A stretch of DNA of 64,000 nucleotides, taken from NCBI GenBank assembly GCA_965220505.1, contig CBDCQE010000001.1, positions 1,411,692 through 1,475,691 on the forward strand, in the 5' to 3' direction. Shown piece after piece: positions 1 through 64,000 of the stretch. The DNA is from Dehalococcoidia bacterium (GTDB taxonomy: Bacteria > Chloroflexota > Dehalococcoidia > Lucifugimonadales > UBA3495). The position numbers and the translations under genes were made by a program. The notes beneath the pieces are model-generated. The model ran no database searches and had not been told where the DNA came from. It saw nothing but the letters and a program-made list of their open reading frames with translations. The stretch's first letter is position 1. Each line of letters opens with the position of its first letter.

Positions 1-353
1 GAGAAACGGTGATTGGCTACGAGATACACATGGGACGAACCTCGGGCGAAAGCATCATACCGCCGTTCACCGTAGTTGACCGGGCCGATGCCGCCGTCAC
101 CCCGGAGACGGCGTTTGATGGAGCGCTGGGCGCCAACGGTCGCGTGATGGGAACGTACATCCACGGGCTGTTCCACAACGCCGGCGTCCGGCGGGCAATC
201 CTGGGCGAATTGGCCCGGCGCAAGGGCGTAAGCTTGCCCGAGGGAGTGGACGTGGCGCGCGACCGGGAGTACGACCGGCTCGCCGATTGGGTGCGGGACA
301 GCCTGCGCATGGACCTGGTATACGACATGGCGGGACTGACGCCGGCGCTATGA
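1..353 (+). CDS. cobQ: Cobyric acid synthase, C-terminal part (gene begins before the window)
   Basis: GYEIHMG...GTYIHGLF glutamine-amidotransferase C-terminal motifs; directly upstream of cobU. Confidence 0.9.
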   Translation, partial: ETVIGYEIHMGRTSGESIIPPFTVVDRADAAVTPETAFDGALGANGRVMGTYIHGLFHNAGVRRAILGELARRKGVSLPEGVDVARDREYDRLADWVRDSLRMDLVYDMAGLTPAL

Positions 354-919
354 GCTCGATTCACCTGGTATTGGGCGGTATTCGGTCGGGGAAAAGCGCT
401 TACGCGGAACGGCTGGCAGCCGAAATTGCCGGATGCGAGCCGGCACTGTACGTGGCCACGGGTATCGCCGTCGACGCGGAGATGGAGCAACGCATACAAC
501 GACACCGGCAGCGGCGGCCCCAAAATTGGCAGACCCTTGAAGCTCCGCTCAACCCGGTGGGCGCGCTGCAGGATCGGTCGCGCGCCATGGACCCTCCCAC
601 CGTCCTGCTGCTCGACTCAATGGACGTTTGGGTGTCGAATCTGATGCTGGAGCACGAGGGCACGCCGCGATTGGAATTGGAAGCCCGCATCGTCGGCGCG
701 ACGCGACGGTTTGCTGAATACATTCAGGAGACCGATCGCCAGGCGGTGGTAGTCAGCAGCGAAGTCGGCCATTCGTTGGTTGCCACGACCGCGATGGGCC
801 GCCAATTCCAGGATCTGCTGGGAACGGTGAACCAGGCGATGGCGGAGGAAGCGGACCAAGTCACCATGGTAGTAGCCGGGTTGCCCGTTCCGATCAAGCC
901 CTCGGGAACCACCCGCTGA
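350..919 (+). CDS. cobU: Bifunctional adenosylcobinamide kinase / adenosylcobinamide-phosphate guanylyltransferase
   Basis: LVLGGIRSGKSAYAE P-loop, RIQRHRQRRP, VSSEVGHS, FQDLLGTVNQ; the ATG at 350 overlaps the cobQ stop (ATGA). Confidence 0.92.
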   Translation: MSSIHLVLGGIRSGKSAYAERLAAEIAGCEPALYVATGIAVDAEMEQRIQRHRQRRPQNWQTLEAPLNPVGALQDRSRAMDPPTVLLLDSMDVWVSNLMLEHEGTPRLELEARIVGATRRFAEYIQETDRQAVVVSSEVGHSLVATTAMGRQFQDLLGTVNQAMAEEADQVTMVVAGLPVPIKPSGTTR

Positions 920-956
920 CGGGCGGTGGGCCGGCGCAGGGCGATGCGGCGAAACG

Positions 957-1868
957 ATGGCTGAGTACACGTTGGGAACGGCTTCGGTGCTGGCGCCGGG
1001 GACCTGCGGCGAACTGGTGCAGGGGATGACCGGGGACGTGGACTTCCTGGTGACCTGCCCGATCAACCAATTCTCGCGAGCGACGGTCACTGTCTCCAGC
1101 GCGGATCAGCCCGGCGAGCATGTACGAGGAATAGACCACCTGCCGAAAACGCGTCAGGCCGTGGTTGACACGTTGGCACGACTCAGCCGCTGCCTCGGAA
1201 TGCCCGGCATCGTTGCCGACGTCACGGTGGCCAACCCGATGCCGGTGGGCAAAGGGATGGGCAGCAGCAGCGCGGACATCACGGCCGCGGTGTGCGCGAC
1301 CGGCAAGGCCGTGGGCATCGATTTTTCGCCGGATGCGGTGGCAAAGATCGCGCTGGGGGTGGAGCCGACCGACGGCGTGATGTTTCCCGGCATCGCCATG
1401 TTCGATCACCGTCGCGGCAGAGTCCTCGAACTCCTGGGCGCTCCTCCTCCGATGGAGGTGATAGTCATAGACCGCGGCGGTCAGGTGGACACGCTGGAGT
1501 TCAACCGGATCGACCGCGGGGAGCATTGGCGGTCGCTCGCCGATGCCACCACCGAGGCCCTGGAGTTGGTGCGAGAAGGCATCCGCCGGTGCGACCCTGA
1601 ACTGGTGGGCCGGGGCGCCACCGTCTCGGCGCAAGTAGGGCGGCCGGATGACGCCGGCCCGTGGGTGGAAAAGGCGTCAGACTTCGCGGCTGAAATCGGA
1701 GCCGTGGGCGTCAACGTGGCCCACAGCGGGACCGTGGTCGGCATCCTGCTGGACGCGCGGAAACGGCAGAGCAAGCCGGCATTCAGGGAGGCACAAAGGG
1801 AGTTTGTGGCCGCGGAGAGCGTGCACCACTTCCGGATTGTTGGCGGCGGGGTGCGCCAGGCAGTTTAG
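957..1868 (+). CDS. pduX: GHMP-family L-threonine kinase (PduX-like), cobalamin aminopropanol-phosphate supply
   Basis: PGTCGELVQG, PVGKGMGSSSAD GHMP ATP loop, GVNVAHSGTVVG; cob operon context. Confidence 0.85.
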   Translation: MAEYTLGTASVLAPGTCGELVQGMTGDVDFLVTCPINQFSRATVTVSSADQPGEHVRGIDHLPKTRQAVVDTLARLSRCLGMPGIVADVTVANPMPVGKGMGSSSADITAAVCATGKAVGIDFSPDAVAKIALGVEPTDGVMFPGIAMFDHRRGRVLELLGAPPPMEVIVIDRGGQVDTLEFNRIDRGEHWRSLADATTEALELVREGIRRCDPELVGRGATVSAQVGRPDDAGPWVEKASDFAAEIGAVGVNVAHSGTVVGILLDARKRQSKPAFREAQREFVAAESVHHFRIVGGGVRQAV

Positions 1869-2269
1869 AACAATTCCTGTAACGCTTGTTCCGGCGTGAT
1901 GGCCGGGATTGGGGAGTTGGCGAAATCTCTGGCGTCCCGGGTGACGATATACCTGACTCTGGCGGCTCGGGCGGCGGCAACCTGCATGGCGTCCTCGAAA
2001 TCAGCCATCGGCAGGGATAGCGCGTAGCGGAGCTCTTCGTGGCCGGTAGATACGACGGTCAGAAAGGCGGCCAGCCGCACCACAAAAGCGCGGGCTGTGG
2101 CTCTGTCGGTTTCACGCGCCACCAGGAAATGGAATGTCGCTACAGAATGCCAGGCGACGAAAGCGCTTGCTGAAGTCTGCTCGATCCGATTGAGTAGTTC
2201 CTCGGCTGCCAGCGCGAAGTCTTCCCGGTCGAGCGCAAAATCTACCAGCACGTTATTGTCAATCAACAC
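1865..2269 (-). CDS. PIN-domain (VapC-like) ribonuclease toxin
   Basis: LIDNNVLVD...DFEDAMQVAAA...IVTRDARDF acidic PIN motifs, 134 aa; GTG start overlaps the upstream stop by 11 nt. Confidence 0.88.
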   Translation of the reverse strand: MLIDNNVLVDFALDREDFALAAEELLNRIEQTSASAFVAWHSVATFHFLVARETDRATARAFVVRLAAFLTVVSTGHEELRYALSLPMADFEDAMQVAAARAARVRYIVTRDARDFANSPIPAITPEQALQELF

Positions 2270-3281
2270 GAAAATACTTGGCCTTTAGGTATTCGTGGCG
2301 CAGCTCGTCAAGGTATTGGTCGTCGATCTGACGGTCTGCGGGTGGCGTGATACGGAATTTACCGCGCCACCGAGTACCGAAGGGAAGAGGCTCCTCGCCA
2401 TACCGCCGTCGCCAGTAGAACAGGTATTGGTTGGCGTAGCCGGCGTATTCTCCAAACATCTGTTGAGCGCGTTGCGATGCCGCGGCCAATTCTTGTCCTC
2501 TTGGATCCTCTCTTTCCGGGAAGCCCCATTCGGGGTAGGCTTCGGTGATGGCGCGCCAGACCCACCGGTCCACCGGAAACGCTTCCAGCTTGTCCAGGGA
2601 GAAGAGGGCGATGCGGTCGGCGATTTTGTCGGAGACGCCCGCAAACTGCAGCAGGCTAATCCTGACGTCGGGGTAGGGCTGTAGACGCAAATCATTCCAA
2701 TCAATTTCACCGGCGTCCACTTGCTTGGCGATTGCATTCAAGTCCCAGGCCAACCGTGAGCCTAACAACCACTTCCAGGATAAATGCGCCAGCCTATGAT
2801 CGGACTCCACTTGCCTTGGCGTAGGGAACGTGTAACGAATATCTTCCCCCAGGCGCAGTTCCGTTCCTATGAGTTTCGCAGCGTGCTCTAGCGAGTCCCC
2901 AATGTATTCAACATCGGTACGCTCGGCGCAAAACTGCGCCGCCAGACATTCCCAGGGGTCCTGACGCAGCAGGCGCAAGCCCGGAAACTCACGCATGATC
3001 GTGGACACTTTCGGGTCGCGGGCGATACTGGCGTAGATGACGTCGATATCATCGTCCAACCGGAGATAGCGGCGCAGGCATTCGTCAGGGTCGTCCACGT
3101 GCCCCGGCAAGCTGGCGGTTTCGTACTCAATTCCCCCGTCAAACTGCCGGACGTGAAACAGGTGCGGCCCCACCACGCCGGAAAACCAGCCGTCGCCAAA
3201 GGGACGCCAGCGAAACGCTTGGCCCATGGTAAGAGTGAGGGACAGGTTGAACCGGTTAGGAATGGGGAGTTGGCGCGTCAT
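2259..3281 (-). CDS. OGG1-type HhH-GPD DNA glycosylase paralog c with ~46-aa antitoxin-like C-terminal extension
   Basis: GQAFRW, LRLLRQDPWECL, GVSDKIAD (Lys), FPVD (Asp), GYANQYLF; extra tail FGTRWRGKF...YLKAKY absent from the other two paralogs. Confidence 0.85.
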   Translation of the reverse strand: MTRQLPIPNRFNLSLTLTMGQAFRWRPFGDGWFSGVVGPHLFHVRQFDGGIEYETASLPGHVDDPDECLRRYLRLDDDIDVIYASIARDPKVSTIMREFPGLRLLRQDPWECLAAQFCAERTDVEYIGDSLEHAAKLIGTELRLGEDIRYTFPTPRQVESDHRLAHLSWKWLLGSRLAWDLNAIAKQVDAGEIDWNDLRLQPYPDVRISLLQFAGVSDKIADRIALFSLDKLEAFPVDRWVWRAITEAYPEWGFPEREDPRGQELAAASQRAQQMFGEYAGYANQYLFYWRRRYGEEPLPFGTRWRGKFRITPPADRQIDDQYLDELRHEYLKAKYFRVD

Positions 3282-3314
3282 AGCAAGCTTGGCCCCCGCG
3301 TCCGCTGTGGCTAT

Positions 3315-4226
3315 TCATTTAGGCTGGTCACAGAACATGAACTGACCGGCGTAGCCGGCATACTGGCCAAACGTGCCCTGGGCCCACAACCTGATCGCCG
3401 CGTCATTTTTCGGCGCAGCGGGGTAATTTTGGGTCACGAAGCTCCGTATGTGCCTATCAATAGGGAAAGCCTCGGTTTTGTCCAGCGAAAACAGTGAAAT
3501 GCAGTCGGCGATTTTGTCGCCTATGCCCTCCAGCCGTTTAACCGCCCGTTTGGCGTGAGGGTAGGACTCGCTCCGCAGTGCATACAGGTTCAAGTCGCCA
3601 TTGCACACTTCGCGCGCCGCCCCGGCGATTTTCCGGTCGCGTTGGAGACCGAACTGCATCCCCTGGAGGCTCGCGGCTGCGGTTTCCGTTATCAGAAGTT
3701 CGGGTGCCGGGAAAGTGTGACGCGCTTTGCCGCACATTTCAATGGTGTCGCCAAACGCTGCGGAGATGCGTTCGACGATGCTTGAAATACGGGGGATGTT
3801 GTTGTTGGCAGAGCACAAGTAGGCAACGGTGCATTCCCACGGGTCCTGACGCAGCAAACGCATGCCACCGTAGTTTTCGATTAGCCTGGCAATGCTGGCG
3901 TCGCGGTTGGTCAGATCGCTGTAGATGCGCGAAACATCGTCATCCAACCTGAAGTAGCCTTGCAGCAGTGTCCGAACGTCCTCGTCGTCAGCCGGTCCAC
4001 CGAATTTAGACGCGCGGTATTCGACGCGCGAACCGACCTGGCGCAAATGGATCAGAAAACTCCCGAGCACTCCGGAGTGCCACTCGCTGTCTGGATGGCG
4101 CCCACCATCTTCCAATTTGTCCACGCTGCCGTCCAACTTGCGCCACCGAAACGCTTGCCCCATATACAAAGTTAGCCTGAGGCTGAAGGGCTGGGGGATT
4201 TCCAGTTCACCTTCAACAATGTTCAT
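3315..4226 (-). CDS. OGG1-type 8-oxoguanine DNA glycosylase paralog b
   Basis: GQAFRW, MRLLRQDPWEC, CSANNNIPRI, GIGDKIADC, FPIDRH, GYAGQFMF; start placed at ATG 4226 behind GGAGG. Confidence 0.9.
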   Translation of the reverse strand: MNIVEGELEIPQPFSLRLTLYMGQAFRWRKLDGSVDKLEDGGRHPDSEWHSGVLGSFLIHLRQVGSRVEYRASKFGGPADDEDVRTLLQGYFRLDDDVSRIYSDLTNRDASIARLIENYGGMRLLRQDPWECTVAYLCSANNNIPRISSIVERISAAFGDTIEMCGKARHTFPAPELLITETAAASLQGMQFGLQRDRKIAGAAREVCNGDLNLYALRSESYPHAKRAVKRLEGIGDKIADCISLFSLDKTEAFPIDRHIRSFVTQNYPAAPKNDAAIRLWAQGTFGQYAGYAGQFMFCDQPK

Positions 4227-4284
4227 CTCACAACCTCCACAGTGGAATCGCTCGGATCTGTAGCGTTCAGAGAAGTGTGGGCAG

Positions 4285-5166
4285 TCACCGCCCCTCCCGC
4301 CGCCGGCCATGGAAAAGGTACTGCTGGGAATAGCCCGCGTATTGGCCGAAGTGGTCCTGGGCCCACTCCACCATCACCCGGTCGGGCGGCTTTTTCTGCA
4401 TGGGGAAATACCATTCAGCCAGGGCGCGGCGCACCCACACGTCCACGGGAAACGCCTGTAGCTTTTCCAACGAGAATACCGCGATGCAGTCGGCGATCTT
4501 GGCCCCGATGCCGTAGCACTCCATGAGCCGGGACTTGGTTTCGGGATAGGGCATCCGGACCAGTTCGTCCAGGTCCAGTTCGCCGTTGCAGACACGTCGA
4601 GCCGCCGCGACTACATAGGGAGCGCGGAACCCCAGGCCCAGTTCACGCAGGAACCCTTCCCCGGCGGAGGCCAGTTGCTCGGCGGACGCGAAGGTGTGCC
4701 GCACCTCCCCGTCCAGCTCCAGCGGGTCGCCCAGGCTGTCGGCCATGGCCTCCATGTTCTGGTGGATGCGGGGGATGTTTGACGTGGCGGAGCAGATGAA
4801 CGCGACCGTACACTCCCAGGGTTCCTGGCGCAAAATCCGCAGGCCCGGGTAACGAGCAACCATTTCCGCGACGCGCCGGTCTCGGCAAATGTCAGCGTAT
4901 ATCGCGCCGATGTCGTCGTCGAGACGGAAATAAGACCGTAGCAAGTCCGGCAGGGCGGCCGTGTCCACGGCATTGCCAGGGCCGGCGGCGCGATATTCCA
5001 CCCCTGCTGCCACCTGTCGGATGTGAATGAGCCACTGGCCCAACACGCCCGAATACCAGCCGTCCCCCAGATTCTTCCAGCGGTGGGCCTGCCCACTCTC
5101 GAGGCTCTCCGCCAGGTCAAAGGGCTGGTCTATTGCCAGTTGCACCGTCCGTTCCAGCGCCGCCAA
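4285..5166 (-). CDS. OGG1-type 8-oxoguanine DNA glycosylase paralog a
   Basis: SGQAHRW, LRILRQEPWEC, CSATSNIPRI, GIGAKIADC, FPVDVW, GYSQQYLF; GGAGGTG RBS. Confidence 0.9.
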   Translation of the reverse strand: MAALERTVQLAIDQPFDLAESLESGQAHRWKNLGDGWYSGVLGQWLIHIRQVAAGVEYRAAGPGNAVDTAALPDLLRSYFRLDDDIGAIYADICRDRRVAEMVARYPGLRILRQEPWECTVAFICSATSNIPRIHQNMEAMADSLGDPLELDGEVRHTFASAEQLASAGEGFLRELGLGFRAPYVVAAARRVCNGELDLDELVRMPYPETKSRLMECYGIGAKIADCIAVFSLEKLQAFPVDVWVRRALAEWYFPMQKKPPDRVMVEWAQDHFGQYAGYSQQYLFHGRRREGR

Positions 5167-5192
5167 CCCCTCACCTCCCTTGGAGACGCCGA

Positions 5193-8036
5193 CTATCCGG
5201 TTCGAGGACGGTCGAGTTGCAGCCAGCGGGCCGCCTGCTCGCCAACGGTGTTGACGCTGGAGCGTTCGACCGTGCAGGGGGGCAGCGCGTTCAGGAAGCG
5301 GTCACCGTAGTTGGCGGTCTGGATGCGACGGTCCAGGATGACCACGGCCCCCCGATCCACCTTGTTGCGGATCAGCCGGCCGAACCCCTGGCGGAAACGG
5401 AGGACGGCGGAAGGCACCTGGTACTCGTTAAACGGGTTGTTGAACAGGTTCCCTCGGGCCTTGACGATGGGATCGGTAGGCACCGGGAAAGGCAGGCGGC
5501 ACAGCAGCAGCCCGCGCAGGATGCCCGACTCCATGTCGACACCCTCCCAGAAACTGGCGGTGCCGAGCAGTACGGCGCGCGGGTCGGCGTGCAGCCGGTC
5601 AACCAGTTGTCGCGGCGTGCCGTCGATCCCCTGGGCCAGGACGTTGATGCCCGACGCGCGCAACGGCCCCCGCACGTGGAAGGAAGCGTCTCGCAGCGCA
5701 CTGTGGGAAGTGAACAGCGCCATGACGTGTCCGTCCAATGCCCGCGCCATGTTGAGGATCACCTGGGCCGTCCCACGGGCGTGATCGGCGCCGCGACGCG
5801 GGTCGGGGAGGTCATCGGGCACCATGAGCAGGGTATTGCGCCGGTAGTTGAACGGGCTATCGACCAGCAGTTCGTCGCAGTCGTCGGGGAAGCCGAGGCG
5901 TTGCCGCAGGAAACCAAAGTTGCTGTCCGTAGCCAGGGTTGCGCTGGTCAAAACCACGGTCTCTTTCTGCTGGAACAGCATCTCAGACAGGATGGGGCCG
6001 ACCGACAACGGGGTGGAGTGCAGCGTGATGTTGCGCCGCACCATGTCGATCCATTGGATCTGTTCCTCATCATAGCGACCGAAGACGGATGCCAGACGGT
6101 CGTTGAACTCGGAGACCGTGTCTACCGCGCTGATCAGTTCGTTTCCCTGGCTGTCGTCGGAGAGATCGAATATCCCCTGGTCCACCAGCCTCCAGACGTC
6201 GTTCAGGCGGTTCACGCTGTCGGCCATAAAGGTCGAGAACGATTCCCATTCGCGGGCGGCCGCGCCCCATTCCCTGCTCTGCCGCACCGAGGGCTCCAGG
6301 GAGACCGGCTGACGGTCATTGTCGCCGCGGGTGTGCGATTGATAGAGGCTGGTGATCGCGGCCCACAACTGTTGCCACGCCTGCAGGGCCTGGTTGCAAC
6401 TGGCCGTGGCGTTGGTGAGGGCGTCACGAGCTCGCCCGAGGTTTTCGTCCTCCGGCGACTGGTTGGCAATGGAGGTCAGGTGCCGGAACAAGCGGTAAAC
6501 GGCGTCCATTTCCTGGGCCAGATCGTCCTCGGCCATCTCAAAACCTAACTGCCGGCTTGCCTCTTCCTCCAGGTGGTGGGCTTCGTCGACTATGAGGTGT
6601 TGGTAGTCCTGCAACACGGTGCCGCCGACGGCAAGGTCCGCCAGCAGCAGGGCGTGGTTCACCACCAGGATGTTGGCCGCCTCGGCTCGCTGGCGGGCCT
6701 GGCGCAGGAAGCAGGGCGCGCCGCCGCGGAACGACTGGCACACGCCCTGGTTGTCGGCGCACACCCGCAACCAGGCTCGATGGTCTCCAAAGTTCAGGTT
6801 GAGGTCGGTTCGGTCGCCGTTCTGCGTGTCGTCCAGCCAGACTGCCGTTTTCCCGAGAACCCTGGCCTCATCCTCAGTCAAGGTGTCCGACGCGCCCAGG
6901 CTGGCCCATCGGCGGAGGCACACGTAATTGGATCGACCTTTGAGTTGAGCCGCTCGAACGGCCCCCGGTTCCAGTATGCCGGCCTCTTCCAGGATGGAGA
7001 TAACCGCCGGTATGTCCTTATCCATCAACTGCTCCTGCAAGCTGATGGTGTTGGTGGAGATCACCACCCGGTGCCCATGAGTGGCGGAGTAAAGAACCGC
7101 CGGGAGCAGATAGGCGATGCTCTTGCCGATACCGGTGCCACCTTCAACGATGAGCTTTCTGCCCTGATAGATGGCGCGGGTGACGGCCTTCAGCATCTCG
7201 GCCTGTTGGGGCCTGTTTTCAAATCCGGGGAACGAGTTGGCGAACACGCCGTGGGGGGCCAGAAGGTCCTCCACCTGCTGCTCGGTGAGCTCGCGTCGTA
7301 TGGCCTTGCCGTTTTGGTCGCCGGCCTCGCTGGACAGTCTCCGGGCCAGGCTGTCCAGGTTCAATCCATTGAGGCCGACGGCGCCGGGGGTCCCGGGTGC
7401 CGCGTTGGCGCCGGGAGCGTGGGGCACAAGCGCTTCGAGCAAGTCGGCCACGGAGGCATTGGCGGCACGGGCGGAGCGGGCAATAAACGCAACCTTTGCC
7501 GCCGGGTAGGACGCACCCAGCTTCAGCAGATGATGGAACACCAGCGCGGTGGTTTCGGCGTCGGCCACAGCGCGATGAGCCTGGTTGTGGTCCAAGCCCA
7601 GGTGCCTGGCGAGGGCGCTGAGATTGTATTCCGGCAGGGTGGGAAGGAATATCGACGCCAGGTCCCAGGTGTTGTAACTCCGGTTCGTGAGGTGCAGCCC
7701 GTGGGATGACAGGAATGACAGGTCGAAGGCGATGTTGTGCCCGACGATGGGCAGGTCGCCAACGAACGTGGCGAACTGTGCTGCGATTTGTTGGAATCGC
7801 GGCGCCCGTTCGATTTGCGCTGGGCTGATGGACGTCAGTTGCTGGATGAAAGTGGGTATTTGACGGCCCGGGTTGACGAACGTTTGGTACCGGTCGGACA
7901 CCTCACCACCACGAAACTTGACGGCTCCTACTTCGATAATGGCATCGGAATGCGCATTCAGACCGGTGGTCTCCAGGTCCACGCACACGAATTCGCGCTC
8001 GAATATGTCGCTTTGAGGCAGCAGCGTCGGCGTCAT
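5193..8036 (-). CDS. dinG: DnaQ-like 3'-5' exonuclease / DinG-family helicase fusion
   Basis: N-terminal DLETTG..HNIAFD..HRAVADA (DEDDh); GGTGIGKS, four Cys of the Fe-S region, DEAH, GTASFWEGVD, QGFGRLIR. Confidence 0.93.
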   Translation of the reverse strand: MTPTLLPQSDIFEREFVCVDLETTGLNAHSDAIIEVGAVKFRGGEVSDRYQTFVNPGRQIPTFIQQLTSISPAQIERAPRFQQIAAQFATFVGDLPIVGHNIAFDLSFLSSHGLHLTNRSYNTWDLASIFLPTLPEYNLSALARHLGLDHNQAHRAVADAETTALVFHHLLKLGASYPAAKVAFIARSARAANASVADLLEALVPHAPGANAAPGTPGAVGLNGLNLDSLARRLSSEAGDQNGKAIRRELTEQQVEDLLAPHGVFANSFPGFENRPQQAEMLKAVTRAIYQGRKLIVEGGTGIGKSIAYLLPAVLYSATHGHRVVISTNTISLQEQLMDKDIPAVISILEEAGILEPGAVRAAQLKGRSNYVCLRRWASLGASDTLTEDEARVLGKTAVWLDDTQNGDRTDLNLNFGDHRAWLRVCADNQGVCQSFRGGAPCFLRQARQRAEAANILVVNHALLLADLAVGGTVLQDYQHLIVDEAHHLEEEASRQLGFEMAEDDLAQEMDAVYRLFRHLTSIANQSPEDENLGRARDALTNATASCNQALQAWQQLWAAITSLYQSHTRGDNDRQPVSLEPSVRQSREWGAAAREWESFSTFMADSVNRLNDVWRLVDQGIFDLSDDSQGNELISAVDTVSEFNDRLASVFGRYDEEQIQWIDMVRRNITLHSTPLSVGPILSEMLFQQKETVVLTSATLATDSNFGFLRQRLGFPDDCDELLVDSPFNYRRNTLLMVPDDLPDPRRGADHARGTAQVILNMARALDGHVMALFTSHSALRDASFHVRGPLRASGINVLAQGIDGTPRQLVDRLHADPRAVLLGTASFWEGVDMESGILRGLLLCRLPFPVPTDPIVKARGNLFNNPFNEYQVPSAVLRFRQGFGRLIRNKVDRGAVVILDRRIQTANYGDRFLNALPPCTVERSSVNTVGEQAARWLQLDRPRTG

Positions 8037-8068
8037 CGCGATGAATTACACTCGAAGCGGAACCGCAC

Positions 8069-8773
8069 TTACGCCGAGCGCAGGCGGTACGGCCGCAAGG
8101 ATCCCTGCCGCAGCCCTTCCAGCGGGCGGAAGTCCCGGCGATGCAGCGCCGTGAGGAACTGGGCCTCGTCAAAGACTTCATCGGGGAATTCGGTCACGAA
8201 TTTGCCCAGCCCGTGGGTGCTGTGAGCGTCGCTGCCCCCGGTCACCGGCAGGCTCAGCCGGTGGGCGACCTCGGCGGCGAAGCGGTTTTCCTCGTCCGAC
8301 GTGCCGCCGTTGGCAACCTCGATGGCGTCGGCCAGTTGGAACACCGGATGCGTCATCGCCGTTTCCGCGTCCTGCGGGATCGGCTCGTCAGGGTCCGGAT
8401 ACAGGTACGGTCGGGTCCGGTGGTGCTGTCCCAATACGCCGCGGAAGGGGTGCGCCGACACGACGAAGCCGCCGGCGGCGTGGGCAGCCTTGCTCAGCTC
8501 CTCGGCGCGGTGGAACCCGCTCTGGTACCGGTCCACGCCGAAAGCCAGGATGTGACCCATATCGGTGTCGGCTTCCATGGCGCGAATGAGCACGACGTTG
8601 TGCCGGGCGGCGAAGGCGGCGAATTCGTGCCGGTCCCAGGGGCCGGCGTGTTCGGTGATGCACAGGCCGCGCAATCCCAGACGTTCGGCCTCAAGGATGA
8701 GATCTTCGGGCGTCAGGCTGGAATCGGCGCTGCCTTTGGTCGTATGGATGTGTAAGTCAAAAATCCGTGACAT
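8069..8773 (-). CDS. PHP-domain metal-dependent phosphoesterase
   Basis: DLHIHTT, ITEH, HILAFG, SAHPF, GGSDAHS; start placed at ATG 8773. Confidence 0.85.
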   Translation of the reverse strand: MSRIFDLHIHTTKGSADSSLTPEDLILEAERLGLRGLCITEHAGPWDRHEFAAFAARHNVVLIRAMEADTDMGHILAFGVDRYQSGFHRAEELSKAAHAAGGFVVSAHPFRGVLGQHHRTRPYLYPDPDEPIPQDAETAMTHPVFQLADAIEVANGGTSDEENRFAAEVAHRLSLPVTGGSDAHSTHGLGKFVTEFPDEVFDEAQFLTALHRRDFRPLEGLRQGSLRPYRLRSA

Positions 8774-8911
8774 AAGCCCTACCAGTCTATGCGTAGCCCG
8801 GAACGGCGTCAACGCCGGCGCAGCCTCACGCGTACCCGGTTGGCGGCGGGGGAGCGATTGGCATGGATGCACGGGATAAACGGGATGATTCCAGATTGGG
8901 CTTGGGGAGTT

Positions 8912-9021
8912 GTCAGAAGCGGGATTTGCGGGGTTTTGTGATTGGGCGGGATTGGGAGGGTTTCATCGGGGGACGGTCCCAATCCTGGTAATCCTCAAAT
9001 CTTGAAAATCCTGCTTCTGAC
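8912..9021. repeat. 110-bp imperfect palindrome (GGGATT/AATCC-rich) in the divergent intergenic region
   Basis: gtcagaagcgggattt (8912-8927) pairs with aaatcctgcttctgac (9006-9021), 15/16; inner gggattggga/tcccaatcct arms. Confidence 0.75.
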
Positions 9022-9156
9022 GGTTCCGGGCCGGACGCCGGCGGCTGGGCGGGTGGTTGGGGCTCAAATGGGGGAATTGGGCGAAATTGGGGTGAGGTTA
9101 TGGATATGTGATCATAAACTCGCAGCGGATTGTGTTCCGGTCATGCAGTTTTGCGG

Positions 9157-9236
9157 TATAGTACGCGCCGAGTTACGGCGACGAGACACTGCCGAGGCTC
9201 GGGCCACCCGAATTGAACGCGAGGTAGATGACGATG
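9157..9236 (+). promoter_or_regulatory. Putative -10 (TATAGT), RBS (GAGGT) and start ATG of the giant surface-protein gene
   Basis: TATAGT 9157-9162; GAGGT 9221-9225; ATG 9234; no convincing -35 element. Confidence 0.45.
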
Positions 9237-12200
9237 AACAGCAGCGGCCTTCGCAACAGACGTTCTCGCCCCCTGATCCGCGGGGGGGGGGGGGGAAGAA
9301 AGCTCTAAGATGGCCCCTGCTGCCCCTGGCCGGCGTGCTGGCCCTGGCCCTGCTGGCGGTGTTCGTCGCCATGCCGGAGCGGACCGCGCGGGCCAACCAC
9401 AACCCCCCGGCGCCCACCAACCTCCAGTTGGATGGGGCTGTCACCGATACCGCGATCCGAATCAGGTGGAATGCCCCGTCGGATACGACCAACGTCTCCT
9501 GGTACCGCATGGACATTCGGACCAGCCCGTCCGGAAGCTGGGGCAAAGTCTTCTCGAAACAAGCTTCTTTTCCCCGCACCCACACCTTCACGGGACTTCA
9601 GAGCGGTACCGCCTACGACGCACGGGTTCGTTCATGCTATAGCGATAGCGTCAGTCACTGCGGCCAAGGCGTCCAGATTACCGCATCTACGGCCTCGGCT
9701 ACTTTCTCCATAGCCAACACACAAACTGCGGCGCAGGGACTAAACCAAAGTAACATCGACACGAATTACAGGTTGGCCTTGGCCGGCACCACAGTGTCCT
9801 GCTCCGGCTCCGGATTCACTGCTTGTAACAGCCACCTCGAAATCGTCACCAACCCGACGACGGCGGGGCTGAGCATCCTCCGATCCTTACCCGATGGTAA
9901 TGGGATCGCGGTAATAATCAACAAGGACAGCGACTTCGGCCCCTCGCAGGGCTTCACGGTGGCGCTCAAGCTCAAGGCCTCGGGCCACACCGGCACCTAC
10001 GACATCACCTCCAACGCGCTGAGCGTGACGGTCTTAAAACAGCCCGACTCGCCCACGAACCTGAGATTCACCAACACAGGCTCGCCCAACTCGGTCACGT
10101 TCCAGTGGGACCCGCCCAGCGACACCAGCGGCGGCAAGGTCGTGACGGGCTACGACTACCGCTACCGGGTGACCGATCCGGACCAGGGCGCCGGCGACAA
10201 CTGGACCTATCGCAACACCACCGTCACGAGCGCCAACGTCACCAACCTGATGCCGGCCACCGAGTACGACTTCTCGGTGCGCGCCAAGAACGCGCTCAAC
10301 TCGAGCGCTTACGCCACGGCTGTGACGCATACGACGGCCGTGGACCCGGCGGGGCCGCCGGGCAAGCCCACTAATCCGAGGGGAACCGCACTATCCTCCA
10401 CCGAGATCAGGTTCCAGTGGGACGCGCCCGCCGCCGGCTCGGGTGGAACGTTCGCCTATTACCAGTATGATGTCAAGCTCGCCACCGAGACAAGTTGGGG
10501 GGCGCCCTCTGGAGGAACCCCCAACATCAACACTCGAGAGTTTAGGCCCACTGCCCTGCACCCCGGCACGACCTACGAGTTCCGGGTGCGGGCGTGCAAG
10601 TCGAGCGCAGCGACCAATTGCGGCCCGTGGTCGGACACGGCCAGCGCGACGACGAACTACATCCAGCCGAACGCGCCGCCGAACTTCGCAGCCTCCGCGC
10701 TCAATAACAACAATAACGGCACCGACCGGCTGACCTGGGACCCGCCGACGAACACCGGGATCCAGAATTACCAGGTACAACGGCTACGGGACGGGCAAAC
10801 GACCTGGGAGCAAGCGGTCCAGCTTGCGGCCACGCAGACGCAATACGACTTCGCCAAGGCGTCCGGCACTTCGGGCAGCGCCTACCAATATCGCATGTGG
10901 GCGACGGCCGGCACCTTTGTCGGCGCTATTGCGCCGGCAGTCAAGGTCGCCGGGCAGCCGGGCCAGGTCAGCGACCTTACGGCGACGGCGTCCACCACGG
11001 CGGTGGCGGTGGACCTCGCGTGGACCGCGCCGTCCGACGGCGGCAAGGACCTGACCGGCTACTTGATCCAGTGGCGGGAGGACGAGACCGGCAACTGGAA
11101 TGCACCGCGCGGCGCCGATGGAAGTACGACGGCCCCCGCCGGCGCGACCAGCTTCACCGTCGATTCGAGCCACGGCTTGCAGACCGGCACCGTGTATGAC
11201 TTCCGCATCCGGGCGGACAACCCGGACCGCGGCAGCTTCTTCAGCAACACCGCCCAGGCGGACCAGGCGACGGTGAATATCGGCGCGTCGGTTACGGGCA
11301 CCAGTCCCACCACCCTCAAGGAGGGCAACCTGGACGGGGCGACGCTGACGGTGGACCTGGCCGGCGTGACGTATGCGTCCAGCATTGCCGCGAGCCAGTT
11401 CAGCGTGCGGCGGGCGTCCGACGACGCGGCGATTGCGGGGCTGAGCGTGGCCTCGGTGACGCGCGACGGCAGCAACACGGCGACGCTCACGCTGGCCTAC
11501 GCCTGGACCGACGCGGCGATGACGGCGGACACGGACATCGAGGTCGTGGTCCAGGCCGCCGCCCACTCCGGCGGCAGCGGCCTGGTGACCGGCCCGGTGT
11601 CGGTGGGGCATTTCGCCAGTACGACCGGTTCCCTGCCTTCGACCGCCACCGTGGACGAGGGGGACGACGGCAGCGTCGTGATTACGCTGACGGAGCCGGC
11701 GCCCGAGGCCATTACGATTGAATGGTGGACGGCCCCGGATACGGCTGCAGCGAATGTTGACTATACGCATGTGCCGCAAGCCAGCCCCAACGAGGTGGTC
11801 ATTCCGGCCGGCAGCACGACCAGCGGGCCCTTGCCGCTCTCCACCATCGAGGACACCCTCGACGAGGACGACGAGACGTTCTCCGTGACGGCGGGCTTCA
11901 AAGTGGGCACGCTGGGGAATCTGGCCGGCAAGGCGTTCTTAGATGTGCTGGCCTCACGAACCGTCGTCACCATCACCGACGACGACGACCCGCCGACGCT
12001 GTCGGTGAGTTTGCCCAGCGTCCTGGAGGGCGACAGCGGCACGACGGCGATGCCGTTCACGCTCACGCTCTCGGAGGTGAGCGGGCGGACGGTGACGGTC
12101 GGTTACCAGTTCGGCAACGTTCCCGCCGAATTCGGAGATCCGGTTGAGAACGATGACCTGGTGACCGGAACCGGTACAGTGTCCTTCGCGCCGGGTGAGA

Positions 12201-15200
12201 CGAGCAAGACCGTTACGACCGCCATCATGGTGAACGGGGACACTGTCGTCGAGCCGGACGAAGTCTTCGACCTTGTGTTGAATAGTCCAGGCGGAGGCGC
12301 AATCTTCGTCCGCGACAACTCGCGGCCCGAGTTCCGCGTGCCCTTCGACAGTAATGCCCAGCTCGTCGGCACCATCCGCAACGACGACATCCAGCCGACG
12401 GCCATCGACCTGAGCGTCAGCCCAACCAGCGTCGGCGAGGGGGTGGGCGCGGCCCAGGTCACGATCACCGCGTCCTTCCCGCCGGGCAGCGGCACGCTGG
12501 ATACGGCGACCGACGTAACGGTAGCGGTGGGCGCGGGCGCGGACAGCGCGACCGAGGGCACGGACTACCAGACCGTGGCCTCGGTTCCGATCAGGATCCG
12601 CGCCGGCAATGGGTCGGCGACGGCCACCTTCACCCTCACCCCGACGGACGACACGGCCTCGGAGGGCAACGAGAGCATCTCGATCACCGGCGCCGCGCCG
12701 GGTTTCACCGTCAATCCCGCCACCCTCACCCTGGCAGACAACGACCAGTCGGCGTCCATCTCCAGCCCGTCGTCCCTGACGGAGCGGGGGCTGAACGGGG
12801 CGCAGTTGACGGTGGACCTGGATGAGACGCAGTACGTCTCTTCCCTTGCGCCCAGCGATTTCGGCTTCCAGCCGCCAGGCGCCCTCCGCGATCTTTCCGT
12901 CGCATCGGTCAGCCGGAGGAGCAACACGCGCGCCGTCCTGACGCTGCGGTTCACCGGCGACATCGGCATGGACGTGCAGTTAAGTGTGGTAGTTGACGGC
13001 TCGGCGCATACCAGCAGCGGGTCGCTGACGACGGCTGCGGTCACGCTCACCCAGGCGCCGACGCCGGGTCGGGTTACGGGCTTGGGCGTGACGGGCGGGC
13101 CGGCGAGCCTGACGGTTAGGTGGAACACCGCCTCGAACGCCGACAGGTACAGCGTGTCGTATTGGCCGACGGACAGCCCGGGTGACATCGTCACCAGACG
13201 GGTTGATGGCGGGTCAACGTCCCGTACCAGCATCGGCGGGCTGGATGGCGACACCGAGTACTCGGTGCGAATGGTCGCCACCAGCAACTTTGCCCCCGAC
13301 GGAGCCGCGTCGGACACCGTCTCGGCGACCACGCTGCCGGGCCACGCCATCGTGTCGGCCACCGACCCGTCGCCGCTGACGGAACGCAACCTGGACGGCG
13401 CGACGCTGACGGTGGACCTGCTGCCCGACGTGTACGATCCGTGGGCGCCGCAGTTGGACCGCGCACGGGGATTTGACCGCGCACGGGTCACCGCATCCGG
13501 CGTGCCCGGCGTCACAATTGCCGACGTGACCCGGGTGTCGGACACGCGCATGGTGGTCACGCTGGCCTCCGACGACACCGATTTCGACACCGACCGCCGT
13601 CTTCGGGTGGAGTTCTACTCGGTCCACACCAGCATCGAGACGATCACGGCCGTGGCCGACGTCCAGGCGGTGGTGGAGGCTCCGCCGGGCCGGGTGCGGA
13701 ACGTGCGGGTAGTGGCCGAACCGCAGCGCATCAATGTGACCTGGGACCCGGTGGAGGGCGCCACGGGTTACCGGGTGGAGTGGAGTCCGGCGGCGTCCTA
13801 CGGCTCCTCCTTCCACAAGGAATGGCCCTGGCCCACCCGGTACAGCATGGGGGCGTTGCAGCCGGGCACGGAGTACACGGTGCGTGTGGTGGCGACCAAG
13901 GCGCGGGCGCCGGACGGGCAGCGGTCGGCCGGCGCCCGCGCAACCACGCCGGCGTTTGGCGCAATGCTGACCAGCACCGAGCCGTCGGAGTTGACGGAGG
14001 ACAACCTGAACCGGGCGCGTCTGACGGTGGACCTGATGGGCATCGAGTGGGTGCGCCAGGTGGAGGGCCGGTACTACCGGTTCCAGCTGGGCCGGGTCAA
14101 CGACTGCTCCGAGGCGGCGTACTACGACAACTGCCAGGACTTCATCGTGAACCGCAGCGTCGCGGTTGCCGGCGTGGAGCGGGTCTCCGGCTCGCGGGCG
14201 ATAGTCTCGCTGCGGGCGCGCAACGTGAACCTGGAAGGCAACGGCTTGTGGCTGCGCTTCCCCGACGATATGCACACGCATTACTACGGCGAGGAGGACT
14301 TCATCGTCCTGGAGGTCATCGCGCCCGGTGAGACTGGCCTCAACATGAGGGCCAGCGTCACGGTGGCCGCCGCCGACCCGGTGGCGGTCAACGAGGGCGG
14401 CTCCGCGGCAACCTACACGGTGGTGCTGGACGGCCAGCCGTCGGGCGACGTGACCATCGCGATGAGCAGCGACAACGGCGATGTCACGACGCAACCGGCC
14501 AGGCTCACCTTCACGCCGGACAATTGGGATACGGCGCAGACGGTCAGCGTCCGCGCCGGCCACGACGATGACGCGGCGGACGATGTCGCCACCGTGAGCC
14601 ACGCGGTGAGCGGGGCGCAGGGCTACGCCGGGATTGCGGTGGCGTCGGTGTCGGTCAGCGTAGCCGACGACGACACGGCCGGGGTAACGGTGACACCGAC
14701 CGAACTCAGCGTGAACGAGGGCGAGTCAGCCAGCTACACGGTGGTTCTGGACACGCAGCCCGTCGGCGACGTGGGCATCTTGGTGGTCGCCAGCACCGGC
14801 CTATCGGCGCAGCCGACTGAGTTGACCTTCACGCCCGACAACTGGCGGAACGCGCAGACCGTAACGGTCAGCGCCGCCCAGGACGACGATACGGATGACG
14901 GGACGGCCTGGATCATCCACTCTAGTGGGGCCGGTCCCGATTCCGGGTACGACAGCGTGCCGGTTGGCAACGTAATCGTGGACATAATCGACGACGACGA
15001 ACCGGCGACCCTGCCGGCCCAGCAGGAGCCGGAACCGGAACCCGGCACCGTAACGGTGAGCGCGGCCAGCCTCAGCGTCCGCGAGGGCGGCGACGGCGCG
15101 ACCTACACGGTGTCGCTGGACGTTGAGCCCACGGAGAACGTGGTAATCGCGGTGTCCAGCGACAACGGCGACGTGACCACGCAGCCGTCCAGCCTCACCT

Positions 15201-15979
15201 TCACCGCCGGCAACTGGCAGGCGGCTCAGACGGTAAGCGTCAGCGCCGGGCAGGACGACGATAAGGCGGACGACACGGCCACCCTCAGCCACGCGGCCAG
15301 CGGCGGCAACTACGATGGTGTTGCGGTGGCGTCCGTAGCCGTCAGCGTGACCGACGACGACAGCGACCGGGCGGTGCTGGAGGCGTTCTACGACGCCACG
15401 GGTGGCCATAGCTGGACCAACATCGGCAACTGGCTGAGCGACAAGCCGCTGAACCAGTGGCACGGCGTGACCGCCAACGGATCGGGGCAAGTGACTGGGC
15501 TGTCCCTGCGCGACAACGGCCTGAGCGGGTCCTTGCCCGCTGCGTTGGGCAACCTGGACAGTCTGCAAGTCCTGTCCCTGGACCGGAACAGCATCAGCGG
15601 GTCGCTGCCGTCAGAGTTGGGCAACCTGTCCAACCTGACCCGGCTGGCGATGAACCGCAACAGCCTCAGCGGCGCCATACCGTCGCAGTTGGGCAACCTG
15701 TCCAATTTGAGCATCATCGGCCTGGCGCGGAACAGCCTGAGCGGGTCGCTGCCCAACAGCCTGGGCAACCTGAGCGGGCTGACCAAGGTGTCGCTGCACG
15801 ACAACACGGGACTGAGCGGGGCGCTACCGTCGGGGTTCACCAACCTGGCGAACCTGCAACGGCTGGCCATCGCCAACACGGGGCTGTGTCTCCCGGACAC
15901 GCAGGCGTTCGACGACTGGCTGGCCGGCGTGCCCGACAAACCGGGGATCGACGGGCTGGCGGACTGCGCCTCGCCATAG
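9234..15979 (+). CDS. Giant secreted/surface protein: signal peptide, FN3 repeats, Calx-beta-like domains, unnamed repeats, C-terminal LRR; out of frame from ATG 9234 at G14
   Basis: KKALRWPLLPLAGVLALALLAVFVAMPERTARA signal; FN3 motifs (W..P, Y.VRVRA); EDTLDEDDETF and VEPDEVF Calx-beta-like motifs; 24-aa LGNLSNL..L.L..N.LSG.(L/I)P repeats after 15360. Confidence 0.85.
9282..9295 (+). repeat. G14 homopolymer in the signal-peptide-coding region (contingency-locus-like)
   Basis: 14 consecutive G between the RBS-preceded ATG 9234 and the hydrophobic segment. Confidence 0.9.
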
Positions 15980-16010
15980 ACACAGCAGAGCCACGGAGCC
16001 AGCCAACCAC

Positions 16011-16040
16011 GGAAGCGCGGACGTCACAGTCCGCGTTTCC
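16011..16040. terminator. 12-bp stem-loop after the surface-protein gene (terminator or REP-like)
   Basis: ggaagcgcggac-gtcaca-gtccgcgtttcc; no U-tract. Confidence 0.5.
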
Positions 16041-16179
16041 ATTGGCGGGGGAACGTCAGCAGCAGGATTTACGAAAGGGAGGTGCGCATGAGCGACCCGG
16101 CACGGCAGACCGGTTCGCCTCTGATAAAATGCCCGCGAATCCCCTACCCGAAGGGCGAGATTCCCAGGAGATGAGAGAG

Positions 16180-17115
16180 ATGGCGAAAGTTGGCTTTATT
16201 GGTCTCGGAACCATGGGCGCCAGCATGGCGTACAACTGCCTTCGCGGCGGCAACGATATGGTGGTCCACGACATCCGACGCGAGGCCGCGACCCAACACC
16301 TGGAAGCGGGAGCCCAATGGGCCGACAATCCCCGCGAGGTGGCCGAGGCCACCGACATTGTTTTCACATCCCTGCCCGGACCGGTGGAGGTGGAGGCGGT
16401 TTCGCTGGGCGAAGACGGGATCATGTCCGGCATGTCGGCGGGCAAGACCTACTTCGACCTGAGCACCAGTTCACCCACGCTGATCAGGCAGATCCACGAC
16501 CGCGTATCGACGCAGGGCATCAACGTGCTGGACGCTCCGGTGAGCGGCGGCCCGGCCGGCGCCGCCAGCGGCCGGCTGGCCATCTGGGTCGGCGGCGACA
16601 AGGCGGTGTTCGATCAGCACAAAGCAGTCCTAGACTCCATCGGCGATGCCGCCTACTACGTCGGTCCCATCGGCAGCGGCTCCGTTGCCAAGCTCGTGCA
16701 CAACTGCGCCGGCTATATCGTCCAGACCGCGCTGGCCGAGGTGTTCACCATGGGCATCAAGGCGGGCGTCGACCCGCTGGCGCTGTGGCTGGCCGTGCGC
16801 AAGGGCGCCGGCGGACGCCGGGGGATGTTCGAGGGGCTGGCCCAGCACTTCCTGATCAACGACTTTGATCCTCCGGATTTCGCGTTGCGGCTCGCGCGCA
16901 AGGACGTGGACCTGGCCGTAGCGGTCGGCCGCGAGTTCGATGTGCCCATGAAACTGGCCAACACCACGCTGGCGGAGATGACCGAGGCTATCAACCGGGG
17001 TTGGGCCGGCCGCGACTCTCGTGTAGCGATGCTGCTGCAGGAGGAACGGGCGGGCATCGAAGTCCACGTTGATCCCGAGGATTTGCGGCGGGCGTTGGAG
17101 GAGCAGGGCGGTTAA
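16180..17115 (+). CDS. NAD(P)-dependent oxidoreductase, 3-hydroxyisobutyrate/2-hydroxy-3-oxopropionate dehydrogenase family
   Basis: KVGFIGLGTMG, LDAPVSGG, GSGSVAKLVHN, F.LRLARKD; true start ATG 16180 behind AGGAG. Confidence 0.88.
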   Translation: MAKVGFIGLGTMGASMAYNCLRGGNDMVVHDIRREAATQHLEAGAQWADNPREVAEATDIVFTSLPGPVEVEAVSLGEDGIMSGMSAGKTYFDLSTSSPTLIRQIHDRVSTQGINVLDAPVSGGPAGAASGRLAIWVGGDKAVFDQHKAVLDSIGDAAYYVGPIGSGSVAKLVHNCAGYIVQTALAEVFTMGIKAGVDPLALWLAVRKGAGGRRGMFEGLAQHFLINDFDPPDFALRLARKDVDLAVAVGREFDVPMKLANTTLAEMTEAINRGWAGRDSRVAMLLQEERAGIEVHVDPEDLRRALEEQGG

Positions 17116-17142
17116 CGGCAACTCCCGCAAATGACAATCGCC

Positions 17143-17168
17143 GGCCGTCCTTCAGCAGAAGGACGGCC
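17143..17168. terminator. Hairpin between convergent genes
   Basis: ggccgtccttc-agca-gaaggacggcc perfect 11-bp stem. Confidence 0.6.
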
Positions 17169-17214
17169 ATTGCATTTCGACGGGCAAACAAGGGCCGGAG
17201 GCCGACAGGCCCGG

Positions 17215-18684
17215 TCAGTCAGCGGCCGCCTCCCAGCGCAACACGGGGCGGCGTGCGGCCGTCGCCTCATCGAGCCGCGAGACCGGCGTGGTGTGCGGAG
17301 CGTGTTGGACCAATTCGGGCTCGGCGGTCGCCTCGGAATCGATGATGCGCAGGGCGTCGATGAATGCGTCCAGCGTCTCCTTGGTTTCCGACTCCGTGGG
17401 CTCGATCATCAGGGCTTCGTGCACGATCAGCGGGAAGTACATGGTCGGAGCGTGGAAACCGTAGTCCAGGAGACGCTTGGCCACTTCCAAACCGCTGACC
17501 CCCCGCTCACGCTGGCGGTCGGCGGAGAAAACGACCTCGTGCATGCACGTGCGGTCGTAGGGCAACTCGTAGATGTCCTTGAGCGATTCCATGATGTAGT
17601 TGGCGTTGAGGACCGCGTTGCCACTGATGGAAAGCAGGCCGGCCGCGCCGAGGGTTCGGATGTAAGTGTATGCCCGGACCAGGACCCCGAAGTTGCCGTG
17701 GAATCCGCTGATCTTGCCGATACTGTGCTCCGGCTCCGAGAGGGCATATTCGCCGCCGTGGTTTACCGTCACCATCGGGGCGGCCAGATAGGGAGCAAGG
17801 TTCTCACCACAGCAGACGGGGCCGGCGCCCGGGCCGCCGCCACCGTGCGGTGTGCTGAAGGTCTTGTGCAGGTTCAGGTGGCAGACGTCGAAGCCCAGTT
17901 CGCCGAGCTTGGCCCGCCCAAGCAACGCGTTCATGTTCGCGCCGTCGCCGTAGACCAGGCCGCCGCAATCGTGGACGATCTGGCAGACCTCCAGGATGTT
18001 GGTGTCGAACAGGCCCAGGGTGCTGGGCAGCGTGATCATCACCCCGGCCAGGTCGTCGCTTGCAATCTCCCTCAAAGCTGCAAGATCCGTATTCCCGTCG
18101 GCATCGGACGGGATCGTCACCACGTCGAAGCCGGCCATCGCGGCCGATGCGGGGTTGGTGCCGTGGGCGCTGTCCGGGATGCCCATCTTGGTGCGGCCGG
18201 AGTCGCCGCGGGCCAGGTGGTACGCCCGCATCATCAGCACACCCCCCAGTTCGCCGTGGGCGCCGGCGAGGGTAGCCAGGCTGGTCGCCGCCATGCCGGT
18301 GACCTCGGTCAAGAAGTCCTGCAACCGATAGAGCAACTCCAACGCGCCCTGCGACTGTTCCGCCGGCTGCTGCGGGTGGATGCCGGCGAACCCGGGAAGG
18401 AACGCGATCTCATCGTTGATCTTGGGGTTGTACTTCATCGTGCACGACCCCAACGGATAAAAATGCGTATCGATGCTGAAGTTCAACTGGCTCAGGGAGG
18501 TGAAATACTGGACCACCTCGGGCTCCGATACCTCGGGTAATGGCAGATCGTCCCGCAGGTAGGCCGCATCCGGCAGGGGTGCAGGCGGAACATCAAGGCC
18601 CGGCGTGATCACTCCGACGCGGCCGGGCACGCTGCGGTCCATCAACAGGCTGGTGGTGTCTCGGTTGCCGCCTTTGTTCAACAT
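17215..18684 (-). CDS. gcvPB: Glycine dehydrogenase (decarboxylating) subunit 2
   Basis: YPLGSCTMKYNP, PDSAHGTNPASA, HLNLHKTFSTPHGGGGPG (PLP Lys), LMIEPTESE; ATG 18684 behind AGGAG. Confidence 0.95.
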   Translation of the reverse strand: MLNKGGNRDTTSLLMDRSVPGRVGVITPGLDVPPAPLPDAAYLRDDLPLPEVSEPEVVQYFTSLSQLNFSIDTHFYPLGSCTMKYNPKINDEIAFLPGFAGIHPQQPAEQSQGALELLYRLQDFLTEVTGMAATSLATLAGAHGELGGVLMMRAYHLARGDSGRTKMGIPDSAHGTNPASAAMAGFDVVTIPSDADGNTDLAALREIASDDLAGVMITLPSTLGLFDTNILEVCQIVHDCGGLVYGDGANMNALLGRAKLGELGFDVCHLNLHKTFSTPHGGGGPGAGPVCCGENLAPYLAAPMVTVNHGGEYALSEPEHSIGKISGFHGNFGVLVRAYTYIRTLGAAGLLSISGNAVLNANYIMESLKDIYELPYDRTCMHEVVFSADRQRERGVSGLEVAKRLLDYGFHAPTMYFPLIVHEALMIEPTESETKETLDAFIDALRIIDSEATAEPELVQHAPHTTPVSRLDEATAARRPVLRWEAAAD

Positions 18685-18803
18685 CGTCCGAAGTCTCCTG
18701 GTGTTCTCACGGTTACTGCCATCGCCCGCCCGGGTGATGTGGTCGCGGGCTGGAAACATAAATTCATTGATCGTTCAGTGTCTGATTGCCGCCGGGCCTG
18801 CCG

Positions 18804-19427
18804 TCACGACGATCGCTTCATCCAACGATTTACAAGGGGCACAATCCGGTAGGCTCGCGAACTCCACGCCAGGATGACCGCCACGACGACCAACGTGCTC
18901 GCTATGAAGGCCGGCGGGCCTCCCCAAGCAAACAGCCAAGTGGTTCCGAAAATCGCGAACAGCGCAGCCATGGCGATCATCCAGCAAACGGTGCGCCAAA
19001 GGATGCGCCGGTTAATTCTCCGGTCTGCTGCGCGTACGATCTCCTCCACCTCTTCCGGTGTCGCGTCGTCCCAACGGGCCATCTGAGCGTTCATGTGGCG
19101 GATCTGCCGCCGGACTGCGATGGACCCGCACACGAACATGCTGCAGGCAACGAAGGTCAGGGTCACGATGGATGCCAGGAACGCAATGTTGAACCACAAT
19201 GCGCCCGTGGGCAGCCAGGTGGTGAAACTGGCGAGTGCTGTCCGAACAATTACCAGGGCCAGCATGAGACCGGCAAGCCCGAATCCCACAGCGAACAGCG
19301 TGGGTTCCCTGACCCACAGGCCGAACCATTTGACGTATCCCTCGTGCTCCGACGAAGCATCTTCGTCTTCGAAGGGATCCGGGTAATGCCGCAGCCGTCT
19401 CAAATTGCGCAGGTTTCGGTCAATCAT
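18804..19427 (-). CDS. Hypothetical membrane protein (~4 TM) between gcvPA and gcvPB
   Basis: 207 aa with four hydrophobic segments; no recognised motif. Confidence 0.55.
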   Translation of the reverse strand: MIDRNLRNLRRLRHYPDPFEDEDASSEHEGYVKWFGLWVREPTLFAVGFGLAGLMLALVIVRTALASFTTWLPTGALWFNIAFLASIVTLTFVACSMFVCGSIAVRRQIRHMNAQMARWDDATPEEVEEIVRAADRRINRRILWRTVCWMIAMAALFAIFGTTWLFAWGGPPAFIASTLVVVAVILAWSSRAYRIVPLVNRWMKRSS

Positions 19428-19504
19428 GGCGGGTCGCTGTTATTGTGAAGGTGGCCCGATTACAACCGGTGGCTAGTCTTGGACGAGAGTCCGAAAGGGT
19501 CTGA

Positions 19505-20830
19505 TCACTTCTCGGCGGACAACGCATCCACCAGGAGGTCGATATCTTCCCGGGAGTTCATCTCGGTGACGCACAGCAGCATCCCGTTTTCGAAGCGGTC
19601 GCTGACATCGAGCCCGCCCAGTATGTTGCGTTCCATGAGCCGGCGGTTGATCTTTGCCGGGGCTTCGGGACAGGTGACGACAAACTCCTGGAAGAACTCG
19701 CCGGACTGGGGCAGAGAGTACCCATCCAGATCGCTGATGGCCGAGGCCGCGTAGTGAGATTTGTGATAGCAAAGCTCTGCCGCCTGGCGCAGCCCCTGCC
19801 GGCCCATCGCCGCCAGGTAAATGGTAGATGCCAGGGCATAAAGCGCCTCGTTGGTGCAGATGTTGGATGTGGCCCGCTCGCGCCTGATGTGCTGCTCCCG
19901 TGTCTGTAGTGTCAGGACGTAGCCGGTGCGACCCTGGGTATCGGTGGTACGACCCACGAGGCGGCTGGGCATCTGGCGGATGTACTGCTGCTTGCAACTG
20001 AACAGGCCCAGGTACGGGCCGCCGAAGGACGGTGGAATGCCGATGGGCTGGCCCTCGCCGGTAACGATGTCCGCGCCGAATGCACCCGGAGGCTTGAGCA
20101 TCCCCATGGCCAGGGGATCGGCGGACACCACCAGCAGGGCGCCGTCGTCGTGGGCGGTCGCGGCCAGGGCGGCAAGGTCATCCAGGCCGCCGTAGAAGTT
20201 GGGGTATTGCGCCACCACTCCGGCGGTTGCTTCGGTCACGCTGGCGCCGATGTCCGCGGTCGGCACGATGTCGATGGCAATCCCCTGGGCCTGGCAGTAG
20301 GTCGCGATGACCTGGCGATAGGCGGGAGCCACGGTGTCGCTGACAACCACCTGCTGCCGACGGGTGACCCGACAGGCCATGAGCACCGCCTCCGCAAGGC
20401 TGGTGGCGCCGTCGTACATGCCGGCGTTAGCGACTTCCATCCCGAACAGTGCGCTGATCATCGTCTGGAATTCGAAGATGACCTGAAGGGTTCCCTGGGA
20501 CACTTCAGGCTGGTAGGGCGTGTAGGCGGTCAGAAATTCGCCTCGGGTCATGACCGCTTTCACGATGGAGGGGATGAAGTGATAGTAACTGCCGGCCCCC
20601 AGAAAGGACGGACCACTGGACAAGGGCCGGTTGCGGGCGGCCATCGCGCCAAGTTCACGCTGGATCTCCAACTCCGACATGGGGTCGGGGAGGCGGAGCG
20701 GAGGGTTACGGTAATCGTCCGGGATATCGGTGAACAGGTCGTCGACGCTGCTCAGGCCAACTGCGGCCAGCAACTCGTCCTGTTCGGCAATGGTGTTCGG
20801 GATGTAGTGCGATTGAAAATTCGTGACCAT
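19505..20830 (-). CDS. gcvPA: Glycine dehydrogenase (decarboxylating) subunit 1
   Basis: FLGAGSYYH, FLTAYTPYQPEVSQG, NAGMYDGA, TREQHIRRERATSNICTN. Confidence 0.95.
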   Translation of the reverse strand: MVTNFQSHYIPNTIAEQDELLAAVGLSSVDDLFTDIPDDYRNPPLRLPDPMSELEIQRELGAMAARNRPLSSGPSFLGAGSYYHFIPSIVKAVMTRGEFLTAYTPYQPEVSQGTLQVIFEFQTMISALFGMEVANAGMYDGATSLAEAVLMACRVTRRQQVVVSDTVAPAYRQVIATYCQAQGIAIDIVPTADIGASVTEATAGVVAQYPNFYGGLDDLAALAATAHDDGALLVVSADPLAMGMLKPPGAFGADIVTGEGQPIGIPPSFGGPYLGLFSCKQQYIRQMPSRLVGRTTDTQGRTGYVLTLQTREQHIRRERATSNICTNEALYALASTIYLAAMGRQGLRQAAELCYHKSHYAASAISDLDGYSLPQSGEFFQEFVVTCPEAPAKINRRLMERNILGGLDVSDRFENGMLLCVTEMNSREDIDLLVDALSAEK

Positions 20831-20948
20831 TCGGGATTGCTCCGTTTGGCTGATGATGGTTCAGGACGGCAAATTACGCGGTTCGCGTGGAAAATTCTGG
20901 ATGGTCTGCCACAGTCGTTGGAGGCGCTGACCGGTGGCACGCAGCGGA

Positions 20949-22136
20949 TCAGGCCAATACCCGATAACGATAGCTCGATTCCATGAGGTCGCCTTCGGCG
21001 AAGCGGCTGAAGCGCAGGGGGGAGAGGTCCACATCGCGGGCCTTGCCCTCGGCAACCAGCTCGGCGACCGCCTTCCCGATGGCCGGCGACAGCTTGAACC
21101 CGTGCCCGCTGAACCCGACGGCACAGAACAGGCCCTCGACACCGGGTACGCGGTCCAAAATGGGATGCCAATCCGGCGTGGTGGTGAACAGGCCGGACCA
21201 TCCGCCGCGGTAGTAGGAGTCGGACATACCGGGAATGCGGCGGGCCAGTTTCGTTCGCGCCGAAGCGGCCGACTGCAAATCGATGCCTTGGGGATACGCG
21301 TCAGGGTCCGGCTGCTCTTCGTCATCGCCGAACCCCATGGTGGTGAAGTTGGCGCCGTCCGGCCGGAAGGAGAATGACTGGCTTATATCGCCCACGGTGG
21401 GATGCCTAGGAACGATCTCAACAGGCCGCGCTACGGTCGCGACCTGATGACGGACGGGCAGCAAAGGCACGTCCACCCCCGCGCCGGCCAATACCTGCTT
21501 GGCCCATGGGCCGGCCGCAACGACCACTGTATCGGTGGCGATGCGTTCTCCGGCCGCCGTGACGACGGCTTGCACCCGCCCGTCGGCGGTTTCGATTCCG
21601 GACGCGGGATTGCGGGAGGCGATTACGGCGCCGGCTTCCCGGGAACGGGCGGCGTAGGAAACGGTGACCTGGTAAGGATCGGCGTAGCCGGATTCGGGCT
21701 CCCAGGCCGCTCGCTCGTCGTCGTAGAGAGTCACCATGGGGGCCAGGCCGGCCAAGTCATCCCGGGACACCACTGACGTCGGCACCCCCAGCTCCTGGTG
21801 CATTGCGACGTTGCGCTCCAGGCCGCCCTGGTCGTGCTCATTGACGACCACCAAATAACCGGTCCGGACGAAACCGGAATGTCCACCCACATGCTCGTCG
21901 AAGTCGGCGAAAACTTGCAGACTCTGCCACGCCAGTTGCGTAGTGACCCGGTTCGAGTAATGCATGCGGCAGATGGCCTGGGAACGGCCGGTGCTGCCGG
22001 AACCGAGCACGTCGCGCTCCAGCAAAACGGTATTCGGGATCCCCAGTTGCGCCAGGTGATACTGGATGGAGCAACCGATGACGCCGCCGCCAATGATTAC
22101 CGCGTCGGCCACGTTGGGGAGAGTGTTACTGGTCAA
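20949..22136 (-). CDS. FAD-dependent oxidoreductase (sarcosine oxidase beta / DadA-like)
   Basis: VIIGGGVIG, GSGSTGRS, VVVAAGPW, TPDWHPILD, GFSGHGFKLSPAIG. Confidence 0.85.
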   Translation of the reverse strand: MTSNTLPNVADAVIIGGGVIGCSIQYHLAQLGIPNTVLLERDVLGSGSTGRSQAICRMHYSNRVTTQLAWQSLQVFADFDEHVGGHSGFVRTGYLVVVNEHDQGGLERNVAMHQELGVPTSVVSRDDLAGLAPMVTLYDDERAAWEPESGYADPYQVTVSYAARSREAGAVIASRNPASGIETADGRVQAVVTAAGERIATDTVVVAAGPWAKQVLAGAGVDVPLLPVRHQVATVARPVEIVPRHPTVGDISQSFSFRPDGANFTTMGFGDDEEQPDPDAYPQGIDLQSAASARTKLARRIPGMSDSYYRGGWSGLFTTTPDWHPILDRVPGVEGLFCAVGFSGHGFKLSPAIGKAVAELVAEGKARDVDLSPLRFSRFAEGDLMESSYRYRVLA

Positions 22137-22548
22137 TGCCCTTCCACGACATGACGCGGCTCACGTCGATCTCGATGGCAACCAGCTTCTGGTCGCCCTC
22201 GGCCAGGTCGGCGGCGTCCTGCTCGCCTCGTTCCTCGCCTTCGTACCGGGAGAAAATCCGGCGAACCGCGTCCTTGAGGTTATCGCTGCGAACTGTGGCG
22301 TCGCCCTCGAGAATGACGTATTGATACGGCCATTCGTCGGTGGCAACCGATAGGGCCACCTTGGGGTTGCGCCGCACGTTCCTTGTCTTCACGGCCGCAT
22401 CGCCGGAGACCACGGTGATCTTGCCATCTTCCCACTGGTACCAAACCGGCGAAACATGTGGAGAACCGTCCTCGCGGATGGACGCGAAGTGGGCAACGTG
22501 CGGGCCCGCGAGGTAGGCGTCGATCTCTTGTGGCGTCAGTCGCGGCAT
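22126..22548 (-). CDS. Pyridoxamine 5'-phosphate oxidase-like (PPOX, probably F420-dependent) protein
   Basis: REDGSPHVSPVWY, KTRNVRRNPKVAL. Confidence 0.8.
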   Translation of the reverse strand: MPRLTPQEIDAYLAGPHVAHFASIREDGSPHVSPVWYQWEDGKITVVSGDAAVKTRNVRRNPKVALSVATDEWPYQYVILEGDATVRSDNLKDAVRRIFSRYEGEERGEQDAADLAEGDQKLVAIEIDVSRVMSWKGIDQ

Positions 22549-22758
22549 CGGTACCTCTGATTACGGCCGGCGACCCTACACGGTTCAATGCGTGCGCGGT
22601 CCGGGATGCGAATATCATACCATAATCACCTTTTTGCCTATGGGGCGGATCAGTAATCGAGCGTCCCGCCGAGGCGCGCGAATCCTGTTGCGGCAGGCAC
22701 GATTTCTGCATCGGGGTCCGGGGCATGCGGCGTCCAAGTAACCCGCGCTGCCGCCCTG

Positions 22759-22767
22759 TGGTACAAT
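22759..22767 (+). promoter_or_regulatory. Extended -10 promoter of the MFS gene
   Basis: TG-g-TACAAT ~70 nt upstream of ATG 22840. Confidence 0.5.
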
Positions 22768-22839
22768 CCGGCCGCATAGCGGGGCGCGGGTGTTTCACCG
22801 CGCCCCGGAATTACGTTCGTTGAACGCACGACCCGGACA

Positions 22840-24318
22840 ATGGCATCCAATATTCCATCCGACCCATCCGAGACCGATGCGTCTCAAACCGGTCAGAGGC
22901 CACGGTTAATGCGCCGGCCCAGGATCTTCTACGGGTGGTGGATCGTCATCGTCAGCCTCGTTGCCGACGGGATGAAGCACGGCAGTTTCAACCGCGGTTT
23001 CACCGTTTTGTACGTGCCGGTCGAAAGCGAGATCATCTTCCCGAAGAGCGTCCTGGGCTTCAGCCCGCAGTCCCGGACCATGCTGGGACTGGCGGAGGGA
23101 CTAGGCAGGTTCATGGGCGGTGTTCAGGGCCCGTTGATGGGATATTGCACCGACCGGTTTGGTCCGCGCGTGATGCTGGCGTTCGGTGGGTTGATGTCCG
23201 GCCTTGGGTTCATTCTGCTGGCGCGCACCACCAATTTCTGGTGGTTCCTGCTCGTGTTCGTGGTGTTCCTCTCCGTGGGTTTCCGGTCGGGCTACAACAA
23301 CGCGTCGATAGCGGCCGTGAACAACTGGTTCCGTCGCCGGCGGGGCTTGGCCATGTCGGTGGTCAGCATGGGCAACGGTCTCGGTGGCGCGTCCGCCTAT
23401 CTGGTTGGCCTGCTGGTTTTCCTGGTGGGATGGCGGGATGCCTGCACCATCCTCGGGGTCGCAATCCTGGCGGTGGTCATACCATTGTCGTATTTCCTGC
23501 GTCGTTCCCCCGAGGACATGGGTCAGTTGCCCGACGGGGACCCGCCGGAACTCGCCGAGACGAACGCATCGGAGCGCAGTGCGGTGGCGCGCCGCCGCTC
23601 CACGAACGTGGGGGATACCGATTTCACCGCCCGCGAAGCGATGCGAACACCCTCGTACTGGCTGCTGGTCATGTCGACCGGTTTCCGCAACATCGTCCAC
23701 GCCGGGGCCTCGTTTCTGATGGCCCCGCTGATCATTTGGTTCATGGAGGCCGGAGTGCCGGTCGACCCAGCCTCGGAACAGGGCCAGAGACACATCATCG
23801 TGGCCGCCGCTTTTGTGAGCGCCTTCTCCCTGGCGAATATGGTGTTCAACCCGTGCATGGGCTGGATTGGGGACAAGGTGGACCGGCGCAAACTCAGCGC
23901 ACTATGCATGCTCGCCGGCGCGGCAGCGCTGGGATCACTGCTCACCCAGAGCGGACACCTCTGGCAGGTCGTCGTGTTTGTCCTGTTGCTGGCCTTTGCG
24001 GAGAGCGCAAACCCACTGAACTGGGCCATCATGGGCGACTTCTTCGGCCGCAGGGCCTACGCTACCCTGCGGGGATGGCAACACCTGCCCGACCAGTTGG
24101 CCTCAATGTGGACCGCCATGTGGATGGGCGCCATATACGACTACACCAACAGTTTCTATTGGGCGCTGTTCCCGCTGGTCTTATTGTACATCGCTGCAGC
24201 CATCGGCTACTGGTTTCTGCCGCGACCTCCGCTGCCGAGGCGGCTGCAATTGCAGCAGGAACGCAGCACCGGCAGCCGCAGCCGAGCGATTCGCACCGCG
24301 CCGGAGCCGGCTGGCTAG
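22840..24318 (+). CDS. MFS transporter
   Basis: IFYGWWIV, GYCTDRFGPR motif A, WFRRRRGLA, DFFGRRAY; ~12 hydrophobic segments. Confidence 0.88.
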   Translation: MASNIPSDPSETDASQTGQRPRLMRRPRIFYGWWIVIVSLVADGMKHGSFNRGFTVLYVPVESEIIFPKSVLGFSPQSRTMLGLAEGLGRFMGGVQGPLMGYCTDRFGPRVMLAFGGLMSGLGFILLARTTNFWWFLLVFVVFLSVGFRSGYNNASIAAVNNWFRRRRGLAMSVVSMGNGLGGASAYLVGLLVFLVGWRDACTILGVAILAVVIPLSYFLRRSPEDMGQLPDGDPPELAETNASERSAVARRRSTNVGDTDFTAREAMRTPSYWLLVMSTGFRNIVHAGASFLMAPLIIWFMEAGVPVDPASEQGQRHIIVAAAFVSAFSLANMVFNPCMGWIGDKVDRRKLSALCMLAGAAALGSLLTQSGHLWQVVVFVLLLAFAESANPLNWAIMGDFFGRRAYATLRGWQHLPDQLASMWTAMWMGAIYDYTNSFYWALFPLVLLYIAAAIGYWFLPRPPLPRRLQLQQERSTGSRSRAIRTAPEPAG

Positions 24319-24440
24319 CCCGTTCAGAAATCAGGGGCGACCTGTAATCGCCAAAAGCCGGAGAAATCGCTCGACGATATGCGACAGGGTAAGCGTGGTA
24401 CGACCTGGCAATTTGCCTCGCCTTTACCTTCGAGGTAACC

Positions 24441-25760
24441 ATGGGCAAGCGTGAAACGCCGACAGGGAGATTAGCCCGTCTTCTGGATGGCGACCTGTCA
24501 TTTCAGACGCCATCTCGGCTCGCCCATCCGTTGTACGCGCTTCACCCGTTTGCGGCACGGTTTCCGTACGGCTTGCCCGGGTATTTCATCGACGCCCTGA
24601 CGGAGCCCGGCGGCACAGTACTGGACCCCATGTGCGGGTCGGGTATCACGCTCCTGGAAGGGTGGGCGGCCGGCCGGGCGGTTATCGGTGTGGACCTGGA
24701 CCCGCTGGCGCGACGGCAAGCGAAAGCCCGCACCACGGCTCTCGGTAACGCGGAGGTCTTGGAGGCTGGTCAGGCGGCACTCCGCCGGACGGCGGACCTC
24801 ATGGCTGGGCTAGGCCCACAACGTGACCCGTTGGAGGCCGTAAGGGCAGACATGGATTCCCCAACGCGGGAATTCCTGGACTATTGGTTCTTCCCGGAAA
24901 CGCAACATGAGCTAGCGTGCCTTACCCTCGCAATCCGGGAAGAGTCCGATGCGGACCTGCGCAACCTGCTGGAAGTGATCTTTTCTTCCACGATTGTCAC
25001 CAAGTCGGGTGGTGTGTCCCGGGCCCGGGACTTGGCCCACACTCGCCCGCATCGCGTGTCCGGCAAGGCGCCCCGCCGGCCGATCCCCCTGTTCGCGAAC
25101 CTGGTCGAACGCGCTGCTGGTGCCTACGGGAGCATAAACCGGGACGCGGTCGGCGAGTGTCGGATCATGGACGGAGATGCGCGTTCGCTGCCGTTGCCGG
25201 ATTGCAGCGTGGACCTGATCGTGACGTCGCCTCCTTACGCCAACGCGCTCGATTACATGCGTGCGCACAAGTTCTCCCTGGCGTGGCTGGGCGACCCCAT
25301 CCCGTCCCTGACCAAGTTACGGCGCGAGTACATCGGCTCGGAGGCTTCTGGCAACCAGGCGGCGACGTCGGTTGACTCGCTGCCGGCAAAGGTCGAAGCC
25401 GTGGTCGAGCGCGTCGGCGAGGCGGATGCCACGAAATCCCGCGTCCTGCGGCGGTACTTTGCTGATATGTCGGCGTCGATCTCCGAGATGCAGAGAGTGC
25501 TCCGGCCCGGGTCGGCGGCGGTGATCGTGGTGGGTCCTTCCACCATGCGCGGGATATTGGTGCCTACCCACGAATGCCTGGCGAATTTAGCCACGCAAGC
25601 GGGATTGGACGTAGTGGCGGTCGCTCCGCGAAACCTGGACCGCGACCGGCGGATGATGCCGGCGCGGAATGCTAGACGTACCGGCAGCGGCAACATTGAC
25701 ACGACGGGCATCGAGCGGCGGATGCACACCGAGTACGTCATCGGCGCGTTGATGCCCTGA
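24441..25760 (+). CDS. Orphan amino-DNA methyltransferase (likely N4-C; motif I before motif IV)
   Basis: VLDPMCGSG SAM-binding motif then IVTSPPY catalytic motif; no restriction endonuclease adjacent. Confidence 0.8.
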   Translation: MGKRETPTGRLARLLDGDLSFQTPSRLAHPLYALHPFAARFPYGLPGYFIDALTEPGGTVLDPMCGSGITLLEGWAAGRAVIGVDLDPLARRQAKARTTALGNAEVLEAGQAALRRTADLMAGLGPQRDPLEAVRADMDSPTREFLDYWFFPETQHELACLTLAIREESDADLRNLLEVIFSSTIVTKSGGVSRARDLAHTRPHRVSGKAPRRPIPLFANLVERAAGAYGSINRDAVGECRIMDGDARSLPLPDCSVDLIVTSPPYANALDYMRAHKFSLAWLGDPIPSLTKLRREYIGSEASGNQAATSVDSLPAKVEAVVERVGEADATKSRVLRRYFADMSASISEMQRVLRPGSAAVIVVGPSTMRGILVPTHECLANLATQAGLDVVAVAPRNLDRDRRMMPARNARRTGSGNIDTTGIERRMHTEYVIGALMP

Positions 25761-26112
25761 CGGCACGGGCAGAGTCGGTCAAATGGTCGGTGCAGAGCAC
25801 CCAGTCGGTGCCCGGTAATCTAGTCTCAAACTGCAACCCGGTTTCGCCCGGCACAGCTTTCTACCAGATGTTGTTATCGGCGGTCGGATGGGATGGATCG
25901 CCGCCGCCATACCGCGCCCCCGGCTGAATCAAAACGAATATTCCAATGCCGCCGTCACCGGCCGGGCGCACGATTGGAATCCATCATACTTTTTGTTGTG
26001 CGGCCAATAGCGTTGATTTTTTCAATTGCGGGCAAAACATTACATCTACATATCCGTCTAGCGGGGCTGCCGGCGGCCCCATTACCATTGTCTGCCACAC
26101 GATCATGGTCAC

Positions 26113-27570
26113 TTGGAATCAGGAACGCAGACGATGCAAGATCAACCCGACCCCGTATCAGCGTGGCAAGCAGCCCTCGGCCGCCTACAGCTGGAAATTC
26201 CCCAGGAGCAATTCAACACTTTCCTCCGGCCCTGCTCCGGCCTCCGATGGGAAGATGATTGCCTGGTGGTCAGCGCAGCAACCGCGTTCGCGGTGTCGTG
26301 GTTGGAATTGCCGTTGCACCTGGAAATGGTTCGGGAGGCAGTAGCCAAAACGACGGGCGCACAATCAAGCGTCCGTTACCTGGCGACCCCGGCGGGTGAC
26401 TACAACCCGGCGCCGCAACGCGAAGTTTCGGTGTATTCGGTAGTCGCGGAGCCGGCGACGCGGCTTCCCAACCGGATGGATCCAGAGGGCGACCCATCGC
26501 AACGCGAAGCTGCGGATACATGGCAGGTCCGCCAATCCAACCAAGCGGTTGGGATCAACCCGCGGTATACCTTCGACAATTTCGTGGTCGGCGAAAGCAA
26601 CCAGTTGGCCTACCACGCCGCGCGAGCCGTCAACGCGGATGGGCAAGATGCTGTCCCCGGTTACAATCCGTTGTTGCTGTACGCCGGCTCCGGGATGGGC
26701 AAGACCCACCTGCTGCACGCTATCGGCAACGCGGCCCGTCAGAAGAGTGTTTCGGTCCGCTACGTTACGTCCGAACAGTTCACCAACGAGTTCGTGTCCG
26801 CGATCCACCGCCGCGCGATGCCCGAATTTCGCGAACACTACCGGGGCGTCGACCTGCTGCTGCTGGACGACGTGCAGTTCCTAGTGGGAAAAGAACAAAC
26901 ACAGGAAGCGCTGTTTCACACCTTCAACGACCTGCACCAGGCGGGGTCGCAGATCGTTCTGACCAGCGACCGCCCGCCCGAGACCATCTCGCCGTTGGAA
27001 GACCGGTTGCGCTCGCGTTTCCAATGGGGATTAGTGGCCGATATCCGTCCTCCCTCTCTGGAAACGCGGCTGGCGATGCTCCATTCCTGGGCTTCGGACA
27101 ACGGATCAGAGGTGCCGCCTCCGGTGCTGGACCTCATCGCGCAACGCGTCAGCCGAAACGTGCGCCAACTCCTGGGCGCGTTCAATCGCGTTGTGGCAAC
27201 GTCACAGCTCTTGGGCGCTCCGCTGACCGCAGAAAGCGTAGCCGTACAACTGGACGCCATCTTGGGGCCGGATGCCCGCGCGGAAGTAACGCCACAGGAG
27301 GTGCTGGGCAAGGTGGCGCATCACTACGGGCTTGCGGCGGAGCAGATTTTGGGCCGCAATCGCACGGCTGCCGTGGCGTTGGCCCGGCAGGTGACGATGT
27401 ACCTGTTAGTATCGGAACTCAGCATGACACCGACCGGCGCCGGGCGTTTCCTGGCGGGCCGCAACCACAGCACGGTAATCCACGGGGTTGCCCGGGTGCG
27501 CCAGGCCATGGAAACCGATAGCCGGCTGAAGCATGCGGTCCTCGCAATCACTGAAACACTGACCGACTGA
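26113..27570 (+). CDS. dnaA: Chromosomal replication initiator DnaA (alternative start ATG 26134)
   Basis: YTFDNFVVG.SN, YNPLLLYAGSGMGKTHLLHAIGN, LLLLDDVQFL, RLRSRFQWG, RNHSTVIH. Confidence 0.93.
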   Translation: MESGTQTMQDQPDPVSAWQAALGRLQLEIPQEQFNTFLRPCSGLRWEDDCLVVSAATAFAVSWLELPLHLEMVREAVAKTTGAQSSVRYLATPAGDYNPAPQREVSVYSVVAEPATRLPNRMDPEGDPSQREAADTWQVRQSNQAVGINPRYTFDNFVVGESNQLAYHAARAVNADGQDAVPGYNPLLLYAGSGMGKTHLLHAIGNAARQKSVSVRYVTSEQFTNEFVSAIHRRAMPEFREHYRGVDLLLLDDVQFLVGKEQTQEALFHTFNDLHQAGSQIVLTSDRPPETISPLEDRLRSRFQWGLVADIRPPSLETRLAMLHSWASDNGSEVPPPVLDLIAQRVSRNVRQLLGAFNRVVATSQLLGAPLTAESVAVQLDAILGPDARAEVTPQEVLGKVAHHYGLAAEQILGRNRTAAVALARQVTMYLLVSELSMTPTGAGRFLAGRNHSTVIHGVARVRQAMETDSRLKHAVLAITETLTD

Positions 27571-27605
27571 ACACTTCACTCCACAAGCGGGTCCAGGAGG
27601 CACAC

Positions 27606-28640
27606 ATGACGACAGGCAGCAGCCAGACCATCCGAACCGTCGTTGGCACCGGCGAAGCCGGCTACAGCGGCGATGGCGGGCCGGCCGCGTCCGCCACCCT
27701 TCGCGAGCCGTTCATGTGCACGTTCGACCACGCGGGCAACATGTTTTTCTGCGAGGCGAAAAACCACGTCGTCCGGCGGATTGACGCATCCTCCGGCCAC
27801 GTGACCACCGTGGCCGGCACGGGCGAGGTCGGCTACACGGGAGACGGTGGGCCAGCGACGGCGGCCACCATGAATGAGCCCTATTCGCTGGAAGTTGACA
27901 GCGACGGAAACGTATACATCGTCGACCGCCTCAACGCCGCAGTGCGCCGGGTCGACGGCGTCACCGGAGTCATTACTACGGTGGCGGGCACCGGCGAGCC
28001 GGGATATTCAGGCGATGGCGGTCCCGGCGAAGCAGCGCAACTGCGGGAGCCCAACGACTGCTTCCTGGACGGACGGGGCGGACTGCTCATCGCCGACATC
28101 CAGGACCAGCGTATCCGTCGCCTGGACCTGGCGACAGGCATCATCGATACCTTCGCCGGCAACGGCGAAAAAACGCGCGGGGGCGACGGTATGCCGGCGC
28201 GACAGGCAAGCTTCCTGGGGTCGAGGGCGGTATGCATGGACCAGCACGGCAACACGTACATCGCAGAGCGAGAGGGCAACGGCGTCCGCGTGGTCACCGC
28301 GGGCGGGATCATGGGAACCGTTGCCGGCGCATCCGCCGAACGCGGCTACGCCGGCGATGGCGGGTCCGCGCTGGCCGCCACCTGGGGAGCGCCCAAGGCC
28401 CTGCGCTGCGACGCCGCGGGCAATGTCATCGTGGTCGACACGGAGAACCACGCTATCCGAAAGATCGACGTCACCAACGGAGTGGTGACCACCATCGCCG
28501 GCGGGCAATTGGGCGGGCATGGAGATGGCGGCCCGGCCACCGACGCCGGACTGGACCGCCCGCACGGGTGCGGCATTGCGGCCGACGGACAGATCTACAT
28601 CGCGGATAGCAACAACCATCGGATACGGGCGGTCGGTTAG
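27606..28640 (+). CDS. NHL-repeat beta-propeller protein
   Basis: Six repeats of T(V/I)AG.G..GY.GDGGPA..A.L..P...D..G.(I/L)YIAD..N..(I/V)R. Confidence 0.88.
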   Translation: MTTGSSQTIRTVVGTGEAGYSGDGGPAASATLREPFMCTFDHAGNMFFCEAKNHVVRRIDASSGHVTTVAGTGEVGYTGDGGPATAATMNEPYSLEVDSDGNVYIVDRLNAAVRRVDGVTGVITTVAGTGEPGYSGDGGPGEAAQLREPNDCFLDGRGGLLIADIQDQRIRRLDLATGIIDTFAGNGEKTRGGDGMPARQASFLGSRAVCMDQHGNTYIAEREGNGVRVVTAGGIMGTVAGASAERGYAGDGGSALAATWGAPKALRCDAAGNVIVVDTENHAIRKIDVTNGVVTTIAGGQLGGHGDGGPATDAGLDRPHGCGIAADGQIYIADSNNHRIRAVG

Positions 28641-28674
28641 GAGGTCCAAGCGGCAGTCAAATCCTCTTGGTTCC

Positions 28675-28704
28675 TTGACACTACCGGCACCCGTTGGCTA
28701 CGAT
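28675..28704 (+). promoter_or_regulatory. Sigma70-type promoter of the tRNA pair
   Basis: TTGACA-N18-TACGAT. Confidence 0.65.
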
Positions 28705-28750
28705 TGATTCATCGTCGGCAACGAGATTGTCGTCGGCCGATGGCAGAAGT

Positions 28751-28826
28751 GGGGATATAGCTCAACTGGGAGAGCGCGGCGTTCGCAATGCCGAGGTTGC
28801 GGGTTCGAGCCCCGCTATCTCCACCA
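28751..28826 (+). tRNA. tRNA-Ala(CGC)
   Basis: Full cloverleaf, G3:U70, anticodon loop TTCGCAA, encoded CCA. Confidence 0.95.
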
Positions 28827-28836
28827 CTTCGTTTCT

Positions 28837-28910
28837 GCCCCTGTAGCTCAGTTGGATAGAGCGGCGGCGTCCTAAGTCGCGCGTCGGGGGTTCGAGTCCC
28901 TCCAGGGGTA
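28837..28910 (+). tRNA. tRNA-Arg(CCT)
   Basis: Cloverleaf GCCCCTG/CAGGGGT, anticodon loop GTCCTAA, T-loop TTCGAGT; CCA not encoded. Confidence 0.9.
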
Positions 28911-28942
28911 CTTTTTCTTGCCTATTTTCCTGCTCAAAAACC

Positions 28943-30310
28943 TCAGGTCCGGAGCAGTTCCGCCAGGCTGCTGACCGGTTTCCCTTCCTCCAACAGGTCC
29001 AGGCGGGAAAGAACTTCGGCCGTCGTCGCTTCGGACAGCGCCGGCGAGACACAGTCGCGGAATTTCTCGCGGACGTCCTCCATCGTCACGCCGCGCAGGG
29101 CCCCGCTGTTGGCGCGGTGCGCCTGTTGTCGGAGCGTGCTGCCGTCCTTCATCTGGACGTCAACCTGGTGGAAGCCTTCGGTCCAACTGGGCTGCCCCTC
29201 GTTGCCCGGGATGCGGCGCATGTCGATGCGTGGAATCAGCGCCTGGGCTTCGGGACGCATCACCTGATCGTCCGTGAAGGACTGCAACCCGACCCGTTGG
29301 TCCAGCAAGGCCGCTGCCAGGCAATATTGCATGCTGAACTTTCCCTCCAAAGACGACACCGGGCGGGAGTGAATCAATGACCGCGGCGGGTCGAAGTCCA
29401 CCATCACGTCGATCCGGTCCACCGCCGCGGGGTCTATGGTGCCCTGGGACAGCAGGTCAAAGGTGGCATCCAGCGCCAGGTGGGCGCTGCCGCAGCAGGG
29501 GTACTTCTTGATTTCAATGCCTGACTCCACCAGGTAGCATTTGTTTCCCAGGTTCTGGACCACCTGCTGGCCGTCGAATCCCTGGCCGCCCGAGAAGGCT
29601 CGAATGAACCCGAACCGCCCTTCCAGAGCGTCCTCGCTGGCGGTGAAACCTTCTCGCACCAGCCTGGCCGCGACGACCCCGGCGCGGGCGGCGTCTCCGG
29701 CGTGGAACGGCTTGGTCATGGTGCCGAAGTTCTGTCGCAATCCCGACGCTTGGGAAGCCGCCAGGGAGACGGCCATGGCCGTCTGTTCCGGGTCCAGGCC
29801 CATGATCCTGCTGGCGGATGCCGCCGCACCCACCGCTCCCAGGGGACCCGTAGGGTGCCAGCCGAGGTCATCGTAGTAAGCTTCACTCAGGGCCTCACCG
29901 ACGGCGCAGGCGACTTCGAAGCCGGACATGTATCCGAGCAGCATGTCCTTGCCGGTGGCGCCGCACTCCTCGGCCACCGCAAGGGATGCGGGCAGCAGAA
30001 CTGCGGTGGGATGTGTCTTGGTGATCTGGGTGATGTCGTCGTAGTCCAGGGCGTGGGCCATGGCGCCGTTGACGAGGGCGGCGTTGGCCGCGGAGGTCCG
30101 GAATCCCCGTCCAACGACGCTGGCGGTGGGGGAGGCGGCTTCGGCCGCAACGTAGCGACATAGAATGTCCGACAGGGCTTCGCGGGAGCCGGCCAGCATA
30201 CACGCCAAACAGTCCATGATCGCTCCCTTGGCCGCTTCGATGGCGTCGGGCGGGAAGTCCTCAATGTCGGTGGCCGTGACGTATTGTGCGATCCGCTGCG
30301 TAATGTTCAT
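28943..30310 (-). CDS. MmgE/PrpD family protein
   Basis: NGAMAHALDYDD, HPT, GTMTKPFHAG, KKYPCCGSAH, KFSMQY; start ATG 30310. Confidence 0.88.
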   Translation of the reverse strand: MNITQRIAQYVTATDIEDFPPDAIEAAKGAIMDCLACMLAGSREALSDILCRYVAAEAASPTASVVGRGFRTSAANAALVNGAMAHALDYDDITQITKTHPTAVLLPASLAVAEECGATGKDMLLGYMSGFEVACAVGEALSEAYYDDLGWHPTGPLGAVGAAASASRIMGLDPEQTAMAVSLAASQASGLRQNFGTMTKPFHAGDAARAGVVAARLVREGFTASEDALEGRFGFIRAFSGGQGFDGQQVVQNLGNKCYLVESGIEIKKYPCCGSAHLALDATFDLLSQGTIDPAAVDRIDVMVDFDPPRSLIHSRPVSSLEGKFSMQYCLAAALLDQRVGLQSFTDDQVMRPEAQALIPRIDMRRIPGNEGQPSWTEGFHQVDVQMKDGSTLRQQAHRANSGALRGVTMEDVREKFRDCVSPALSEATTAEVLSRLDLLEEGKPVSSLAELLRT

Positions 30311-30528
30311 GGATTCACTCCTGGCGCGCGGGCTTGCTGCCTGGTTGTCGCGCGCCTGATGGTAACGCGAATGTATGCCATTTTGGTGCGGTGTCAAGTG
30401 GCCGGGTGGCGGGCTGCTGAGACTCCGGCGGGTTTGCTGGCGAGTCATCCCATCTGGTGTCCGCCCCCCGTGCTATCATGGGCCGCGCATTCACCCCGAT
30501 CTGCCGGACACGAAGGAGGGCATGGCAA

Positions 30529-31329
30529 ATGGCGACAGGCACCCAGACATGGACCGAAGAGTTCGCGGAGGTAGCTGGAACCAAGCTCCAGTTGGTCAGG
30601 GGCGGCTCGGGTGACCCCTTAGTGATCCTGCATGACGAAATGGGCCACCATGGGCAGGTTCGCTACCAGAACGAACTGGCCGGGGACTTTGCCGTCCACA
30701 TACCCTCCCATCCTGGATTCGGTGCCACCGAAGGCCAGGAATGGATCATGAACATGCGGGACATGGCCGGTTGGTACCTGGAAGCCCTGGATGACCTGAA
30801 TCTTGGGCCGGTAAACCTGCTGGGGTTCTCGCTGGGGGGCTGGCTGGCCGCGGAAATGGCGTCGATGTCGCCCGACATGGTCCGCAAACTGGTGCTGGTG
30901 GCGCCGGCCGGAATTCGCCCGCCCTCGGGAGAGATATTCGACATGTTCCTGGTGGTGCCGAGAGACTATATCGTCGCCGGATTCCTGGACCCCGAGGCGA
31001 CCCCCGAGTTCGGCGAGGTCTGCCCGGAGGAACCCTCGGATGAGCTGAATGAAGCCTGGGCCGTGGCGCGGGAGGAAGCGTGTCGCCTCAGCTGGCGTCC
31101 ATACATGCACAATCTGGCCATGCCCAATCTGGTCCGCCGGCTCAAGCGGGTGCCCACCCAGATCATCTGGGGACGCGAAGACAACATCGTCCCCGTGTCC
31201 GCCGGTCAGGTGTACCACGACTCTATCCCCGGATCCCGGCTCGACATCCTGGACGGATGCGGCCATCGCCCCGAGTTGGAGAAGACCGACGAATTCCTGA
31301 GCCTGGTCAAGGGTTTCCTGGCGAATTAG
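30529..31329 (+). CDS. Alpha/beta-fold hydrolase
   Basis: HPGFG, LLGFSLGGW nucleophile elbow, IWGREDNIV, GCGH; AGGAGG RBS. Confidence 0.88.
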   Translation: MATGTQTWTEEFAEVAGTKLQLVRGGSGDPLVILHDEMGHHGQVRYQNELAGDFAVHIPSHPGFGATEGQEWIMNMRDMAGWYLEALDDLNLGPVNLLGFSLGGWLAAEMASMSPDMVRKLVLVAPAGIRPPSGEIFDMFLVVPRDYIVAGFLDPEATPEFGEVCPEEPSDELNEAWAVAREEACRLSWRPYMHNLAMPNLVRRLKRVPTQIIWGREDNIVPVSAGQVYHDSIPGSRLDILDGCGHRPELEKTDEFLSLVKGFLAN

Positions 31330-31385
31330 CGATAGCGTCGCTATGGTAAAATCCGGCCGTACCCGGAAGCGCAAGGAGAAGCGAC

Positions 31386-32675
31386 ATGTTTATCGGATAC
31401 TTTACGGAAAGGCCGTACCAGGACCCCAAATCCGGGTACTTTGGCGCCACCGGCAAGTCCATCATGGACCTGAACGTGAGCAACGACATCTACGATGCCG
31501 AGCTGGGCGCCAGTCTCTACAACCGCTATCTGGACGAGAAGCTCTACGCCGAGGAAATGGGCTTCGACGGCCTGATGCTCAACGAGCACCACAGCACGCC
31601 CTTCTGCATGGGCGGCGCGATGAACGTGGAGGCATCCATCCTGGCCCGCATCACCAACCGGGCCAAGATCGTCCTCCTGGGCAACATTCTGCCCCTCTGG
31701 GACGACCCCCTCTGGCTGGTGGAACAGCTGGCCATGATCGACATGATCTCCCACGGGCGGCTCGTATCAGGCTGGGTGCGCGGCACCGGGCGCGAGAGCG
31801 TGGCGCACAACATTGAGCCTCACTACAACTGGGAGCGGTTCAAGGAAGCCCACGAGCTCATCGTCAAGGCGTGGACGACCCCCGGCCCCTTCCGCTGGGA
31901 GGGCAAGCACTTCCACTTCCGCCACGTCAATCCGTGGGTGCGCCCCTACCAGAAGCCGCACCCGCCCATCTGGCTGCCGGGCGTGGTCTCTCGCGACTCC
32001 CTGGTGTGGGCCGCCGAGCAGCGCATCCCCTACATCATGCTGGCCACCGAGATGGAACCCACCAAGCAGGCGTTCCAGATCTATCACGACACGGCCGCAG
32101 AACTGGGCTACGAATCCGGTCCGCAGAACATCGGCTACCTGTGGAAGGTCCACGTTGACGAGACCGAGGAGCTGGCGGAGCAGACCGGGCGCAAGTACGT
32201 GCAGGGTCCGAGCAATCCCTTCCTGGCCGGCAACGAGGGAACTACCAACCAGGCTCTGCTGCATCTGCCCGGCCTGACCTCACGGCGCCGCGTCCTGCCC
32301 ACCACCGAGGTTGCCACCGCCGCCCGCGGCGGCAGCGCCGGCCCGGGCGGTGTGCTGTCCCGCCCCTACGAGCAGCAGGTCAACGACTACACCATCATCT
32401 CCGGCACCCCGGACAGCGTCATCCCGAAGATCCGCCATGTGCTGGAGACCATCCGCCCCGGCAGCATCTTCTTCTGGGACGGAGACGGCGCCATGACCCA
32501 CGACGACGCCATGCGCAGCCTGCGCCTCATGGGCCAGGAAGTCCTCCCCGCCGTCCGCGAGATGGCCAAGGAACTGGACCTGCCCGGTCCCTTCGAGGTT
32601 GACCCTGCCACCGGTCAACCCTACGAGGCACAGACGTACTCAGCACAACCGGCCGAGGTCACGGCGGACGATTAG
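31386..32675 (+). CDS. LLM-class (luciferase-like) flavin-dependent oxidoreductase
   Basis: GFDGLMLNEHH, EQLAMIDMISHGRL..G..RG, PRPYQKPHPPIW-type motif (VRPYQKPHPPIW). Confidence 0.9.
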   Translation: MFIGYFTERPYQDPKSGYFGATGKSIMDLNVSNDIYDAELGASLYNRYLDEKLYAEEMGFDGLMLNEHHSTPFCMGGAMNVEASILARITNRAKIVLLGNILPLWDDPLWLVEQLAMIDMISHGRLVSGWVRGTGRESVAHNIEPHYNWERFKEAHELIVKAWTTPGPFRWEGKHFHFRHVNPWVRPYQKPHPPIWLPGVVSRDSLVWAAEQRIPYIMLATEMEPTKQAFQIYHDTAAELGYESGPQNIGYLWKVHVDETEELAEQTGRKYVQGPSNPFLAGNEGTTNQALLHLPGLTSRRRVLPTTEVATAARGGSAGPGGVLSRPYEQQVNDYTIISGTPDSVIPKIRHVLETIRPGSIFFWDGDGAMTHDDAMRSLRLMGQEVLPAVREMAKELDLPGPFEVDPATGQPYEAQTYSAQPAEVTADD

Positions 32676-32701
32676 GATCGAACCATACGCAATGCACACG
32701 C

Positions 32702-32725
32702 GCCTCTCCCAAACCAGGGGGAGGC
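32702..32725. terminator. Stem-loop after the LLM gene
   Basis: gcctctccc-aaacca-gggggaggc. Confidence 0.45.
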
Positions 32726-32777
32726 CGTTTGCTATATTCCACGCACTTTCCGGTCACACCCCACACGGAGCGCAACC

Positions 32778-33794
32778 ATGCCTTACGGAGACAATGACTG
32801 GCTGGCCCTGACCGCCGAACCCTCTCTCGAGCCGGACCTGCCCATCTGCGATGCCCACCACCACTTCTGGGATTTTCGCATGGACCGCGTCCCCTACCAT
32901 CGCTACCTGCTGGATGAGCTGGCCGCGGACGTGAACAGCGGTCACAACGTCCGCTCCACCGTGTTCCTGGAGGCGCGGTCAATGTATCGCCCCGATGGGC
33001 CTGAAGAGCTGCGGCCGGTGGGGGAGGTCGAATTCGTGCAGGGCATTGCCGCCGCCAGCGCCACCGGCCTCTACGGGCCGACCAAGGCCGCCGCCGCCAT
33101 CATCGGCCACGCGGACCTCTCCCTGGGCGATGACGTGGCTCGCGTGCTGGACGCCCTCCAGGCCGCCAGCCCCAACCGTTTTCGCGGCATCCGCTACAAC
33201 ACCGGGTGGGATCCGCATCCCGAACTGGATAGCCGTTCGACCGAGCACAAGCTGGCCGACCCGCAGCTGCGCGCCGGGGCCAGGGTGCTGTCCGATCGCG
33301 GTCTGGTATACGAGAACGTGGTGTACTTCCCGCAGCTTTCTGACTTGGTTGATTTTGCCAACGCCCTCCCGGACCTGACCATCGTGTCCAACCACATCGG
33401 CGGTTTGATCCGCATCGGCCCCTACGGCAACCGGGACGACGAGGTGATGCCGGCCTGGCGCGAAGGCGTCGCCGCGCTGGCGCAATGTCCCAACGTGGTG
33501 ATGAAGCTCGGCGGCGTGGGCCAGCCCAGATACGGTTTCGACTGGCACACTCGGGTCACGCCCATCGGCTCCGAACAACTGGCGGAGGAGATGGGGCCGC
33601 TGATCACCTATTGCATCGACCAGTTCGGCCCCGACCGCTGCCTGTTCGAGAGCAACTTCCCGCCGGACAAGGTGTCCTTCTCGTACAACGTCATGTACAA
33701 CGCTTTCAAGCGCATGACGTCGGGCTACTCGGCCAGCGAGCGCGCCGCCATGTTCCACGACAACGCGGCGCGGATTTACAGCATCGAACACTAG
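32778..33794 (+). CDS. Amidohydrolase_2 family protein
   Basis: ICDAHHHFWD, NHIGG, VVMKLGG, FESNFPPD. Confidence 0.88.
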   Translation: MPYGDNDWLALTAEPSLEPDLPICDAHHHFWDFRMDRVPYHRYLLDELAADVNSGHNVRSTVFLEARSMYRPDGPEELRPVGEVEFVQGIAAASATGLYGPTKAAAAIIGHADLSLGDDVARVLDALQAASPNRFRGIRYNTGWDPHPELDSRSTEHKLADPQLRAGARVLSDRGLVYENVVYFPQLSDLVDFANALPDLTIVSNHIGGLIRIGPYGNRDDEVMPAWREGVAALAQCPNVVMKLGGVGQPRYGFDWHTRVTPIGSEQLAEEMGPLITYCIDQFGPDRCLFESNFPPDKVSFSYNVMYNAFKRMTSGYSASERAAMFHDNAARIYSIEH

Positions 33795-33797
33795 CGG

Positions 33798-35153
33798 CTA
33801 CGTGGCGGCCAGCAACGCGGTCAGTTCGCCCACGTCCGACAATCGGTCCAGGCGACTGACCGCCTCAACCACCTGCTGCACCTTGCCGGCGGCAAGGGTT
33901 TCCCGCGACAGCAGATCGAACTTGCCCAGCAGTTCCTCCCGGCCGGCGGGGTTGGAGAAGTCGCCCCGCTGGGAGGTGACCTCCGCGCGGCGAACACGGC
34001 CGTCAGCGAGTTGCACGGCGACCCGCGCCGCCGGGTAGTCGTACCGGCGCAGGTTCATCTCGGGGTCGGAATCCAGTGAAACGCGCTCCGCCAGCGCGCG
34101 GATGTCGGCGCTTTCCACCCGCTCCGGCACGAATGCGGTGACATCGGTCCGGCCGTAGCAGACTGCGGCGGCGACGGCGTAAGGAATCGAAAACTTGGCG
34201 GCCAGCATGTTTTCCGGGTGCGGGTCGGCCATGATGCCGGCGATGGGCGGCGCGGTGACCGCGATGCTCTGCACATCCGATGGCGCAAAAGCCTCTTCGC
34301 GAAGCAGGTCCTGCACCGCATCCAGCACCGGGTGGTTGTACAGGCAGCAGGCGTGCAGCTTGAAATAGTTTTGCTCGATGCGCAGATCGCCGCCAGTGCC
34401 GAGGCCATCGGTCACCGCCTCCGGGTCGAAGCCGTCACCCAGGAATGTGCGGTAGAGGTCCGCCGGCCCGTCGGCGATAGCGGTGTACCCACATTGCGAC
34501 AGGTGGGCCGCCATGATTCCCTGGAAACCGGACCGTCCGGGGTACAGGTTGCGCACGGTGGCCCCTTCGATGCAGGGCGTCCAAGTGTTCGCCGGGCTCA
34601 TGGACATGGCCAAGTTCATCGCCACCCTGGTTTGCCCGGCGTCGAAACCCATCAGTCGCGCCGCAGCAGCCGCGGTGCCGATGGTCCCCCACGTGCCGTG
34701 GGAGTGCACCTCGGCCCTGACCGTAGTTGCCGTGCCGATGCGAGAGATCACCTCGTAGCCAACGATGATGCTCGCCAGGACCTCGCGGCCGCTGCTTCCC
34801 AGTTCCTCGCCCACGGCGATGGCCCCCGGCGTGACGTGGATGGATGGGTGCCCACCGCCCAGGCGGCTGCCCTCGTCCATCTCCAGCGACACGCCGGCGG
34901 TGGCGTTCACCATGGTGGCCCAGACCGTTTGTACCCGATGACCATGACCCAGGACGGTCGCCCTGCCGGGTCCGCTCATGGCCGCGGCGAGCCTAGCGAA
35001 GTTGGCGTTTTCGGACAGGCGGCTGCCGGCCAGGATCGCGCCGATGGTGTCCAGTACCACGTCCCTGGCGGCGGCAATGGCGGTTGGATGCAAATCCTCC
35101 CAGCGGGTTTCGGCAACGAACTCGGCTAGAAGGTCGAGATAGTCCTGGGCCAT
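33798..35153 (-). CDS. MmgE/PrpD family protein (second)
   Basis: VSLEMDEG..GGHPS, NYFKLHACCLYNH, AAKFSIPY; start ATG 35153. Confidence 0.85.
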   Translation of the reverse strand: MAQDYLDLLAEFVAETRWEDLHPTAIAAARDVVLDTIGAILAGSRLSENANFARLAAAMSGPGRATVLGHGHRVQTVWATMVNATAGVSLEMDEGSRLGGGHPSIHVTPGAIAVGEELGSSGREVLASIIVGYEVISRIGTATTVRAEVHSHGTWGTIGTAAAAARLMGFDAGQTRVAMNLAMSMSPANTWTPCIEGATVRNLYPGRSGFQGIMAAHLSQCGYTAIADGPADLYRTFLGDGFDPEAVTDGLGTGGDLRIEQNYFKLHACCLYNHPVLDAVQDLLREEAFAPSDVQSIAVTAPPIAGIMADPHPENMLAAKFSIPYAVAAAVCYGRTDVTAFVPERVESADIRALAERVSLDSDPEMNLRRYDYPAARVAVQLADGRVRRAEVTSQRGDFSNPAGREELLGKFDLLSRETLAAGKVQQVVEAVSRLDRLSDVGELTALLAAT

Positions 35154-35161
35154 GATCGCAC

Positions 35162-36043
35162 CTACCGGGTGAAGAATTCGTGGAGCAGACGGTACGCGTC
35201 GTCGGGCAGTTCCTCGGCGATGTAATGGCCGCACGGGAGCGACTGCCCCTCGACGTTGTTGGAATAATTGCGCCACACGCCGAGAACGTCCTGGGTGCGG
35301 CCCACGAAACCCCGGTCGCTCCACAGGGCCAGGTGGGGGCAGTTCACCTTGTTCTCGAAGTCGGCCTCGTCGTGCTCCAGGTCGATGCTGGCGCCGGCGC
35401 GATAGTCCTCGCACGCGCCGTGGATGGCATCGGGGTTGCTGAAGCAGCGCACGTATTCCTCCACGGCCTCAGACGGGAACACCTCCTCAGCGTTGCGCTC
35501 CCGCATGAACCGCGAGCGGATGTAATAGTCGGGATCGGCACCGATAACGCGCTCCGGGAAATCGTAGGGCTGGATCAGGAAGAACCAGTGGTGGGTATTG
35601 GTCGCCATCTCCTTGTCGACGATGCTGAACATGTGGCGCGTGGGCACGATGTCCAGCGTCGCCAGCCGCAAAACGCGTTCAGGATGGTCCTTGGTCAACC
35701 GGTGGGCGACGCGGGCGCCCCGGTCGTGACTCCCCAGGAAGAACGTGTCGAACCCCAGGTGGCTCATCGCGTCCACCAGGTCCTGCGCCTGCGCCCGCTT
35801 GCAGTGGTTGAAGTGGTCGGGGCTGCCCTGGGGTTTGCCGCTGTCGCCGTAGCCGCGCAGGTCCGCCGCGACCACGGTGAAATCTTCCGCCAGCCTGGGC
35901 GCGATCTTGTGCCACATGGTATGGGTCTGCGGGTAACCGTGCAGCAGCAGGAGCGGTGGTCCGCTGCCACCCTTCACCAGGTTGACTATTTCGCCACTGC
36001 CGGCGGTAACTTGCATCCGGTCGAATCCTTCGAATAGGGGCAT
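35162..36043 (-). CDS. Alpha/beta hydrolase, haloacetate (fluoroacetate) dehalogenase-like
   Basis: LLHGYPQTH..W, DLRGYGDS, SHDRGARVAHR (Asp nucleophile), HHWFFLIQP, CEDYRAGA, CGHY. Confidence 0.8.
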   Translation of the reverse strand: MPLFEGFDRMQVTAGSGEIVNLVKGGSGPPLLLLHGYPQTHTMWHKIAPRLAEDFTVVAADLRGYGDSGKPQGSPDHFNHCKRAQAQDLVDAMSHLGFDTFFLGSHDRGARVAHRLTKDHPERVLRLATLDIVPTRHMFSIVDKEMATNTHHWFFLIQPYDFPERVIGADPDYYIRSRFMRERNAEEVFPSEAVEEYVRCFSNPDAIHGACEDYRAGASIDLEHDEADFENKVNCPHLALWSDRGFVGRTQDVLGVWRNYSNNVEGQSLPCGHYIAEELPDDAYRLLHEFFTR

Positions 36044-36083
36044 GGTCGTCGGTCTCCTGAGGTTTGCTGGTTCTGGCGGGATT

Positions 36084-36110
36084 GTAGCCGGCTTGGGGGC
36101 GGCCGGCTAC
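36084..36110. repeat. GTAG-type REP-like palindrome
   Basis: gtagccggc-ttgggggcg-gccggctac. Confidence 0.45.
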
Positions 36111-36284
36111 CGTTGGGCGCGGTAAGCGACGGCGTGTAGGATCTTTGGAGCCGACCCTGGCGCAGTCATGAGGAAAGTCCGTCGGTCGGCTCGGGCAGAG
36201 CCTGGCGCACCAAATCGTCGTGCCGCCACGGGCGGCGGCGCAGTTGGCGCGCCGCCTTTCGCGATCAATGATAACCAGACACGA

Positions 36285-36293
36285 TGCTAGAAT
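36285..36293 (+). promoter_or_regulatory. Extended -10 of protease cassette 1
   Basis: TG-c-TAGAAT just upstream of the partner gene. Confidence 0.5.
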
Positions 36294-36316
36294 GACGGCA
36301 GCAACCGGTAGGGCAT

Positions 36317-36604
36317 ATGCGGCACGGAGCAATCATCGTGGCATTCAACCAGGAAAACGCGCCGGCCATCGGCCGCGCCATTTACCTCGAAAAAATACAT
36401 CCCACCCTGGGGCCGGAGCACAAGGGCAAGGTGGTGGTCATCGACGTCAAAAGCGGCGACTATGAGATTGCCGATCGGCACATCGATGCAGACTCGAAGC
36501 TGCGAAAGCGGCGGCCTGACGCTTTCACCTGGGAGGAGCTGGTGGACGTGCCGAATACGTACCGGGTCCACTCTAGCGTCGTGACCAAGCCGCTACACCT
36601 ATGA
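36317..36604 (+). CDS. Small partner protein of retropepsin cassette 1 (possible start GTG ~36338)
   Basis: Shares Y...L.P...GK..V.D..S.DY..A...L....P with ORFs at 50282 and 51795. Confidence 0.75.
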   Translation: MRHGAIIVAFNQENAPAIGRAIYLEKIHPTLGPEHKGKVVVIDVKSGDYEIADRHIDADSKLRKRRPDAFTWEELVDVPNTYRVHSSVVTKPLHL

Positions 36605-36999
36605 TTACGGGCCAGGTGATGCGGAACCCGGACGGTGGCCTGGAGGCTTGGGTTGCCGTATCCGTCATGGACGCTTACGGCGAACTGCAACAGTTTGAAG
36701 TCATAGTGGACACCAGCTTCACTGGATGGCTGACGCTGCCAGATGTGGACATCCGGCGGCTGGGGTTGACCAGCGCGGGTCATCGATACAGCATTACCGC
36801 CAGCGGCAACGCGGAACGGTTTGAATTCTATCGAACGTCGGTGCTATGGCAAGGACGACCTTACACAATAGAGGTTTTCCAGTCCATCGACCAACCATTA
36901 CTGGGTATGGAACTGTTGCGCGATAACTGGATTACCATGGGAGCCTGGGACGGCGGCGATGTGCTCATTGACGAAGCCCGCCTTGAACGTCTCTTTTGA
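36601..36999 (+). CDS. Retropepsin-like (clan AA) aspartic protease, cassette 1
   Basis: VIVDTSFTGWLTLP (DTS variant of DTG) and PLLGMELL; ATGA overlap with partner. Confidence 0.8.
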   Translation: MITGQVMRNPDGGLEAWVAVSVMDAYGELQQFEVIVDTSFTGWLTLPDVDIRRLGLTSAGHRYSITASGNAERFEFYRTSVLWQGRPYTIEVFQSIDQPLLGMELLRDNWITMGAWDGGDVLIDEARLERLF

Positions 37000-37056
37000 C
37001 ACCGTATTGCCCTCCGTGTAACTTAGCCGGCAATCAATCCTGCAACGAGAGACAAA

Positions 37057-38229
37057 ATGACCACCGTCGCCGTACCTACCGATATTGACCACTACTTGGC
37101 CGCCGCTCCCGACTTCGTGGCCCGCGTCGACGCGGCCTCCGACTGGATCGACGCAGAGCGGCAGATGCCGCCCGACCTGGCCGCGGATATGGCCGACGCC
37201 GGATTCTTCCGGCTGCTATTGCCCCGCGAATTGGGCGGCGCCGAGTTGGCTCATCCCGATTTCTTGAAAATTCTGGAGCTGTTTGCGGGAGCCGATGCCA
37301 GCGTGGCCTGGTGCCTCAACCAGAACAACGTTTTCTCAACGCGGTCCACGCGCATGGCTATGGCAACCGCACGGGAAATCTGGGGCGAACAACGGGGTGT
37401 GGTGACCAACGGACCACCGGCCGCCGGGTCGAAATCGGTTCCGACACCGGGAGGTTTCCGGCTGAGCGGGCATTGGAACTTCAGCAGCGGCAGCGACCAC
37501 GCTACCTGGATTGCCGCGCTGGCCCCCGTCATCCCCGAGAACGGAGGGGGGGTCGATGGGCAGCCTCCACAAACCCGCCTGCATCTGATGCCGATTGACC
37601 AAGTGCGCATGGTGGACCTGTGGCAGGTCGCCGGACTTCGCGGAACCGGCAGTTTCAGTTTCCAGGTGGACGACCTGTTCGTCCCCGAGGAACGCTCTTT
37701 CGTGCAGGAGGGACCGTCCTGGTGCGACCGCCCGCTCTACGGCATTCCCACCACGCTGCTCTTCGCCACCGGCTTTGCCACCGTGGCATTGGGAGTAGCG
37801 CGCAAGAGCCTGGACATCGCCATCGAGGTGGGTGGCAGCAGGACACCCTATCGTTCCGGCGTCCTGCTCCGCGACCACCAGGCCACGCAGCGCACCATCG
37901 GCAAGGCCCACGCGCAGCAGAGTTCGGCCCGTGCTTTCCTGAAGGACGCCCACGGCCGGCTTTGGGAGTCGGCCTGCACCACGGGCACGCTCACCACCGA
38001 CGAGCGTATCCAGCTCCGCGTGGCCGCGACCCACGCCATCCGCACCTCGGCGCAGGTCGTGGACGCCGCGTACACCCTGTGCGGAGCCAGCGGCATTTTC
38101 CAGTCCAACCCGATCCAGCGGAGATTCCAGGACATGCACGTCATCACCCAGCACGTGCAGGGGCACCATGTACACTATGAAACCGCCGGCCAGTACCTGC
38201 TGGGGTTGGATCCGCAGGGCGTTTTCTAG
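37057..38229 (+). CDS. Acyl-CoA dehydrogenase-fold flavin-dependent monooxygenase (HsaA-like)
   Basis: DASVAWC, LSGHWNFSSGSDHATW, GLRGTGS, IQRRFQDMH. Confidence 0.82.
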   Translation: MTTVAVPTDIDHYLAAAPDFVARVDAASDWIDAERQMPPDLAADMADAGFFRLLLPRELGGAELAHPDFLKILELFAGADASVAWCLNQNNVFSTRSTRMAMATAREIWGEQRGVVTNGPPAAGSKSVPTPGGFRLSGHWNFSSGSDHATWIAALAPVIPENGGGVDGQPPQTRLHLMPIDQVRMVDLWQVAGLRGTGSFSFQVDDLFVPEERSFVQEGPSWCDRPLYGIPTTLLFATGFATVALGVARKSLDIAIEVGGSRTPYRSGVLLRDHQATQRTIGKAHAQQSSARAFLKDAHGRLWESACTTGTLTTDERIQLRVAATHAIRTSAQVVDAAYTLCGASGIFQSNPIQRRFQDMHVITQHVQGHHVHYETAGQYLLGLDPQGVF

Positions 38230-38246
38230 CAAAAGGAGGTATCGCC

Positions 38247-39665
38247 ATGGCTGCCAATCACGTCGATACGGTCATAGTTGGCGGGCAGATCGTAACCTCA
38301 TCGCAGGTCTACGAGAGCTCCATCGCGATCTCCGGCGAGAAGATCGTGGCCATCGGCCCGGAGAATTATCTGCCGCCGGCCGACCGGTACATCGACGCCA
38401 GCGGCAAGTTCGTGCTCCCCGGCCTCATCGACAGCCATGTCCATCTGGACGGCCATGACGACTACGCGCTGGGCTCGCTGGCCGCGGCCCATGCCGGCCT
38501 GACCACCCTTGTGCCTTTCGGCACCTACCAACTGGAGGGCGACGAGACGCTGCCCCAAGCCTTCCACCGCACCCGCGAAACCGTCGAACGAGCCGCTCTT
38601 ACCGATTTTGCCTTCCATTTCATCCTGCAGAACCGACCGAGCATCCTGTCCGGTCTGCCCAACGCCGTGGATCTGGGCGTCAAGTCGTTCAAGATGTTCA
38701 TGACCTACAAAAAGCGGCCCGGCCGGATGTGCGACGACGACTACATCTGCGAGGCGATGGACCTAGTGGGACGTAGCGGCGGAGTCCTGCAGCTCCACTG
38801 CGAAAGCGGCAACATCATCGAGTACCTGGAAAACAAGCTCCTGGGCGAGGGCCACACGCACCCCACAGACTTTCCTGCTGCGTGTCCTGACTGGGCAGAA
38901 GAAGAGGCAATCAATCGGGCGGTCAAGATGTCTGCCGCCACCCGCTGCCCGACCTACGTCGTGCATCTCAGCACCCAACTGGGCCTGGAACGCATCAAGC
39001 AAGCCCAAAGCCTCGGGCAGCGGGTGTGGACTGAGACCTGCCCGCAATACCTACTGCTGTCCGACGCCCAGATGGCGGCGCGCGGCCCCCTGGCGAAGAT
39101 CGGCCCGCCACTGCGACCTGAGGATGGACCCGACCGTGACGCTTTGTGGGAAGGTTTGCGCCAGGGTCACGTATCCATTGTGGCCAGCGACCACTCGCCG
39201 CATCCCCAGGAGCTCAAGCAGCCCGGCTGGGACAACATCTTCGTGGACGCCAACGGCATGTCGGTTCCCTTCGGATCGCCCGGAATCGAGACCATCGTCC
39301 CGCTGATGTACAGCGAGGGGGTCGTGCAGCGTGGGCTGCCCATCTGGTGGCTGGCTCGGGTCATGGCGGAAAATCCGGCTCGCATCTTCGGCATCTACCC
39401 GCGCAAAGGAGTGATCCAGGTGGGCTCCGACGCCGACTTCCTGATCCTGGACCCCAACGGCGACCGCATCGTCACCGCCAGTGACCACCACAGCAACGCC
39501 GGCTACACCCTGTTCGAGGGCTGGCGTGTCAACGGCCGCCCCTGGATAACCATGCTCCGGGGGCAGGTGCTGCTTCAGGATGGTGAGATCCAGCAGAACC
39601 CAGGATACGGGACCTTCATTGAGAGCGGCTCACCCGTCGCGCCCCTCGGCGGCCCGGTCGATTAG
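38247..39665 (+). CDS. Cyclic amidohydrolase (dihydropyrimidinase/allantoinase family)
   Basis: PGLIDSHVH, SFKMFM (carbamylated Lys), LHCE, VVHLS, ASDHSP, GSDADF. Confidence 0.85.
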   Translation: MAANHVDTVIVGGQIVTSSQVYESSIAISGEKIVAIGPENYLPPADRYIDASGKFVLPGLIDSHVHLDGHDDYALGSLAAAHAGLTTLVPFGTYQLEGDETLPQAFHRTRETVERAALTDFAFHFILQNRPSILSGLPNAVDLGVKSFKMFMTYKKRPGRMCDDDYICEAMDLVGRSGGVLQLHCESGNIIEYLENKLLGEGHTHPTDFPAACPDWAEEEAINRAVKMSAATRCPTYVVHLSTQLGLERIKQAQSLGQRVWTETCPQYLLLSDAQMAARGPLAKIGPPLRPEDGPDRDALWEGLRQGHVSIVASDHSPHPQELKQPGWDNIFVDANGMSVPFGSPGIETIVPLMYSEGVVQRGLPIWWLARVMAENPARIFGIYPRKGVIQVGSDADFLILDPNGDRIVTASDHHSNAGYTLFEGWRVNGRPWITMLRGQVLLQDGEIQQNPGYGTFIESGSPVAPLGGPVD

Positions 39666-40712
39666 ATGAAAATCACCGAGGTCCGCGCCGTATACCCCAA
39701 CTACCGGTACGTCGTCCCGTCCTGGCGCACCCACTTCTGGCAAATCGTAGTTCGCATCGAAACAGACGTCGGAGCCGTCGGCTTCGGGTACGGCGGCGGT
39801 GGGGTGGCCGGCGTGGAGATAGTCAACCGCCATTTCCGCGAACTGCTGCTGGACCGTGAGATCAACAGCCTGGCGGACATCGGGGACACTTGGGATCATC
39901 TCTACGAACAGTCCCTGCCGTACGGCCGCAAAGGGCTGGCGATGATGGCGCTCAGCGGCGTTGACCTCGCCCTCCACGATCTGCTGGCCAAAGCGGAGAA
40001 CAAGCCGGTGTTCGAGCTCTTGGGCGGCGCCCGGAAACCCAGTATCCTGGCCTATGCCACCGGTCCGGATTCGGAAGCGTACCGCGACCTCGGCTTCCGC
40101 GCCCACAAGTTTCCGCACCGATGGTTGGGAGACGCCGACTACGAGACCGCCGCAAACGCCGCGGCGAGTGCCCGTCAACTCTATGGCCCTGATGCCCGCG
40201 TCATGGTCGATTGCTACATGTCCTGGGATGCAGAGGTCACCGCCCGCATGGCGGACATCCTGCGCGAGTACAACCTCTATTGGTACGAGGACGTGCTGAC
40301 ACCGGACGATCTGGCCGGCCAGGCGGCTTCGCGCGCGGTAGCGGGCCCCACCCTCATCGCCGGCGGTGAGCACGAGTTCACCCACTTCGGATTCGCGGAC
40401 ATCGCCCGCGCCGAGGCCCTGGGCTTGTGGCAACCCGACATCACGTGGTGCGGCGGAATCACGGCCGGCTTGCGCATCATCGACCTGGCCCGGGCCGCCG
40501 GCATACCGGTTTCGCCCCACCGGGGAGCCGAGGTTTGGGGCCTGCATCTCATCGCCGCCTCCGACTGGGCCGACTTCGCCGAATATCACTCCGACCACAT
40601 CCGTTCGTCCCGAGACGTGCTCTGGCTCGATGAACCCGAGCCGGAGGACGGTTTTATCGCCCCATCGGATCATCCGGGCTTCGGAGTCAAACTCAACGAG
40701 GAAATGCTTTAA
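39666..40712 (+). CDS. Enolase-superfamily acid-sugar dehydratase (mandelate racemase / L-rhamnonate dehydratase-like)
   Basis: SGVDLALHDL..K, VMVDCYM, WYEDV, AGGEHEFT, WQPDITWCGG, SPH. Confidence 0.82.
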   Translation: MKITEVRAVYPNYRYVVPSWRTHFWQIVVRIETDVGAVGFGYGGGGVAGVEIVNRHFRELLLDREINSLADIGDTWDHLYEQSLPYGRKGLAMMALSGVDLALHDLLAKAENKPVFELLGGARKPSILAYATGPDSEAYRDLGFRAHKFPHRWLGDADYETAANAAASARQLYGPDARVMVDCYMSWDAEVTARMADILREYNLYWYEDVLTPDDLAGQAASRAVAGPTLIAGGEHEFTHFGFADIARAEALGLWQPDITWCGGITAGLRIIDLARAAGIPVSPHRGAEVWGLHLIAASDWADFAEYHSDHIRSSRDVLWLDEPEPEDGFIAPSDHPGFGVKLNEEML

Positions 40713-40714
40713 CC

Positions 40715-41893
40715 ATGGCCGGACCGCTCAACGCCTTCGTTCCCGATAGCAATGCGTACCTCGCCGGCGCTGACGGCGGACCATTGTCCGGCCTCACCTT
40801 CGCGGCCAAGGACATCTTTGACATCGCCGGTCACGTCACCGGCTGCGGCAATCCCTATTGGCTGGCGACCCACGGCCCCGCCGAGGCGAACGCCTGGGTG
40901 GTGCAACGGTTGGTGGACGCCGGCGCCGTCATGGTCGGCAAAACCATCACCGACGAACTCACCCGCGGGATATTCGGCGAGAATATGCACTACGGAACGC
41001 CCATGAATCCGAGGGCGCCGGGGCGTGTGCCGGGCGGTTCCTCCAGCGGGTCGGCGTCGGCTGTGGCCGGGGAGTTAGTCGACTTTGCCCTCGGCTCGGA
41101 CACCGGAGGCTCGGTGCGCGTGCCATCCAGCTTCTGTGGGTTGTACGGCCTGCGGCCCTCTCACGGACGCATCCCGCTGGACGGCATGCTGCTCCAAGCC
41201 CCGTCCTTCGACACCATCGGCTGGTTCGCCCGGGACGCCGAGACATTCGCTCGGGTCGGGTCGGTCATCCTGCCGCCGGGCAACGAAACGCCGCGACCCC
41301 AGCGCTTGGTCATAGCGGAAGACGCCTGGGATCTCGCCGAGCCGGGCACGAGGCGAGCGCTGGAACCTGTCCTGGAGAAAATTGGCGCGCTTTTCGCCTC
41401 GTCGGCAACAGTACGGTTATCCCCAATCAGCCTGGAAGAATGGTCAGGTCACCAGCAGGTATTGCAGAGCCGTGAGGCGTGGAAGTCGGCACGGGACTGG
41501 ATCGACCGGGTCAATCCGACCTTCAGCTTTGAGGTGTCCGACCGGTATGCCCTGGCCCGCTCGATTACCGATGAGCAGATCGTCACCGCGCAAGCTGGCC
41601 GTGATGCCGTGATTGCCCGCATCAACGAGGTGTTCGACGGCGGGGACGTTGTGATGTGCCTGCCAACCACGGTGTCCCCGGCTCCGCTGCTCGGCCAGCG
41701 CGTTTCCGAGCGACACACGCTGCGGCTGCGCAACAGCGCGCTCACCTCCATAGCGGGGAACACGGGCCGCCCGCAGATCAGTTTGCCGCTAGCCGAAGCA
41801 GACGGCTTGCCCGTCGGCTTGTCCCTACTGGGAGACCGCGGGGCCGACGAGCAGTTGATTGCGTTGGCGCGGGAGATCGCAGCAGCGGCGTAA
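40715..41893 (+). CDS. Amidase-signature family amidase
   Basis: AAKDIFD, PGGSSSGSA, GSDTGGSVRVP. Confidence 0.9.
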   Translation: MAGPLNAFVPDSNAYLAGADGGPLSGLTFAAKDIFDIAGHVTGCGNPYWLATHGPAEANAWVVQRLVDAGAVMVGKTITDELTRGIFGENMHYGTPMNPRAPGRVPGGSSSGSASAVAGELVDFALGSDTGGSVRVPSSFCGLYGLRPSHGRIPLDGMLLQAPSFDTIGWFARDAETFARVGSVILPPGNETPRPQRLVIAEDAWDLAEPGTRRALEPVLEKIGALFASSATVRLSPISLEEWSGHQQVLQSREAWKSARDWIDRVNPTFSFEVSDRYALARSITDEQIVTAQAGRDAVIARINEVFDGGDVVMCLPTTVSPAPLLGQRVSERHTLRLRNSALTSIAGNTGRPQISLPLAEADGLPVGLSLLGDRGADEQLIALAREIAAAA

Positions 41894-41910
41894 CGTCTTA
41901 TCTCTCCGTA

Positions 41911-42396
41911 TCAGTCCCGCCGTGACCTGAACAAAACGTGGATCGCAAAGGCGCGCTGATCGATGGTGTCGGCGCGCCGAAATCCGGCAATGGCCCTATC
42001 GGCCTCGCTGATCAGCTCTAATACTTGAGAGCGCGAAAACGTTGCTTCCGGGACATAATCGGCATGGTGCCGATAACGCTGGATGACTACGAACCACTGC
42101 CCGAAATCTTGAATTTCCGCCGGAAACTGCCGCATTTCTCGCTGATTGTTGCAGCGGTCTTTAGCAACACCATGCTCCAGCGACCGGTAGGCTCGTTCCC
42201 ACGCCGGCTGCCTCCGGCGAGCGGGAGTCGAACCGACCAGCATGTCCGCGCAGCAGCGGGCGAGTGCATGGAATAGCGCGTAATACGCGGTGCTGACGGC
42301 TCGACGCAATTCGGCCTGACGGGGCCGACCGCGCCGTCCACCAACTCCGCCGGCAGCCAGATGTCGGGCAATCCTGATCAGATCTTCAGGATTCAC
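41911..42396 (-). CDS. HEPN-domain protein
   Basis: LRRAVSTAYYALFH and RHHADY motifs; GTG start overlaps the upstream gene by 11 nt. Confidence 0.75.
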   Translation of the reverse strand: MNPEDLIRIARHLAAGGVGGRRGRPRQAELRRAVSTAYYALFHALARCCADMLVGSTPARRRQPAWERAYRSLEHGVAKDRCNNQREMRQFPAEIQDFGQWFVVIQRYRHHADYVPEATFSRSQVLELISEADRAIAGFRRADTIDQRAFAIHVLFRSRRD

Positions 42397-42703
42397 CGTA
42401 CTTGCTCGCGAACAGTTCTTCCCACTCGGATTTTTCCACGAACGATATGCCGGGGACGCTGGGCACCCCTACCGCTATTGATTCCGGCCAGATATGACCG
42501 GGGATTTTGATAGTCCAGCCCGGGTCCAGATTCTTTTGGTCGCCGTCAAACACGATGTAAATATCCAGGTACTCGTCGCCGTCGTGATCAATCTCATGCT
42601 GAACCACTATCGGGTCAAAGACGAACTGGTCCTGGAAATGTTGCACCAACATATCCTTGACCAGGCCGGCGATCTTCTGCTTGTTTTCGGCGCTAATGGA
42701 CAT
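42386..42703 (-). CDS. Small acidic nucleotidyltransferase-like protein (partner of HEPN)
   Basis: DHDGDEYLDIYIVF acidic beta-hairpin; GGAGG RBS; similar to the ORF at 63106. Confidence 0.55.
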   Translation of the reverse strand: MSISAENKQKIAGLVKDMLVQHFQDQFVFDPIVVQHEIDHDGDEYLDIYIVFDGDQKNLDPGWTIKIPGHIWPESIAVGVPSVPGISFVEKSEWEELFASKYGES

Positions 42704-42772
42704 GACGCAACCTCCAATCGCACCTTCCGGTACGCACCACTGATGAATATGGGGTTCCATGCTTGCTGTCCA

Positions 42773-44476
42773 TTACTTGTTGAGAACGACGTCGATCAGG
42801 GCGACCCGCCCCTCGTTGACGGCGTCCAGGCCGTTGCGCAGTGCTTGGGCCAGATCGGCGGGATCCTCCACCCGTTCCCCGTAGCCGCCGAAGGGCTCGA
42901 CCAGCTTGGCGTAGTCCGGGCCGGGGATATGCACACCGTGCCAGATGTCCGAGCGCGCCGCAACGCCGTCGGGGTAGTAGGCCAGATGGTTGCCGCGCAT
43001 AGCCTCGTAGCCGCCGTTGTTGAACAGCACGGTCAGGAACGGCAGGTTGGCCTCGCCGGCAACTCCGAAACACTGCGTAACCGGGTTGTACAGGAAGCCG
43101 CCGTCGCCCATAAGCGCCACCACCGGCTGATCGGGCTTCGCCAGCTTGACCCCCAGCGCCAGCCCCAGACCTTGACCCAGGCCGCCGTTGGTCTTGTAGT
43201 AACTCTGGGGTCGGTCCCAGACGACGTGGCGGCCGATGGCGCCCCGATGGGTGGTGACTTCCTCGGAGTAAACCACATCCTCGGGCATCACCTCACTGAG
43301 CACAGCGCACAGCCAGGCCGGGTCGATAGGCCGACTGCTACTCGCGGCGGCTTCGGCGGCGTAGGTTGCTTCTGCCAAACGCTCGTGCTCCTCAGCCCAG
43401 CGCTGGCGTCGCACCTCTATCTCGTCGCGGCGACCGGCCACCGCGGGTTGCAAGGCCTCGACCAGCAAACCCAGCCCGATGGTGAGATCACCCTCGACAT
43501 AGCGGTCGGCGAAGAGGTTCTGGTACACCATGTATTCCTTGACGGTGGTCTCGCCCATGGATACCACCGTCGCATTTTGGGGCCCAGCCTGCGGCGGATA
43601 CCAAGGAGCACGGCTGCCGGCCAGGATCACCAGGTCACTCTGCTGGAGATAACGTTCCGGCTGGCCGCCCAGGTACAGCGGATGGCCCTTGGGGAAGTTG
43701 GCGTACAGCGCCGCGCTCTCCACCACCGGAATGGCGAACAGTTCGGCCAGGGTCACCAGGTTGTTGAAACCGTGGATCTCGCGCCCCGCGCTGTCCGTAA
43801 TGATCAACGGCGATCTGCTGCGGGCGATCAGACCAGCCAACTCGGCAATGTCCTGATCCGATGGGCGGATTTTGGGCGCGGACGGAACGGTTCGCAGCTT
43901 TTCCGGCGGCGTCCACGAATGCACCATAGTCTCGATGGGAATGTTCATGAACGATGGCCCCTGGGGCACGCGCTGGGCCAGTTCGCCGGCCCGAACCAGT
44001 TGCTCGTACACGGTGTGTGGGCTCGTGGCTCGGCCGCTCCACTTGGTGAAGGCGTCGGCAAAGCGGTCCGGGCCACCCACCACGCTGAGGTTGCGGTACC
44101 ACTGGCCTTGAGGGTCGATCTCCGGGTCCTCGCCGTAGCTTGTGGCCTCGCCGGAGCACACCAGCATGGGCACCTCGCCGATCATCGCGCCGTGTACTCC
44201 CATGCTGCCCTGGAGCAAACCGACGCCGGCGTGCAGCAGGACCGCCTGCATCCGGCCTGTGACCCGGGTGTAGCCGCTTGCCATGTTCACTGCCAGGGTC
44301 TCGTGCCAGCAGTTGATGTACTGAGGCCCCGGCGTCTCGTTGACCTTCTGACGGGCCAGAGCTTCCCACACCGGCGCCCATTCCGAACCGGGGGACGAGA
44401 TTATGTAATCAATGCCAAGATTGCGGAATGCTTCGAGGATGCCTTCGCCGCAATCCTGAGTGGTCGTGCTGGTCAT
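42773..44476 (-). CDS. Thiamine pyrophosphate-binding enzyme (benzoylformate decarboxylase / ALS-like)
   Basis: PGSEWAP, WHETLAVNMASGY, LMGDGGFLYN...NNGGY TPP motif. Confidence 0.88.
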   Translation of the reverse strand: MTSTTTQDCGEGILEAFRNLGIDYIISSPGSEWAPVWEALARQKVNETPGPQYINCWHETLAVNMASGYTRVTGRMQAVLLHAGVGLLQGSMGVHGAMIGEVPMLVCSGEATSYGEDPEIDPQGQWYRNLSVVGGPDRFADAFTKWSGRATSPHTVYEQLVRAGELAQRVPQGPSFMNIPIETMVHSWTPPEKLRTVPSAPKIRPSDQDIAELAGLIARSRSPLIITDSAGREIHGFNNLVTLAELFAIPVVESAALYANFPKGHPLYLGGQPERYLQQSDLVILAGSRAPWYPPQAGPQNATVVSMGETTVKEYMVYQNLFADRYVEGDLTIGLGLLVEALQPAVAGRRDEIEVRRQRWAEEHERLAEATYAAEAAASSSRPIDPAWLCAVLSEVMPEDVVYSEEVTTHRGAIGRHVVWDRPQSYYKTNGGLGQGLGLALGVKLAKPDQPVVALMGDGGFLYNPVTQCFGVAGEANLPFLTVLFNNGGYEAMRGNHLAYYPDGVAARSDIWHGVHIPGPDYAKLVEPFGGYGERVEDPADLAQALRNGLDAVNEGRVALIDVVLNK

Positions 44477-44479
44477 ACT

Positions 44480-45997
44480 TCAGTCCTCCTGTGCCGGGCT
44501 CGCCGCCGGGCGGAGTGCGGGTTCGGGCCGAGTGCTGGCCGGTACAGCCTGATCCTCACGGTGGGTGGGCAGCGCCGACAAAAAGAGCGCCACCGACAAT
44601 GCTCCAATCATAGTGAAGAAAGCGTATCTCATTCCCACGGTGAACGCGGTTCCCACTCCCGATGCTGCGCCGTGGCGCACCGCGTCCAGGCTGGGCTCAT
44701 AGCCCATGGAACCCATGGTGGCGGTTACGATGGCGGTGGCAACGGCGACGCTGACCACGTTGCCGGCGTTGCGGATCAGGTTGACCAGTGCCGAAACTAC
44801 GCCGTGGCTTTCCCGTTCCACCGCGCTCAAAATGGAGCTCGAATTAGGGGAGTAGAAGGTGCCCATGCCGCTGCTGGTCAGCATCAGGCCGGGGATCACC
44901 TGGAATAGCGAAGATTCGGCAGTCGCCTGGGAGAGAATGGTGATGCCTGTGGTCGACAGGATCAGTCCGGTTACGGTGAATTTGCGCCAGCCATAACGGT
45001 CCGAAAGCCGGCCGCTGATGGGACCCAGCATCGCCATGCAAAGCGCTCCCGGAACCACGCAAAGACCCGCCACCGACGGGCTGTAGCCAAGAACGTTTTG
45101 CAGGTAGAACGGCGTCATGAACAGGATCGCCGAGCTGCCGATGAACATGAGGTAGTTGGCAGTGACACCCAGGAAAAAGTTGCGCCGGCGGAACAATCGC
45201 AGGTTCAGCATTGGGTTGGCGATTCGTAGCTCCCACCAGATGAACCCCGCCAGGAGCACAACGAAAGCCGCGGCTGCGCCCAGTATTGGCGGGGAAGTCC
45301 AGCCGGTGCGGTGGGCGTTGGTGATGCCAAGCAGCAACGCCAGCAGGGCGCTGGAGGACAAAAATGCTCCCAGCCAGTCAAAGGCCCCCTGTCCCGGGCC
45401 GCGAACCGGGCGCGATTGGTCCGTGCTGGTCAGCACCGCAACGCACATGCCGATGCTGATGGCCACCATGGGGACCGTGGCAAAGAAAACGGAGCGCCAT
45501 CCGAAGGCGTCGACCAGGAAGCCGCCCATGGCCGGGCCGGCGACGGCTCCGGTGCCGACCATCGTCATAATCAGGCCGATGGCCTTCCCGCGCTCGTTGG
45601 GCGGGAAGGCGCCTATCATGATGGCCATGCCGGTGCCCTGGGTCATGGCCGCGCCGGTGCCCTGCACGATGCGGGAGATGATCAGTATCCCCAGGTCGGA
45701 GGACGTTCCGGCCGCGACGGAGCCAGCGATTGTTACCACCGAGCCGATGATGTACACGCGCTTGGAGGTGATGATATCCGCCAGCCGGCCCATGGGCAGC
45801 AGCAGGGCGATGATCGTCATGGCATAGCCGATTACCAGCCACTGGACGCTGGGGATATCGGTTTGGAAATGGGTCGCTATGGTCGGCAGGGCAACTCCTA
45901 CGCTGCCGTGGTCGACCACGGAGGCGAAGATGCCTACCGCCAGGGTCGCGAAGGCGTACCACTTGTAGTGGCGGCCTCGCGCGAGCGAAGATATCAC
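44480..45997 (-). CDS. MFS transporter, DHA2-like (14 TM)
   Basis: VALPTIA, LLPMGRLADI, GRLSDRYGWR motif A. Confidence 0.88.
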   Translation of the reverse strand: MISSLARGRHYKWYAFATLAVGIFASVVDHGSVGVALPTIATHFQTDIPSVQWLVIGYAMTIIALLLPMGRLADIITSKRVYIIGSVVTIAGSVAAGTSSDLGILIISRIVQGTGAAMTQGTGMAIMIGAFPPNERGKAIGLIMTMVGTGAVAGPAMGGFLVDAFGWRSVFFATVPMVAISIGMCVAVLTSTDQSRPVRGPGQGAFDWLGAFLSSSALLALLLGITNAHRTGWTSPPILGAAAAFVVLLAGFIWWELRIANPMLNLRLFRRRNFFLGVTANYLMFIGSSAILFMTPFYLQNVLGYSPSVAGLCVVPGALCMAMLGPISGRLSDRYGWRKFTVTGLILSTTGITILSQATAESSLFQVIPGLMLTSSGMGTFYSPNSSSILSAVERESHGVVSALVNLIRNAGNVVSVAVATAIVTATMGSMGYEPSLDAVRHGAASGVGTAFTVGMRYAFFTMIGALSVALFLSALPTHREDQAVPASTRPEPALRPAASPAQED

Positions 45998-46029
45998 GAC
46001 TGCGTTACCGGGACCGTAGATGCCAAGCG

Positions 46030-46989
46030 CTACTCGCCGGCGAAGAACCGTCGAGGGTTCTCCACTGTGATCTGGTGAATGTCCTCGTCCGACGCTCCCA
46101 TTTCCTTCAGGCGGGGCAGCACGTAACGGGGGATGAAGTTGTAGCCATCCGGGTTGGCCCGTCGCCGTTGCTCCTGCACCTCTGCGCCGTGGCGAGCCTT
46201 GGGCACCGAGTAGTCGTGGGAAAGGAAAATACGGTGGGTGAACCCGGCATCCATCAGCGCCTTGGCGACTTCGGTCCGCTGTTCCCAGTCGGGAGTGCCG
46301 GGGCGGAATCCGCCAGGGTAGCGGTCCAGGCCCAGCCAGACGCCTTTGTTGAGGAGACCCAGGAGGTACTCCAGGTCGGTGTCGTCGTTGCTGTGGCCGA
46401 TGTACACCCGGTCCAAGTCAACGCCTTCTTCCTCCAGAACACGCACTTGCGCCTCGCCGATACGCTCCGGCGACCACGTGTGTGTCGAGATGGGCACGCC
46501 GGTGGCTTTCTGCGCACGCGCGGCGGCCCGCAACACGTTCTCCTGTGGGGCCGTGATCCCACCTTCGTCGCTGGCCACCTTGATGATGCCAGCCTTGATC
46601 CCGGTGCCCTCGATGCCCTCCTCGATTTCGCGAACATAAAGCTCGGCGATGACGTCGGGGGAGATTTCGCCGAAGGGCCGTGGCACGGCCAGGTGGTTGC
46701 CGGTCGCGACGACCACCTGCATGTCGCTACCCAACGCCACCTCGCGGATCAGCTGGACGTCCCGTCCCAGGTCGAAGGTGCTCACGTCGATTATGGTTTT
46801 GACTCCATCCTCCCTGACGGCGCGCATGGCGGCGATGGACTGTTCGCGGATGCCGTCACGGTCGATGATCTCCGGGTAGGTGTGGCGGAGGCCGGCGGCG
46901 TTGGTTCCAACATGCTCGTGGCTCAGGGTGAACCCCAGGTCGTCGGTATCTATGGGCCCCATCACGCTGTTCACGGTTGCCATTGCCAT
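46030..46989 (-). CDS. Phosphotriesterase-family protein
   Basis: FTLSHEH, AGIIKVA, PISTH, YIGHS, FLSHD metal ligands. Confidence 0.88.
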   Translation of the reverse strand: MAMATVNSVMGPIDTDDLGFTLSHEHVGTNAAGLRHTYPEIIDRDGIREQSIAAMRAVREDGVKTIIDVSTFDLGRDVQLIREVALGSDMQVVVATGNHLAVPRPFGEISPDVIAELYVREIEEGIEGTGIKAGIIKVASDEGGITAPQENVLRAAARAQKATGVPISTHTWSPERIGEAQVRVLEEEGVDLDRVYIGHSNDDTDLEYLLGLLNKGVWLGLDRYPGGFRPGTPDWEQRTEVAKALMDAGFTHRIFLSHDYSVPKARHGAEVQEQRRRANPDGYNFIPRYVLPRLKEMGASDEDIHQITVENPRRFFAGE

Positions 46990-47179
46990 CCCTCCTGGCC
47001 GTGGGCGAATGCGGGTATTCTATTACGGATTCCGCTGGGACGATACGAGCGCGGCGTCTCCGGTGCGCCGGCTTGCGCTACCATCACCGTGTCCGTGGCT
47101 CGCCCGTGCGTTTCCCAGTGCGACTTGCTGAGCAATTGCTGGCACGTCTATATTGACCGAAAAGCACTGGGAGGCAAAC

Positions 47180-47731
47180 ATGCGAACGCCCATTTTGACC
47201 CGTGACCAGGTCCCCGCGGAACTGCAAGACGCATTCGACCATGAGACCGCCAACTCCGGCGGCGTGGTTTCCAGCGGCCCAGGTTCCGCCATGATCAACA
47301 GCCCCGAAATGCGGAAGCGGGCGAACCATCTGGTCAACTACCTGCGGGACGAGTCGTCCCTGCCCAAGAAGATCCAGGAACTGGCCATGATCCTGACGGC
47401 ACGCAACATGGACTGCCAGTACATCTGGTTCGCTCACTCCGTGCGAGCCAAGGAACAAGGCATCAGCGCAGAGTTCGTTGACAACCTGCGTGATCGTAAA
47501 GCTTTGCCGCAACTGCCGGCAGACGAGCAGACGGTGGTCAACTACGCCACGGAATTGTTCAACAACCACCGTGTCACCGACGCAACCTTTCAGGCCGCCA
47601 TCGACCAGTTCGGGCCCCTGGGATTGACCGAACTGACGACGCTGTTCGGTTACTACACCCTGCTTGCCTTCAACGCCAACTCTTTCGACATCGACGTGCC
47701 GGACGGCGCGGAGCCCAAGCTCCCGATTTAG
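47180..47731 (+). CDS. Carboxymuconolactone decarboxylase / AhpD-like protein
   Basis: QELAMILTAR..DCQYIWFAH, ELTTLFGYY; ATG 47180 behind GGAGG. Confidence 0.78.
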   Translation: MRTPILTRDQVPAELQDAFDHETANSGGVVSSGPGSAMINSPEMRKRANHLVNYLRDESSLPKKIQELAMILTARNMDCQYIWFAHSVRAKEQGISAEFVDNLRDRKALPQLPADEQTVVNYATELFNNHRVTDATFQAAIDQFGPLGLTELTTLFGYYTLLAFNANSFDIDVPDGAEPKLPI

Positions 47732-47791
47732 CCGGGCTCCAACCGTCGCCGCCGTTCGGCGTATCTGCCCGGGTATGCTCCCGCGCTGCGC

Positions 47792-48877
47792 TCAACGCGG
47801 CAGCCGGCTGAGCAGGCTGACGTACCATCGGGACAATGGGACGACCAAACCGGCCCGATGGTACAGGCGGGCCGGCGCGGATTCAGCCGCAATGCTTTGC
47901 GCCAGCATCGGCTCCAGGACCCGGTCGCGGAACTGCTCGACCAACGCGGGGTTGTCCGTGCACAGCACAACCTCCTGTTGCAGATCGTACGCCACGAAAT
48001 CGAAGTTGCAGCTGCCCAGAATGAGTTGCGTCCCGTCAATCAGTACGGCTTTCACGTGGCACATTTCCGGTTGGTAAAGCAGCACCTCGAGATTGCAACC
48101 CGCGGCCGCGCGAAACAACTCCTGTTGCAGGATGGCCTTGTTGTTGCGGGCGGGGTTGATGACCCGAACCCGAACTGCTGCCGGAAGTTGCGCGAGGCGA
48201 CCCAGAAAAGGGTCCGACACGTAGGGCGTGATCACGTCGACAGATTTTTCGGCCCGTTCCACGGTGGCGAAGAGGTCTTCGTATTGATCTCGGCTGCGGC
48301 GACCATCGAGGAAGAAAAGCCTTCCGATAGAGGTCGACACCACCCCGGAAGAGTTGACGCCGCGCAGCGTGTTGCAAAAATCCCGGGCTAGCGCATCCAC
48401 CAGCGTGGGGCAGTCGGAGCGCATCATCAGGTCGTGCCACCGGAAATTGTGCTCGCTGAGGTTGATCCCTCCCAGGAATGCCTGGTCGTCGACCACCATC
48501 ATCTTCTTGTGGTTCCTGATGGGAAACTTGCGCCAGAGGCAGCCCATGGGGTTCGTAACGACGATACGCACGCCGTCCCGCTCATCCTGGCGGAGCAGCC
48601 GGCGCGTATCGCCCACTTCGCGTCGGAACTCCGGATCCAAAAGGAATCTTGGGCTGAAAACCAAGTCGTCGCTGATCTTGGCGGTGGAAAAGGCGTCGAC
48701 GCACAGGACCTTCTCCTCGGCAGGAGAATGGGCCAGCAGATCCCAAAAATGCCGGCCTACCGAATCCATTTCGAAGGTCATCACCTGCACCAGCACGCGG
48801 CGGCGCGCCTGCAGTATGGCTGGCTCTACCGCGGCGACAAACTCAGGGGCATTGACCAGTAGCGAGGGATCGTGCAC
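47792..48877 (-). CDS. Phospholipase D superfamily (cardiolipin synthase-like, no N-terminal TM)
   Basis: Two HKD motifs: RNHKKMMVVDD..GGINL and HVKAVLID..GSCNF. Confidence 0.85.
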   Translation of the reverse strand: MHDPSLLVNAPEFVAAVEPAILQARRRVLVQVMTFEMDSVGRHFWDLLAHSPAEEKVLCVDAFSTAKISDDLVFSPRFLLDPEFRREVGDTRRLLRQDERDGVRIVVTNPMGCLWRKFPIRNHKKMMVVDDQAFLGGINLSEHNFRWHDLMMRSDCPTLVDALARDFCNTLRGVNSSGVVSTSIGRLFFLDGRRSRDQYEDLFATVERAEKSVDVITPYVSDPFLGRLAQLPAAVRVRVINPARNNKAILQQELFRAAAGCNLEVLLYQPEMCHVKAVLIDGTQLILGSCNFDFVAYDLQQEVVLCTDNPALVEQFRDRVLEPMLAQSIAAESAPARLYHRAGLVVPLSRWYVSLLSRLPR

Positions 48878-48890
48878 TGGCTGGGAGAAA

Positions 48891-49895
48891 TTAGCGGGAT
48901 GGAAAACGGGCGGCGAGGACGTCCGCGACCAGTCGCGCGGCCACCTGTGCGGTCAGGTCAGACAGGTCGTAGGGCGGCGCAACCTCCACCACGTCGAACG
49001 CCACCAGGTTGGACCGCGCTACCAGCGCGGTCAGGCAACGTCGGCATTCCTCATAATACAGCCCGCCCACCTCCGGGGTTCCGGTGCCGGGCGCCTGGGT
49101 CGGGTCAAGCACGTCCACGTCGAAGGTGATGTACAGATTTGACCCGACGGGCAGGCTCTCGGCCACGGCCTCCGGGCCTGCTTCGCGGAACTGGCGGGTG
49201 GTAACTATCGTGTTCCCGTGGGCCACGGCCTCCTCATACGGAGCCCGACGCACGCTGCGGATGCCCACCGACGATATGGAACCCACGTGCTCCAACTCGT
49301 GGCACCGGCGGATTGGGCTGCCGTGGGTCAGCAAAGATCCATGGTAATCGTGGGTGTAGTCCAGGTGCGCGTCGAAGTGCACGATGTCCAATGGAGCAAA
49401 TCGGCCAAGTCCGGCCACCGCTGGGAAGGTGATGGCGTGATCGCCTCCAAGGATCACGGGCAACGCCCCACGCTCGGCGATCTGCGCCACCACACCGGCC
49501 AGCCGCTCGAAATTATGCACCACCTCGGAGGGATTCACCGTCACATTGCCGCAATCCACCATGGTGATGCCGCGTAGGAGTTCATCACCCGCGTCGGCGT
49601 CGAAGAATCCCTCCGCGTCTTTTCCCTGACCGTAGGGATCAAGGTAAGAATAAGCCCGTGGCGCGTCCCGAAGGGCGTCGGGGCCGTAGCGGGCCCCCGG
49701 GCGTCCGAAGGTTCCCTGGTCGAAGGGCATGCCCACGAAAGCGATATCCGCATCCAGCTGATCGATGTCGGTACAACGGGGCGACCGGAACATGGTTCGC
49801 GGCCTGCGGTCCAGCGGAGGGACATCGCCGGGCGACGCATCGGGCAGGTATTGTGGTCCGATGTTGAAGTTAGAATTGAAGTAGGTCATACACAC
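48891..49895 (-). CDS. Agmatinase / ureohydrolase family
   Basis: PGARYGPDA, GGDHAIT, HFDAHLD, TFDVDVLDP, APGTGTPEVGG, VEVAPPYD. Confidence 0.9.
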   Translation of the reverse strand: MCMTYFNSNFNIGPQYLPDASPGDVPPLDRRPRTMFRSPRCTDIDQLDADIAFVGMPFDQGTFGRPGARYGPDALRDAPRAYSYLDPYGQGKDAEGFFDADAGDELLRGITMVDCGNVTVNPSEVVHNFERLAGVVAQIAERGALPVILGGDHAITFPAVAGLGRFAPLDIVHFDAHLDYTHDYHGSLLTHGSPIRRCHELEHVGSISSVGIRSVRRAPYEEAVAHGNTIVTTRQFREAGPEAVAESLPVGSNLYITFDVDVLDPTQAPGTGTPEVGGLYYEECRRCLTALVARSNLVAFDVVEVAPPYDLSDLTAQVAARLVADVLAARFPSR

Positions 49896-49916
49896 CGAAT
49901 AAGCGGGAAGTAGCGA

Positions 49917-50285
49917 TCAAGGAAGTTTAGCAATGGTTACGCGCCCTCCGGGAACCATTGCCGCGGTAAGCAAATAGCCCGCTAGTAGGCGTGCGCCAAC
50001 AAGGGTTTCAGATTCGGATATCAGAACTGGGATCGCTCTAACCTCATCGTCCCAGAATACGGCGGCGTAACAAAAATCGTGTCGCTGTTGGTTGCCCAAT
50101 ACCAGTGGCCTTGACCCTTCTATGGGCAGGCCCATCTGGCTAATGGCTCCCCGGGGCATCATCAGATATTGGGAAAACCCGGTGTCAATCACTGCGTCGA
50201 ATCGATGTGCTGTCCGCCGATCATAGGCAACCACTTCTACAGAGATGACAGCCTCGTAGATATCGTTCACGCGCCCGCTGATCAT
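49917..50285 (-). CDS. Retropepsin-like (clan AA) aspartic protease, cassette 2
   Basis: AVIDTGFSQYLMMP, TLVGARLL; ATGA overlap with partner. Confidence 0.82.
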   Translation of the reverse strand: MISGRVNDIYEAVISVEVVAYDRRTAHRFDAVIDTGFSQYLMMPRGAISQMGLPIEGSRPLVLGNQQRHDFCYAAVFWDDEVRAIPVLISESETLVGARLLAGYLLTAAMVPGGRVTIAKLP

Positions 50286-50548
50286 CCAATTCTTATCCGC
50301 TTGCCATGCAAGATGGTCTCATCGTCAAACCCGACGCGAAAGACGATCATCTCCCCATCGGGCTGCCGGTCACGCAAGTGGACAGTAGCAACAATCAGCT
50401 CATCGTCCACTTCGTAGTCATGCGACTTGGCGTCGATGACGATGAACTTGCCATTCTCCGCCGGCTCTAACTGGTCGCGAAGTTCCGCGTTGTAGAACTC
50501 TTCGGCCTGCAACGAAGCGGCAGTGCGGTTGTTGTCAGTCGCCGCCAT
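50282..50548 (-). CDS. Small partner protein of retropepsin cassette 2
   Basis: FYNAELRDQLEPAENGKFIVIDAKSHDYEV; GGAGG RBS before ATG 50548. Confidence 0.78.
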   Translation of the reverse strand: MAATDNNRTAASLQAEEFYNAELRDQLEPAENGKFIVIDAKSHDYEVDDELIVATVHLRDRQPDGEMIVFRVGFDDETILHGKRIRIG

Positions 50549-50604
50549 GATTCCTCCACGATATGCAGCCAAAACCGTTCCGGCGATTGCTGCTGCGCTT
50601 TTTG

Positions 50605-50610
50605 ATTATA
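50605..50610 (-). promoter_or_regulatory. -10 element of cassette 2
   Basis: Perfect TATAAT on the minus strand ~57 nt upstream of the partner start. Confidence 0.55.
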
Positions 50611-50645
50611 CTTGACCGCAGCCGAAGTGAAAAAAGGAGATTGCC

Positions 50646-51416
50646 ATGGCACGGCTCGAGGACTACCAGAACCGGTTCCAGTTTGCGAAATTCGAGCGCG
50701 AGGACGGCATACTGCAGATGACGCTCCACAGCGACGGAGACACGCTGCAATGGGGCGCCGGCCCGCACACCGAGTTGCCGGAGGTATTTCACACCATCGG
50801 GACCGATCCGGAGAACAAGGTGATCATCATGACCGGCGCCGGAGACGGGTTCACCGGACCGGCCGGCAGCAGCGACACGGTGCCGCGGCGCACACCGGAG
50901 CAGTGGGACGCCACCTACTGGGAAGGCAAGCATCTGCTGGGCAATTTGCTCAACATCGAGGTGCCGATCATCGCCGCCATCAACGGCCCGGCGTTGCGGC
51001 ATTCGGAACTGCCCCTGCTCAGCGACATCGTACTGGCTGCGCCGCACACCACGTTCCAGGACTCCGGCCACTTCATGAGCGGGCTGACGCCGGGTGACGG
51101 GATGCACATCATCTACCCGCTGCTGCTTGGCATCAACCGCGGACGCTATTTCCTGCTGACCGGTCAGATGCTTGACGCGGCCAAAGCGCAGGAATTCGGC
51201 CTGGTCGCGGAGGTGTTGCCCACGGACGAACTGCTGCCCCGCGCCTGGGAGCTGGCACGGCAACTGGCGCAGCAACCGCGCCTGGTGCTGCGATATTCGC
51301 GTGTGCTGCTGACGCATCAGTTGAAAGGCGTCCTGCACGACATACTGGGCTATGGCCTGGCGTTGGAAGGCCTCGGGTCCGCTCAGGACTACCTGGACCG
51401 GGGGCAGGGCCGCTGA
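50646..51416 (+). CDS. Enoyl-CoA hydratase/isomerase family protein
   Basis: VIIMTGAGDGFT, VPIIAAINGPA, PGDG, AKAQEFGLV.EV; AAGGAG RBS. Confidence 0.88.
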   Translation: MARLEDYQNRFQFAKFEREDGILQMTLHSDGDTLQWGAGPHTELPEVFHTIGTDPENKVIIMTGAGDGFTGPAGSSDTVPRRTPEQWDATYWEGKHLLGNLLNIEVPIIAAINGPALRHSELPLLSDIVLAAPHTTFQDSGHFMSGLTPGDGMHIIYPLLLGINRGRYFLLTGQMLDAAKAQEFGLVAEVLPTDELLPRAWELARQLAQQPRLVLRYSRVLLTHQLKGVLHDILGYGLALEGLGSAQDYLDRGQGR

Positions 51417-51426
51417 GCGGCGCTTT

Positions 51427-51798
51427 TCAAAGGGCCGCCAACTCGGTGATGGCGACGATTCCGCCGGGGGTCATATCGATCAGCACGCGGCTCCCGGCGA
51501 GCAAGTCGGCGCTGGCTAGGTACGAATAATCGGACTCCAGCACCCTGACCGTCTTGAAACCGCGGTGCCACATCACTTCCCCGTCGTAATAGGTGAACCG
51601 CGCTTCCTGCTCGTTAGCCAATCTGAATGTCAACCTCCCCGCCGGAACCAATCCGATCTGCCTGATGACAGTTTGGGGTAGGAGCAAGTCTGCTCCCTGA
51701 AACCCGGTATCGATTATGACTTCCAGCGTGAGATCGTAGTCGCGCATTTAAACCGGAATTACTGCCTCACAGTACTCGTTAACTCGGCCGGTGATCAC
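51427..51798 (-). pseudogene. Retropepsin-like protease, cassette 3, with in-frame TAA at codon 17
   Basis: GTG 51798 reads MITGRVNEYCEAVIPV*MRDYDLTLEVIIDTGF; TAA at 51750-51748, immediately followed by ATG. Confidence 0.78.
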
Positions 51799-52076
51799 GC
51801 TTCTATTTCCCTGATTCTTCCGCCTCCCAATGAGCCAACCGTCCGATATCCGATTCGGAACGCATAACCGTAAGAACCCGGATGCTGCTCTTTGAGTTTT
51901 GAGTCGGCCTCGGTTAAGTTAACGCCGATGGCGTAGTCGCGTGATACCAAGTCCAGAACAAGCACTTTACCCTTTTGGGTGGGCAGCAGTTTAGGCAGTA
52001 ATTCCGTTTCGTAGAACGCTTCGGCAGCGGCCCATCCATCTGTCTTCACGGGTCCGGCGTGCTCGGCTTTGGTCAT
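51795..52076 (-). CDS. Small partner protein of retropepsin cassette 3
   Basis: FYETELLPKLLPTQKGKVLVLDLVSRDYAI; GGAGG RBS; GTGA overlap with the protease. Confidence 0.78.
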   Translation of the reverse strand: MTKAEHAGPVKTDGWAAAEAFYETELLPKLLPTQKGKVLVLDLVSRDYAIGVNLTEADSKLKEQHPGSYGYAFRIGYRTVGSLGGGRIREIEA

Positions 52077-52105
52077 GTTCTGTCCTCCCCTGAGGTTGTG
52101 GTTCC

Positions 52106-52111
52106 ATTGTA
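52106..52111 (-). promoter_or_regulatory. -10 element of cassette 3
   Basis: TACAAT on the minus strand 30 nt upstream of the partner start. Confidence 0.45.
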
Positions 52112-52118
52112 ACCGGGT

Positions 52119-53420
52119 TCAGGCTGCAACGGTTGTTCCCCTGAACTCTTTGCGCGGAGGCACAGCTGTCAACATGAGCACGGCGGTACAAGCGTAGATG
52201 CCCAACAGCGTCCACCACGCCACCACGTAAGACCCTGAATAGTCGTGCAAATAACCCACGAGCGGCGCGCCCACGCCTGCGGACAGGAGATTGACCGGCA
52301 TGACGATGCCCCGGATGGTTCCCAGGAAAGCGCGGCCGTAGTAGGCGGCGAAGATGTAGCTGTGGACGATCATTCCCACGCCAACAGAACATCCAAAGAC
52401 GATCGTGGACAGGAACATCAACTCCACCGACGACACGTAAATCATCAGGACAATGGCCACGATGAAACCTGAGAAGGATGCGGCGGCCAGGAACCGTATC
52501 GGGATGTGGTCGGCCAGCCAGCCAGCCACCAGGGAGGTGGCCGCAGCTCCGCCGGCGTCAGCCGCAAACGACCAGGAAACCGTCAGCGGGTCGTAGCCAT
52601 GCTCCACGAAGTAGGGGATGCGGTGAAAGCTCGCGCCTCCCTGGGCCACGCCGGCCAGTGCGAACACTGCCATCAGCTTCCACATGGTTCTGGTGCGAAA
52701 TGCCTCGCGAACCGTCCAAATCATCTCCGGTTCAGGCTGCCGGTTCCCGGCCGGCCCGGCCTCCGACTCTGCCATTTCCTCCGGAGGGTCACCGTCCACC
52801 CGCAGGCCCATGTCCTCGGGCTGGCGCCGCAGGAACAGCGCTGCGGCCGGAGCAGAGATAACCAGGAAAATCAGCGCCAGGATGCGCCAGGTGCCCCGCC
52901 ATCCGTAGTCATCGATCAGCCATTGGGTCACCGGCAGGAAAACGATGCCGCCAATGCCCAGCCCGGCGCCGGCCAGGGCAAGGGCCCGCCCGCGTCGCCG
53001 GACAAACCACTTCGCCACGGGCACCGATGTCACAATGCCGTTGGGCGCGGCCAGGCCGGACGCTCCGATGAGGCCGAAAAAGAGGATGAACTGCCAAGCG
53101 TGGTTGCTGAAGCTGACCAGGAGCAGGCATCCGCAGATCACTATCGCGGAAACCGGGATGTAGGCCCGGGGTCCGTAGCGGTCGATCAACCAGCCCACGG
53201 CAAAGCTGAAAACGCCGGTCGCCAGTCGACGGGTGGTTTGCATCCACCCGAACGTGGCACGGGACAGCGCCAGATCCCGCTGCATGGGCAGGACGAAAAG
53301 GCCGTAGTTCAGGGTCCCCGTCCCCATCGTCGAGAAGTTGACGGCAAACATGGCGGCGACGATGACCCACCCGTAGAAGATTCGCCTTTGTCCTGTTGGA
53401 TGTTCGGGTCCAGAGGCCAT
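52119..53420 (-). CDS. MFS transporter
   Basis: IFYGWVIV, GWLIDRYGPR, WFVRRRGRA, YYGRAFLGTIRG. Confidence 0.88.
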   Translation of the reverse strand: MASGPEHPTGQRRIFYGWVIVAAMFAVNFSTMGTGTLNYGLFVLPMQRDLALSRATFGWMQTTRRLATGVFSFAVGWLIDRYGPRAYIPVSAIVICGCLLLVSFSNHAWQFILFFGLIGASGLAAPNGIVTSVPVAKWFVRRRGRALALAGAGLGIGGIVFLPVTQWLIDDYGWRGTWRILALIFLVISAPAAALFLRRQPEDMGLRVDGDPPEEMAESEAGPAGNRQPEPEMIWTVREAFRTRTMWKLMAVFALAGVAQGGASFHRIPYFVEHGYDPLTVSWSFAADAGGAAATSLVAGWLADHIPIRFLAAASFSGFIVAIVLMIYVSSVELMFLSTIVFGCSVGVGMIVHSYIFAAYYGRAFLGTIRGIVMPVNLLSAGVGAPLVGYLHDYSGSYVVAWWTLLGIYACTAVLMLTAVPPRKEFRGTTVAA

Positions 53421-53430
53421 TAGACAGAAA

Positions 53431-53460
53431 GATAGGGGCGAATGACTATTCGCCCCCTAC
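53431..53460 (-). repeat. GTAG-type REP palindrome
   Basis: Minus strand GTAG-GGGGCGAAT-agtc-ATTCGCCCC-tatc. Confidence 0.6.
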
Positions 53461-53499
53461 GCGTTAAAGCGTCGACAATGATTTGGCGGAGCGATTCGA

Positions 53500-54336
53500 T
53501 CAGATGGCCTGCCAGTAGCGTCGGCCCTGCAGGCGTACGATTTTCCCGAATCCGGGCGCAGGGAGGTGCACGGCAGCCACCGGTATGCCTTCGCTCTCCA
53601 GCTGGTCCAGCACCGCTTGCCGGGTCGCAATGGCCTGTTCCGGAATGATGTCGGCGCGGGATGCCCAGTGGGTCTGCTGGATTTGAGAGGTGTTGTGCAG
53701 CACGTCGCCCAGGACCAGAGCGCGTTCGCCGCCGGAGTTGATCATAATGCTCATGTGCCCCGGGGTATGGCCGGGGGTGGGCAACGTGGTGAGCTCTCCG
53801 GTGATGCTGAACTCGCCTTCCATCAGCTCCACCAGCCCCATGTCCACCAGCGGCCACACGCAATCGGGAGCGTTGGGGTAACGATCGGGCTGCAAGGCAG
53901 GGTCGTGGCTGGCGTCCAGATCGACCTTGCTGAAGTAGTACCTGGCGTTCGGGAATGTTGGTTTCAGGTTCCCGCCGTCGTCGCGGACGGTGTTCCAGCC
54001 GACGTGGTCGCGGTGCAGGTGGGTCATGACCACCGCATCGATGTCTTCCGGTGACAGACCGTTGCGGGACATGTCGTCAAGCAGTTCGCCCCAGGGAGTC
54101 TCCGGAGTGTCCTTGGCTCCCAGTCCCGTGTCTATGGCAATGTTCCTGCCTTCCGAGCGAACCAGAAAGCACGCCAGGTTGAAACTGACCTTGCGGTCAG
54201 GCGTCAGATGGTCGTGGAAAGGTTCCCAGTCCGATGCCGGGATGTCCGGGAAGAAGTTGCAAATGTCAAACTCCAGGAGACCGTCCGACAACGACGCGAT
54301 CTCCACGTTGCCGATAGTAATCTTGCTGGCAGCCAT
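53500..54336 (-). CDS. Metallo-beta-lactamase-fold hydrolase (AHL-lactonase-like)
   Basis: IDTG, THLHRDHVGWN (HxHxDH), PGHTPGH, GDVLH, VHL; start ATG 54336. Confidence 0.85.
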   Translation of the reverse strand: MAASKITIGNVEIASLSDGLLEFDICNFFPDIPASDWEPFHDHLTPDRKVSFNLACFLVRSEGRNIAIDTGLGAKDTPETPWGELLDDMSRNGLSPEDIDAVVMTHLHRDHVGWNTVRDDGGNLKPTFPNARYYFSKVDLDASHDPALQPDRYPNAPDCVWPLVDMGLVELMEGEFSITGELTTLPTPGHTPGHMSIMINSGGERALVLGDVLHNTSQIQQTHWASRADIIPEQAIATRQAVLDQLESEGIPVAAVHLPAPGFGKIVRLQGRRYWQAI

Positions 54337-54590
54337 AGTCCCTCCAGATGCCGTAGATTGGCGCATTCTACCACTGGCATTCCTTCGCCACTCGGCGCGG
54401 CGTGGAGCCAATCTCTGTCCGGGCTGTTCCCACAAGTTGACCGGCTCCGCAATTGTGGTGGGCCGATGTAGCCATTGTGGGATTGGTGCTCCGGCGTCGC
54501 GGCGAGTTTCGCCCGTTTACGACTACACCGGCGTTTGCTGACACTAGCCGATGGACGCGGGCAATCGACGGATGATACACCGGACGCAGG

Positions 54591-55916
54591 TTGCCACCTA
54601 TGAACATTAACGACCTACCCGAAGCCCACGCCGGCCAAAAACCGCAGGGGGTTGACCCGCGCGATCCTCTGCAGCCCATCACGGAAAAGCAACTAGCACG
54701 CCTTTGGCAGCGCAGAGCGGCGCGGAGCCGAGCGCTTCGAACCGAACACGGAAACCGGATCCGTGTGCTCTATCCGGGGCGCCCAGGGGTTACGGCGGGG
54801 CCAGATTTTCGCAATGCCCTGCTGCTGGTGGAAGACCAGGGCCTCGTGCAGGGTGATGTAGAAGTCCATCTGCGTCGGCGCGATTGGCGATCCCATGGCC
54901 ACCACGAGGACCCCAACTACAACGGGGTGGCGTTGCACGTCGCCCTGGAGACCGCCGGACCGGATTCGGATACGGCCAGCGGTCGCAACCCCCCGCTGGT
55001 TAGCCTGCGCGGTATGCTCGATAATCCGTCACTCGAGGATTCGCCGGAGCACGTGAGGGATCACCTCTGGTTGTTGCTGGAAGGGCAGGGCTACAGGCGG
55101 CCCGACACGGCGGAGCGGATGGCCGCACTGCTCAACCGAGCCGGGGACGAGCGCTTCCTGGGCAAGAGCCGTGCGCTGCAACGTCTGATGTCGGAGCAAT
55201 CGCCGGCGCAAACGTTATGGGAATCCATTTGCGAGGCGCTGGGTTATCGACACAACCAGCACGGATTCCTGCAATTGGCGCTCGCCGCCCCGATCTGCCG
55301 GTTGGAAGACATGGCGCGTCGTACACCCGAAAGCGCTCGCACCGCCGCGTTGACTGCCGTGCTTCTCGAATTGGCCGGGTTCGACTACCGCGGACCTCCG
55401 GAAAGTCTGGACAGCATCCGCAGGGAGTTGGGAATACCGCTGGACGCCACCCAGTGGAAGCTGTTCCGGGTGCGCCCATCAAACCATCCCCGCCGCCGGG
55501 TGGAAGGGGCCGCCGGGTTGTTGGCCCGGTTCGGTGATGTGGGATTGCTCAACGGCCTGGCGCGTGTTGCCGCCGCAGGCAATCCGTCGTCGTTGACCGC
55601 AGCGCTGAGTATCGGAAGCAGCGCCGGTGGTGGAACCGCTCTGATCGGCTCCGGTCGTGCCAGGGATATCGCCGTCAACGCGGTACTGCCGTTCCTGCAC
55701 GGATTGGCCACGCTTACCGGCCACGCACGAGGGTCGGGGGCGATGTTGGAACTGTACCGGAAGTACGGCAAGCTCGCGGAGAACGAAGTCACCCGAGAAC
55801 TGGAATCGGCGTTGCAACCTCGAGAATGGGGGCGGGTGGCGCGCACCGCCCGACAGCAACAGGGGTTGATCCACCTGCAACGCCTGCTGGCGGGAGTCTC
55901 CAACTCACAACGCTAG
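54591..55916 (+). CDS. DUF2851-like protein
   Basis: LYPG.....GPDF.NA, GDVEVHL...DW..HGHHEDPNYNGV.LHV, RVRPSNHP.RR, GSGRARDIAVN..LP. Confidence 0.75.
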   Translation: MPPMNINDLPEAHAGQKPQGVDPRDPLQPITEKQLARLWQRRAARSRALRTEHGNRIRVLYPGRPGVTAGPDFRNALLLVEDQGLVQGDVEVHLRRRDWRSHGHHEDPNYNGVALHVALETAGPDSDTASGRNPPLVSLRGMLDNPSLEDSPEHVRDHLWLLLEGQGYRRPDTAERMAALLNRAGDERFLGKSRALQRLMSEQSPAQTLWESICEALGYRHNQHGFLQLALAAPICRLEDMARRTPESARTAALTAVLLELAGFDYRGPPESLDSIRRELGIPLDATQWKLFRVRPSNHPRRRVEGAAGLLARFGDVGLLNGLARVAAAGNPSSLTAALSIGSSAGGGTALIGSGRARDIAVNAVLPFLHGLATLTGHARGSGAMLELYRKYGKLAENEVTRELESALQPREWGRVARTARQQQGLIHLQRLLAGVSNSQR

Positions 55917-55971
55917 CGGGGGCGACGTGACGTCACCCCCGGCGGCTGCGACTCTGCTTTGCCGGGTCAGG

Positions 55972-56304
55972 TTATTTCAGAGGTACCGCCAGCGAAACCC
56001 GGGGTTCCTCGCCGACGTTGCGAATGATGTGCCCGTGGCCGGTCAAGTCCTCGGCGACCAGGACGTCGCCGGGGCCGAACTGGCGCTTGGCGCCGCTGGC
56101 GACCTCGATCTCGGCGCCGCCGGACAGGAACACCACGTACTGGTGCCGGGGCGCGGTGTGGTAGTCCTGCCACCACCCGGGCGGACGTTGCCCGACCGTA
56201 AAGTCCCCGGGTCCGACGTCATTGGCAATGTCGGCAAACTGGTCGGTGGTGAGGTCCTCGAAGTGGGACTCGCCGTCGTCACCGGCGTATATGCGGACGA
56301 TCAT
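55972..56304 (-). CDS. Cupin-like protein, tandem copy 3
   Basis: YAGDDGESHF, HTAPRHQY, GDVLVAEDLTGHGH; AGGAGG RBS, ATG 56304. Confidence 0.78.
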   Translation of the reverse strand: MIVRIYAGDDGESHFEDLTTDQFADIANDVGPGDFTVGQRPPGWWQDYHTAPRHQYVVFLSGGAEIEVASGAKRQFGPGDVLVAEDLTGHGHIIRNVGEEPRVSLAVPLK

Positions 56305-56329
56305 GGCACTATTCCTCCTGGCGTCCGGT

Positions 56330-56674
56330 CTAGCCCTCGGCGAGGGGAACGGCCAGGGAGACGCGGAAATCGTCTCCGATGCTGCGGGCAATGTGTCCGT
56401 GACCGGTCAGGTCTTCAGCGACCAGAACGTCCCCGGGGAACATTCTCACTTTGGTTCCGTCAGCAACTTCGAACTCGGCGATGCCGTTGAGATTGACCAC
56501 GTACTGCCGTCGCGGGGCGTTATGGTAATCGGAAAAACTGGGGGACTCGCGCCGGTTGACGTTGATGTCGCCGGGACCCACGTTGTTGGCAATCTCGGCG
56601 AACTGGTCCGGCGTGAGTTCCTGGAAATGGCTTTCGCCGTCGTCGCCGGTGTATACGCGAACTATCTGTCCCAT
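56330..56674 (-). CDS. Cupin-like protein, tandem copy 2
   Basis: YTGDDGESHF, HNAPRRQY, GDVLVAEDLTGHGH; AGGAGG RBS, ATG 56674. Confidence 0.78.
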   Translation of the reverse strand: MGQIVRVYTGDDGESHFQELTPDQFAEIANNVGPGDINVNRRESPSFSDYHNAPRRQYVVNLNGIAEFEVADGTKVRMFPGDVLVAEDLTGHGHIARSIGDDFRVSLAVPLAEG

Positions 56675-56715
56675 TGGGGTAGCCTCCTGTGTGCTGGGGT
56701 TAACGGGCTGTGGGA

Positions 56716-57054
56716 TCAACTTGCCAGGGGGATCACGGCGGTGAGACTGGGAACGTCTCCGACCACGCGGGTGGTGTGGCCCTGGCCGGTGGTGTCTTCC
56801 ACCAGCCGCGCGTCTCCCGGGCCGTATCGGAACGTGGTCCCATCGCCGAGGCCGATCTCGATCTCGCCGCGAAGGGAGATGATGTACTGCCGGCGCGGCG
56901 CCGGGTGCCAGTCGATGAAGTGTCCCGGCGGCCATTCCCGAAAATTGATCGACTGAGCCGCCTGCGCGTCTCCCAATTCCGGATGGTCGGCGAGGCTGGT
57001 CTCTTCGATATGCGATTGGCCGTCATCGCCGGCATAAAGTCGATAGATCGCCAT
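56716..57054 (-). CDS. Cupin-like protein, tandem copy 1
   Basis: YAGDDGQSHI, WHPAPRRQY, GD.RLVEDTTGQGH; ATG 57054. Confidence 0.78.
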   Translation of the reverse strand: MAIYRLYAGDDGQSHIEETSLADHPELGDAQAAQSINFREWPPGHFIDWHPAPRRQYIISLRGEIEIGLGDGTTFRYGPGDARLVEDTTGQGHTTRVVGDVPSLTAVIPLAS

Positions 57055-57277
57055 GGGGTCACCTGCTGTAGCGGGCCGGCAAGCCCGGAGTGGGGTCATC
57101 TTACCCGTCGGCGGTTGCGGCGGCAACCGGCGGCAGGAGTCGCCTGTCCGCGGACGCCGCGCTCGCCCAAAACCGCGTTTGACAACTCATGCTGATCTTG
57201 TATCCGTGATATGCGCTCTGATAGTCTCAAGTGTGTACCAACAGTAGATATGCCGAACGTGAACCGGAGGATAGACA

Positions 57278-58099
57278 ATGCCGGACCCAACTGCGCCGGG
57301 CCCTGAATACACCATGGGGTACAGCCCTGAGTTTTTGCAACTGCTGGACCGACGCAACGCGGACACGCACGCCGCCTATCTACTGCCGCACCTGCGTTCC
57401 GGGATGCGCTTGTTGGACTTTGGCTGCGGGCCGGGCACACTAACCGTCGGGTTGGCGGCCGCGGTGCACCCTGGCGATGTCCATGGGATTGACATGGAAG
57501 AGAGCCAGATCGAAATGGCCCGCTCTGCCGCCGCCGCGGGCCAGCACGGCAACGCAACATTCCACGTCGGGAACGTGTACGAACTGCCCTTCGAGGACGA
57601 CTATTTCGACGTAGCGCACTGCCATGCCGTCCTGATGCACGTACCCGACACCGACGCGGCGCTGCGCGAGGTGAAAAGAGTGTTGAAACCGGGCGGCATC
57701 ATTGGCAGTCGGGAGATGATCGCCGGATCTTCGTTCTCCGATCCGGCCGGAGAACACATCCCGGAAGCCTGGGCTACGTTCGGCAGGCTGTTGATGGCCA
57801 ACGGCGGCCACCCTGAAATGGGCAAAGAGCTGAAACGCCGGCTCTTGGAGGCCGGTTTTGTCGACATCCGTGCGACCGGGTCGTTCGACTACTTCAGCTC
57901 CGCTGACGACGTTGCCTTCCTTTACGCTTTCATCATGGACTGGTTCTTCATGCCCCGCGTGATAGCGGCGGCCACTCAATACGGACTGGCCACGCACGAA
58001 CAGTTTGACCAGTGGCGCACCGAGCTGGACGAATGGCGAGAATCGGCAGGCGCGGTAGGGGGTCTGGCCTTTGGTGAAGCCATTGGCATCAAGCCCTGA
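57278..58099 (+). CDS. Class I SAM-dependent methyltransferase
   Basis: LLDFGCGPG, VHGIDM, LPFEDDYFDVAH, EVKRVLKPGG; GGAGG RBS. Confidence 0.88.
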   Translation: MPDPTAPGPEYTMGYSPEFLQLLDRRNADTHAAYLLPHLRSGMRLLDFGCGPGTLTVGLAAAVHPGDVHGIDMEESQIEMARSAAAAGQHGNATFHVGNVYELPFEDDYFDVAHCHAVLMHVPDTDAALREVKRVLKPGGIIGSREMIAGSSFSDPAGEHIPEAWATFGRLLMANGGHPEMGKELKRRLLEAGFVDIRATGSFDYFSSADDVAFLYAFIMDWFFMPRVIAAATQYGLATHEQFDQWRTELDEWRESAGAVGGLAFGEAIGIKP

Positions 58100-58144
58100 A
58101 GGGCGGGAATCTGGAGGACAAACGACCCGGACCGGTCACGGCGT

Positions 58145-58173
58145 TTGCTGGCATGAGCTATTGATGGTATTAT
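58145..58173 (+). promoter_or_regulatory. ssrA promoter
   Basis: TTGCTG-N17-TATTAT with extended TG. Confidence 0.6.
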
Positions 58174-58213
58174 CATTGCAAGCGTCGCCGCGCATGGTGA
58201 CGCCGTTTTGAAT

Positions 58214-58569
58214 GGGGACGCGTAGGTTCGACAGGAGCGGTTTCTGACGGATTGCAGGCCGAGGTTGCTGCTGCCCTCGTAAAAACAGTGGCGAAAAAGT
58301 AACTGGCGAACGTGAATTCGCTCTAGCCGCCTAATCGCGGCTACGTCTGCCACCAGTAGGCCCGGAAGCCGGGAAGCGGACGTACAATCATTCCGGGATG
58401 CTACCTCAGGGACGCCGATACCCGAGGCTATAGACTTTATCGGCTGGCGGTTGACGAATCCCGTCGGCGGGAGTCCTCAGCAGCGAGACTAAAGCGCCGA
58501 ACACGCTTGTAGCATATCCGATCAGGGAAGTTTCTGGACGGGGAGTGCGACTCTCCCCCGTCTCCACCA
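58214..58569 (+). ncRNA. ssrA: tmRNA; tag (A)GEREFALAA*
   Basis: 5' GGGGACG..GGTTCGAC pairs with 3' CGTCTCC-ACCA (G3:U70); tag ORF ggc gaa cgt gaa ttc gct cta gcc gcc taa. Confidence 0.95.
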
Positions 58570-58619
58570 ATTGATATGGTACGGACAACCTTCTCTCTGA
58601 AGGTGCCCCTCGTCAAAAA

Positions 58620-58654
58620 CTCGTGGTCTGACTAGACAGGCCACGGGTTTTTTT
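58620..58654 (+). terminator. Rho-independent terminator after ssrA
   Basis: cgtggtctg-actaga-caggccacg stem followed by a T7 tract. Confidence 0.8.
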
Positions 58655-58704
58655 GTGCAACCCGGAAACCGAACCTGCGCCACTACAAAGAGGATCAACG
58701 CCCC

Positions 58705-59202
58705 ATGACCAACGGAACGAAGCGCCCGTACGCATTCGAGTACCTTCTCACATGCCAGCAGTGTCAGAGCCCGATGCTGATCAAATTCGGACCACTGCCG
58801 GAAGACGACGTTTACCGCTGCTCAAGAGCGCTCACAGCACCCGAACGCACCTGCGCCGCCCCTGACATACGAGCCCGGCAATTCGAAAACTGGCTCATCC
58901 AGGACCTCGCTGAAGTCGTCCTCAGCCCTCGCAACATCAAACTCTTGAGCCACTACCTGTACCACACGGACGTAAAGCCAGAGGATCTAAAAGGATTCCC
59001 GGAGACGGCTTCCGACCCCCTCACCTTCACCACAGTCGATGCTGCGCCCGAAGCCCAACGGCTTTTTGCCAAGTGCATCGACGACATCGCCGTCAATGGA
59101 ACGGAAGCGACCATCCACTACTTGATTCCGCTGCCGCCAGATAGTCCGCTGCCAGGGGCTACGACCCAGATCATCGAACTGCCCGCCCGAGTCCTGCACT
59201 GA
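58705..59202 (+). CDS. Stand-alone large-serine-recombinase zinc-ribbon/C-terminal domain protein
   Basis: YLLTCQQCQSPM...YRC...C...IRARQFENWL and R.F..CIDDIAV...TIHY; no resolvase domain. Confidence 0.7.
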   Translation: MTNGTKRPYAFEYLLTCQQCQSPMLIKFGPLPEDDVYRCSRALTAPERTCAAPDIRARQFENWLIQDLAEVVLSPRNIKLLSHYLYHTDVKPEDLKGFPETASDPLTFTTVDAAPEAQRLFAKCIDDIAVNGTEATIHYLIPLPPDSPLPGATTQIIELPARVLH

Positions 59203-59226
59203 ATACAGTACCGCGCGGTCAAGAAA

Positions 59227-59250
59227 TTGGGGGCGCCTTTGCGCCCCCAA
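59227..59250. terminator. Perfect hairpin between convergent genes
   Basis: ttgggggcgc-cttt-gcgcccccaa. Confidence 0.65.
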
Positions 59251-59272
59251 AGCTTGTGGATACCCGATCCTC

Positions 59273-59524
59273 CTAACCAAATCGGTGTGGATCAGCCTTG
59301 TAGGCTGATATTACCAGCCTCGCAAAGTCCTTCATAACCTCCGACCAGGGACTGACGACCGGAGAACCCGGTGTTGCCGACTCCCGCAAAACCGGGTTAT
59401 CATCCCACTGTTCGGACGAGGGTCCCTCGCCCGACTCTTGCGGCGTCGCGTCGCTTGGTAGGCTTTCACGCGGCGCCTCTTCGTCTTCGTGACCGAACCC
59501 GCTTCGGTCTATGTTCTCTGCCAT
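59273..59524 (-). CDS. Small acidic hypothetical protein (83 aa)
   Basis: AGGAG RBS before ATG 59524; low-complexity D/E/S/P-rich sequence. Confidence 0.45.
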   Translation of the reverse strand: MAENIDRSGFGHEDEEAPRESLPSDATPQESGEGPSSEQWDDNPVLRESATPGSPVVSPWSEVMKDFARLVISAYKADPHRFG

Positions 59525-59614
59525 TTCCGCTTGCTCCTTCTTCGTAATCGTAAGGGACCAGTTCAATCTCTCTACGCCCAAATCAATAGAGACACAGGCG
59601 CTCCCACCTCCTTT

Positions 59615-60286
59615 TCAGATAAGCAGTCCATCCCGAAGCCTGGACTGCACTCGCTCAAATAACTCCTCCGGCACCAGAGGCGGCGTGAAGCCCGTGACGC
59701 GGACCCACTCTGCTGCCTGCGTTGGCACCTTGAACACTTCGCCGTCGGGCGTCCGCATTGTCCGAGTCTTACCGTAGTAATCCACGCCCAAGTACGAACG
59801 GTTCCGCAGCATGCTCAGTACCACGGCGTATCCCCACCTCATTCCGCGCTTCGACGGAATTGCCTGGTCGTTCAAACGCCGTGCGATCCGACTAACCGTC
59901 TCTCCCGCGTCGAACGTCTCGAAAACCCAGAGGACTACCTTGGCCTCGGCGGAGTTCACTACCCTGCGGCCCAACTCACGGTCGTAGTCGAAACCGTAAA
60001 TGCCGTGTCCGGTGCCCACGGGCATGGATCCCGATCTCGCCCGCGCCTCCTGCGCGAACCGCACCAGATCACCAGATGCAGACCGAACTCCCGAGTCTTC
60101 CGGCGGAAATCGAACACTCCCATCGGCAGCGCCGTTTTGCAAATCACCTCCTTTTCGCGTATCCTTAAAAGCGATCTCCCCGAGTTCCTGCTCGGTTGAT
60201 CCCGGTGCCGCGGACGAGGGCTCAATCTCCCGCGGCCCATTTCTTTTTGCGCGAGGCCACTCCCGGGGCCTTGCTCTGTCAGCCAT
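59615..60286 (-). CDS. Stand-alone 'Recombinase' DNA-binding domain of a large serine recombinase
   Basis: IYGFDY....EAKVV..VFE.F..G....RIARRLN...IP...W....V..ML.N..YLG...V.EELFERVQ; AGGAGG RBS; no catalytic Y.R.S domain. Confidence 0.78.
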   Translation of the reverse strand: MADRARPREWPRAKRNGPREIEPSSAAPGSTEQELGEIAFKDTRKGGDLQNGAADGSVRFPPEDSGVRSASGDLVRFAQEARARSGSMPVGTGHGIYGFDYDRELGRRVVNSAEAKVVLWVFETFDAGETVSRIARRLNDQAIPSKRGMRWGYAVVLSMLRNRSYLGVDYYGKTRTMRTPDGEVFKVPTQAAEWVRVTGFTPPLVPEELFERVQSRLRDGLLI

Positions 60287-60287
60287 A

Positions 60288-60953
60288 TCAGTCCTCCTGA
60301 TTCTCCTGCTCCCGCCGTCGAGACTCCCGCTCACGGGCGAGGCTCATGATCATTTCCCTGTCTGGTTGCAGATCGTCGCCCTGGTACACGAGCTGACCGC
60401 GATCACGCCGCCAGTCGTCGCCGTGCCTGACCAAGCCGCCCAGCGACCCGCGTATCGACTCGGCACTAGCTGCGTTCGTCTCCTCAGTACGGAAAATCGC
60501 CTCAGCGAGCGCCTGCTCACGGAGACTGAAACCGTAAACTCGCGCCGCCGCCAGAGCCCGCTCCCGACTATTCCGCTTGCCTGAAACCACACGGGCGTCG
60601 TAAATCGGCTCACCGGTTTCCTCGTCGACGTCAGGCTTGAACGCCCAGAAATCCTTACCGAGGATCGCGCTGACAACCGCGCCGGGCTCGAAAGCCGGCA
60701 AGTCAAAGGCAGTCATCCCGACTTGGCTATCCGCCAAAGGGAATGAGGCCTTCTCGGTCTCATCGCCCACCAAGCCCAAGGCATCCCGAAGCTGATGGAC
60801 GATCTCCAGATGGACCTCGACCCAATGCTTATCCTGAACTGCCCGACTCATCAGCATCTCTGCTTCCTGCTGATCCGCCTCTGCCTGCCGGAGCTTTTCC
60901 AGCAAACCAGACTCCAGCCGCCGAATGATCTCTATCACGACTCGGGACCCCAA
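60288..60953 (-). CDS. Hypothetical protein (N-terminal coiled coil, possible C-terminal HTH)
   Basis: 221-aa ORF whose stop lies 1 nt from the next start; no recognised family. Confidence 0.55.
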   Translation of the reverse strand: MGSRVVIEIIRRLESGLLEKLRQAEADQQEAEMLMSRAVQDKHWVEVHLEIVHQLRDALGLVGDETEKASFPLADSQVGMTAFDLPAFEPGAVVSAILGKDFWAFKPDVDEETGEPIYDARVVSGKRNSRERALAAARVYGFSLREQALAEAIFRTEETNAASAESIRGSLGGLVRHGDDWRRDRGQLVYQGDDLQPDREMIMSLARERESRRREQENQED

Positions 60954-61460
60954 AACATGGTGATTTACTCAACGCCTGCGATCTAATCTCCGGTGCAGAC
61001 GAGGAACTGTAGTGAAGACGCGTGACAGAGTAGCACTCAATTTCACTCAATACAACCCATAAATCGCAGAATTTGATAGCAATTTTGCAATGACACGCCC
61101 GATCCACCAAGCGCACGGCTGCTGCCGACAACTGTCAACCGACCCTAACGAGGCCCCTAAAAACGAGTAGATGCCAGCACAAAAGGAGTGCCGCGACTGC
61201 CGCTAAAAATAGCAGACATGTTGCGCCAGTCGACAATTTTTCAGCACGGCACCCCGCAAGAACTCCATACAAATAATGGCACCCGTCACAACGGTGCCCA
61301 TGATCTTCCGTGTACGCCACATGCTCCCCGCGTCCCAGCGAGGAAGAGCCATTTGCCAGCCTCAACGACGGCCAAGCAGGACTGAACGTTAACATTAGAC
61401 AGGGCCGCTGATCGGCTCGTCGGTTGACGCCAATCCAATAGATCCAAGGACAGCAATCCA

Positions 61461-62993
61461 ATGCCCGACATCACCTACACACTCGAGCCCATCGTGACGA
61501 AACCCATCAGTTCCCGCGCCCGAGCGGTAATCAAATCCGTGCGTAGGAACACACGATGCCCATACTTGGTCGACGCAAAACTCGGCAGTCCCGAGAAGGC
61601 TCCATTGCTGAGTGCAGAAACCGCGGCAATAGGCGACACGTCGCGGCGCACCATCGCTGACAAATGGAAGAAAGAAACGCAAAGACTTCGCGAAACCGAC
61701 ACCAAGCGCGGGGGGCCTCTTCAAACCATTGCCCAGCGTGCCAACGACCTCATCACCAGAGCCGGGATCCTGAATCGCAACAACCACCGCCCGCCAATCT
61801 ACTCTGAAACGACGATTGCAACGTTCATCAAAATGGGTGCTGCAACACCAAAGGAGTCGCCGCTCATCCGAGCAGCAGGGTACGTAGTTCCGCCACCCAT
61901 TTTCCCGGTCAACCACGACCTCGCAACAGTCGCGCCGGAAATCGCAGCCTACATGGCGCGAACGCACGAACCTCAAAGCATTGAGCAAATCGCACAATGC
62001 CTAGAACACCGACGCGAACTGCTCGCCAAATGGCCAGACCTCGACCTCGCAATCGCCATCCGACAACTGACAGGCATCCAGCCCGACGAGCAAGGGAACT
62101 ACCATCCAGAACAACCTTGGGGAAAGTTCCTCAGCGCGCAGCAACTGGTTATGCACACGGTATTCCGGATCTTCGCCCGCGAAGGCGCCCCATGCACTAT
62201 CGGATACCTGCTCAGAGAAACCGAGCGACTGATCGGCCAGTTTCTGCCCGAGGGATACAACACCCTCGTTGCTGTACGCGTGGCAGTCTCGAAATCCAAT
62301 GACATCACCTGGCAGGGCCCGCGCACCTTCGGCCTACGGAAATGGGGCACATCCGCAGAACCCCAGTACACAAGCAGCCGGCGGGGCAACACCGGCGACC
62401 TGATCCACGCATTCCTGCTCCGGCATGGTCCTACCGAGATCGAGGGCGTGATCGAACACATCCAGCAAACCTCTGGCGCCAAAAAGCGGACCATTCAGGA
62501 AGCCATCAACCATGACCGAGAGAACCGGTTCATCCGCATCTACGATCAAAAAGTGGCCATCAACCCCGTTCCTGATGTACACAACGGTACGTCTCCCTCG
62601 CTGATGGTGGTGCCAGACCAGCGGGAATGTAAGCCGGCGCCAGTCCTGCGGGAGTCGGAACTCGCGTGGCTCACGCGTTACGTGCAGGAGCTCGACGAGC
62701 TGACGCCGCCGCTACCATCCCAAGTGGCCATCACCGGAGCTCGCGCCGCCGGCTTCGCGCAGGTAGGCGACGCTCTGGAGATAACCGTCGTCGCCGAATC
62801 ATGCCACAAGTCAGACCTAGAGCCCAGGATAGCAGACACCGTAGCCGCGGCGACAAAATCAGTCCCGTGTGTGCAACCGAACATCAAGATCCAATCGTGC
62901 GAGCAGTGGGCCAAGGCGCAAGCTCGGAAAACGCCCATCGAATACCGCAGCGTTTGGCTGCCGCCCGACAGGACTCCATGGCAGGAATGCTAA
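61461..62993 (+). CDS. Multi-HTH protein with a C-terminal degenerate minimal-nucleotidyltransferase-like domain
   Basis: Repeated helical wHTH-like units (e.g. TGDLIHAFLLRHGPTEIEGVIEHI); C-terminal VAITGARAAG....DALEITVV resembles MNT GS.A.G....SD.D. Confidence 0.5.
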   Translation: MPDITYTLEPIVTKPISSRARAVIKSVRRNTRCPYLVDAKLGSPEKAPLLSAETAAIGDTSRRTIADKWKKETQRLRETDTKRGGPLQTIAQRANDLITRAGILNRNNHRPPIYSETTIATFIKMGAATPKESPLIRAAGYVVPPPIFPVNHDLATVAPEIAAYMARTHEPQSIEQIAQCLEHRRELLAKWPDLDLAIAIRQLTGIQPDEQGNYHPEQPWGKFLSAQQLVMHTVFRIFAREGAPCTIGYLLRETERLIGQFLPEGYNTLVAVRVAVSKSNDITWQGPRTFGLRKWGTSAEPQYTSSRRGNTGDLIHAFLLRHGPTEIEGVIEHIQQTSGAKKRTIQEAINHDRENRFIRIYDQKVAINPVPDVHNGTSPSLMVVPDQRECKPAPVLRESELAWLTRYVQELDELTPPLPSQVAITGARAAGFAQVGDALEITVVAESCHKSDLEPRIADTVAAATKSVPCVQPNIKIQSCEQWAKAQARKTPIEYRSVWLPPDRTPWQEC

Positions 62994-63105
62994 TGGAAGG
63001 TCACCAAACCGCCATCACAACTTCTGCCTGACGCCGTGGCGGTTGACCCGTCTTCTCACGACCCCATATCATCAAACGGCAACCCCATTCCAAAAGGTGG
63101 GCAAT

Positions 63106-63396
63106 ATGACCGCCAATCCCGAAACGCTGGAAAAAATCACCAGCGCCGTCAGGGCAGAGCTGCCCAAGTACCTGCCCGCGGAAGCCGCCATCTACGACGT
63201 ATTCGCGCAGAACCGCCCCGGACCCGACGACGAAGACTACGTTCACGTTCGCGTGATCCTCGAAGACGAAAACTCCGAACTTGACCCGCGAGAGCTCAAC
63301 CAGTTCAGCAGCGATATGCGCGACCTCTTAGAGCAGTCCGGCATTGACTACGATCCGAACATCACCTACGCAAACCGGAGCGAGCTCGGTTTGTGA
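63106..63396 (+). CDS. Small acidic nucleotidyltransferase-like protein (paralog of 42386-42703)
   Basis: GPDDEDYVHVRVIL...LDP matches DHDGDEYLDIYIVF...LDP. Confidence 0.55.
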   Translation: MTANPETLEKITSAVRAELPKYLPAEAAIYDVFAQNRPGPDDEDYVHVRVILEDENSELDPRELNQFSSDMRDLLEQSGIDYDPNITYANRSELGL

Positions 63397-63485
63397 CTAC
63401 CCCAAGTAACCCGACGCAGGCACCAATCAATTGGCGCATCCTCATTCAGGCGGGACGCGACCTACTAAATGTACGAAGAGTGTGA
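63393..63485 (+). pseudogene. Truncated HEPN-like gene (N-terminus only)
   Basis: GTGA-coupled start; INWRILIQAGRDLL resembles MNPEDLIRIARHLA of the HEPN at 41911; stops after 30 codons. Confidence 0.5.
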
Positions 63486-64000
63486 CCTAGGGCTCGGGCA
63501 CGCGAGGCTGATCGATCTGCAAAGTACGACCGTGCGCGTCTCGCCCGCCCGCTCTGTCGGCACGGGTTTTGAAGAAGATCTGTACTTCAATCCCAGCCAC
63601 TCGCTCAGCACCTATGCTGAAGCTGCACGGCGGAACGGCGCCATCACCGACGACCCTCGGTTGCTGGACGCTACCCAAGGCCCTCGCTAAACTGCGGCTC
63701 AATTATGAGCACGAAAAGGAAGCGTGGTCGTTCCCGACAAAAACAGGCCGCCACGCGCCCCAAACCAATGGACTCAATGGCTGACCGTCTGATTGACACC
63801 AGCCGGCAAAACTACAATCATCCAGCCAGATCAACGCTCGCCGTTATCACGCTGAACACTTTCACCTGCGGGGTCGTGGGATGCGCCATTGCCTGGGTAC
63901 TAACCGTTTGGATAAGCGAACCAGCCGATTTCACTTGGCAAAAGTACGTGATCATCGCGGGCGTTGCTGCGCTAATCCAAATCATCTTGGGGTTCGTCAA

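Follow-up and report, generated by a model that had tools for sequence, protein, structure and literature searches.

Why does the last of three OGG1-like DNA glycosylase genes in a Dehalococcoidia genome continue past the point at which its two neighbours stop, and why does it end inside a gene encoding a PIN-domain protein? The genes lie in a stretch of 64,000 nucleotides (contig CBDCQE010000001.1, positions 1,411,692 to 1,475,691), which was analysed as a whole and is called the window here. An original prediction for this DNA held that the glycosylase carries the tail of an antitoxin and that the PIN protein is the corresponding toxin. We arrive at a similar reading: the two genes would constitute a VapBC-type (type II) toxin-antitoxin (TA) module in which the operator-binding domain of the antitoxin has been replaced by a base-flipping glycosylase domain. 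We put the probability of this reading at about 0.7.

The locus and its glycosylase

The fusion gene and the PIN gene close a same-strand PHP-DnaQ/DinG-OGG repair cluster (Table 1). The DnaQ/DinG fusion gene of this cluster is syntenic in relatives, and paralog 1, with 75-96% identity to the relatives' copies, is likely the housekeeping OGG copy. GC content is reduced across positions 2001-4400. A scan for promoters and terminators gave nothing beyond shuffle expectation, with no promoter-like site directly 5' of the fusion gene, and PADLOC found no match for the fusion, for PIN or for DUF6364, the antitoxin family discussed below. Public records label the fusion proteins 'hypothetical protein'.

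Table 1. Coordinates of the glycosylase-PIN locus and its neighbours in the window
Feature	Position	Strand	Remarks
Fusion gene, OGG1-like glycosylase (aa 1-294) plus antitoxin-type tail (aa 295-340)	2259..3281	-	340 aa; ORF, PF07934, TIGR00588
OGG N-terminal domain, aa 1-122	2916..3281	-	Pfam OGG_N over aa 8-113; conserved flank
HhH-GPD base-recognition and catalytic domain, aa 123-294	2400..2915	-	With CAERTDVEYI, K219 and D238
Antitoxin-type tail, aa 295-340: GEEPLPFGTRWRGKFRITPPADRQIDDQYLDELRHEYLKAKYFRVD	2262..2399	-	Homologous to DUF6364 positions 37-74
Overlap of 11 nt, fusion stop TGA (2259-2261) and PIN start GTG (2267-2269)	2259..2269	-	
Putative PIN (VapC-like) toxin gene	1865..2269	-	134 aa; GTG start; PF13470 (PIN_3), E 4e-16
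Mosaic (exchanged) block: HhH-GPD domain, tail and PIN N-half (PIN aa 1-74)	2048..2915	-	
OGG1-like paralog 2, upstream, tail-less	3315..4310	-	C-terminus ...CDQPK; variable or absent in relatives
OGG1-like paralog 1, upstream, tail-less	4285..5166	-	C-terminus ...HGRRREGR; conserved
DnaQ-exonuclease/DinG-helicase fusion gene, head of the same-strand cluster	5193..8036	-	Matches PADLOC DinG and DEDDh models
GHMP-kinase-like gene, convergent; right-hand boundary of the cassette site	957..1868	+	End overlaps PIN end by 4 nt

The open reading frames confirm the predicted 11-nucleotide overlap between the stop of the third paralog and the GTG start of the PIN gene: the fusion ends in ...AAG TAT TTT CGT GTT GAT TGA, and the PIN frame begins GTG TTG ATT GAC. 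The C-terminal extension is equally clear, since 52 residues follow the ...QYLF helix versus 8 and 5 in the upstream paralogs, which makes the third protein about 45 residues longer. As the fusion and PIN genes overlap, the locus holds no separate antitoxin gene, and the DUF6364 model has zero matches across the whole 3.88-Mb, 98.9%-complete source genome, where PIN is present in one copy; on this point too the original prediction stands. We also considered a free small antitoxin made from an internal start, and rejected it: the sole in-frame methionine near the tail, M275, is E or V in orthologues.

The body of the fusion protein is recognisably an OGG1-type glycosylase. It matches PF07934 (OGG_N; E 5e-20, 72 bits for a cut-off of 23) and TIGR00588 (E 1e-34), in the latter case with 119.9 bits, below the curated cut-off of 397.85, under which both neighbouring OGG1-like paralogs likewise fall. 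Its AlphaFold2 (AF2) model, with an overall pLDDT of 90, aligns with human, mouse and bacterial OGG1 in Foldseek at TM 0.78-0.88, and full-length homologues form about 70 clusters. The catalytic K219 and D238, equivalent to K249 and D268 of hOGG1, are retained, so the window's protein may still be an ordinary enzyme. Among 24 fusion orthologues, the lysine is changed to E, I or R in seven, which belong to two separate clades; the aspartate is invariant. Another element of the OGG1 family, the CSxNNNIxRI loop, which we take to contact the estranged base, reads CAERTDVEYI in the fusion where the upstream paralogs have CSATSNIPRI and CSANNNIPRI. Its predicted loss thus holds for the window paralog but is not general to the fusions, as four of them (L001, L005, L010 and L011) have CSANNNVKRI.

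The tail, the PIN protein and their common origin

Type II antitoxins consist of a repressor-type DNA-binding domain and a toxin-binding peptide. Does the tail represent such a peptide? In a profile-against-profile comparison (hhalign), it aligns over its full length with the C-terminal half of the 74-aa DUF6364 antitoxins, with 98.5% probability and an E-value of 2e-15. BLASTP aligns the 38 C-terminal residues of DUF6364 proteins with OGG tails without gaps (53% identity and E 3e-13 for the L009 tail), and the window tail itself reaches DUF6364 proteins at E 5e-7. When 1.84 billion proteins were searched with a profile of the tail alone, only OGG fusions and small antitoxin-like proteins were retrieved, with the match at the extreme C-terminus. 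The same tail is also found on ribbon-helix-helix (RHH) and Phd/YefM domains, and once on a Dam-like methyltransferase domain, always in this terminal position. Together, these comparisons support the original prediction that the tail is the C-terminal, probably toxin-binding, half of a DUF6364-type antitoxin.

This homology is visible solely by direct comparison with the DUF6364 proteins that adjoin related PINs. Pfam and NCBIfam scans gave no match of DUF6364 (PF19891) to the full protein or to the tails alone, even at E <= 10, so that the proposed check of the tail against antitoxin families succeeded with the proteins and failed with the Pfam model. As the homology is confined to the C-terminal half and the model does not match, we consider the fusion a derivative of DUF6364, not a member. 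In the AF2 model, whose OGG1 fold is confident elsewhere, pLDDT drops to 63-70 in the tail, in keeping with a flexible peptide, and a helix forms at residues 321-337; in one fusion clade, the RWRGKFR motif is degenerate and the terminal helix alone is retained.

In the PIN protein, the columns D4, D10, W40, H41, D90, E92 and D93 are invariant and D115 is nearly so; the canonical second acidic residue of VapC is absent in this subfamily, with W40-H41 at that position. By sequence, the only PDB match was a weak one to a VapC (E 0.038 with a profile), and a fold search was therefore needed. The AF2 model (pLDDT 95.8) has 17 Foldseek matches at E <= 0.001, and all 17 are VapC/FitB-type TA toxins (for instance 5x3t_B, TM 0.77).

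These folds bear on whether PIN is a toxin at all. It might instead be a nuclease recruited by the tail, with base recognition leading to strand or flap cleavage in a repair or restriction-like process. The pair does end a repair cluster, a tethered glycosylase and PIN would reach the same DNA, and an OGG-like sensor is joined to a nuclease in the END nucleases (PMC12191111). However, the folds nearest to PIN all belong to VapC RNase toxins from TA modules, the closest relatives of this PIN are coupled to small RHH antitoxins, and the cassette is missing in many same-genus genomes that have the repair cluster. Moreover, VapB tails, to which the present ones are homologous, inhibit the toxin in solved VapBC complexes and do not activate it. 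We find such a repair complex very improbable, and retain the view of PIN as the toxin of a TA pair.

The closest relatives also indicate where this pair may come from. PIN homologues in the same bacterial class have a DUF6364 gene upstream at 28 of 30 loci, and those at 39-56% identity are preceded by 74-aa DUF6364 proteins with a 4-nt overlap (for example at L080-L082). In the PIN tree, the OGG-linked PINs constitute one clade (99/96) nested inside DUF6364-linked PINs, so that PIN and tail together clearly arose once. The picture is less simple for the glycosylase: the OGG-core tree recovers two tailed clades with good support and places tail-less types between these, on weak branches. Given the mosaic structure described below, we claim a single origin for PIN and tail only.

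The ancestral module would thus have comprised a 74-aa DUF6364 protein, with an N-terminal RHH domain and a C-terminal toxin-binding peptide, translationally coupled to a PIN_3 nuclease. Loss of the stop codon from an OGG1-family gene that closes a DNA-repair cluster, with deletion of the RHH part of the antitoxin, would have let the glycosylase C-terminus (...YLFxxRRRxG) run directly into the linker and toxin-binding peptide of the antitoxin (...EPLxFxxRWRGKFR...DDxRYxxLxxKYL) and left the coupled PIN gene as it was. The original prediction had the DNA-binding domain of the antitoxin exchanged for an HhH-GPD domain, and this agrees with the homology of the tail and with an OGG1 fold, devoid of RHH, over residues 1-294. 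We are highly confident of this architecture and origin of the fusion module.

Conservation and exchange of the cassette

A search for the same synteny in other genomes, which had been suggested as a check, found the fusion and its PIN in 23 other species-level genomes. In these relatives the two genes overlap by 1 or 7 nt and PIN starts with ATG, as against 11 nt in the window. The association of tail and PIN is perfect: PIN is present at 23 of 23 tailed loci as well as in the window, versus 0 of about 56 tail-less OGG loci. All three parts are under purifying selection, with dN/dS values of 0.06-0.29 for the core, 0-0.17 for the tail and 0.10-0.23 for PIN.

Could the fusion nevertheless be an accident, such as an assembly deletion, a missed stop, a frameshift or a one-off scar, or the tail a plain glycosylase extension unrelated to antitoxins? 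The tail does lack a Pfam DUF6364 match, as such an extension would. However, the same in-frame fusion is present in the genomes of 23 species, all assembled independently, and in about 70 clusters of proteins, and this recurrence across species argues that it is no artefact; the tail is under strong purifying selection, its homology to antitoxins reaches E 2e-15, and PIN is always coupled to it. As far as sequence evidence goes, this explanation is refuted, and we assign it a negligible probability.

The cassette is very unevenly conserved along its length. Compared with the close relative L016, the OGG N-terminal domain has 89% amino acid identity, and the HhH-GPD domain, hypervariable among close relatives, has 44%. 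Nucleotide identity to this relative is 94.8% down to position 2916, about 70% or undetectable within the block, and 92.5% from position 2047 onward. The identities of the HhH-GPD domain, the tail and the PIN N-half co-vary (Spearman 0.64-0.72), although for the tail and the PIN N-half this could come from physical adjacency alone. Many genomes of the same genus retain the repair cluster and have an empty site in place of the cassette. Taken together, the comparisons indicate that the cassette is accessory and recombining. The clades for the AU tests were taken from the DinG tree and picked with the PIN tree known; the p-values are too small for this to alter the conclusion.

How much of the glycosylase is then needed? 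The catalytic lysine is lost in two clades (7 of 24 orthologues) whose genes are still under purifying selection, which suggests a non-catalytic use of the glycosylase. Alternatively, the pair may be an ordinary addiction TA module that stabilises itself and the adjacent genes, in which the glycosylase is a stable carrier or an independent repair enzyme and does no gating. Were the glycosylase a mere carrier, its OGG core would not need to stay under purifying selection once the lysine was gone. Moreover, no part varies more than the base-recognition domain, which is exchanged along with the tail and the PIN N-half, and in a second, independent fusion the tail was again joined to a DNA-base-directed domain, the Dam-like methyltransferase. 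The carrier explanation would nonetheless fit a tail-PIN part that alone is monophyletic and modular, an OGG part that is mosaic and exchangeable, the K219 and D238 kept in the window protein, and a repair-cluster setting with no defence island and no PADLOC match. On balance, we judge this passive role unlikely, and favour a TA module in which the glycosylase domain has taken the place of the operator-binding domain.

Possible function and relation to known systems

In such a module, the tail would wrap around PIN and block its active site, like VapB tails in solved VapBC complexes. Autoregulation through an operator would presumably be lost, since the RHH operator-binding domain is replaced, and the pair would be co-transcribed with the repair genes. 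The glycosylase domain may tether the complex to DNA as a sensor of base lesions or modified bases, and PIN activity would be released or redirected once this domain is engaged, trapped or degraded. Pairing kept in at least 23 related species suggests that control of the toxin is perhaps tied to the DNA features that the glycosylase detects. We propose this gating by damaged or modified DNA only tentatively, although the repeated lysine loss, the hypervariable base-recognition domain and the presence/absence polymorphism make it plausible. As the cassette is accessory and recombining, a role in conflict, be it phage defence or damage-linked growth arrest, would fit better than housekeeping repair. 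In its most specific form, which we find rather doubtful, the base-flipping HhH-GPD domain would scan DNA and lock on a damaged or phage-modified base, whereupon it would be trapped, degraded or altered in conformation. The peptide would then free PIN, and growth arrest or abortive infection would follow, with the alleles of the rapidly diversifying exchanged block tuned to different modifications.

What emerges is a repressor domain swapped for a lesion-recognising DNA glycosylase, in a protein that selection has maintained in many species. If gating is confirmed, it would directly link the chemical state of DNA (oxidative damage, foreign modified bases) to a TA switch; to our knowledge, links to DNA state have been proposed for TA systems, rarely with a defined sensor. 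Should the sensor-antitoxin also hold, a new kind of defence system would have arisen from a repair enzyme and a TA pair. In either case, the natural allele series, with or without the catalytic lysine and with differing pockets and tails, is useful for specificity tests, and both the 'hypothetical protein' fusions and DUF6364 gain a testable role.

Among the features by which type II modules are recognised, the locus presents a predicted PIN-fold toxin with conserved acidic residues, an upstream coupled antitoxin gene and a C-terminal, putatively toxin-binding region; a repressor-type N-terminal domain (RHH, AbrB, Phd/YefM or HTH) is absent from the fusion. We found no description of a glycosylase-antitoxin fusion in the literature or in annotation, no function reported in the literature for DUF6364, and no reported test of DUF6364-PIN_3 pairs as TA systems. 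With these VapBC-type pairs, the locus shares the PIN subfamily (39-56% identity), the C-terminal toxin-binding peptide, which ends 1-3 residues past KYL, and the stop/start overlap with its tight translational coupling. It differs in that an OGG1-fold glycosylase of 295 aa stands in for their RHH operator-binding domain of about 40 aa, making the antitoxin large and folded, and in that the module sits within a repair gene cluster. With the OGG1 family (human OGG1, Clostridium acetobutylicum Ogg, MBOgg1), it has in common the two-domain fold, the catalytic Lys/Asp and the base-pocket Q...F (GYANQYLF). In contrast to that family, the fusion has a replaced NNN loop, a 45-aa antitoxin tail and an obligatory PIN partner, and is accessory and hypervariable, unlike the conserved adjacent paralog 1.

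Related defence systems include the END nucleases and the Brig1-type defence glycosylases. END nucleases combine a PLD nuclease with an inactivated EndoIII/OGG-like domain that senses hypermodified phage DNA in anti-phage defence (PMC12191111). Here too, a domain derived from HhH glycosylases, catalytically disabled in several lineages and variable in its base-recognition part, is joined to a nuclease effector. However, the effector here, a VapC-like PIN that is probably an RNase, is encoded as a protein of its own and would be bound through an antitoxin-type peptide instead of being fused, and the sensor would be a complete two-domain OGG1-type protein without a PLD domain, so that the likeness is one of functional analogy only. 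If sensing is real, a repair glycosylase fold would have been reused as a sensor a second time, independently of the END nucleases. As in DarTG, with its macrodomain antitoxin, the protein that acts as antitoxin would contain something other than a plain repressor domain. The enzyme domain of DarTG, however, reverses the modification made by the toxin, whereas neutralisation is expected here from the peptide tail, and the enzyme-type domain, an addition directed at DNA, has no known tie to toxin chemistry. Finally, the fusion resembles those modular antitoxins that swap DNA-binding domains, in which toxin-binding peptides are likewise reused with different N-terminal domains.

A glycosylase-PIN gene pair and its distribution

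The fusion gene and the VapC-like PIN gene lie at the end of a same-strand cluster on the minus strand of the window (positions 1865-8036; see the table). The original prediction described an unusually long third OGG1-like paralog with an altered loop, coupled stop-to-start with PIN, and every element of this observation was confirmed. In a three-way alignment, paralog 3 extends about 45 residues past the ends of paralogs 1 and 2 and has CAERTDVEYI in place of CSxNNNIPRI, while its TGA (2259-2261) falls 11 nt within the PIN frame. The gap from paralog 2 to the fusion gene is 33 nt and a scan found no promoter-like site ahead of the latter, an arrangement under which the fusion-PIN pair would be co-transcribed with the repair cluster. 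At their 3' ends, PIN and the GHMP-kinase-like gene share 4 nt (1865-1868), with no terminator-like site between them.

Features of the DinG/OGG repair cluster and its flank (window coordinates)
Feature	Position	Strand	Remarks
DnaQ/DinG-like gene	5193-8036	-	first in cluster
OGG1-like paralog 1	4285-5166	-	tail-less
OGG1-like paralog 2	3315-4310	-	
OGG1-like paralog 3 (fusion), 340 aa	2259-3281	-	OGG_N PF07934, E 5e-20; TIGR00588, E 1e-34
PIN gene, 134 aa	1865-2269	-	GTG start; PIN_3 PF13470, E 4e-16
GHMP-kinase-like gene	957-1868	+	convergent

About 70 protein clusters with 48-90% identity to paralog 3 span its full length, including the tail. A census with one genome per species yielded 79 OGG loci, and the fusion-PIN synteny was indeed found elsewhere: a tail of 39-51 residues is present at 23 loci, all in Dehalococcoidia/Chloroflexota MAGs, and in every case a full-length homologue of PIN (54-85% identical) begins 1 or 7 nt before the end of the glycosylase gene. 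PIN was found at none of the roughly 56 tail-less OGG loci. The recurrence of the tail in some 70 clusters, and of tail plus PIN at 23 loci, rules out a misassembly or a lone scar left by a deletion. One relative pairs an intact tailed fusion with a PIN gene (L025:6309-6713) that is conserved except for one in-frame stop, at codon 52, which reflects either recent inactivation of the toxin or an error of long-read sequencing.

In a sample of 151 genomes from the family, the fusion was detected as a tail match within a long frame in eight; these eight belong to the window's genus, of which 22 genomes were sampled. In other genera, tail matches occur only in small, antitoxin-sized frames. Fusion-less genomes of the same genus (L115, L116, L119, L124) have an empty site, in the order DinG, paralog 1, (paralog 2), GHMP kinase.

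An antitoxin-type tail joined to DNA-directed domains

PINs with about 54-56% identity to that of the window (P0234, P0236, P0239) have directly upstream, with a 4-nt overlap, a 74-aa protein of the DUF6364 family (PF19891, E 9e-12; RHH_1 and CcdA matched weakly), for example MKQKLTITVDAELLPIAKRYARSRGVSLSALIEQSLREMAGENTQSFASRWRGKFRAVERDDPRYQALDRKYLQ. Residues 37-74 of this example align with OGG tails ungapped to the last residue, with 53% identity over 38 aa for the L009 tail (E 3e-13); with its insertion of about eight residues, the window tail matches at E 5e-7. Tails give no match to the Pfam DUF6364 model; a direct comparison by hhalign of a 24-tail profile with a 28-DUF6364 profile was positive (probability 98.5%, E 2e-15, DUF6364 positions 37-74 of 74). 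These comparisons uphold the original proposal that the tail corresponds to the C-terminal, probably toxin-binding half of a DUF6364-type antitoxin. DUF6364 matches occur in 73 of 301 genomes sampled across the class, and a PIN homologue lies immediately downstream at 28 of 30 fetched loci.

As an independent check, we searched 1.84 billion representative proteins with a profile built from 22 tails only, and obtained 28 matches at E <= 1e-3. Of these, three correspond to OGG fusions or pieces of such fusions and one to a Dam-like methyltransferase fusion; the remaining 24 are small (43-104 aa), with the match located at the C-terminus or close to it. The ten inspected matches include DUF6364 RHH proteins (P0248, P0250, P0259) and a Phd/YefM-type protein (P0269). 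The tail is thus found on RHH, Phd/YefM, OGG and Dam-like proteins, and therefore seems to behave as a portable PIN-partner peptide, joined in evolution to several DNA-directed N-terminal domains. Beside such matches and the recurrence at 23 loci, the view of the extension as an artefact or as an unrelated C-terminus has almost nothing to recommend it. Another protein from the searches, P0263 (104 aa), has a beta-rich N-terminus and the terminal tail helix twice in succession (DDPRYEYLRKKY ... DEARYDYLREKYK), which suggests that the putative PIN-binding helix can be duplicated.

The Dam-like protein, P0260 (L114:180-955), combines an N6-adenine methyltransferase domain (PF05869, E 1e-6) with the fusion's antitoxin tail (...SFVKRWRGKFRPAERDDDPRYRYLARKYLT). 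Downstream, with a 4-nt overlap, begins MILLDTDILIDVALDRRPH..., the N-terminus of the window's PIN subfamily. P0260, found on a single 956-bp contig only, appears to record another, separate event in which the tail was fused to a DNA-base-directed domain.

The junction itself can be read from three sequences: the end of tail-less paralog 1 (...QYLFHGRRREGR*), the fusion (...QYLFYWRRRYGEEPLPFGTRWRGKF...) and the corresponding antitoxin region (...SLREMAGENTQSFASRWRGKF...). Since these so align, we infer that the natural end of the glycosylase was joined to the antitoxin linker, with loss of the RHH domain of about 40 aa. Together with the tail homology, these alignments support the predicted replacement of the antitoxin's DNA-binding domain by a glycosylase.

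Origin, exchange and selection

PIN is modelled with high confidence (pLDDT 95.8). Its PDB fold matches at E <= 0.001 number 17, every one a VapC/FitB-type toxin from a toxin-antitoxin module and most with a structure determined in complex with the antitoxin (M. tuberculosis 5x3t_B, TM 0.77; Klebsiella 7by3_B; Shigella, Salmonella, Caulobacter, FitB). D4, D10, W40, H41, D90, E92 and D93 are invariant in OGG-linked and DUF6364-linked PINs and D115 nearly so; the set of conserved acidic residues is intact in the window PIN. As predicted, no separate antitoxin was found: the window genome (3.88 Mb, 98.9% complete) has a single PIN copy and no DUF6364 match, which makes the fused tail the sole candidate partner.

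When 52 PINs are placed in a tree, the OGG-linked ones (23) group as a single clade (99/96) inside the DUF6364-linked PINs; the fusion is thus the derived state, with a single origin for the PIN-plus-tail part. Glycosylase cores form two well-supported tailed clades, between which tail-less types fall on branches of weak support.

At most of the 23 loci the genes run DinG, paralog 1, (paralog 2), fusion, PIN, then GHMP kinase and CobU. Compared with locus L016, the cassette (fusion 58%, PIN 64%) is far less conserved than its flanks (DinG 99%, paralog 1 94%, paralog 2 98%, GHMP 94%, CobU 93%). Nucleotide identity is 94.8% from DinG to position 2916 (fusion residue ~122), is lost over 2916-2047, and is back at 92.5% from 2047 (PIN residue ~75) onward; by segment, protein identity is 89% for the OGG N-domain, 44% for HhH-GPD, 26% for the tail, and 46% and 88% for the N- and C-halves of PIN. 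Across all 253 pairs, HhH-GPD, tail and the N-half of PIN vary together in identity (Spearman 0.64-0.72), unlike the outer segments (0.04-0.37). The pattern is consistent with a co-adapted unit, but physical adjacency could by itself also yield it. DinG and cassette trees conflict, and AU tests on the cassette data reject the DinG-defined clades (p 3e-38, 3e-5 and 6e-6). GC content is 0.575-0.60 over 2001-4400 and 0.64-0.67 in the flanks.

Empty sites, breakpoints and tree conflict indicate that the cassette is dispensable, polymorphic and exchanged by recombination, a behaviour typical of conflict genes, not of core repair. A repair complex with PIN as a recruited nuclease might be envisaged at the end of a repair cluster; beside this behaviour it is quite improbable.

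The paralog 2 site (3315-4310; L115-L124) is itself polymorphic among close relatives (CDQPK type, HGIEPNK type or absent), whereas all of them have a conserved paralog 1. Some paralog-2-type OGGs of relatives (L002:5035-5295, L073, P0113, P0116) end in a different extension that contains a zinc-ribbon-like motif, CPxCGAxxGxxCRxPSGYRYExGH, with no PIN downstream.

Is the glycosylase domain still used as an enzyme in all fusions? Within allele types, purifying selection acts on core, tail and PIN (dN/dS 0.06-0.29, 0-0.17 and 0.10-0.23, respectively). The catalytic Asp is invariant across fusions. The catalytic Lys (hOGG1 K249, here K219) is present in the window fusion and replaced in 7 of 24, by E (L002, L007, L008) or by I or R (L013, L015, L016, L064), in two separate clades. 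That Lys-less alleles (L016/L064) keep a dN/dS near 0.26 suggests that in these lineages the domain serves to bind DNA without catalysis. Given the constraint on the core of Lys-less alleles, we consider a passive addiction module with the enzyme as a passenger rather unlikely.

A putative sensor-effector module

AlphaFold2 models the fusion (pLDDT 90 overall) with an OGG1 fold, which matches OGG1 of human, mouse and bacteria at TM 0.78-0.88. Residues ~296-340 have a pLDDT of 63-70, with helices at 301-304 (short) and 321-337, as expected of a peptide that would fold on its partner. From its sequence relationships, we class the pair as a probable VapBC-type toxin-antitoxin system in which a lesion-recognition glycosylase replaces the repressor domain. 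By the VapBC paradigm, PIN would be an RNase toxin, the tail would bind it and cover its active site, and operator autoregulation would have gone with the RHH domain. The glycosylase domain, we hypothesize, may anchor the complex to DNA and sense damaged or modified bases, thereby controlling PIN release.

In our literature search, neither a glycosylase-antitoxin fusion nor a function of DUF6364 was found described in any paper. The fusion is labelled 'hypothetical protein' in public records, where PIN appears as 'PIN domain-containing protein' and the small partner as 'DUF6364 family protein'. There is a realistic chance that the glycosylase-tail-PIN module represents a new sensor-effector defence principle. 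In relatives, canonical DUF6364-PIN pairs adjoin restriction-modification genes (HsdM; an N6_N4 methyltransferase with RE_XcyI) as well as a Phd/YefM antitoxin (L080:3585-3845, L080:4919-6408, L081:4378-6408). Their context is thus a defence/toxin-antitoxin island, whereas the OGG fusion resides in a repair cluster. The closest functional precedent for the proposed sensor role is the END nuclease family, whose fused PLD nuclease relies on an inactivated EndoIII/OGG-like domain as its sensor of hypermodified phage DNA (PMC12191111).

Follow-up and report, generated by a model that had tools for sequence, protein, structure and literature searches.

What is the function of three tandem genes of the OGG1 glycosylase family at a single bacterial locus, and do they work as one repair array? 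The locus lies in a 64,000-nucleotide stretch of DNA (the window) whose host, a SAR202-like Dehalococcoidia MAG, belongs to a lineage of marine, sponge-associated Chloroflexota. The original prediction read it as a lesion-diversified base-excision repair array coupled to an exonuclease-helicase and a phosphoesterase. Our analysis supports this reading for at most two of the three glycosylases, OggA and OggB. The third, OggC, is, as judged from its sequence, a chimera of an Ogg domain and the tail of a DUF6364/VapB-type antitoxin, and a PIN gene invariably accompanies it.

Organization of the gene cluster

The cluster consists of six co-oriented genes on the minus strand, encoding in order PHP, DnaQ-DinG, OggA, OggB, OggC and PIN_3. 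The first gene of the core (positions 8069–8770, minus strand) encodes a PHP-family metallo-phosphoesterase of the CehA/McbA type, with matches to PF02811, PF13263 (PHP_C) and NF038032 (CehA/McbA; 91 bits, cut-off 80). The second (5193–8036, minus strand) encodes a 947-residue fusion of a DnaQ-like 3'-5' exonuclease and a DinG-family helicase, composed of RNase_T (E = 1e-30), DEAD and Helicase_C_2 (E = 1e-36) domains; it also matches PRK08074 (E = 3e-198) with a score under the equivalog cut-off of that model. Then follow OggA (4285–5166), OggB (3315–4226, with an ATG start and GGAGG upstream) and OggC (2259–3281), all on the minus strand and with OGG_N/HhH-GPD domains, and finally a VapC-like PIN_3 nuclease gene with a GTG start (1865–2269, minus strand; PF13470, E = 3.8e-16). 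The five genes from PHP to OggC, which the original prediction had placed in one row, are all intact open reading frames with intergenic gaps of 32, 26, 58 and 33 nt. Two elements had been overlooked, namely the PIN_3 gene and a 45-residue C-terminal extension of OggC; the stop codon of OggC and the GTG start of PIN overlap by 11 nt.

A sigma-70-like promoter candidate (TTGACG-17-TAGACT; 8784–8812, minus strand), identified by consensus match only, sits just upstream of the PHP start, and the region contains two such sites versus 1.4 expected from shuffles. Within the gene cluster, no terminator-like site rises above the shuffled background. The 3.88-Mb genome contains no OGG_N genes beyond these three and a single PIN_3 gene. 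The AT-richness of OggB and OggC, originally noticed by eye, is real: their GC contents are 0.571 and 0.584, compared to 0.646 for OggA, 0.636 for DinG and 0.630 for the genome, and their GC3 values are 0.688 and 0.683, compared to 0.799 and 0.804 for OggA and DinG.

The three Oggs are lineage-internal paralogs that evolve at different rates

All three proteins match the OGG_N domain (PF07934) above the 23-bit cut-off, with E-values of 6.9e-19, 2.5e-19 and 5.1e-20 for OggA, OggB and OggC, respectively. They also align over the full length of TIGR00588 with 189.5, 163.9 and 119.9 bits, all below its curated cut-off of 397.85. OggA shares 46% identity with OggB and 44% with OggC. Sequence alignment corroborated the motifs quoted in the original prediction, with the catalytic Lys (KIAD) and Asp (FPV/ID) present in each protein, as well as its view that the three are true OGG1-family paralogs differing at lesion-recognition positions. 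We number residues according to a human OGG1 (hOGG1) reference, which we take to be correct in sequence and numbering; 19 of 19 checked positions gave the expected residue.

In a quickly built, midpoint-rooted tree of moderate support, the three Oggs group as paralogs internal to the lineage, and homologs found in the order's other families branch outside A+B+C (SH-aLRT 92). This branching does not support the acquisition of OggB and OggC from a distant donor. Clade A is universal, whereas the presence of B and C varies by species, and they do behave as a variable, recombining accessory slot. The original prediction had also set its array against the case that triplets are common in the lineage and identical in specificity. 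The tandem triplet is found in 9 of 37 genus genomes and two copies in most others, so that tandem doublets and triplets are common, but their specificities are not identical.

The clades differ greatly in how they are constrained. The catalytic Asp268 is invariant in every clade (21/21 in clade C), and Gly42, Gln43, Trp47 and Phe319 are invariant or nearly so; in the window, Gly42 and Phe319 are present in all three Oggs. The catalytic Lys249 is retained in all proteins of clades A (30/30), B (29/29) and C' (6/6), but in clade C it remains in just 12 of the 21 proteins, the other nine having Glu (four), Arg (four) or Ile (one) at this position. Comparison of the N-domain with the HhH-GPD domain revealed conservation of 75% and 91% in clade A, versus 64% and 47% in clade B and 70% and 53% in clade C, an inverse pattern. 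The base-binding domain of clades B and C evolves 5–7 times faster than that of clade A, with dN/dS values of ~0.04 for A, ~0.2 for B and ~0.28 for C, which are crude because dS is near saturation.

OggA belongs to a conserved repair core, and OggB is a remodelled paralog

The three Oggs share the OGG_N + HhH-GPD fold of human OGG1 and of the characterized bacterial enzymes, such as the Ogg of Clostridium acetobutylicum (CacOgg; PDB 3f0z and 3i0w) and MBOgg1 of Thermoanaerobacter (PDB 4ejy), but occur as three paralogs instead of one. OggA matches these structures with E-values of 1e-41 to 1e-46, the best hits being MBOgg1 (E = 1.7e-46), CacOgg and hOGG1, and retains every pocket and catalytic residue of hOGG1, including all four of the pocket residues Gly42, Cys253, Gln315 and Phe319 together with Lys249 and Asp268. 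It is the only one of the three that looks like a housekeeping repair enzyme, probably the ordinary bifunctional Ogg of the lineage, an 8-oxoG glycosylase/lyase. Clade A always directly follows DinG, the order PHP-DinG-OggA is present in every genus locus with OggA, and PHP lies upstream of DinG in 34 related loci. The adjacency of DinG and Ogg extends to other families of the order. Because PHP-DinG-OggA is a conserved syntenic unit, the functional link of glycosylase, exonuclease-helicase and phosphoesterase put forward in the original prediction is a reasonable inference for this core. OggA is probably co-transcribed with the two upstream genes, and β-lyase activity would leave blocked 3' ends for the PHP phosphoesterase to trim, as it possibly could.

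OggB also retains the catalytic Lys and Asp; Gln315 is replaced by Gly across the whole of clade B. It is probably an active glycosylase with an altered specificity, owing to a remodelled and fast-evolving base pocket. No PIN gene follows any clade A or clade B gene among the loci compared.

OggC combines an OGG1-like fold with an antitoxin-type tail

The predicted structure of OggC has two distinct parts. AlphaFold2 yields a confident OGG1 fold for residues 1–295 (2397–3281, minus strand; pLDDT ~90), whose top Foldseek matches are mouse and human OGG1, MBOgg1 and CacOgg, with TM-scores of 0.79–0.86. The C-terminal tail (residues 296–340; 2262–2396, minus strand) is modelled at low pLDDT, with a terminal helix at residues 321–337. 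The base pocket is substituted at several positions, with Gln315 replaced by Asn, Cys253 by Arg, Arg154 by Tyr and the NNN motif by RTD. In clade C, Gln315 is replaced by Asn or Ser, and the pocket and estranged-base residues are variable, as are Lys249, Cys253, Asn149–Arg154 and Tyr203–Arg204. OggC of the window retains both catalytic residues and may be a working glycosylase.

Every gene of clades C and C' carries a C-terminal tail that is homologous to the tail of free 74-residue DUF6364 antitoxins. The closest homologs of the PIN protein in other Chloroflexota families (46–55% identity) are preceded by DUF6364 proteins of 73–77 residues (PF19891, E = 2e-14 to 3e-13), mostly with a 4-nt overlap, and the tail of these free proteins, PSFxxRWRGKFRPAERDDPRYxALAKKYL, has its match in the Ogg tails. 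When a profile was derived from the free tails only, it placed the OggC tail first among the 69,764 ORFs in the six frames of the genome (E = 2.5e-4, compared to 0.34 for the runner-up). The same profile matched 18 of 21 proteins of clade C and three of six of clade C' (best score 48.8 bits), compared to none of 30 in clade A, none of nine in the outgroup and one of 29 in clade B. The tail in the window represents a long form, whose 10-residue insertion lowers its score to a modest 22 bits. This homology was established with the purpose-built tail profile; Pfam searches with the Ogg tails in isolation returned no match to DUF6364, and OggC gave neither a ribbon-helix-helix nor a DUF6364 match, the OGG1 fold occupying that position. 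DUF6364 is listed in Pfam as a domain of unknown function, and the DUF6364-PIN_3 pairs are themselves putative toxin-antitoxin systems. A hidden small antitoxin gene between OggC and PIN was also considered and rejected, since OggC overlaps PIN and the rest of the genome contains no frame resembling DUF6364; no other copy of DUF6364 or PIN was found in this genome either.

Of the 401 genomes compared across the phylum, 38 encode the tail in small frames, and this genome alone encodes it in a 351-residue frame. Within the genus, it is found in frames of 335–592 residues in about 23 of 54 genomes, and one genome of the genus (G002) retains a free DUF6364-PIN pair. A word-based search for the tail in a set of 5.8 billion proteins, which is of limited sensitivity, returned 13 long-form relatives, all with OGG_N.

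OggC is obligately coupled to PIN and recombines together with it

In all 24 clade C/C' loci, a PIN gene lies immediately downstream, overlapping or abutting the Ogg gene; in 22 related loci, OggC and PIN overlap by a few nucleotides or abut. Eight of the 24 loci stand away from DinG. PIN is intact in 22 loci and a pseudogene beside an intact OggC in two, owing to a frameshift (L035) or an in-frame stop (L050), and the reverse case, a decayed OggC with an intact PIN, was never seen among these loci. The acidic residues Asp4, Asp90, Glu92, Asp93 and Asp115 of PIN are conserved in 95–100% of 42 sequences, and a PDB sequence search with PIN gave nothing significant. The Ogg-linked PINs cluster together beside those of the free pairs, so that the fusion of Ogg and tail may have a single origin. 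The PIN clades follow the tail types.

Comparison with the nearest relative (L026) revealed a tract of 870 bp (2047–2916) that shares at most 70% identity, compared to 92–95% in the flanks. This tract, read as a cassette swap by recombination, spans the HhH-GPD domain and tail of OggC and the N-terminal half of PIN.

A proposed model and its alternatives

We consider it fairly probable, judging from the sequence and comparative data, that the cluster has two layers: the conserved PHP-(DnaQ-DinG)-OggA repair core and, downstream of OggA, a variable slot of lineage-specific paralogs that holds OggB and an Ogg-antitoxin/PIN module. In this module, an Ogg-fold domain would have replaced the ribbon-helix-helix DNA-binding domain of a VapB-like DUF6364 antitoxin, with the toxin-binding tail retained. 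OggC would be translationally coupled to its cognate VapC-like PIN_3 nuclease, and its tail, an unstructured linker with a terminal helix, would bind and silence PIN as in type II toxin-antitoxin pairs, whereas the Ogg domain would tether the OggC-PIN complex to DNA. The toxicity of PIN, its neutralization by the tail and a link between the binding of DNA lesions and the release of the toxin are inferred.

An alternative closer to the original prediction is that three repair glycosylases with complementary lesion spectra form one array with DinG and PHP. PIN would then either serve in repair as a nuclease brought in by the OggC tail, or have nothing to do with the genes beside it. The catalytic Lys and Asp as well as Gly42 and Phe319 in all three Oggs of the window, the close and co-oriented genes with no intervening terminator-like site above background, and the conserved PHP-DinG-OggA synteny are consistent with this alternative, and PIN-like folds include DNA flap nucleases. 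We nevertheless regard it as unlikely, because OggC and PIN stand alone away from DinG in eight loci, Lys249 is lost in nine of 21 clade C proteins, the nearest relatives of PIN occur in pairs with small antitoxins rather than in repair operons, PIN decays while OggC remains, and B and C come and go between species while A is universal. It is very improbable that OggB and OggC are relaxed, functionless duplicates of OggA in decay and that the tail and PIN are a passenger toxin-antitoxin remnant fused by a chance deletion. Such decay would fit the 5–7-fold higher amino-acid divergence of the catalytic domain, the lower GC3 and patchy distribution of B and C, and the absence of the catalytic Lys from part of clade C, but it is at odds with reading frames kept intact in dozens of species-level genomes, dN/dS values of ~0.2–0.3 that are well under 1, the (near) invariance of Asp268, Gly42, Gln43, Trp47 and Phe319, and the retention of Lys249 throughout clade B (29/29). 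Moreover, conservation of the tail motif and of the PIN overlap extends over the whole OggC clade, and AlphaFold2 predicts the OGG1 fold with confidence.

The remaining alternative makes OggC-PIN a defence or surveillance module, in which a hypervariable pocket senses modified foreign bases or heavy oxidative damage and thereby frees PIN to arrest the cell. It would explain why the base-binding domain is hypervariable, why the swapped cassette includes the tail and the PIN N-terminus, and why the catalytic Lys is dispensable. However, PADLOC-DB v2 contains no model matching OggA, OggB, OggC or PIN (DinG matches generic DinG and DEDDh models only), OggC of the window retains its catalytic residues, and relaxed constraint explains the faster evolution equally well, so that we find this alternative doubtful. 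A somewhat less doubtful, still tentative version casts OggC-PIN as a toxin-antitoxin switch sensitive to lesions or modified bases: a diversifying pocket would read oxidized or phage-modified bases, and the engagement of DNA, or the turnover of the DNA-bound protein, would release PIN and cause growth arrest or abortive infection, with OggB as a free-standing specificity variant.

Comparison with known systems

OggC differs from all characterized Oggs in its 45-residue antitoxin-type tail. Its closest counterparts would be the VapBC-like pairs of DUF6364 (PF19891, a ribbon-helix-helix protein) and PIN_3 (PF13470), with which it shares the antitoxin-first gene order, the overlap of start and stop codons, homologous PIN (46–55% identity) and tail sequences, and the decay of the toxin first in some genomes. 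Compared to the DUF6364 antitoxin, a 295-residue OGG1-fold domain takes the place of the ribbon-helix-helix domain of ~40 residues, which mediates DNA binding and dimerization, and classical operator-based autoregulation is therefore unlikely for OggC-PIN.

Antitoxin partners with a DNA-repair or DNA-modifying enzyme domain are known from DarTG and other systems with enzymatic antitoxins; in DarTG, DarG enzymatically reverses the DNA modification made by the toxin. In OggC-PIN, by contrast, the VapB-type tail is expected to bring about neutralization, and no relation between the enzyme domain and the PIN substrate is evident. A precedent for an Ogg-like domain as sensor, which favours the defence alternative, is provided by the END nucleases, in which a PLD nuclease is joined to an inactivated EndoIII/Ogg-like domain, proposed to sense non-canonical bases such as those of hypermodified phage DNA (PMC12191111). 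Both systems attach an HhH-GPD/Ogg-like domain with degenerate catalytic residues to a nuclease effector. They differ in that the END effector, a PLD nuclease, shares one polypeptide with its sensor, whereas the putative effector here is a separate PIN protein held via the antitoxin tail, and the Ogg domain here is closely paralogous to the Ogg of the host itself, often with its catalytic residues. We found no account of a glycosylase-antitoxin fusion or of SAR202 Ogg paralog arrays in open-access papers.

Implications

The PHP-(DnaQ-DinG)-Ogg core may be an operon dedicated to the repair of oxidative damage. At present these Ogg proteins are labelled "hypothetical", and a label based on homology would make them plain 8-oxoG glycosylases, so that the repair capacity of SAR202-type genomes could be overcounted. 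As a rule, the antitoxin of a type II system is a small protein that binds DNA; in OggC, the complete fold of a DNA-repair glycosylase appears to stand in place of the DNA-binding module. This arrangement has been maintained, and has diversified, in about 23 of the 54 species-level genomes of the genus. If the proposed model holds, the family would offer a natural OGG1 scaffold that evolves new base specificities, which is relevant for engineering glycosylases and base sensors. If the tail truly silences PIN, the surveillance of DNA bases would be physically tied to a growth-arrest toxin, a new way of coupling the sensing of damage or foreign DNA to cell fate.

Organization of the gene cluster

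The minus strand of the window carries, at 1865-8770, six co-oriented and tightly packed ORFs, with families assigned by Pfam and NCBIfam: a PHP phosphoesterase (8069-8770), a 947-aa DnaQ-exonuclease/DinG-helicase fusion (5193-8036), three members of the OGG1 family, namely OggA (4285-5166), OggB (3315-4226) and OggC (2259-3281), and a PIN_3 gene (PF13470, VapC-like; 1865-2269) that the original prediction did not list. The intergenic gaps are 32, 26, 58 and 33 nt, and the GTG start of the PIN gene lies 11 nt within the OggC reading frame. The predicted row of PHP, DinG and three glycosylases is thus borne out as intact, close-packed ORFs, and the motifs quoted for the glycosylases, including KIAD and FP(V/I)D, are right in all three. 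The compositional contrast claimed between OggB and OggC on one side and OggA and DinG on the other is also real, as the GC3 of OggB, OggC and PIN is 0.67-0.69, compared to 0.80-0.83 for PHP, DinG and OggA. Divergent from the PHP gene is a giant repeat-rich ORF of ~2,345 aa (8942-15979, plus strand). On the other side, three plus-strand ORFs (3-1868), 92% identical to those of the related locus L026, converge on the end of the PIN gene; by eye we take them to be cobalamin-related, with a CobQ-like C-terminus, a CobU-like kinase and a GHMP-type kinase.

An OGG_N domain was found by Pfam in each paralog (E ~1e-19), and TIGR00588 aligns end-to-end with OggA, OggB and OggC at 189, 164 and 120 bits, respectively, all below the model cut-off. 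The closest solved structures to OggA are MBOgg1 (4ejy), C. acetobutylicum Ogg and hOGG1, and OggB and OggC share 44-46% identity with OggA. Beyond these three, the 3.88-Mb genome has no OGG_N gene; it also has one Fpg/Nei and three further HhH-GPD genes.

Phylogeny and synteny of the Ogg paralogs

Dehalococcoidia/SAR202-type MAGs are the source of the related loci, and several isolate names point to sponge metagenomes as a probable origin. A quick ML tree of 96 homologs from 60-odd loci (SH-aLRT support) revealed that the OggA orthologs form a clade A with very short branches (support 100), always directly downstream of DinG. The diverse clade B (support 83), clade C (support 99) and clade C' (support 100), which hold the orthologs of OggB and OggC, form one group (support 90). 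Homologs from the other families of the order, often also located behind DinG, fall outside these clades (support 92), and most genomes of those families have one Ogg copy. Within the genus, two or three copies are usual, with a tandem triplet in 9/37 genomes and a single copy in 6/37; the triplet thus recurs as a lineage-specific trait and is not peculiar to the window genome.

The PHP-DinG-OggA segment is kept in all genus loci that have OggA. The slot 3' of OggA varies, as the order is A-B-C-PIN at 10 loci, A-B at 11 and A-C-PIN at six, and C-PIN stands alone elsewhere in the genome at eight loci. The locus is best read as a conserved repair core of PHP, DnaQ-DinG and OggA with a variable slot behind it, OggA being the ordinary Ogg of the core. 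At two related loci, L024 and L033, ~0.9 kb lies between the end of OggA (~6130) and the start of the clade B gene (~7050-7090), compared to 58 nt in the window, which suggests extra inserted content in the slot.

Catalytic and pocket residues

Residues were mapped onto an hOGG1 reference sequence, in which 19 checked residues were as expected at their numbers. In clade A, K249, D268, C253, R154, R204, Q315 and F319 are all invariant; together with DinG and the PHP phosphoesterase, OggA would fit the processing of beta-lyase products. Clade B keeps D268 and has K249 in 29/29 proteins, and the position of Q315 is always Gly. From these residues, namely the invariant Lys and Asp and the remodelled pocket, we judge that OggB is probably active, with an altered specificity. 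In clade C, D268 is kept in 21/21 and K249 in 12/21 (otherwise four E, four R and one I), N or S occupies Q315, and variation is seen in the NNN motif, at R154 and Y203/R204, and at the HhH glycine. By this mapping, OggC appears to depart in part from the pocket definition of the OGG1 family.

The mean identity of the HhH-GPD and N-domains is 91% and 75% in clade A, compared to 47% and 64% in clade B and 53% and 70% in clade C, so that the order of conservation in B and C is the reverse of that in A. By Nei-Gojobori estimates, which are crude with dS near saturation, the HhH-GPD dN/dS is 0.04 in A, ~0.2 in B and ~0.28 in C, and that of the N-domain is alike across clades (0.17-0.21).

Many clade B relatives (the orthologs at L048, L055, L057, L059, L062, L053 and L019) bear in their C-terminal 60-100 aa a Cys-x2-Cys...Cys...His zinc-ribbon and, after it, an Arg-rich tail. 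This segment scores 19.6-24.6 bits with PF24623 (Phage_zn_bind_8, "putative DNA-binding phage zinc finger"), a borderline match given the cut-off of 24. OggB of the window ends right after the Ogg fold (...FCDQPK), without the zinc-finger tail.

The C-terminal tail of OggC

Every clade C/C' protein has a C-terminal extension of 40-50 residues, ending in ...RYEYLxRKYLS or DDPRWVALARKHLS, and clade A proteins have no such extension. Among 401 sampled Chloroflexota genomes, PIN homologs at 46-55% identity were found in other families. At the eleven closest of twenty inspected loci, PIN is preceded, mostly with a 4-nt overlap, by a 73-77-aa protein that consists of an N-terminal ribbon-helix-helix (RHH) region and a tail (A/S)PSFxxRWRGKFRPAERDDPRYxALAKKYL. 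Two of these small proteins scanned with Pfam both belong to DUF6364 (PF19891, a family of putative VapB-like small antitoxins; E 2e-14 and 3e-13) and also match RHH/CcdA models weakly. The free-antitoxin tail motif is the same as that of the Ogg tail, which reads PLPFGTRWRGKFRITPP, an insertion and LRHEYLKAKYF in the window, and LLFGTRWRGKFRMPPGDDPRYETLARKYLRC at the related locus L039.

Four profile searches back the homology of the free and Ogg-borne tails. A profile built solely from the eleven free tails, searched against all 69,764 stop-to-stop frames (30 aa or longer) from the window genome, ranked the OggC tail first (E 2.5e-4; second-best 0.34) and found no free DUF6364 among these frames. 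Within the Ogg set it matched 18/21 proteins of clade C, 3/6 of C' and 1/29 of B, with a top score of 48.8 bits, and none of clade A (0/30) or the outgroup (0/9). A second profile (alignment A3), combining free tails with three or four short-form Ogg tails, detected small frames in 38 genomes of the phylum sample and a long frame in the window genome only; within the genus it detected frames of 335-592 aa in ~23/54 genomes.

A canonical free DUF6364-PIN pair is still present in one genome of the same genus, G002. At this locus (L091, G002:C1:1304500-1309500) the pair, at 2381-3060, lies between a two-gene pair (1499-2126) and a 253-aa ORF (3431-4192), by eye presumably HigB/HigA-like and exodeoxyribonuclease III, respectively. 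Another locus (L079, G070:C1:330200-338400) has, 1.8 kb away from its intact pair, a second, degenerate copy of the antitoxin tail and PIN, in which a TAA stop interrupts the PIN fragment. In L041 (7938-9143), the clade B Ogg combines the zinc finger with a degenerate antitoxin-tail motif, KFVGTSVDDPRHRPLSRKYV, which scores 8.5 bits with the tail profile, a hint that the ancestor of clade B may have been C-like and had a tail.

The AlphaFold2 model of OggC, from a 20-sequence alignment, has a mean pLDDT of 86.7 and a confident OGG1 fold over residues 1-295, with mouse and human OGG1, MBOgg1 and CacOgg as top Foldseek matches (TM 0.79-0.86). The tail (residues 296-340) has a pLDDT of 43-62 and a terminal helix at 321-337, as would be expected if it became folded only when bound to its partner.

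Coupling of OggC to the PIN gene

PIN lies directly downstream of OggC in 24/24 clade C/C' loci, and the window genome has one PIN copy. A quick ML tree of PIN places the proteins linked to Ogg together, beside those of free pairs, with subclades that track the tail variants; this clustering may reflect a single origin of the Ogg-antitoxin fusion. Several traits of the pair resemble those of toxin-antitoxin or accessory modules. The acidic residues D4, D90, E92, D93 and D115 are kept in Ogg-linked and free forms alike. PIN is frameshifted at L035 and has an in-frame stop at L050, with OggC and its tail intact at both loci, and among the genus loci compared, none had an intact PIN that lacked OggC upstream. 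The window shares 94.7% identity with its nearest relative, L026, over 2916-8821 and 92.5% over 3-2047, compared to at most 70% across 2047-2916. The limits of this tract are exactly those of the HhH-GPD domain of OggC, its tail and the N-terminal half of PIN, indicating that the presumed interacting parts were swapped together.

Altogether, the Ogg-tail chimera and its coupling to PIN are very likely real and homologous. We propose that OggC-PIN would be a VapBC-like pair in which the Ogg fold replaces the RHH domain of the antitoxin, and that the tail neutralises a toxic PIN, which we hold to be fairly likely. Lacking the RHH domain, OggC-PIN falls short of full membership in the DUF6364/PIN_3 family, whose pairs are themselves putative toxin-antitoxin systems. 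PADLOC has no model for this module, an OggC ortholog is labelled "hypothetical protein" at NCBI, and we found no description of a glycosylase-antitoxin fusion in open-access papers. A precedent comes from the END nucleases, in which an Ogg/EndoIII-like domain is proposed to have taken on a sensor role (PMC12191111). In OggC-PIN, the Ogg domain could serve as a DNA tether, a damage sensor or a sensor of foreign modified bases.

Follow-up and report, generated by a model that had tools for sequence, protein, structure and literature searches.

The G14 homopolymer near the 5′ end of a giant FN3/Calx-beta/LRR gene was found to lie within the signal-peptide coding region, where it probably acts as a slipped-strand (SSR) translational phase switch. 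The gene is located in a 64,000-nt stretch of DNA (the window) from a genome of 3.88 Mb in 3 contigs with a GC content of 63%. Phase variation had been proposed for this locus in a preliminary description. The comparison of homologous cassettes and the genome-wide distribution of such tracts both lend support to this reading.

Organization of the 5′ Region

All positions refer to the window and all features are located on the + strand. The tract, which is the proposed slipped-strand switch, occupies positions 9282–9295, 48 nt after the ATG at 9234 and 15 nt before the KKALRW/h-region frame. A Shine-Dalgarno sequence (GAGGT; 9221–9225) can be read directly 8 nt 5′ of ATG 9234 and is identical in a paralogue (C1:2398349) and in L207, a homologous locus from another genome. 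A second ATG at position 9228, overlooked in the preliminary description, is in frame with ATG 9234 and follows the Shine-Dalgarno sequence by just 2 nt. From ATG 9234, a leader of 16 codons (MNSSGLRNRRSRPLIR; 9234–9281) extends to the tract. In the assembled phase this frame reads MNSSGLRNRRSRPLIRGGGGGRKL* and comprises 24 codons, ending with the TAA at 9306–9308, which closes the leader frame with G11 and G17 as well. The coordinates previously given for the tract, the Shine-Dalgarno sequence, the start codon and the TAA were all reproduced from the sequence.

The tract is followed by the remainder of a predicted signal peptide (9296–9394), consisting of KKALRW, the hydrophobic core LLPLAGVLALALLAVFVAM and the c-region PERTARA, after which NHN begins. 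The n/h/c layout was assigned by eye. By the same inspection the segment resembles a Sec-type signal peptide, with KKALR, LLPLAGVLALALLAVFVAM and A-R-A in front of NHN, and its n-region is of unusual length (26 residues). The leader MNSSGLRNRRSRPLIR would form the basic part of this n-region once the tract is in phase. The mature giant surface protein (9395–15979) contains six FN3 stretches, Calx-beta domains and a C-terminal LRR cap according to Pfam (fn3, 3e-61; Calx-beta, 5e-15; LRR_14, 1e-11), and its C-terminal approximately 500 aa are common to at least six paralogues.

Upstream of the gene, a conserved module (8902–9187) was identified as a candidate promoter and 5′-UTR. It shows 86–92% identity to the paralogue, to a further locus on contig C3 and to L207, and the surrounding DNA differs. 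The TATAGT at 9157–9162, which had been suggested as a −10 motif, is present in all four copies of the module and is the sole conserved −10-like hexamer, 120 nt upstream of the tract. A sigma-70 scan of positions 8850–9400 revealed no full promoter, and the hexamer is listed as a putative −10 element. A riboswitch or attenuator was considered and rejected, since the folding of the 5′-UTR and leader RNA is unremarkable (fold z-score of 0.22).

Effect of Tract Length on the Reading Frame

The tract was replaced in silico by other G lengths at this locus and the ORFs were read again. With G12, G15, or G18, an ORF of 2,247–2,249 aa is obtained which starts with MNSSGLRNRRSRPLIRGGGG(G)KKALRWPLLPLAGVLALALLAVFVAMPERTARA|NHN and consists of the leader, four to six glycines, KKALRW, the core LLPLAGVLALALLAVFVAM, and PERTARA|NHN. 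The read-through into the signal peptide and the full protein, formerly postulated for G12 and G15, was thus obtained for G18 as well. With G11, G14, or G17 the product is only 23–25 aa long, and with G13 or G16 the third, wrong frame is entered and about 135 aa (135–136) are encoded. A change in repeat number thus toggles in silico between a full-length and a truncated product, and within the 5′ coding region the simple-sequence repeat separates the start codon from the functional protein, as is characteristic of contingency genes.

The large frame of 2,345 codons is open from 8942 to 15979. It contains an ATG at 9143 and its phase differs from that of ATG 9234. Between the tract and the hydrophobic core, no ATG, GTG, or TTG was found in this frame. 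The assembled consensus is one base short of the ON length, which means either an OFF phase or a miscount by one base. Long homopolymers are error-prone in consensus sequences, and whether this allele reads as ON or OFF hinges on a single base.

Homologous Cassettes and the Start Codon

Five copies of the 5′ cassette were aligned. These are paralogues and homologues from three assemblies and not strains of one species. The flanks are nearly invariant (CTCGCCCCCTGA(A/T)CCGC, G(n), ..AAA.CTCTAAGATGGCCCCTGCTG), and the tract differs in length between the copies. It was found to be G14 and out of frame at this locus, G17 and in frame in the paralogue C1:2398349, and G13 and in frame in L207; the two copies of the third assembly, L211 and L210, carry G7 and G9, respectively, and both are out of frame. 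A tract conserved in homologues had been named as a check on the proposal, and it was found here with lengths of 7, 9, 13, and 17 nt besides G14. Such length polymorphism between conserved flanks at homologous loci is known from contingency genes and would be the signature of a hypermutable repeat.

The paralogue is 92% identical to this locus over approximately 255 nt of upstream sequence, the Shine-Dalgarno sequence and the leader. With its G17 it reads as one frame of 1,438 aa, MNSRSLRSRQPRPLNR-G6-KSLRWPLLPL... (MNSRSLRSRQPRPLNR-GGGGGG-KSLRWPLLPLAAVLALALL...). The best database homologue of the giant protein, P0002, shares 46% identity over the first 500 residues and starts with MNSSGLRNRRSCPLIRGGGGEKPLRWPLLPLAAVLALALLAVFVA. 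Its public gene call begins at the leader ATG (from MNSSGLRNRRSCPLIRGGGGEKPLRWPLLPL) and passes in frame through G13; the corresponding DNA, L207, is 92% identical to this locus over 480 nt of the 5′ region. For L210 and L211, the public gene calls (P0011 and P0010) start inside or after the hydrophobic core, which is the expected behavior of a gene caller on an OFF allele.

A third giant-gene locus of the genome carries the module of window positions 8902–9187 at about 92% identity (C3:~231,500–231,879). It is followed at C3:~231,900 by TAGGAGGG, 8 nt, an ATG, and then MFRRENPIPVS-PPP-IFRIVKLTSWRALFALLAIGLL.... Here, the tract has decayed to C6TCC and the leader that begins at the Shine-Dalgarno-preceded ATG is in frame with the signal peptide, so that this copy appears to be locked ON, which shows the leader, the tract, and the signal peptide to be parts of a single ORF.

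These three independent comparisons (the paralogue, P0002/L207, and C3:~231,900) all favor ATG 9234, so that its proposed role as the start codon is supported by the homologous sequences: this leader continues without a frame break into the signal peptide in both the paralogue (G17) and P0002 (G13).

Unrelated gene bodies have such 5′ cassettes in common, and the cassettes themselves are mosaic. A DNA search with the leader in 40 relatives returned only a signal-peptide-like stretch, and in these other species representatives the cassette is not conserved at the DNA level. No match was obtained for the exact 29-nt flank pattern against the genome and metagenome contigs, no homologue fragments were found for the N-terminal fragment of 320 aa, and exact look-ups of two upstream neighbor proteins gave no match elsewhere. 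By these searches, no contig of the same species was located outside this assembly.

Long G/C Runs in the Genome

Taken by itself, the window gives a weak G9 statistic, the observed count being reached in 7 of 100 shuffles. For the whole genome, the histogram of G/C runs was found to be bimodal. The number of runs drops about ten-fold per extra base down to 4 at a length of 8 nt; beyond this length there are one run of 9 nt, one of 10 nt, none of 11–12 nt, and eight of 13–20 nt. Runs of A/T reach a maximum of 8 nt. Under a first-order Markov model, 1,232 G/C runs of at least 7 nt are expected and 42 were observed, whereas for runs of at least 13 nt the expectation is 0.9 and the observed number is 8. 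Runs of 7–12 nt are depleted approximately 30-fold genome-wide. The genome retains very long runs as a separate class but has been purged of those of intermediate length.

All ten runs of at least 9 nt are located in front of genes for giant secreted proteins. The long tracts thus stand out from the genome background and are over-represented at surface genes (10 of 10 runs), as described for contingency genes. Each of the nine tracts of at least 10 nt is followed, at a distance of 13–45 nt, by the basic and hydrophobic beginning of a signal peptide, and the ORFs behind them encode 355, 1,054, 1,188, 1,414, 1,635, 2,076, 2,080, 2,227, and 2,714 aa. The tenth run, a C9 at C3:690496, is found approximately 200 nt upstream of a gene for a secreted protein of 2,981 aa. 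All nine tested loci (9/9) encode surface-type proteins with FN3, Calx-beta, LRR, He_PIG, LapA-domain, or GLUG matches. At C1:25106, the stretch preceding the C10 tract was considered as a conserved leader and rejected, as it is the end of an IS element; an Rfam search with this element matched no family.

Eight tracts are preceded by a Shine-Dalgarno sequence, an ATG and a leader of 6–16 codons. The leader is fused in frame at C1:2398349 (G17), C2:240149 (C16), and C3:295352 (C20), the last of which has no other start codon available. At the remaining five of these eight loci it is not. This locus (G14) and C1:1683332 (C18) are out of frame without an alternative start, C1:2154448 (C16) is out of frame and has an internal Shine-Dalgarno sequence with an ATG, and at C1:360863 (C15) and C3:989808 (C13) the stop of the leader ORF is a TGATG overlap with an internal ATG. 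Since several of these other loci have their own Shine-Dalgarno sequence and ATG 3′ of the tract, the tract may tune expression there rather than switch the frame. About one third of the tracts are in frame, a proportion that non-coding tracts would show as well and which counts against the switch reading.

Genes for MutS, a second MutS-family protein, and MutL are present, and the genome is therefore not repair-deficient. The loss of mismatch repair was accordingly rejected as the cause of the tracts.

Homopolymer Tracts in Related Genomes

The relatives are Dehalococcoidia MAGs, many of them at chromosome level, and the lineage is probably sponge-associated. Tracts of at least 12 nt were identified in 30 of 41 genomes of the order and in 19 of 24 other genomes of the genus. 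Their number was 21 in genome G011, 23 in G012, and 60 in G006, and their length reaches up to 27 nt. Poly-G junk at contig ends or flanked by N (L011, L014, L018, L030, and a C104 in L013) was left out of the evidence. As judged from these sequences, the locus appears to belong to a lineage-wide set of such tracts, with dozens in related Dehalococcoidia.

Six tracts of G011 have the same layout, namely GGAGG, 8 nt, ATG, a basic leader of 16–20 codons, G12–20, tagaATGATG, and the signal peptide. The proteins encoded behind them are larger than 1,300 aa, and two of the six tracts are in frame. Other tracts of G011 precede multi-pass membrane proteins (one of them PMT/GT39-like) and an LRR protein.

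Alternative Explanations

The switch may be real and the OFF call an assembly artefact, with a dominant G15 (or G12) miscounted in the consensus. We regard this as rather unlikely but worth keeping in view, since long homopolymers are the main residual error of a long-read consensus, and the way contigs are named in related assemblies (ctgN_cov x_l) hints at a long-read metagenome assembler. On the other hand, the leaders are not fused in frame at five of the eight leader-bearing tracts of this genome, and likewise in other assemblies including the short-read assembly of L210 and L211; out-of-frame states are therefore the rule and not a one-off. A heterogeneous population would, moreover, look identical to such an artefact. 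The out-of-frame state would also be expected of a dead allele, that is, a frameshifted pseudogene in which the tract is a mutational scar without regulatory use, and as assembled the leader ATG indeed cannot reach the signal peptide. This is very unlikely in view of the 6.7-kb body, which is fully open, and of the conserved flanks across genomes with a variable length between them, two of the five cassette copies being in frame. It also does not fit with the persistence of 13–20-nt tracts at the 5′ ends of ten giant genes in a genome purged of shorter runs.

Two further readings were considered. If the gene were constitutively out of frame, the protein could be made by programmed recoding on the G run, either by slippage of the transcribing polymerase or by ribosomal frameshifting. 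Very long homopolymers can make RNA polymerase slip, and some leakage from an OFF allele is plausible. Recoding sites are, however, conserved in length and phase, whereas the lengths here range from 7 to 17 nt and two of five homologues are in frame; as the leader RNA is also unremarkable by its fold z-score, programmed recoding is very unlikely. Elongation slippage is, in addition, documented mainly for A/T runs. Alternatively, G14 could be a functional in-frame allele with Gly4 encoded by the tract, translated from an upstream start at ATG 9143, ATG ~9068, or TTG 8942, all of which are contained in the large frame that is open to 8942. An in-frame start upstream had been named beforehand as an outcome that would contradict the switch. 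Of these codons, ATG 9143 lacks a Shine-Dalgarno sequence and is ATA in L207, and neither the paralogue nor L207 nor the C3 locus offers an equivalent frame that is both in phase and free of stops. Such a start would also place 47–114 residues in front of the signal peptide, and positions 8902–9187 are a shared non-coding module. Given the missing Shine-Dalgarno sequence, the long extension, and the shared module, translation from an upstream in-frame start is very unlikely.

Proposed Mechanism and Comparison With Known Systems

In the phase switch proposed here, translation would begin at ATG 9234 with its Shine-Dalgarno sequence GAGGT and pass through the 16 basic codons into the G tract, read as oligo-glycine. 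With a tract length that is a multiple of three (12, 15, 18), it would go on through KKALRW and the hydrophobic core to the ARA cleavage site. The leader and the glycines would presumably be removed with the signal peptide, so that the mature protein would be unchanged by the in-phase tract length. In the other two phases, translation would terminate after 24 or 135 codons, and since no in-frame start is available 5′ of the hydrophobic core, no exportable protein would be made. We infer that slippage during replication occurs at the tract in vivo and is reversible, and it would then toggle the gene frequently between ON and OFF. With each tract controlling a giant secreted protein, the result would be a stochastic, combinatorial variation of the cell surface.

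More tentatively, a wider system may be outlined, which we consider a real but less than even possibility. Portable 5′ modules (promoter, Shine-Dalgarno sequence and ATG, basic leader, G/C tract of 13–20 nt, and signal peptide) may be shuffled by recombination among giant eukaryote-like (FN3/LRR/Calx-beta) proteins of these probably sponge-associated Dehalococcoidia, each copy being independently switchable. Some cassettes might be three-state rather than two-state, because one phase stops the leader ORF at a TGATG/ATGA overlap with a second start, and an IS4-like element might insert preferentially into the tracts. If this were the case, a cell with nine or ten switches could adopt hundreds of surface states.

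Among host-adapted pathogens, homopolymer contingency loci belong to textbook knowledge, with Neisseria, Haemophilus, Campylobacter, and Helicobacter as examples. The closest likeness is found in Neisseria pilC, which reportedly carries a poly-G tract in the signal-peptide coding region. In both cases a G homopolymer separates the start codon from the mature portion of an adhesin-type protein and sets the frame, and with it expression, by its length, and the tract-encoded residues are part of the cleaved signal peptide, although expression control and cleavage are predictions for the protein described here. In contrast to pilC, the tract follows a 16-codon leader and forms part of a long basic n-region, the organism belongs to the Chloroflexota (Dehalococcoidia), the products are FN3/Calx-beta/LRR proteins of 1,000–2,700 aa, and switching is deduced from sequence. 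The Neisseria opa multigene family carries CTCTT repeats in the signal-peptide coding region and its members switch independently. A paralogous surface-protein family in which each member has its own repeat in the leader-peptide coding region, giving combinatorial variation, is similar to the situation described here. The repeat is a homopolymer instead of a pentamer, however, the 5′ cassettes are mosaic across unrelated gene bodies, and some cassettes have a second start codon overlapping the leader stop.

Campylobacter jejuni has a few dozen G/C homopolymers per genome, concentrated in genes for surface structures (PMC3025981, PMC8355987). As in the genome studied here, these tracts stand out from a genome that is otherwise poor in long runs. 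Campylobacter tracts are usually 8–13 nt long and occur in an AT-rich genome without MutS/MutL mismatch repair, whereas those described here comprise 13–20 nt (up to 27 nt in relatives) in a genome with 63% GC and both MutS and MutL. In a full-text literature search, no report of homopolymer contingency loci was found for the Chloroflexota or for sponge symbionts. The mechanism is known; new are the lineage, the gene class (giant eukaryote-like proteins of uncultured symbionts), and the portable mosaic cassettes.

Giant FN3/LRR “eukaryote-like” proteins are thought to mediate the contact between symbiont and host. If the tracts switch, stochastic surface variation like that of pathogens would extend to uncultured symbionts, and a variable presence of these proteins in metaproteomes would be explained. 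For annotation, gene callers mis-annotate such genes either by upstream extension, as the frame is open to 8942, or by truncation into the signal peptide (P0010, P0011). When a giant gene appears frameshifted in a long-read MAG, a pseudogene or a polishing error should not simply be assumed.

Poly-C/G tracts in promoters, located between −35 and −10 and acting on transcription, are known from Bordetella fim and from porA and opc of N. meningitidis. Control of surface-protein expression by homopolymer length is shared with these systems. A promoter-spacer switch of the Bordetella fim type was rejected for this locus, where the tract is situated downstream of both the Shine-Dalgarno sequence and the start codon, a position that excludes transcriptional control. 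A promoter-type location seems to occur at other loci, namely for the C9 at C3:690496 and for a C12 in G011, which is found just upstream of the TATAAT box of a glycerate kinase gene.

Start codons within the cassettes

In the genome under study, the cassettes with the C15 and C13 tracts (C1:360863 and C3:989808) carry a second Shine-Dalgarno sequence with an ATG 3′ of the tract, as does the cassette of locus L208 (~1436-1505). In one phase of these cassettes, the stop codon of the leader ORF overlaps the second ATG exactly (TGATG or ATGA). This overlap suggests three expression states rather than two, in which the tract length would set fusion of leader and protein, coupled re-initiation at the second ATG or read-through in the wrong frame.

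An additional ATG was also found in the window's own cassette (9228-9230), in the same frame as the ATG at 9234 and two codons upstream of it (MTMNSS...). It directly follows a TAG and is probably not used as a start, since only 2 nt separate it from the Shine-Dalgarno sequence.

Mosaic structure of cassettes and gene bodies

The locus of the C18 tract (C1:1,678,267-1,684,582) is syntenic with L207, a locus of another genome, with small upstream genes in common and rpsB and tsf downstream (90%). Despite this synteny, both the G-tract cassette and a large part of the body of the window's giant gene (window 8902-15738) are present in L207. Judged from these alignments, the 5′ cassettes and the gene bodies are mosaic across loci and species.

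Several of the tract-controlled giant genes are directly preceded by a pair of small genes encoding proteins of 91 and 123 amino acids. The pair was identified in L207 (439-1082) and at three positions of the genome under study (C3:230,799-231,478; C3:294,089-294,759; C1:1,683,638-1,684,582). The 123-aa protein has a weak retropepsin-like match (Asp_protease_2, 0.0018). Upstream of the window's cassette, a segment of ~150 nt containing aatcctggtaatcctcaaatcttgaaaatcctgcttctgac (window ~8880-9030) is present in at least 10 copies on C2 and C3 with ~80% identity and is probably a small dispersed repeat.

Tracts at possible promoter-type positions

Upstream of the gene for a 2,981-aa secreted protein, a C9 run followed by TCGACTTTGGGGG was found ~200 nt from the ATG (C3:690,496-690,504), which may be either a switch variant placed in the promoter or 5′ UTR or the remnant of a tract that has decayed. 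In the related genome G011 (L060 ~4001-4040; L061), a glycerate kinase gene has a C12 tract immediately 5′ of its TAGGGTATAAT box and start ATG, a promoter-type position, and another tract is located upstream of a gene for a PMT/GT39-like membrane glycosyltransferase. Genus-wide, the set of tract-controlled genes therefore extends beyond the adhesins.

Sequences flanking the tracts and an associated IS element

In six related Dehalococcoidia genomes (G003, G005, G006, G010, G011 and G012), a C precedes ~95% of the tracts of at least 12 nt on the G strand (5′-C G(n), equivalent to C(n)G-3′), and GA(C/G)TTTG or GAGAAAAGG is frequent on the 3′ side of C tracts. The preceding C and the recurrent motifs hint at a common origin of the tracts or at a sequence requirement.

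Homopolymer tracts also seem to be the insertion target of an IS element of ~1,337 bp, which has the terminal inverted repeats CTGACAGGGGTAGGTA, encodes a DDE_Tnp_1 transposase (Pfam 1e-11) and occurs in many Dehalococcoidia MAGs (L079-L157) with 82-99% identity between copies. Very often both flanks are poly-C or poly-G (C15|IS|C16, G12|IS|G15, G21|IS|G7), while copies without homopolymer flanks show a G/C-rich duplication of ~10-11 bp instead. The genome under study contains a single copy (C1:~23,770-25,105, corresponding to L197 ~2,770-4,106), which adjoins the C10 tract of a 2,714-aa gene.

Follow-up and report, generated by a model that had tools for sequence, protein, structure and literature searches.

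Type II toxin-antitoxin (TA) systems can form expanded sets of paralogs, as VapBC does in Mycobacterium tuberculosis; their effectors are nucleases, kinases, acetyltransferases or gyrase poisons, and their antitoxins carry RHH, HTH, Phd or AbrB folds. Among bacterial retropepsins, APRc of Rickettsia conorii (PDB 5c9b) belongs to a membrane-embedded protein, of which it forms the soluble domain, and is involved in surface-protein processing. No role has been assigned to the prokaryotic single-domain retropepsins of COG5550/TIGR03698 in the more than 15 years that they have been known; in the words of Llorens et al. (2009), 'Little is known about pSNCAPs' (PMC2642776). In Sulfolobales, small retropepsin proteins have been reported beside type III CRISPR loci (PMC3973734).

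We analyzed a window of 64,000 nt from a marine SAR202-type Dehalococcoidia MAG that holds three cassettes, each pairing a small upstream protein (the partner) with a retropepsin-like protease. From sequence comparison we put at about one in two the probability that the cassettes are a type II-like TA or conflict module in which the protease is the effector and the partner neutralizes it through its tail. They resemble VapBC and other type II systems in having two small genes that are co-oriented and coupled in translation, the neutralizer-like one first, in occurring as many diverged pairs per genome, patchily, at low GC and with gain and loss at fixed sites, in the earlier decay of the effector gene, and in a disordered C-terminal region of the partner that co-varies with the effector. 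They differ in that the effector is a retropepsin-type aspartic protease, and in that the predicted partner structure has none of the usual antitoxin folds and no match among solved structures. Our literature searches (retropepsin or aspartyl protease with TA, TIGR03698, COG5550, DUF5678) returned no such module and no aspartic-protease toxin.

Cassette layout in the window

Open reading frames were found for all three two-gene units where the initial annotation had placed them. Cassette 1 (+ strand) comprises a 95-aa partner (36317–36604), assigned by alignment to a family that has no Pfam model, and a 132-aa protease (36601–36999) with the motif DTSF. In cassette 2 (− strand) the partner (50282–50548) is 88 aa long when read from the ATG at 50548, which has GGAGG 6 nt on its 5′ side (the longest ORF begins at TTG 50572), and the protease (49917–50285) has 122 aa and the motif DTGF. 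Cassette 3 (− strand) has an intact 93-aa partner (51795–52076) with the tail motif RIGYRTVGSLGG, followed by a protease pseudogene (51427–51798) whose frame opens at GTG 51798, runs for 16 codons into an in-frame TAA (51750–51748) and continues from an in-frame ATG at 51747 with DTGF kept downstream. The protease of about 125 aa that had been ascribed to every cassette is thus intact in cassettes 1 and 2 but not in cassette 3. The 4-nt overlap of the two genes, described as (A/G)TGA, reads ATGA over the partner stop in cassette 1, ATGA over the protease start in cassette 2 and GTGA in cassette 3, and both the common partner motif and the protease start MI(T/S)G.V with its D-T-(G/S)-F were found as described.

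The divergence noted among the copies was borne out by pairwise identities of 27–30% for the three partners and 29–35% for the three proteases, and their AT-richness by a cassette GC of 0.546–0.577 against 0.63 for the genome, which falls between the 3rd and 8th percentiles of random 650-bp windows. The flanking genes, which had been called unrelated and metabolic, are indeed concerned with metabolism or transport. Cassette 1 lies between an alpha/beta hydrolase gene and one that resembles acyl-CoA dehydrogenase, cassette 2 between a gene of the arginase family and an enoyl-CoA hydratase-like one (ECH), and cassette 3 between ECH and an MFS transporter. Because all three proteases match TIGR03698 and the genome holds 16 such pairs, these units lie far beyond what chance would produce.

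The claim that each cassette has its own −10 box fared less well: TAGAAT, TATAAT and TACAAT are present, but promoter-like sites were no commoner than in shuffled sequence, and a terminator scan likewise stayed at chance level. The region upstream of cassette 1 (36115–36316, + strand), with TAGAAT at 36288–36293, gave no + strand promoter call and is hypervariable among close relatives, identity to syntenic relatives falling from 90–98% to 25–50% near 36115. The TATAAT of cassette 2 sits inside an element, TTGATTATACTTGACC, that is also kept 5′ of ECH in cassette-free relatives.

The protease

The proteases matched TIGR03698 (clan_AA_DTGF) significantly, with E values of 5.8e–9, 5.4e–7 and 9.5e–6 for cassettes 1, 2 and 3 (in the last from the part downstream of the stop), but their scores of 36.2, 29.9 and 25.9 bits lie under the curated cut-off of 57.35 bits, so the family assignment that had been proposed holds only in the sense of a diverged subfamily. 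Like the TIGR03698/COG5550 clan AA peptidases of the AF_0612 type, they have about 120 residues, a single retropepsin domain, D-T-G-F and no signal peptide; they also have an obligate upstream partner, which goes unmentioned for those families in PMC2642776 or in other literature that we found. The catalytic Asp-Thr/Ser-Gly motif appears as DTSF in cassette 1 and DTGF in cassettes 2 and 3. Among 163 related proteases the catalytic Asp is always retained, 147 have DTGF, and the DTSF of cassette 1 is unique; to judge from this departure from DTG, catalysis may be impaired in that copy.

An AF2 model of the cassette 1 protease (pLDDT 93.7) has the retropepsin fold. Its top Foldseek match was Rickettsia APRc, 5c9b (E = 7.5e–4, probability 1.0, TM-score about 0.5), followed by the HIV-1, XMRV, EIAV and foamy-virus proteases and pepsin lobes, all with probability of about 1.0. 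The modeled protease is therefore closest in structure to another bacterial retropepsin, from which it differs in being small, cytoplasmic and accompanied by a partner.

The partner and its tail

Searches of the partners against Pfam and NCBIfam gave no match. The AF2 model of the cassette 1 partner (pLDDT 80.9) consists of an alpha-beta-beta-alpha-beta core and a disordered tail (residues 76–95); the predicted core matched nothing in the PDB or BFVD, and no DNA-binding fold was recognized in it. A search for a conserved operator likewise found none, the upstream region being unconserved even among close relatives. With neither a DNA-binding fold nor an operator, autoregulation, which defines classical type II antitoxins, is unsupported, and the partner does not look like a DNA-binding autoregulating antitoxin. 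A further point that we count against the TA reading is charge: with a median pI of 4.4 the proteases are acidic, and the partners come close to neutrality. TA pairs commonly, if not always, combine an acidic antitoxin with a basic toxin, so that the arrangement here is inverted.

The tail, a region of low pLDDT, nonetheless carries the motif R-[VI]-G-[YHF]-[PR]-x-x-[HY]-R-[FMLI]-G in 158 of 225 unique partners. It diverges faster than the core (distance 0.71 vs. 0.49), and tail distance still follows protease divergence (partial r = 0.39).

Such a tail might instead be a cleavage site, the partner being a dedicated substrate or pro-protein in the manner of Gag-Pro, that is, an effector or precursor matured by cutting, for example at Tyr/Phe-Pro in the tail. 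Retroviral proteases favor this dipeptide, and Y-P or F-P is frequent in the tail (77 of the 225 partners); moreover the protease is read in the −1 frame relative to the upstream partner gene, which is the arrangement of gag-pro, one protein (P0276) is a natural fusion of two partners and a protease, and some polypeptides contain two or three partner repeats. Many partners, however, have H-R or other residues at the Y-P position, and the motif is missing from cassettes 1 and 2 of the window. Unlike Gag-Pro, the cassettes encode separate proteins with their own starts, have no reverse transcriptase or LTR, and show no Gag homology. No slippery heptamer for programmed −1 frameshifting was seen at any of the three partner/protease junctions, and a partner-protease fusion product made by such a frameshift was rejected on that ground. 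Partners also stay intact beside dead or missing proteases, which is unexpected if processing is needed, and dedicated cleavage would leave the 16 insulated paralogs and their presence/absence dynamics unexplained. We consider a substrate role for the partner unlikely.

Pairing, co-divergence and selection

The pairing is conserved across genomes. In loci seeded by conserved motifs, the protease lay directly 3′ of the partner in 74 of 80 partner-seeded genome loci, and the partner lay upstream in all 74 evaluable protease-seeded loci from varied metagenome assemblies. The order is small gene first, and of the 94 pairs whose start could be called, 71 overlap by 4 nt or 8 nt. By these counts the pairing is near-obligate and translationally coupled, and an adjacent, co-oriented, co-translated small pair is conserved as a unit, as in type II TA systems. 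Divergence of the partner tracks that of the protease over 85 pairs (Mantel r = 0.89) and over 15 own pairs within the source genome (r = 0.72), with 0 of 2000 permutations as high in either case. With dN/dS of 0.13–0.34 for the partner and 0.17–0.41 for the protease, purifying selection acts on the coding sequences of both, and we call both genes functional.

Copy number and distribution

Counting genome-wide, we found 16 partner-protease pairs in the source genome. Across 41 congeneric species (the related assemblies being MAGs of uncultured Dehalococcoidia, Chloroflexi or SAR202) there were 0–28 partners and 0–29 proteases per species, two congeners having none. Phylum-wide, 20 of 251 genomes (8%) carry the partner, at 1–4 copies each. 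In all, the partner family comprises about 3400 clusters at 50% identity, and more than 3000 protease matches were obtained after clustering at 90% identity. The copies are old paralogs, in agreement with the earlier view that they are not a recent IS-like spread. As for type II TA systems, the distribution is accessory, multi-copy and horizontally mobile.

Could the protease simply do housekeeping work or take part in regulated proteolysis, assisted by the partner as an adaptor or chaperone? Purifying selection on both genes is what such a role would predict, as is the retention of the cassette 1 site in at least 14 related species. It fits poorly, however, with a range of 0–29 copies within one genus including two congeners with none, with a partner found in just 8% of the sampled genomes of the phylum, or with clean empty sites in close relatives, low GC and pseudogenes, and we give it very little credence.

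Site dynamics and decay

At identical sites, some congeners carry cassettes 2 and 3 and others cleanly lack them, in a pattern that does not follow ECH identity; comparing filled with empty sites by eye, we saw no obvious flanking repeats or target-site duplications. Cassette 1, at its fixed site, has a dS of 0.7–1.2 against 0.2–0.3 for its flanks (three to five times as high) with sharp mosaic boundaries, and in the syntenic comparison the tail of the partner is exchanged jointly with the protease's first two-thirds. Allele replacement at cassette 1 is supported by these sequence patterns.

Raised dS with allele replacement, together with the strongly variable copy number among species, would also suit an anti-phage role in abortive infection or defense, in which the partner would act as sensor or guard and set the protease free upon infection; mechanistically this overlaps with TA, the selected function being immunity. 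Fusions of partner-family proteins to other domains (N-terminal extensions, PaREP1) and the small retropepsin proteins adjoining type III CRISPR loci in Sulfolobales (PMC3973734) lean the same way. The initial annotation had proposed a TA, defense or regulated-proteolysis system, and the two-gene module does behave in genomes like a type II TA or conflict module, but no match to known defense was found: PADLOC-DB v2.0.0 gave none for the six cassette proteins at E ≤ 0.1. PHROGs gave none for the cassette proteins, viral contigs searched with protease patterns yielded no relatives, and the window cassettes stand singly among metabolic genes, outside defense islands. Immunity as the selected function accordingly seems to us improbable.

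Decay appears to be one-sided. In the source genome two of the 16 proteases carry a TAA beside intact partners and one partner is an orphan; elsewhere protease remnants adjoin intact partners at three loci (L063, L085 and L101), and among the loci examined we met no case of an intact protease lacking an intact partner. That the protease decays first is thus supported, for small numbers of motif-seeded loci. The direction matters for polarity. If the small protein were the harmful component and the protease its degrading antidote, in type VII-like fashion, the protease would be an enzyme always co-translated with the small protein, as it is here, and the tail of the partner might act as a degron or be the site of cleavage; yet broken or lost proteases beside intact or orphan partners would then be lethal, and most systems place the antidote gene first. 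We find this reversed polarity very unlikely. With the protease as effector, cassette 3 would be decaying, its effector already knocked out but its neutralizer retained.

A possible mechanism

In favor of the TA reading we count architecture, pairing, co-divergence, selection, accessory dynamics, one-sided decay, partner modularity and the tail. Under it, the effector would be the downstream soluble, cytoplasmic, single-domain aspartic protease, active as a homodimer by analogy with retropepsins, and the upstream coupled gene would supply a small protein whose alpha/beta core is novel and whose conserved tail is disordered when alone. The partner would bind its cognate protease stoichiometrically and hold it inactive, the tail most likely (a conjecture) sitting in the substrate cleft or at the dimer interface. 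Were the partner lost or degraded, the protease would be released to cleave cellular, and possibly phage, targets. For growth arrest by the protease and neutralization through direct binding, the one-sided decay and the single natural fusion (P0276) are indirect evidence. The roughly 16 deeply diverged pairs of the source genome would be insulated cognate pairs. Dimerization, catalytic activity, toxicity, the polarity of neutralization and the role of the tail are what we infer here.

More tentatively, and at less than even odds, the cassettes may represent a new TA/conflict class, with a retropepsin poison checked by the pseudo-substrate-like tail of a partner of unseen fold, 16–29 insulated pairs per SAR202-type genome, and tail and protease body exchanged jointly as specificity alleles. 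If the proteases are TA-like effectors, aspartic proteases would be a new biochemical class of toxin, the HIV-protease fold would serve bacteria in suicide or immunity, thousands of 'hypothetical' pairs would gain a function, and there would be implications for the origin of the retroviral protease. The expansion in this uncultivated lineage is comparable to that of VapBC in M. tuberculosis, and its insulated pairs are a natural resource for specificity studies. Having neither a Pfam model nor a structural relative, the partner family is also a target for structure determination.

Partner modularity and DUF5678 cassettes

Partners were found in tandem, as fused doubles, and (L096) fused to a PaREP1 domain where the protease would be; an orphan partner adjoins a HicA-like gene. 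We count the tandem and fused partners, the PaREP1 fusion, this orphan, the partner-partner-protease fusion P0276 and the alternative DUF5678 pairing described below as modularity typical of antitoxins. Some partner-family proteins have N-terminal extensions of about 140–165 residues. A RelE/ParE identity considered for the ORF after one partner fusion (L079) was not confirmed, the only match being to Rv2866 at E = 0.24, with none in Pfam or NCBIfam.

The cassette partners had been thought DUF5678-like. This was not upheld: 26 members gave nothing in Pfam at E ≤ 10, hhalign against DUF5678-type proteins returned a probability of 0.6%, and PF18929 (DUF5678) matches other genes of the source genome instead. 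Among these are two DUF5678 + retropepsin cassettes (C2:385208-385971 and C1:566489-567309), which likewise have a small upstream protein whose gene overlaps that of a retropepsin-like protease. Their partner family is unrelated to the one described here, and their protease is of the DTGA type, about 150 aa long, with a weak match to TIGR02281.

Three partner-protease cassettes

The initial annotation placed three two-gene units in the window, each a small partner gene followed by a retropepsin-like protease gene, and a check of reading frames and junctions showed all three to be real. Cassette 1 comprises a 95-aa partner (36317-36604, +) and a 132-aa protease with a DTSF motif (36601-36999, +); cassette 2, an 88-aa partner counted from the ATG behind GGAGG (50282-50548, -) and a 122-aa DTGF protease (49917-50285, -); and cassette 3, an intact 93-aa partner (51795-52076, -) and a protease frame at 51427-51798 (-). 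The reported 4-nt (A/G)TGA overlaps are ATGA, ATGA and GTGA, respectively. The third protease had been taken as intact, but its frame reads a GTG start, MITGRVNEYCEAVIPV, a TAA at 51750-51748, and then an in-frame ATG and the DTGF core; the TAA thus makes this gene a nonsense pseudogene, next to a partner that is intact. Identity is 27–30% among the partners and 29–35% among the proteases, in keeping with the divergence first noted; the three cassettes are old paralogs, and they are indeed AT-rich (GC 0.546–0.577 vs. 0.63 for the genome).

The -10 boxes assigned to each cassette fared less well: the hexamers are present, but at a frequency not above chance. That of cassette 2 (TATAAT) lies within TTGATTATACTTGACC (window 50596-50611), an element kept also in genomes without cassette 2. 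It is found ~30–100 nt upstream of ECH, the enoyl-CoA hydratase-like gene between cassettes 2 and 3, in every congener examined, whether or not the cassette is present (empty sites L127-L131 and L137), and is probably a promoter or operator of ECH.

Conserved pairing and copy number

Pairing is conserved across genomes. The protease lies immediately downstream in 74 of the 80 genome loci found via the partner, and the partner lies upstream in all 74 evaluable metagenome loci found via the protease, which came from varied assemblies at 33–43% identity to the window copy, except one at 66%. The protease start overlaps the partner stop by 4 nt in 37 of 94 pairs and by 8 nt in another 34. Distances among partners correlate strongly with those among proteases, with Mantel r = 0.89 (85 pairs) and 0.72 within the own genome, values reached in none of 2000 permutations.

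Six partner loci lacked a downstream protease. Three (L063, L085 and L101) retain N-terminal protease remnants beside the partner; L096 (CBDBDN010000005.1, 2444-3569) has a partner-PaREP1 fusion with another PaREP1 gene after it (Pfam E 3e-15); in L079 (OZ240214.1, 2486-3423) the partner has an 80-aa C-terminal extension and precedes an ORF that is weakly RelE-like (C-terminal motif; E 0.24 only); and in L071 nothing recognisable follows.

The genome itself (3.88 Mb, 3 contigs), for which a count had been proposed, holds 16 partner-protease pairs, together with one orphan partner, two distant solo DTGA proteases and one fused double partner ahead of a protease. All 16 partners are intact; among the 16 proteases, two are interrupted by an in-frame TAA, which falls at a different place in each. 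Across 41 congeneric species there are 0–28 partners and 0–29 proteases per genome, while an even sample of the phylum had the partner in only 20 of 251 genomes, at 1–4 copies each; most related records are MAGs of Dehalococcoidia, Chloroflexi/Chloroflexota or SAR202. This is the largest expansion among those seen, with 16 per genome here and up to 29 in congeners.

Partners may also be doubled or fused. Two partner domains (C3:46301-46969, -) stand ahead of a single protease (C3:45945-46304, -) on the third contig of this genome, and the relatives L029, L062, L126 and L129 also have two partners before a single protease, as tandem copies or merged in one ORF; the doubling may correspond to the two-fold symmetry of a retropepsin dimer. 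Partner, partner and protease are naturally fused in the metagenomic protein P0276. At L237 (ena:ERZ25039567 contig_142796, 935-1876) a single frame encodes a 313-aa predicted protein with two partner domains plus a DTGF protease, which is either a natural fusion or an assembly indel artefact. Elsewhere on the third contig an isocitrate-lyase/PEP-mutase-like ORF (C3:926144-927349, +) ends, in frame, with a partner domain in what may be only an apparent fusion, and a protease (C3:927361-927723) follows directly; the orphan partner (C3:250433-250729, -), which has no protease, precedes a HicA-like ORF (249716-249997, -) by some hundreds of bases.

Gain, loss and probable allele replacement

At least 14 related species have cassette 1 at the same site, flanked by a hydrolase gene and an acyl-CoA dehydrogenase-like gene. 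Among the nearest relatives the flanking genes show 94–100% amino acid identity (dS 0.2–0.4, dN/dS 0.01–0.08), the partner 67–84% (dS 0.7–0.8, dN/dS 0.13–0.34) and the protease 59–61% (dS 0.9–1.2, dN/dS 0.25–0.33); both cassette genes are under purifying selection. Alignment identity is a mosaic with sharp edges: 90–98% in the flank up to about 36110, 25–50% through the upstream region and partner N-terminus, 80–95% in the partner core, 45–70% from the partner tail through the first two-thirds of the protease (36540-36900), and about 90% from 36900 onward. Such a pattern points to replacement by a divergent allele or gene conversion, rather than uniformly fast evolution, and the joint low-identity segment ties the tail of the partner to the body of the protease.

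The other two cassettes lie in the order arginase-family gene, cassette 2, ECH, cassette 3, MFS transporter. When this region was read in 16 genomes of the genus, three had both cassettes, one had cassette 3 alone, seven had clean empty sites on both sides, and in five at least one flank was unrecovered. Presence does not track ECH identity, which implies that cassettes 2 and 3 have been gained or lost repeatedly. A housekeeping role for the cassettes, including regulated proteolysis, is contradicted by the data, and we consider it very improbable.

In five congeneric genomes a paralog of ECH (56–58% identical) is interrupted within the matched stretch by a single in-frame TAG (G017:C1:373033-373791, G013:C1:3512830-3513582, G009:C1:3310050-3310802, G005:C1:741101-741853 and G010:C3:1617459-1618211), which could reflect read-through or recoding kept across these genomes, or else a pseudogene common to them.

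Protease and partner families

The suggested TIGR03698/gag-asp_proteas assignment held in part: all the window proteases match NCBIfam TIGR03698 (clan_AA_DTGF; E 6e-9 to 1e-5), with scores under the curated cut-off, and Pfam gave a marginal gag-asp_proteas match and nothing else. The confident AF2 model of the cassette-1 protease (pLDDT 93.7) has as its best PDB match the Rickettsia retropepsin APRc (5c9b, E 7.5e-4), followed by HIV-1, XMRV, EIAV and foamy-virus proteases and pepsin lobes. In a 90%-identity collection, 3,288 proteins match the protease profile, named 'clan AA aspartic protease' wherever the source names them. Since DTSF replaces the DTGF found in 147 of 163 relatives, the cassette-1 protease may be attenuated.

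The partner matched no Pfam, NCBIfam, PADLOC or PHROG model, and a structure search with its AF2 model found no resemblance in PDB (best E 0.7) or BFVD (best E 0.1). The model (pLDDT 80.9) has a long helix, a beta-hairpin bearing the invariant GK..ID..SGDYE signature, a second helix, a third strand and a low-confidence tail from about residue 76 on. The family numbers 3,390 cluster representatives (50% identity) at E ≤ 1e-3 and 1,483 at E ≤ 1e-10, many members having two or three tandem domains (e.g., database proteins P0241-P0260). The DUF5678-like identity first proposed was rejected: that Pfam model matches other genes of this genome instead of the partner, and profile-profile comparison gave a probability of 0.6%.

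In 158 of 225 unique partners the last core strand is immediately followed by the motif R-[VI]-G-[YHF]-[PR]-[AGT]-[VAL]-[HY]-R-[FMLI]-G, and 77 of the 225 have Y-P or F-P in the tail. Change is faster in the tail than in the core (mean distance 0.71 vs. 0.49), and tail divergence follows that of the protease with the core controlled for (partial r = 0.39). In type II antitoxins the toxin-binding region is a C-terminal segment that is conserved and disordered, evolves fast and co-varies with the adjacent gene, and the partner tail resembles such regions in each respect.

A proposed toxin-antitoxin-like module

The evidence agrees with a selfish or conflict module of two genes, of the kind known from type II toxin-antitoxin (TA) systems. 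The protease would be the putative effector and the partner its putative neutraliser, because of the gene order, because broken or lost proteases adjoin intact partners and never the reverse, and because the partner domain occurs with TA-type genes (PaREP1, the HicA-like neighbour). Against a TA reading, the partner model has no DNA-binding fold, the charge pattern of the pair is atypical, and we found no operator at the cassettes, no PADLOC match for their proteins and no phage-borne copies.

Prokaryotic peptidases of this kind have been described as little known (Llorens et al. 2009, PMC2642776), and a 2014 survey noted small retropepsin proteins in the vicinity of Sulfolobales type III CRISPR loci (PMC3973734). 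Full-text literature searches returned no paper tying retropepsin-like or aspartyl proteases to TA pairs. New here are a partner family without a Pfam model and direct evidence of gain and loss, allele replacement and one-sided decay in the cassette family, which we regard as a TA-like module, functionally unproven, with a putative new effector class.

Other two-gene pairs

Two cassettes of another kind in this genome (C2:385208-385971, - and C1:566489-567309, -) have a DUF5678 protein (motif QYPDKWV) overlapping a ~150-aa DTGA retropepsin, so that retropepsins in this genome have small partners of at least two unrelated kinds. A third DTGA protease (C3:277978-278592, +) lies beside a weak DUF5678-like match.

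Within the window, a low-GC patch (about 0.52) at 41911-42760 (-) holds overlapping ORFs of 124 aa (42386-42760, -) and then 161 aa (41911-42396, -). The pair had no match in Pfam, NCBIfam, PADLOC or PDB sequences, and the only match of the 161-aa protein was to phrog_5176 (E 6e-6), a family with no assigned function. These two ORFs look like one more TA-like or accessory pair.
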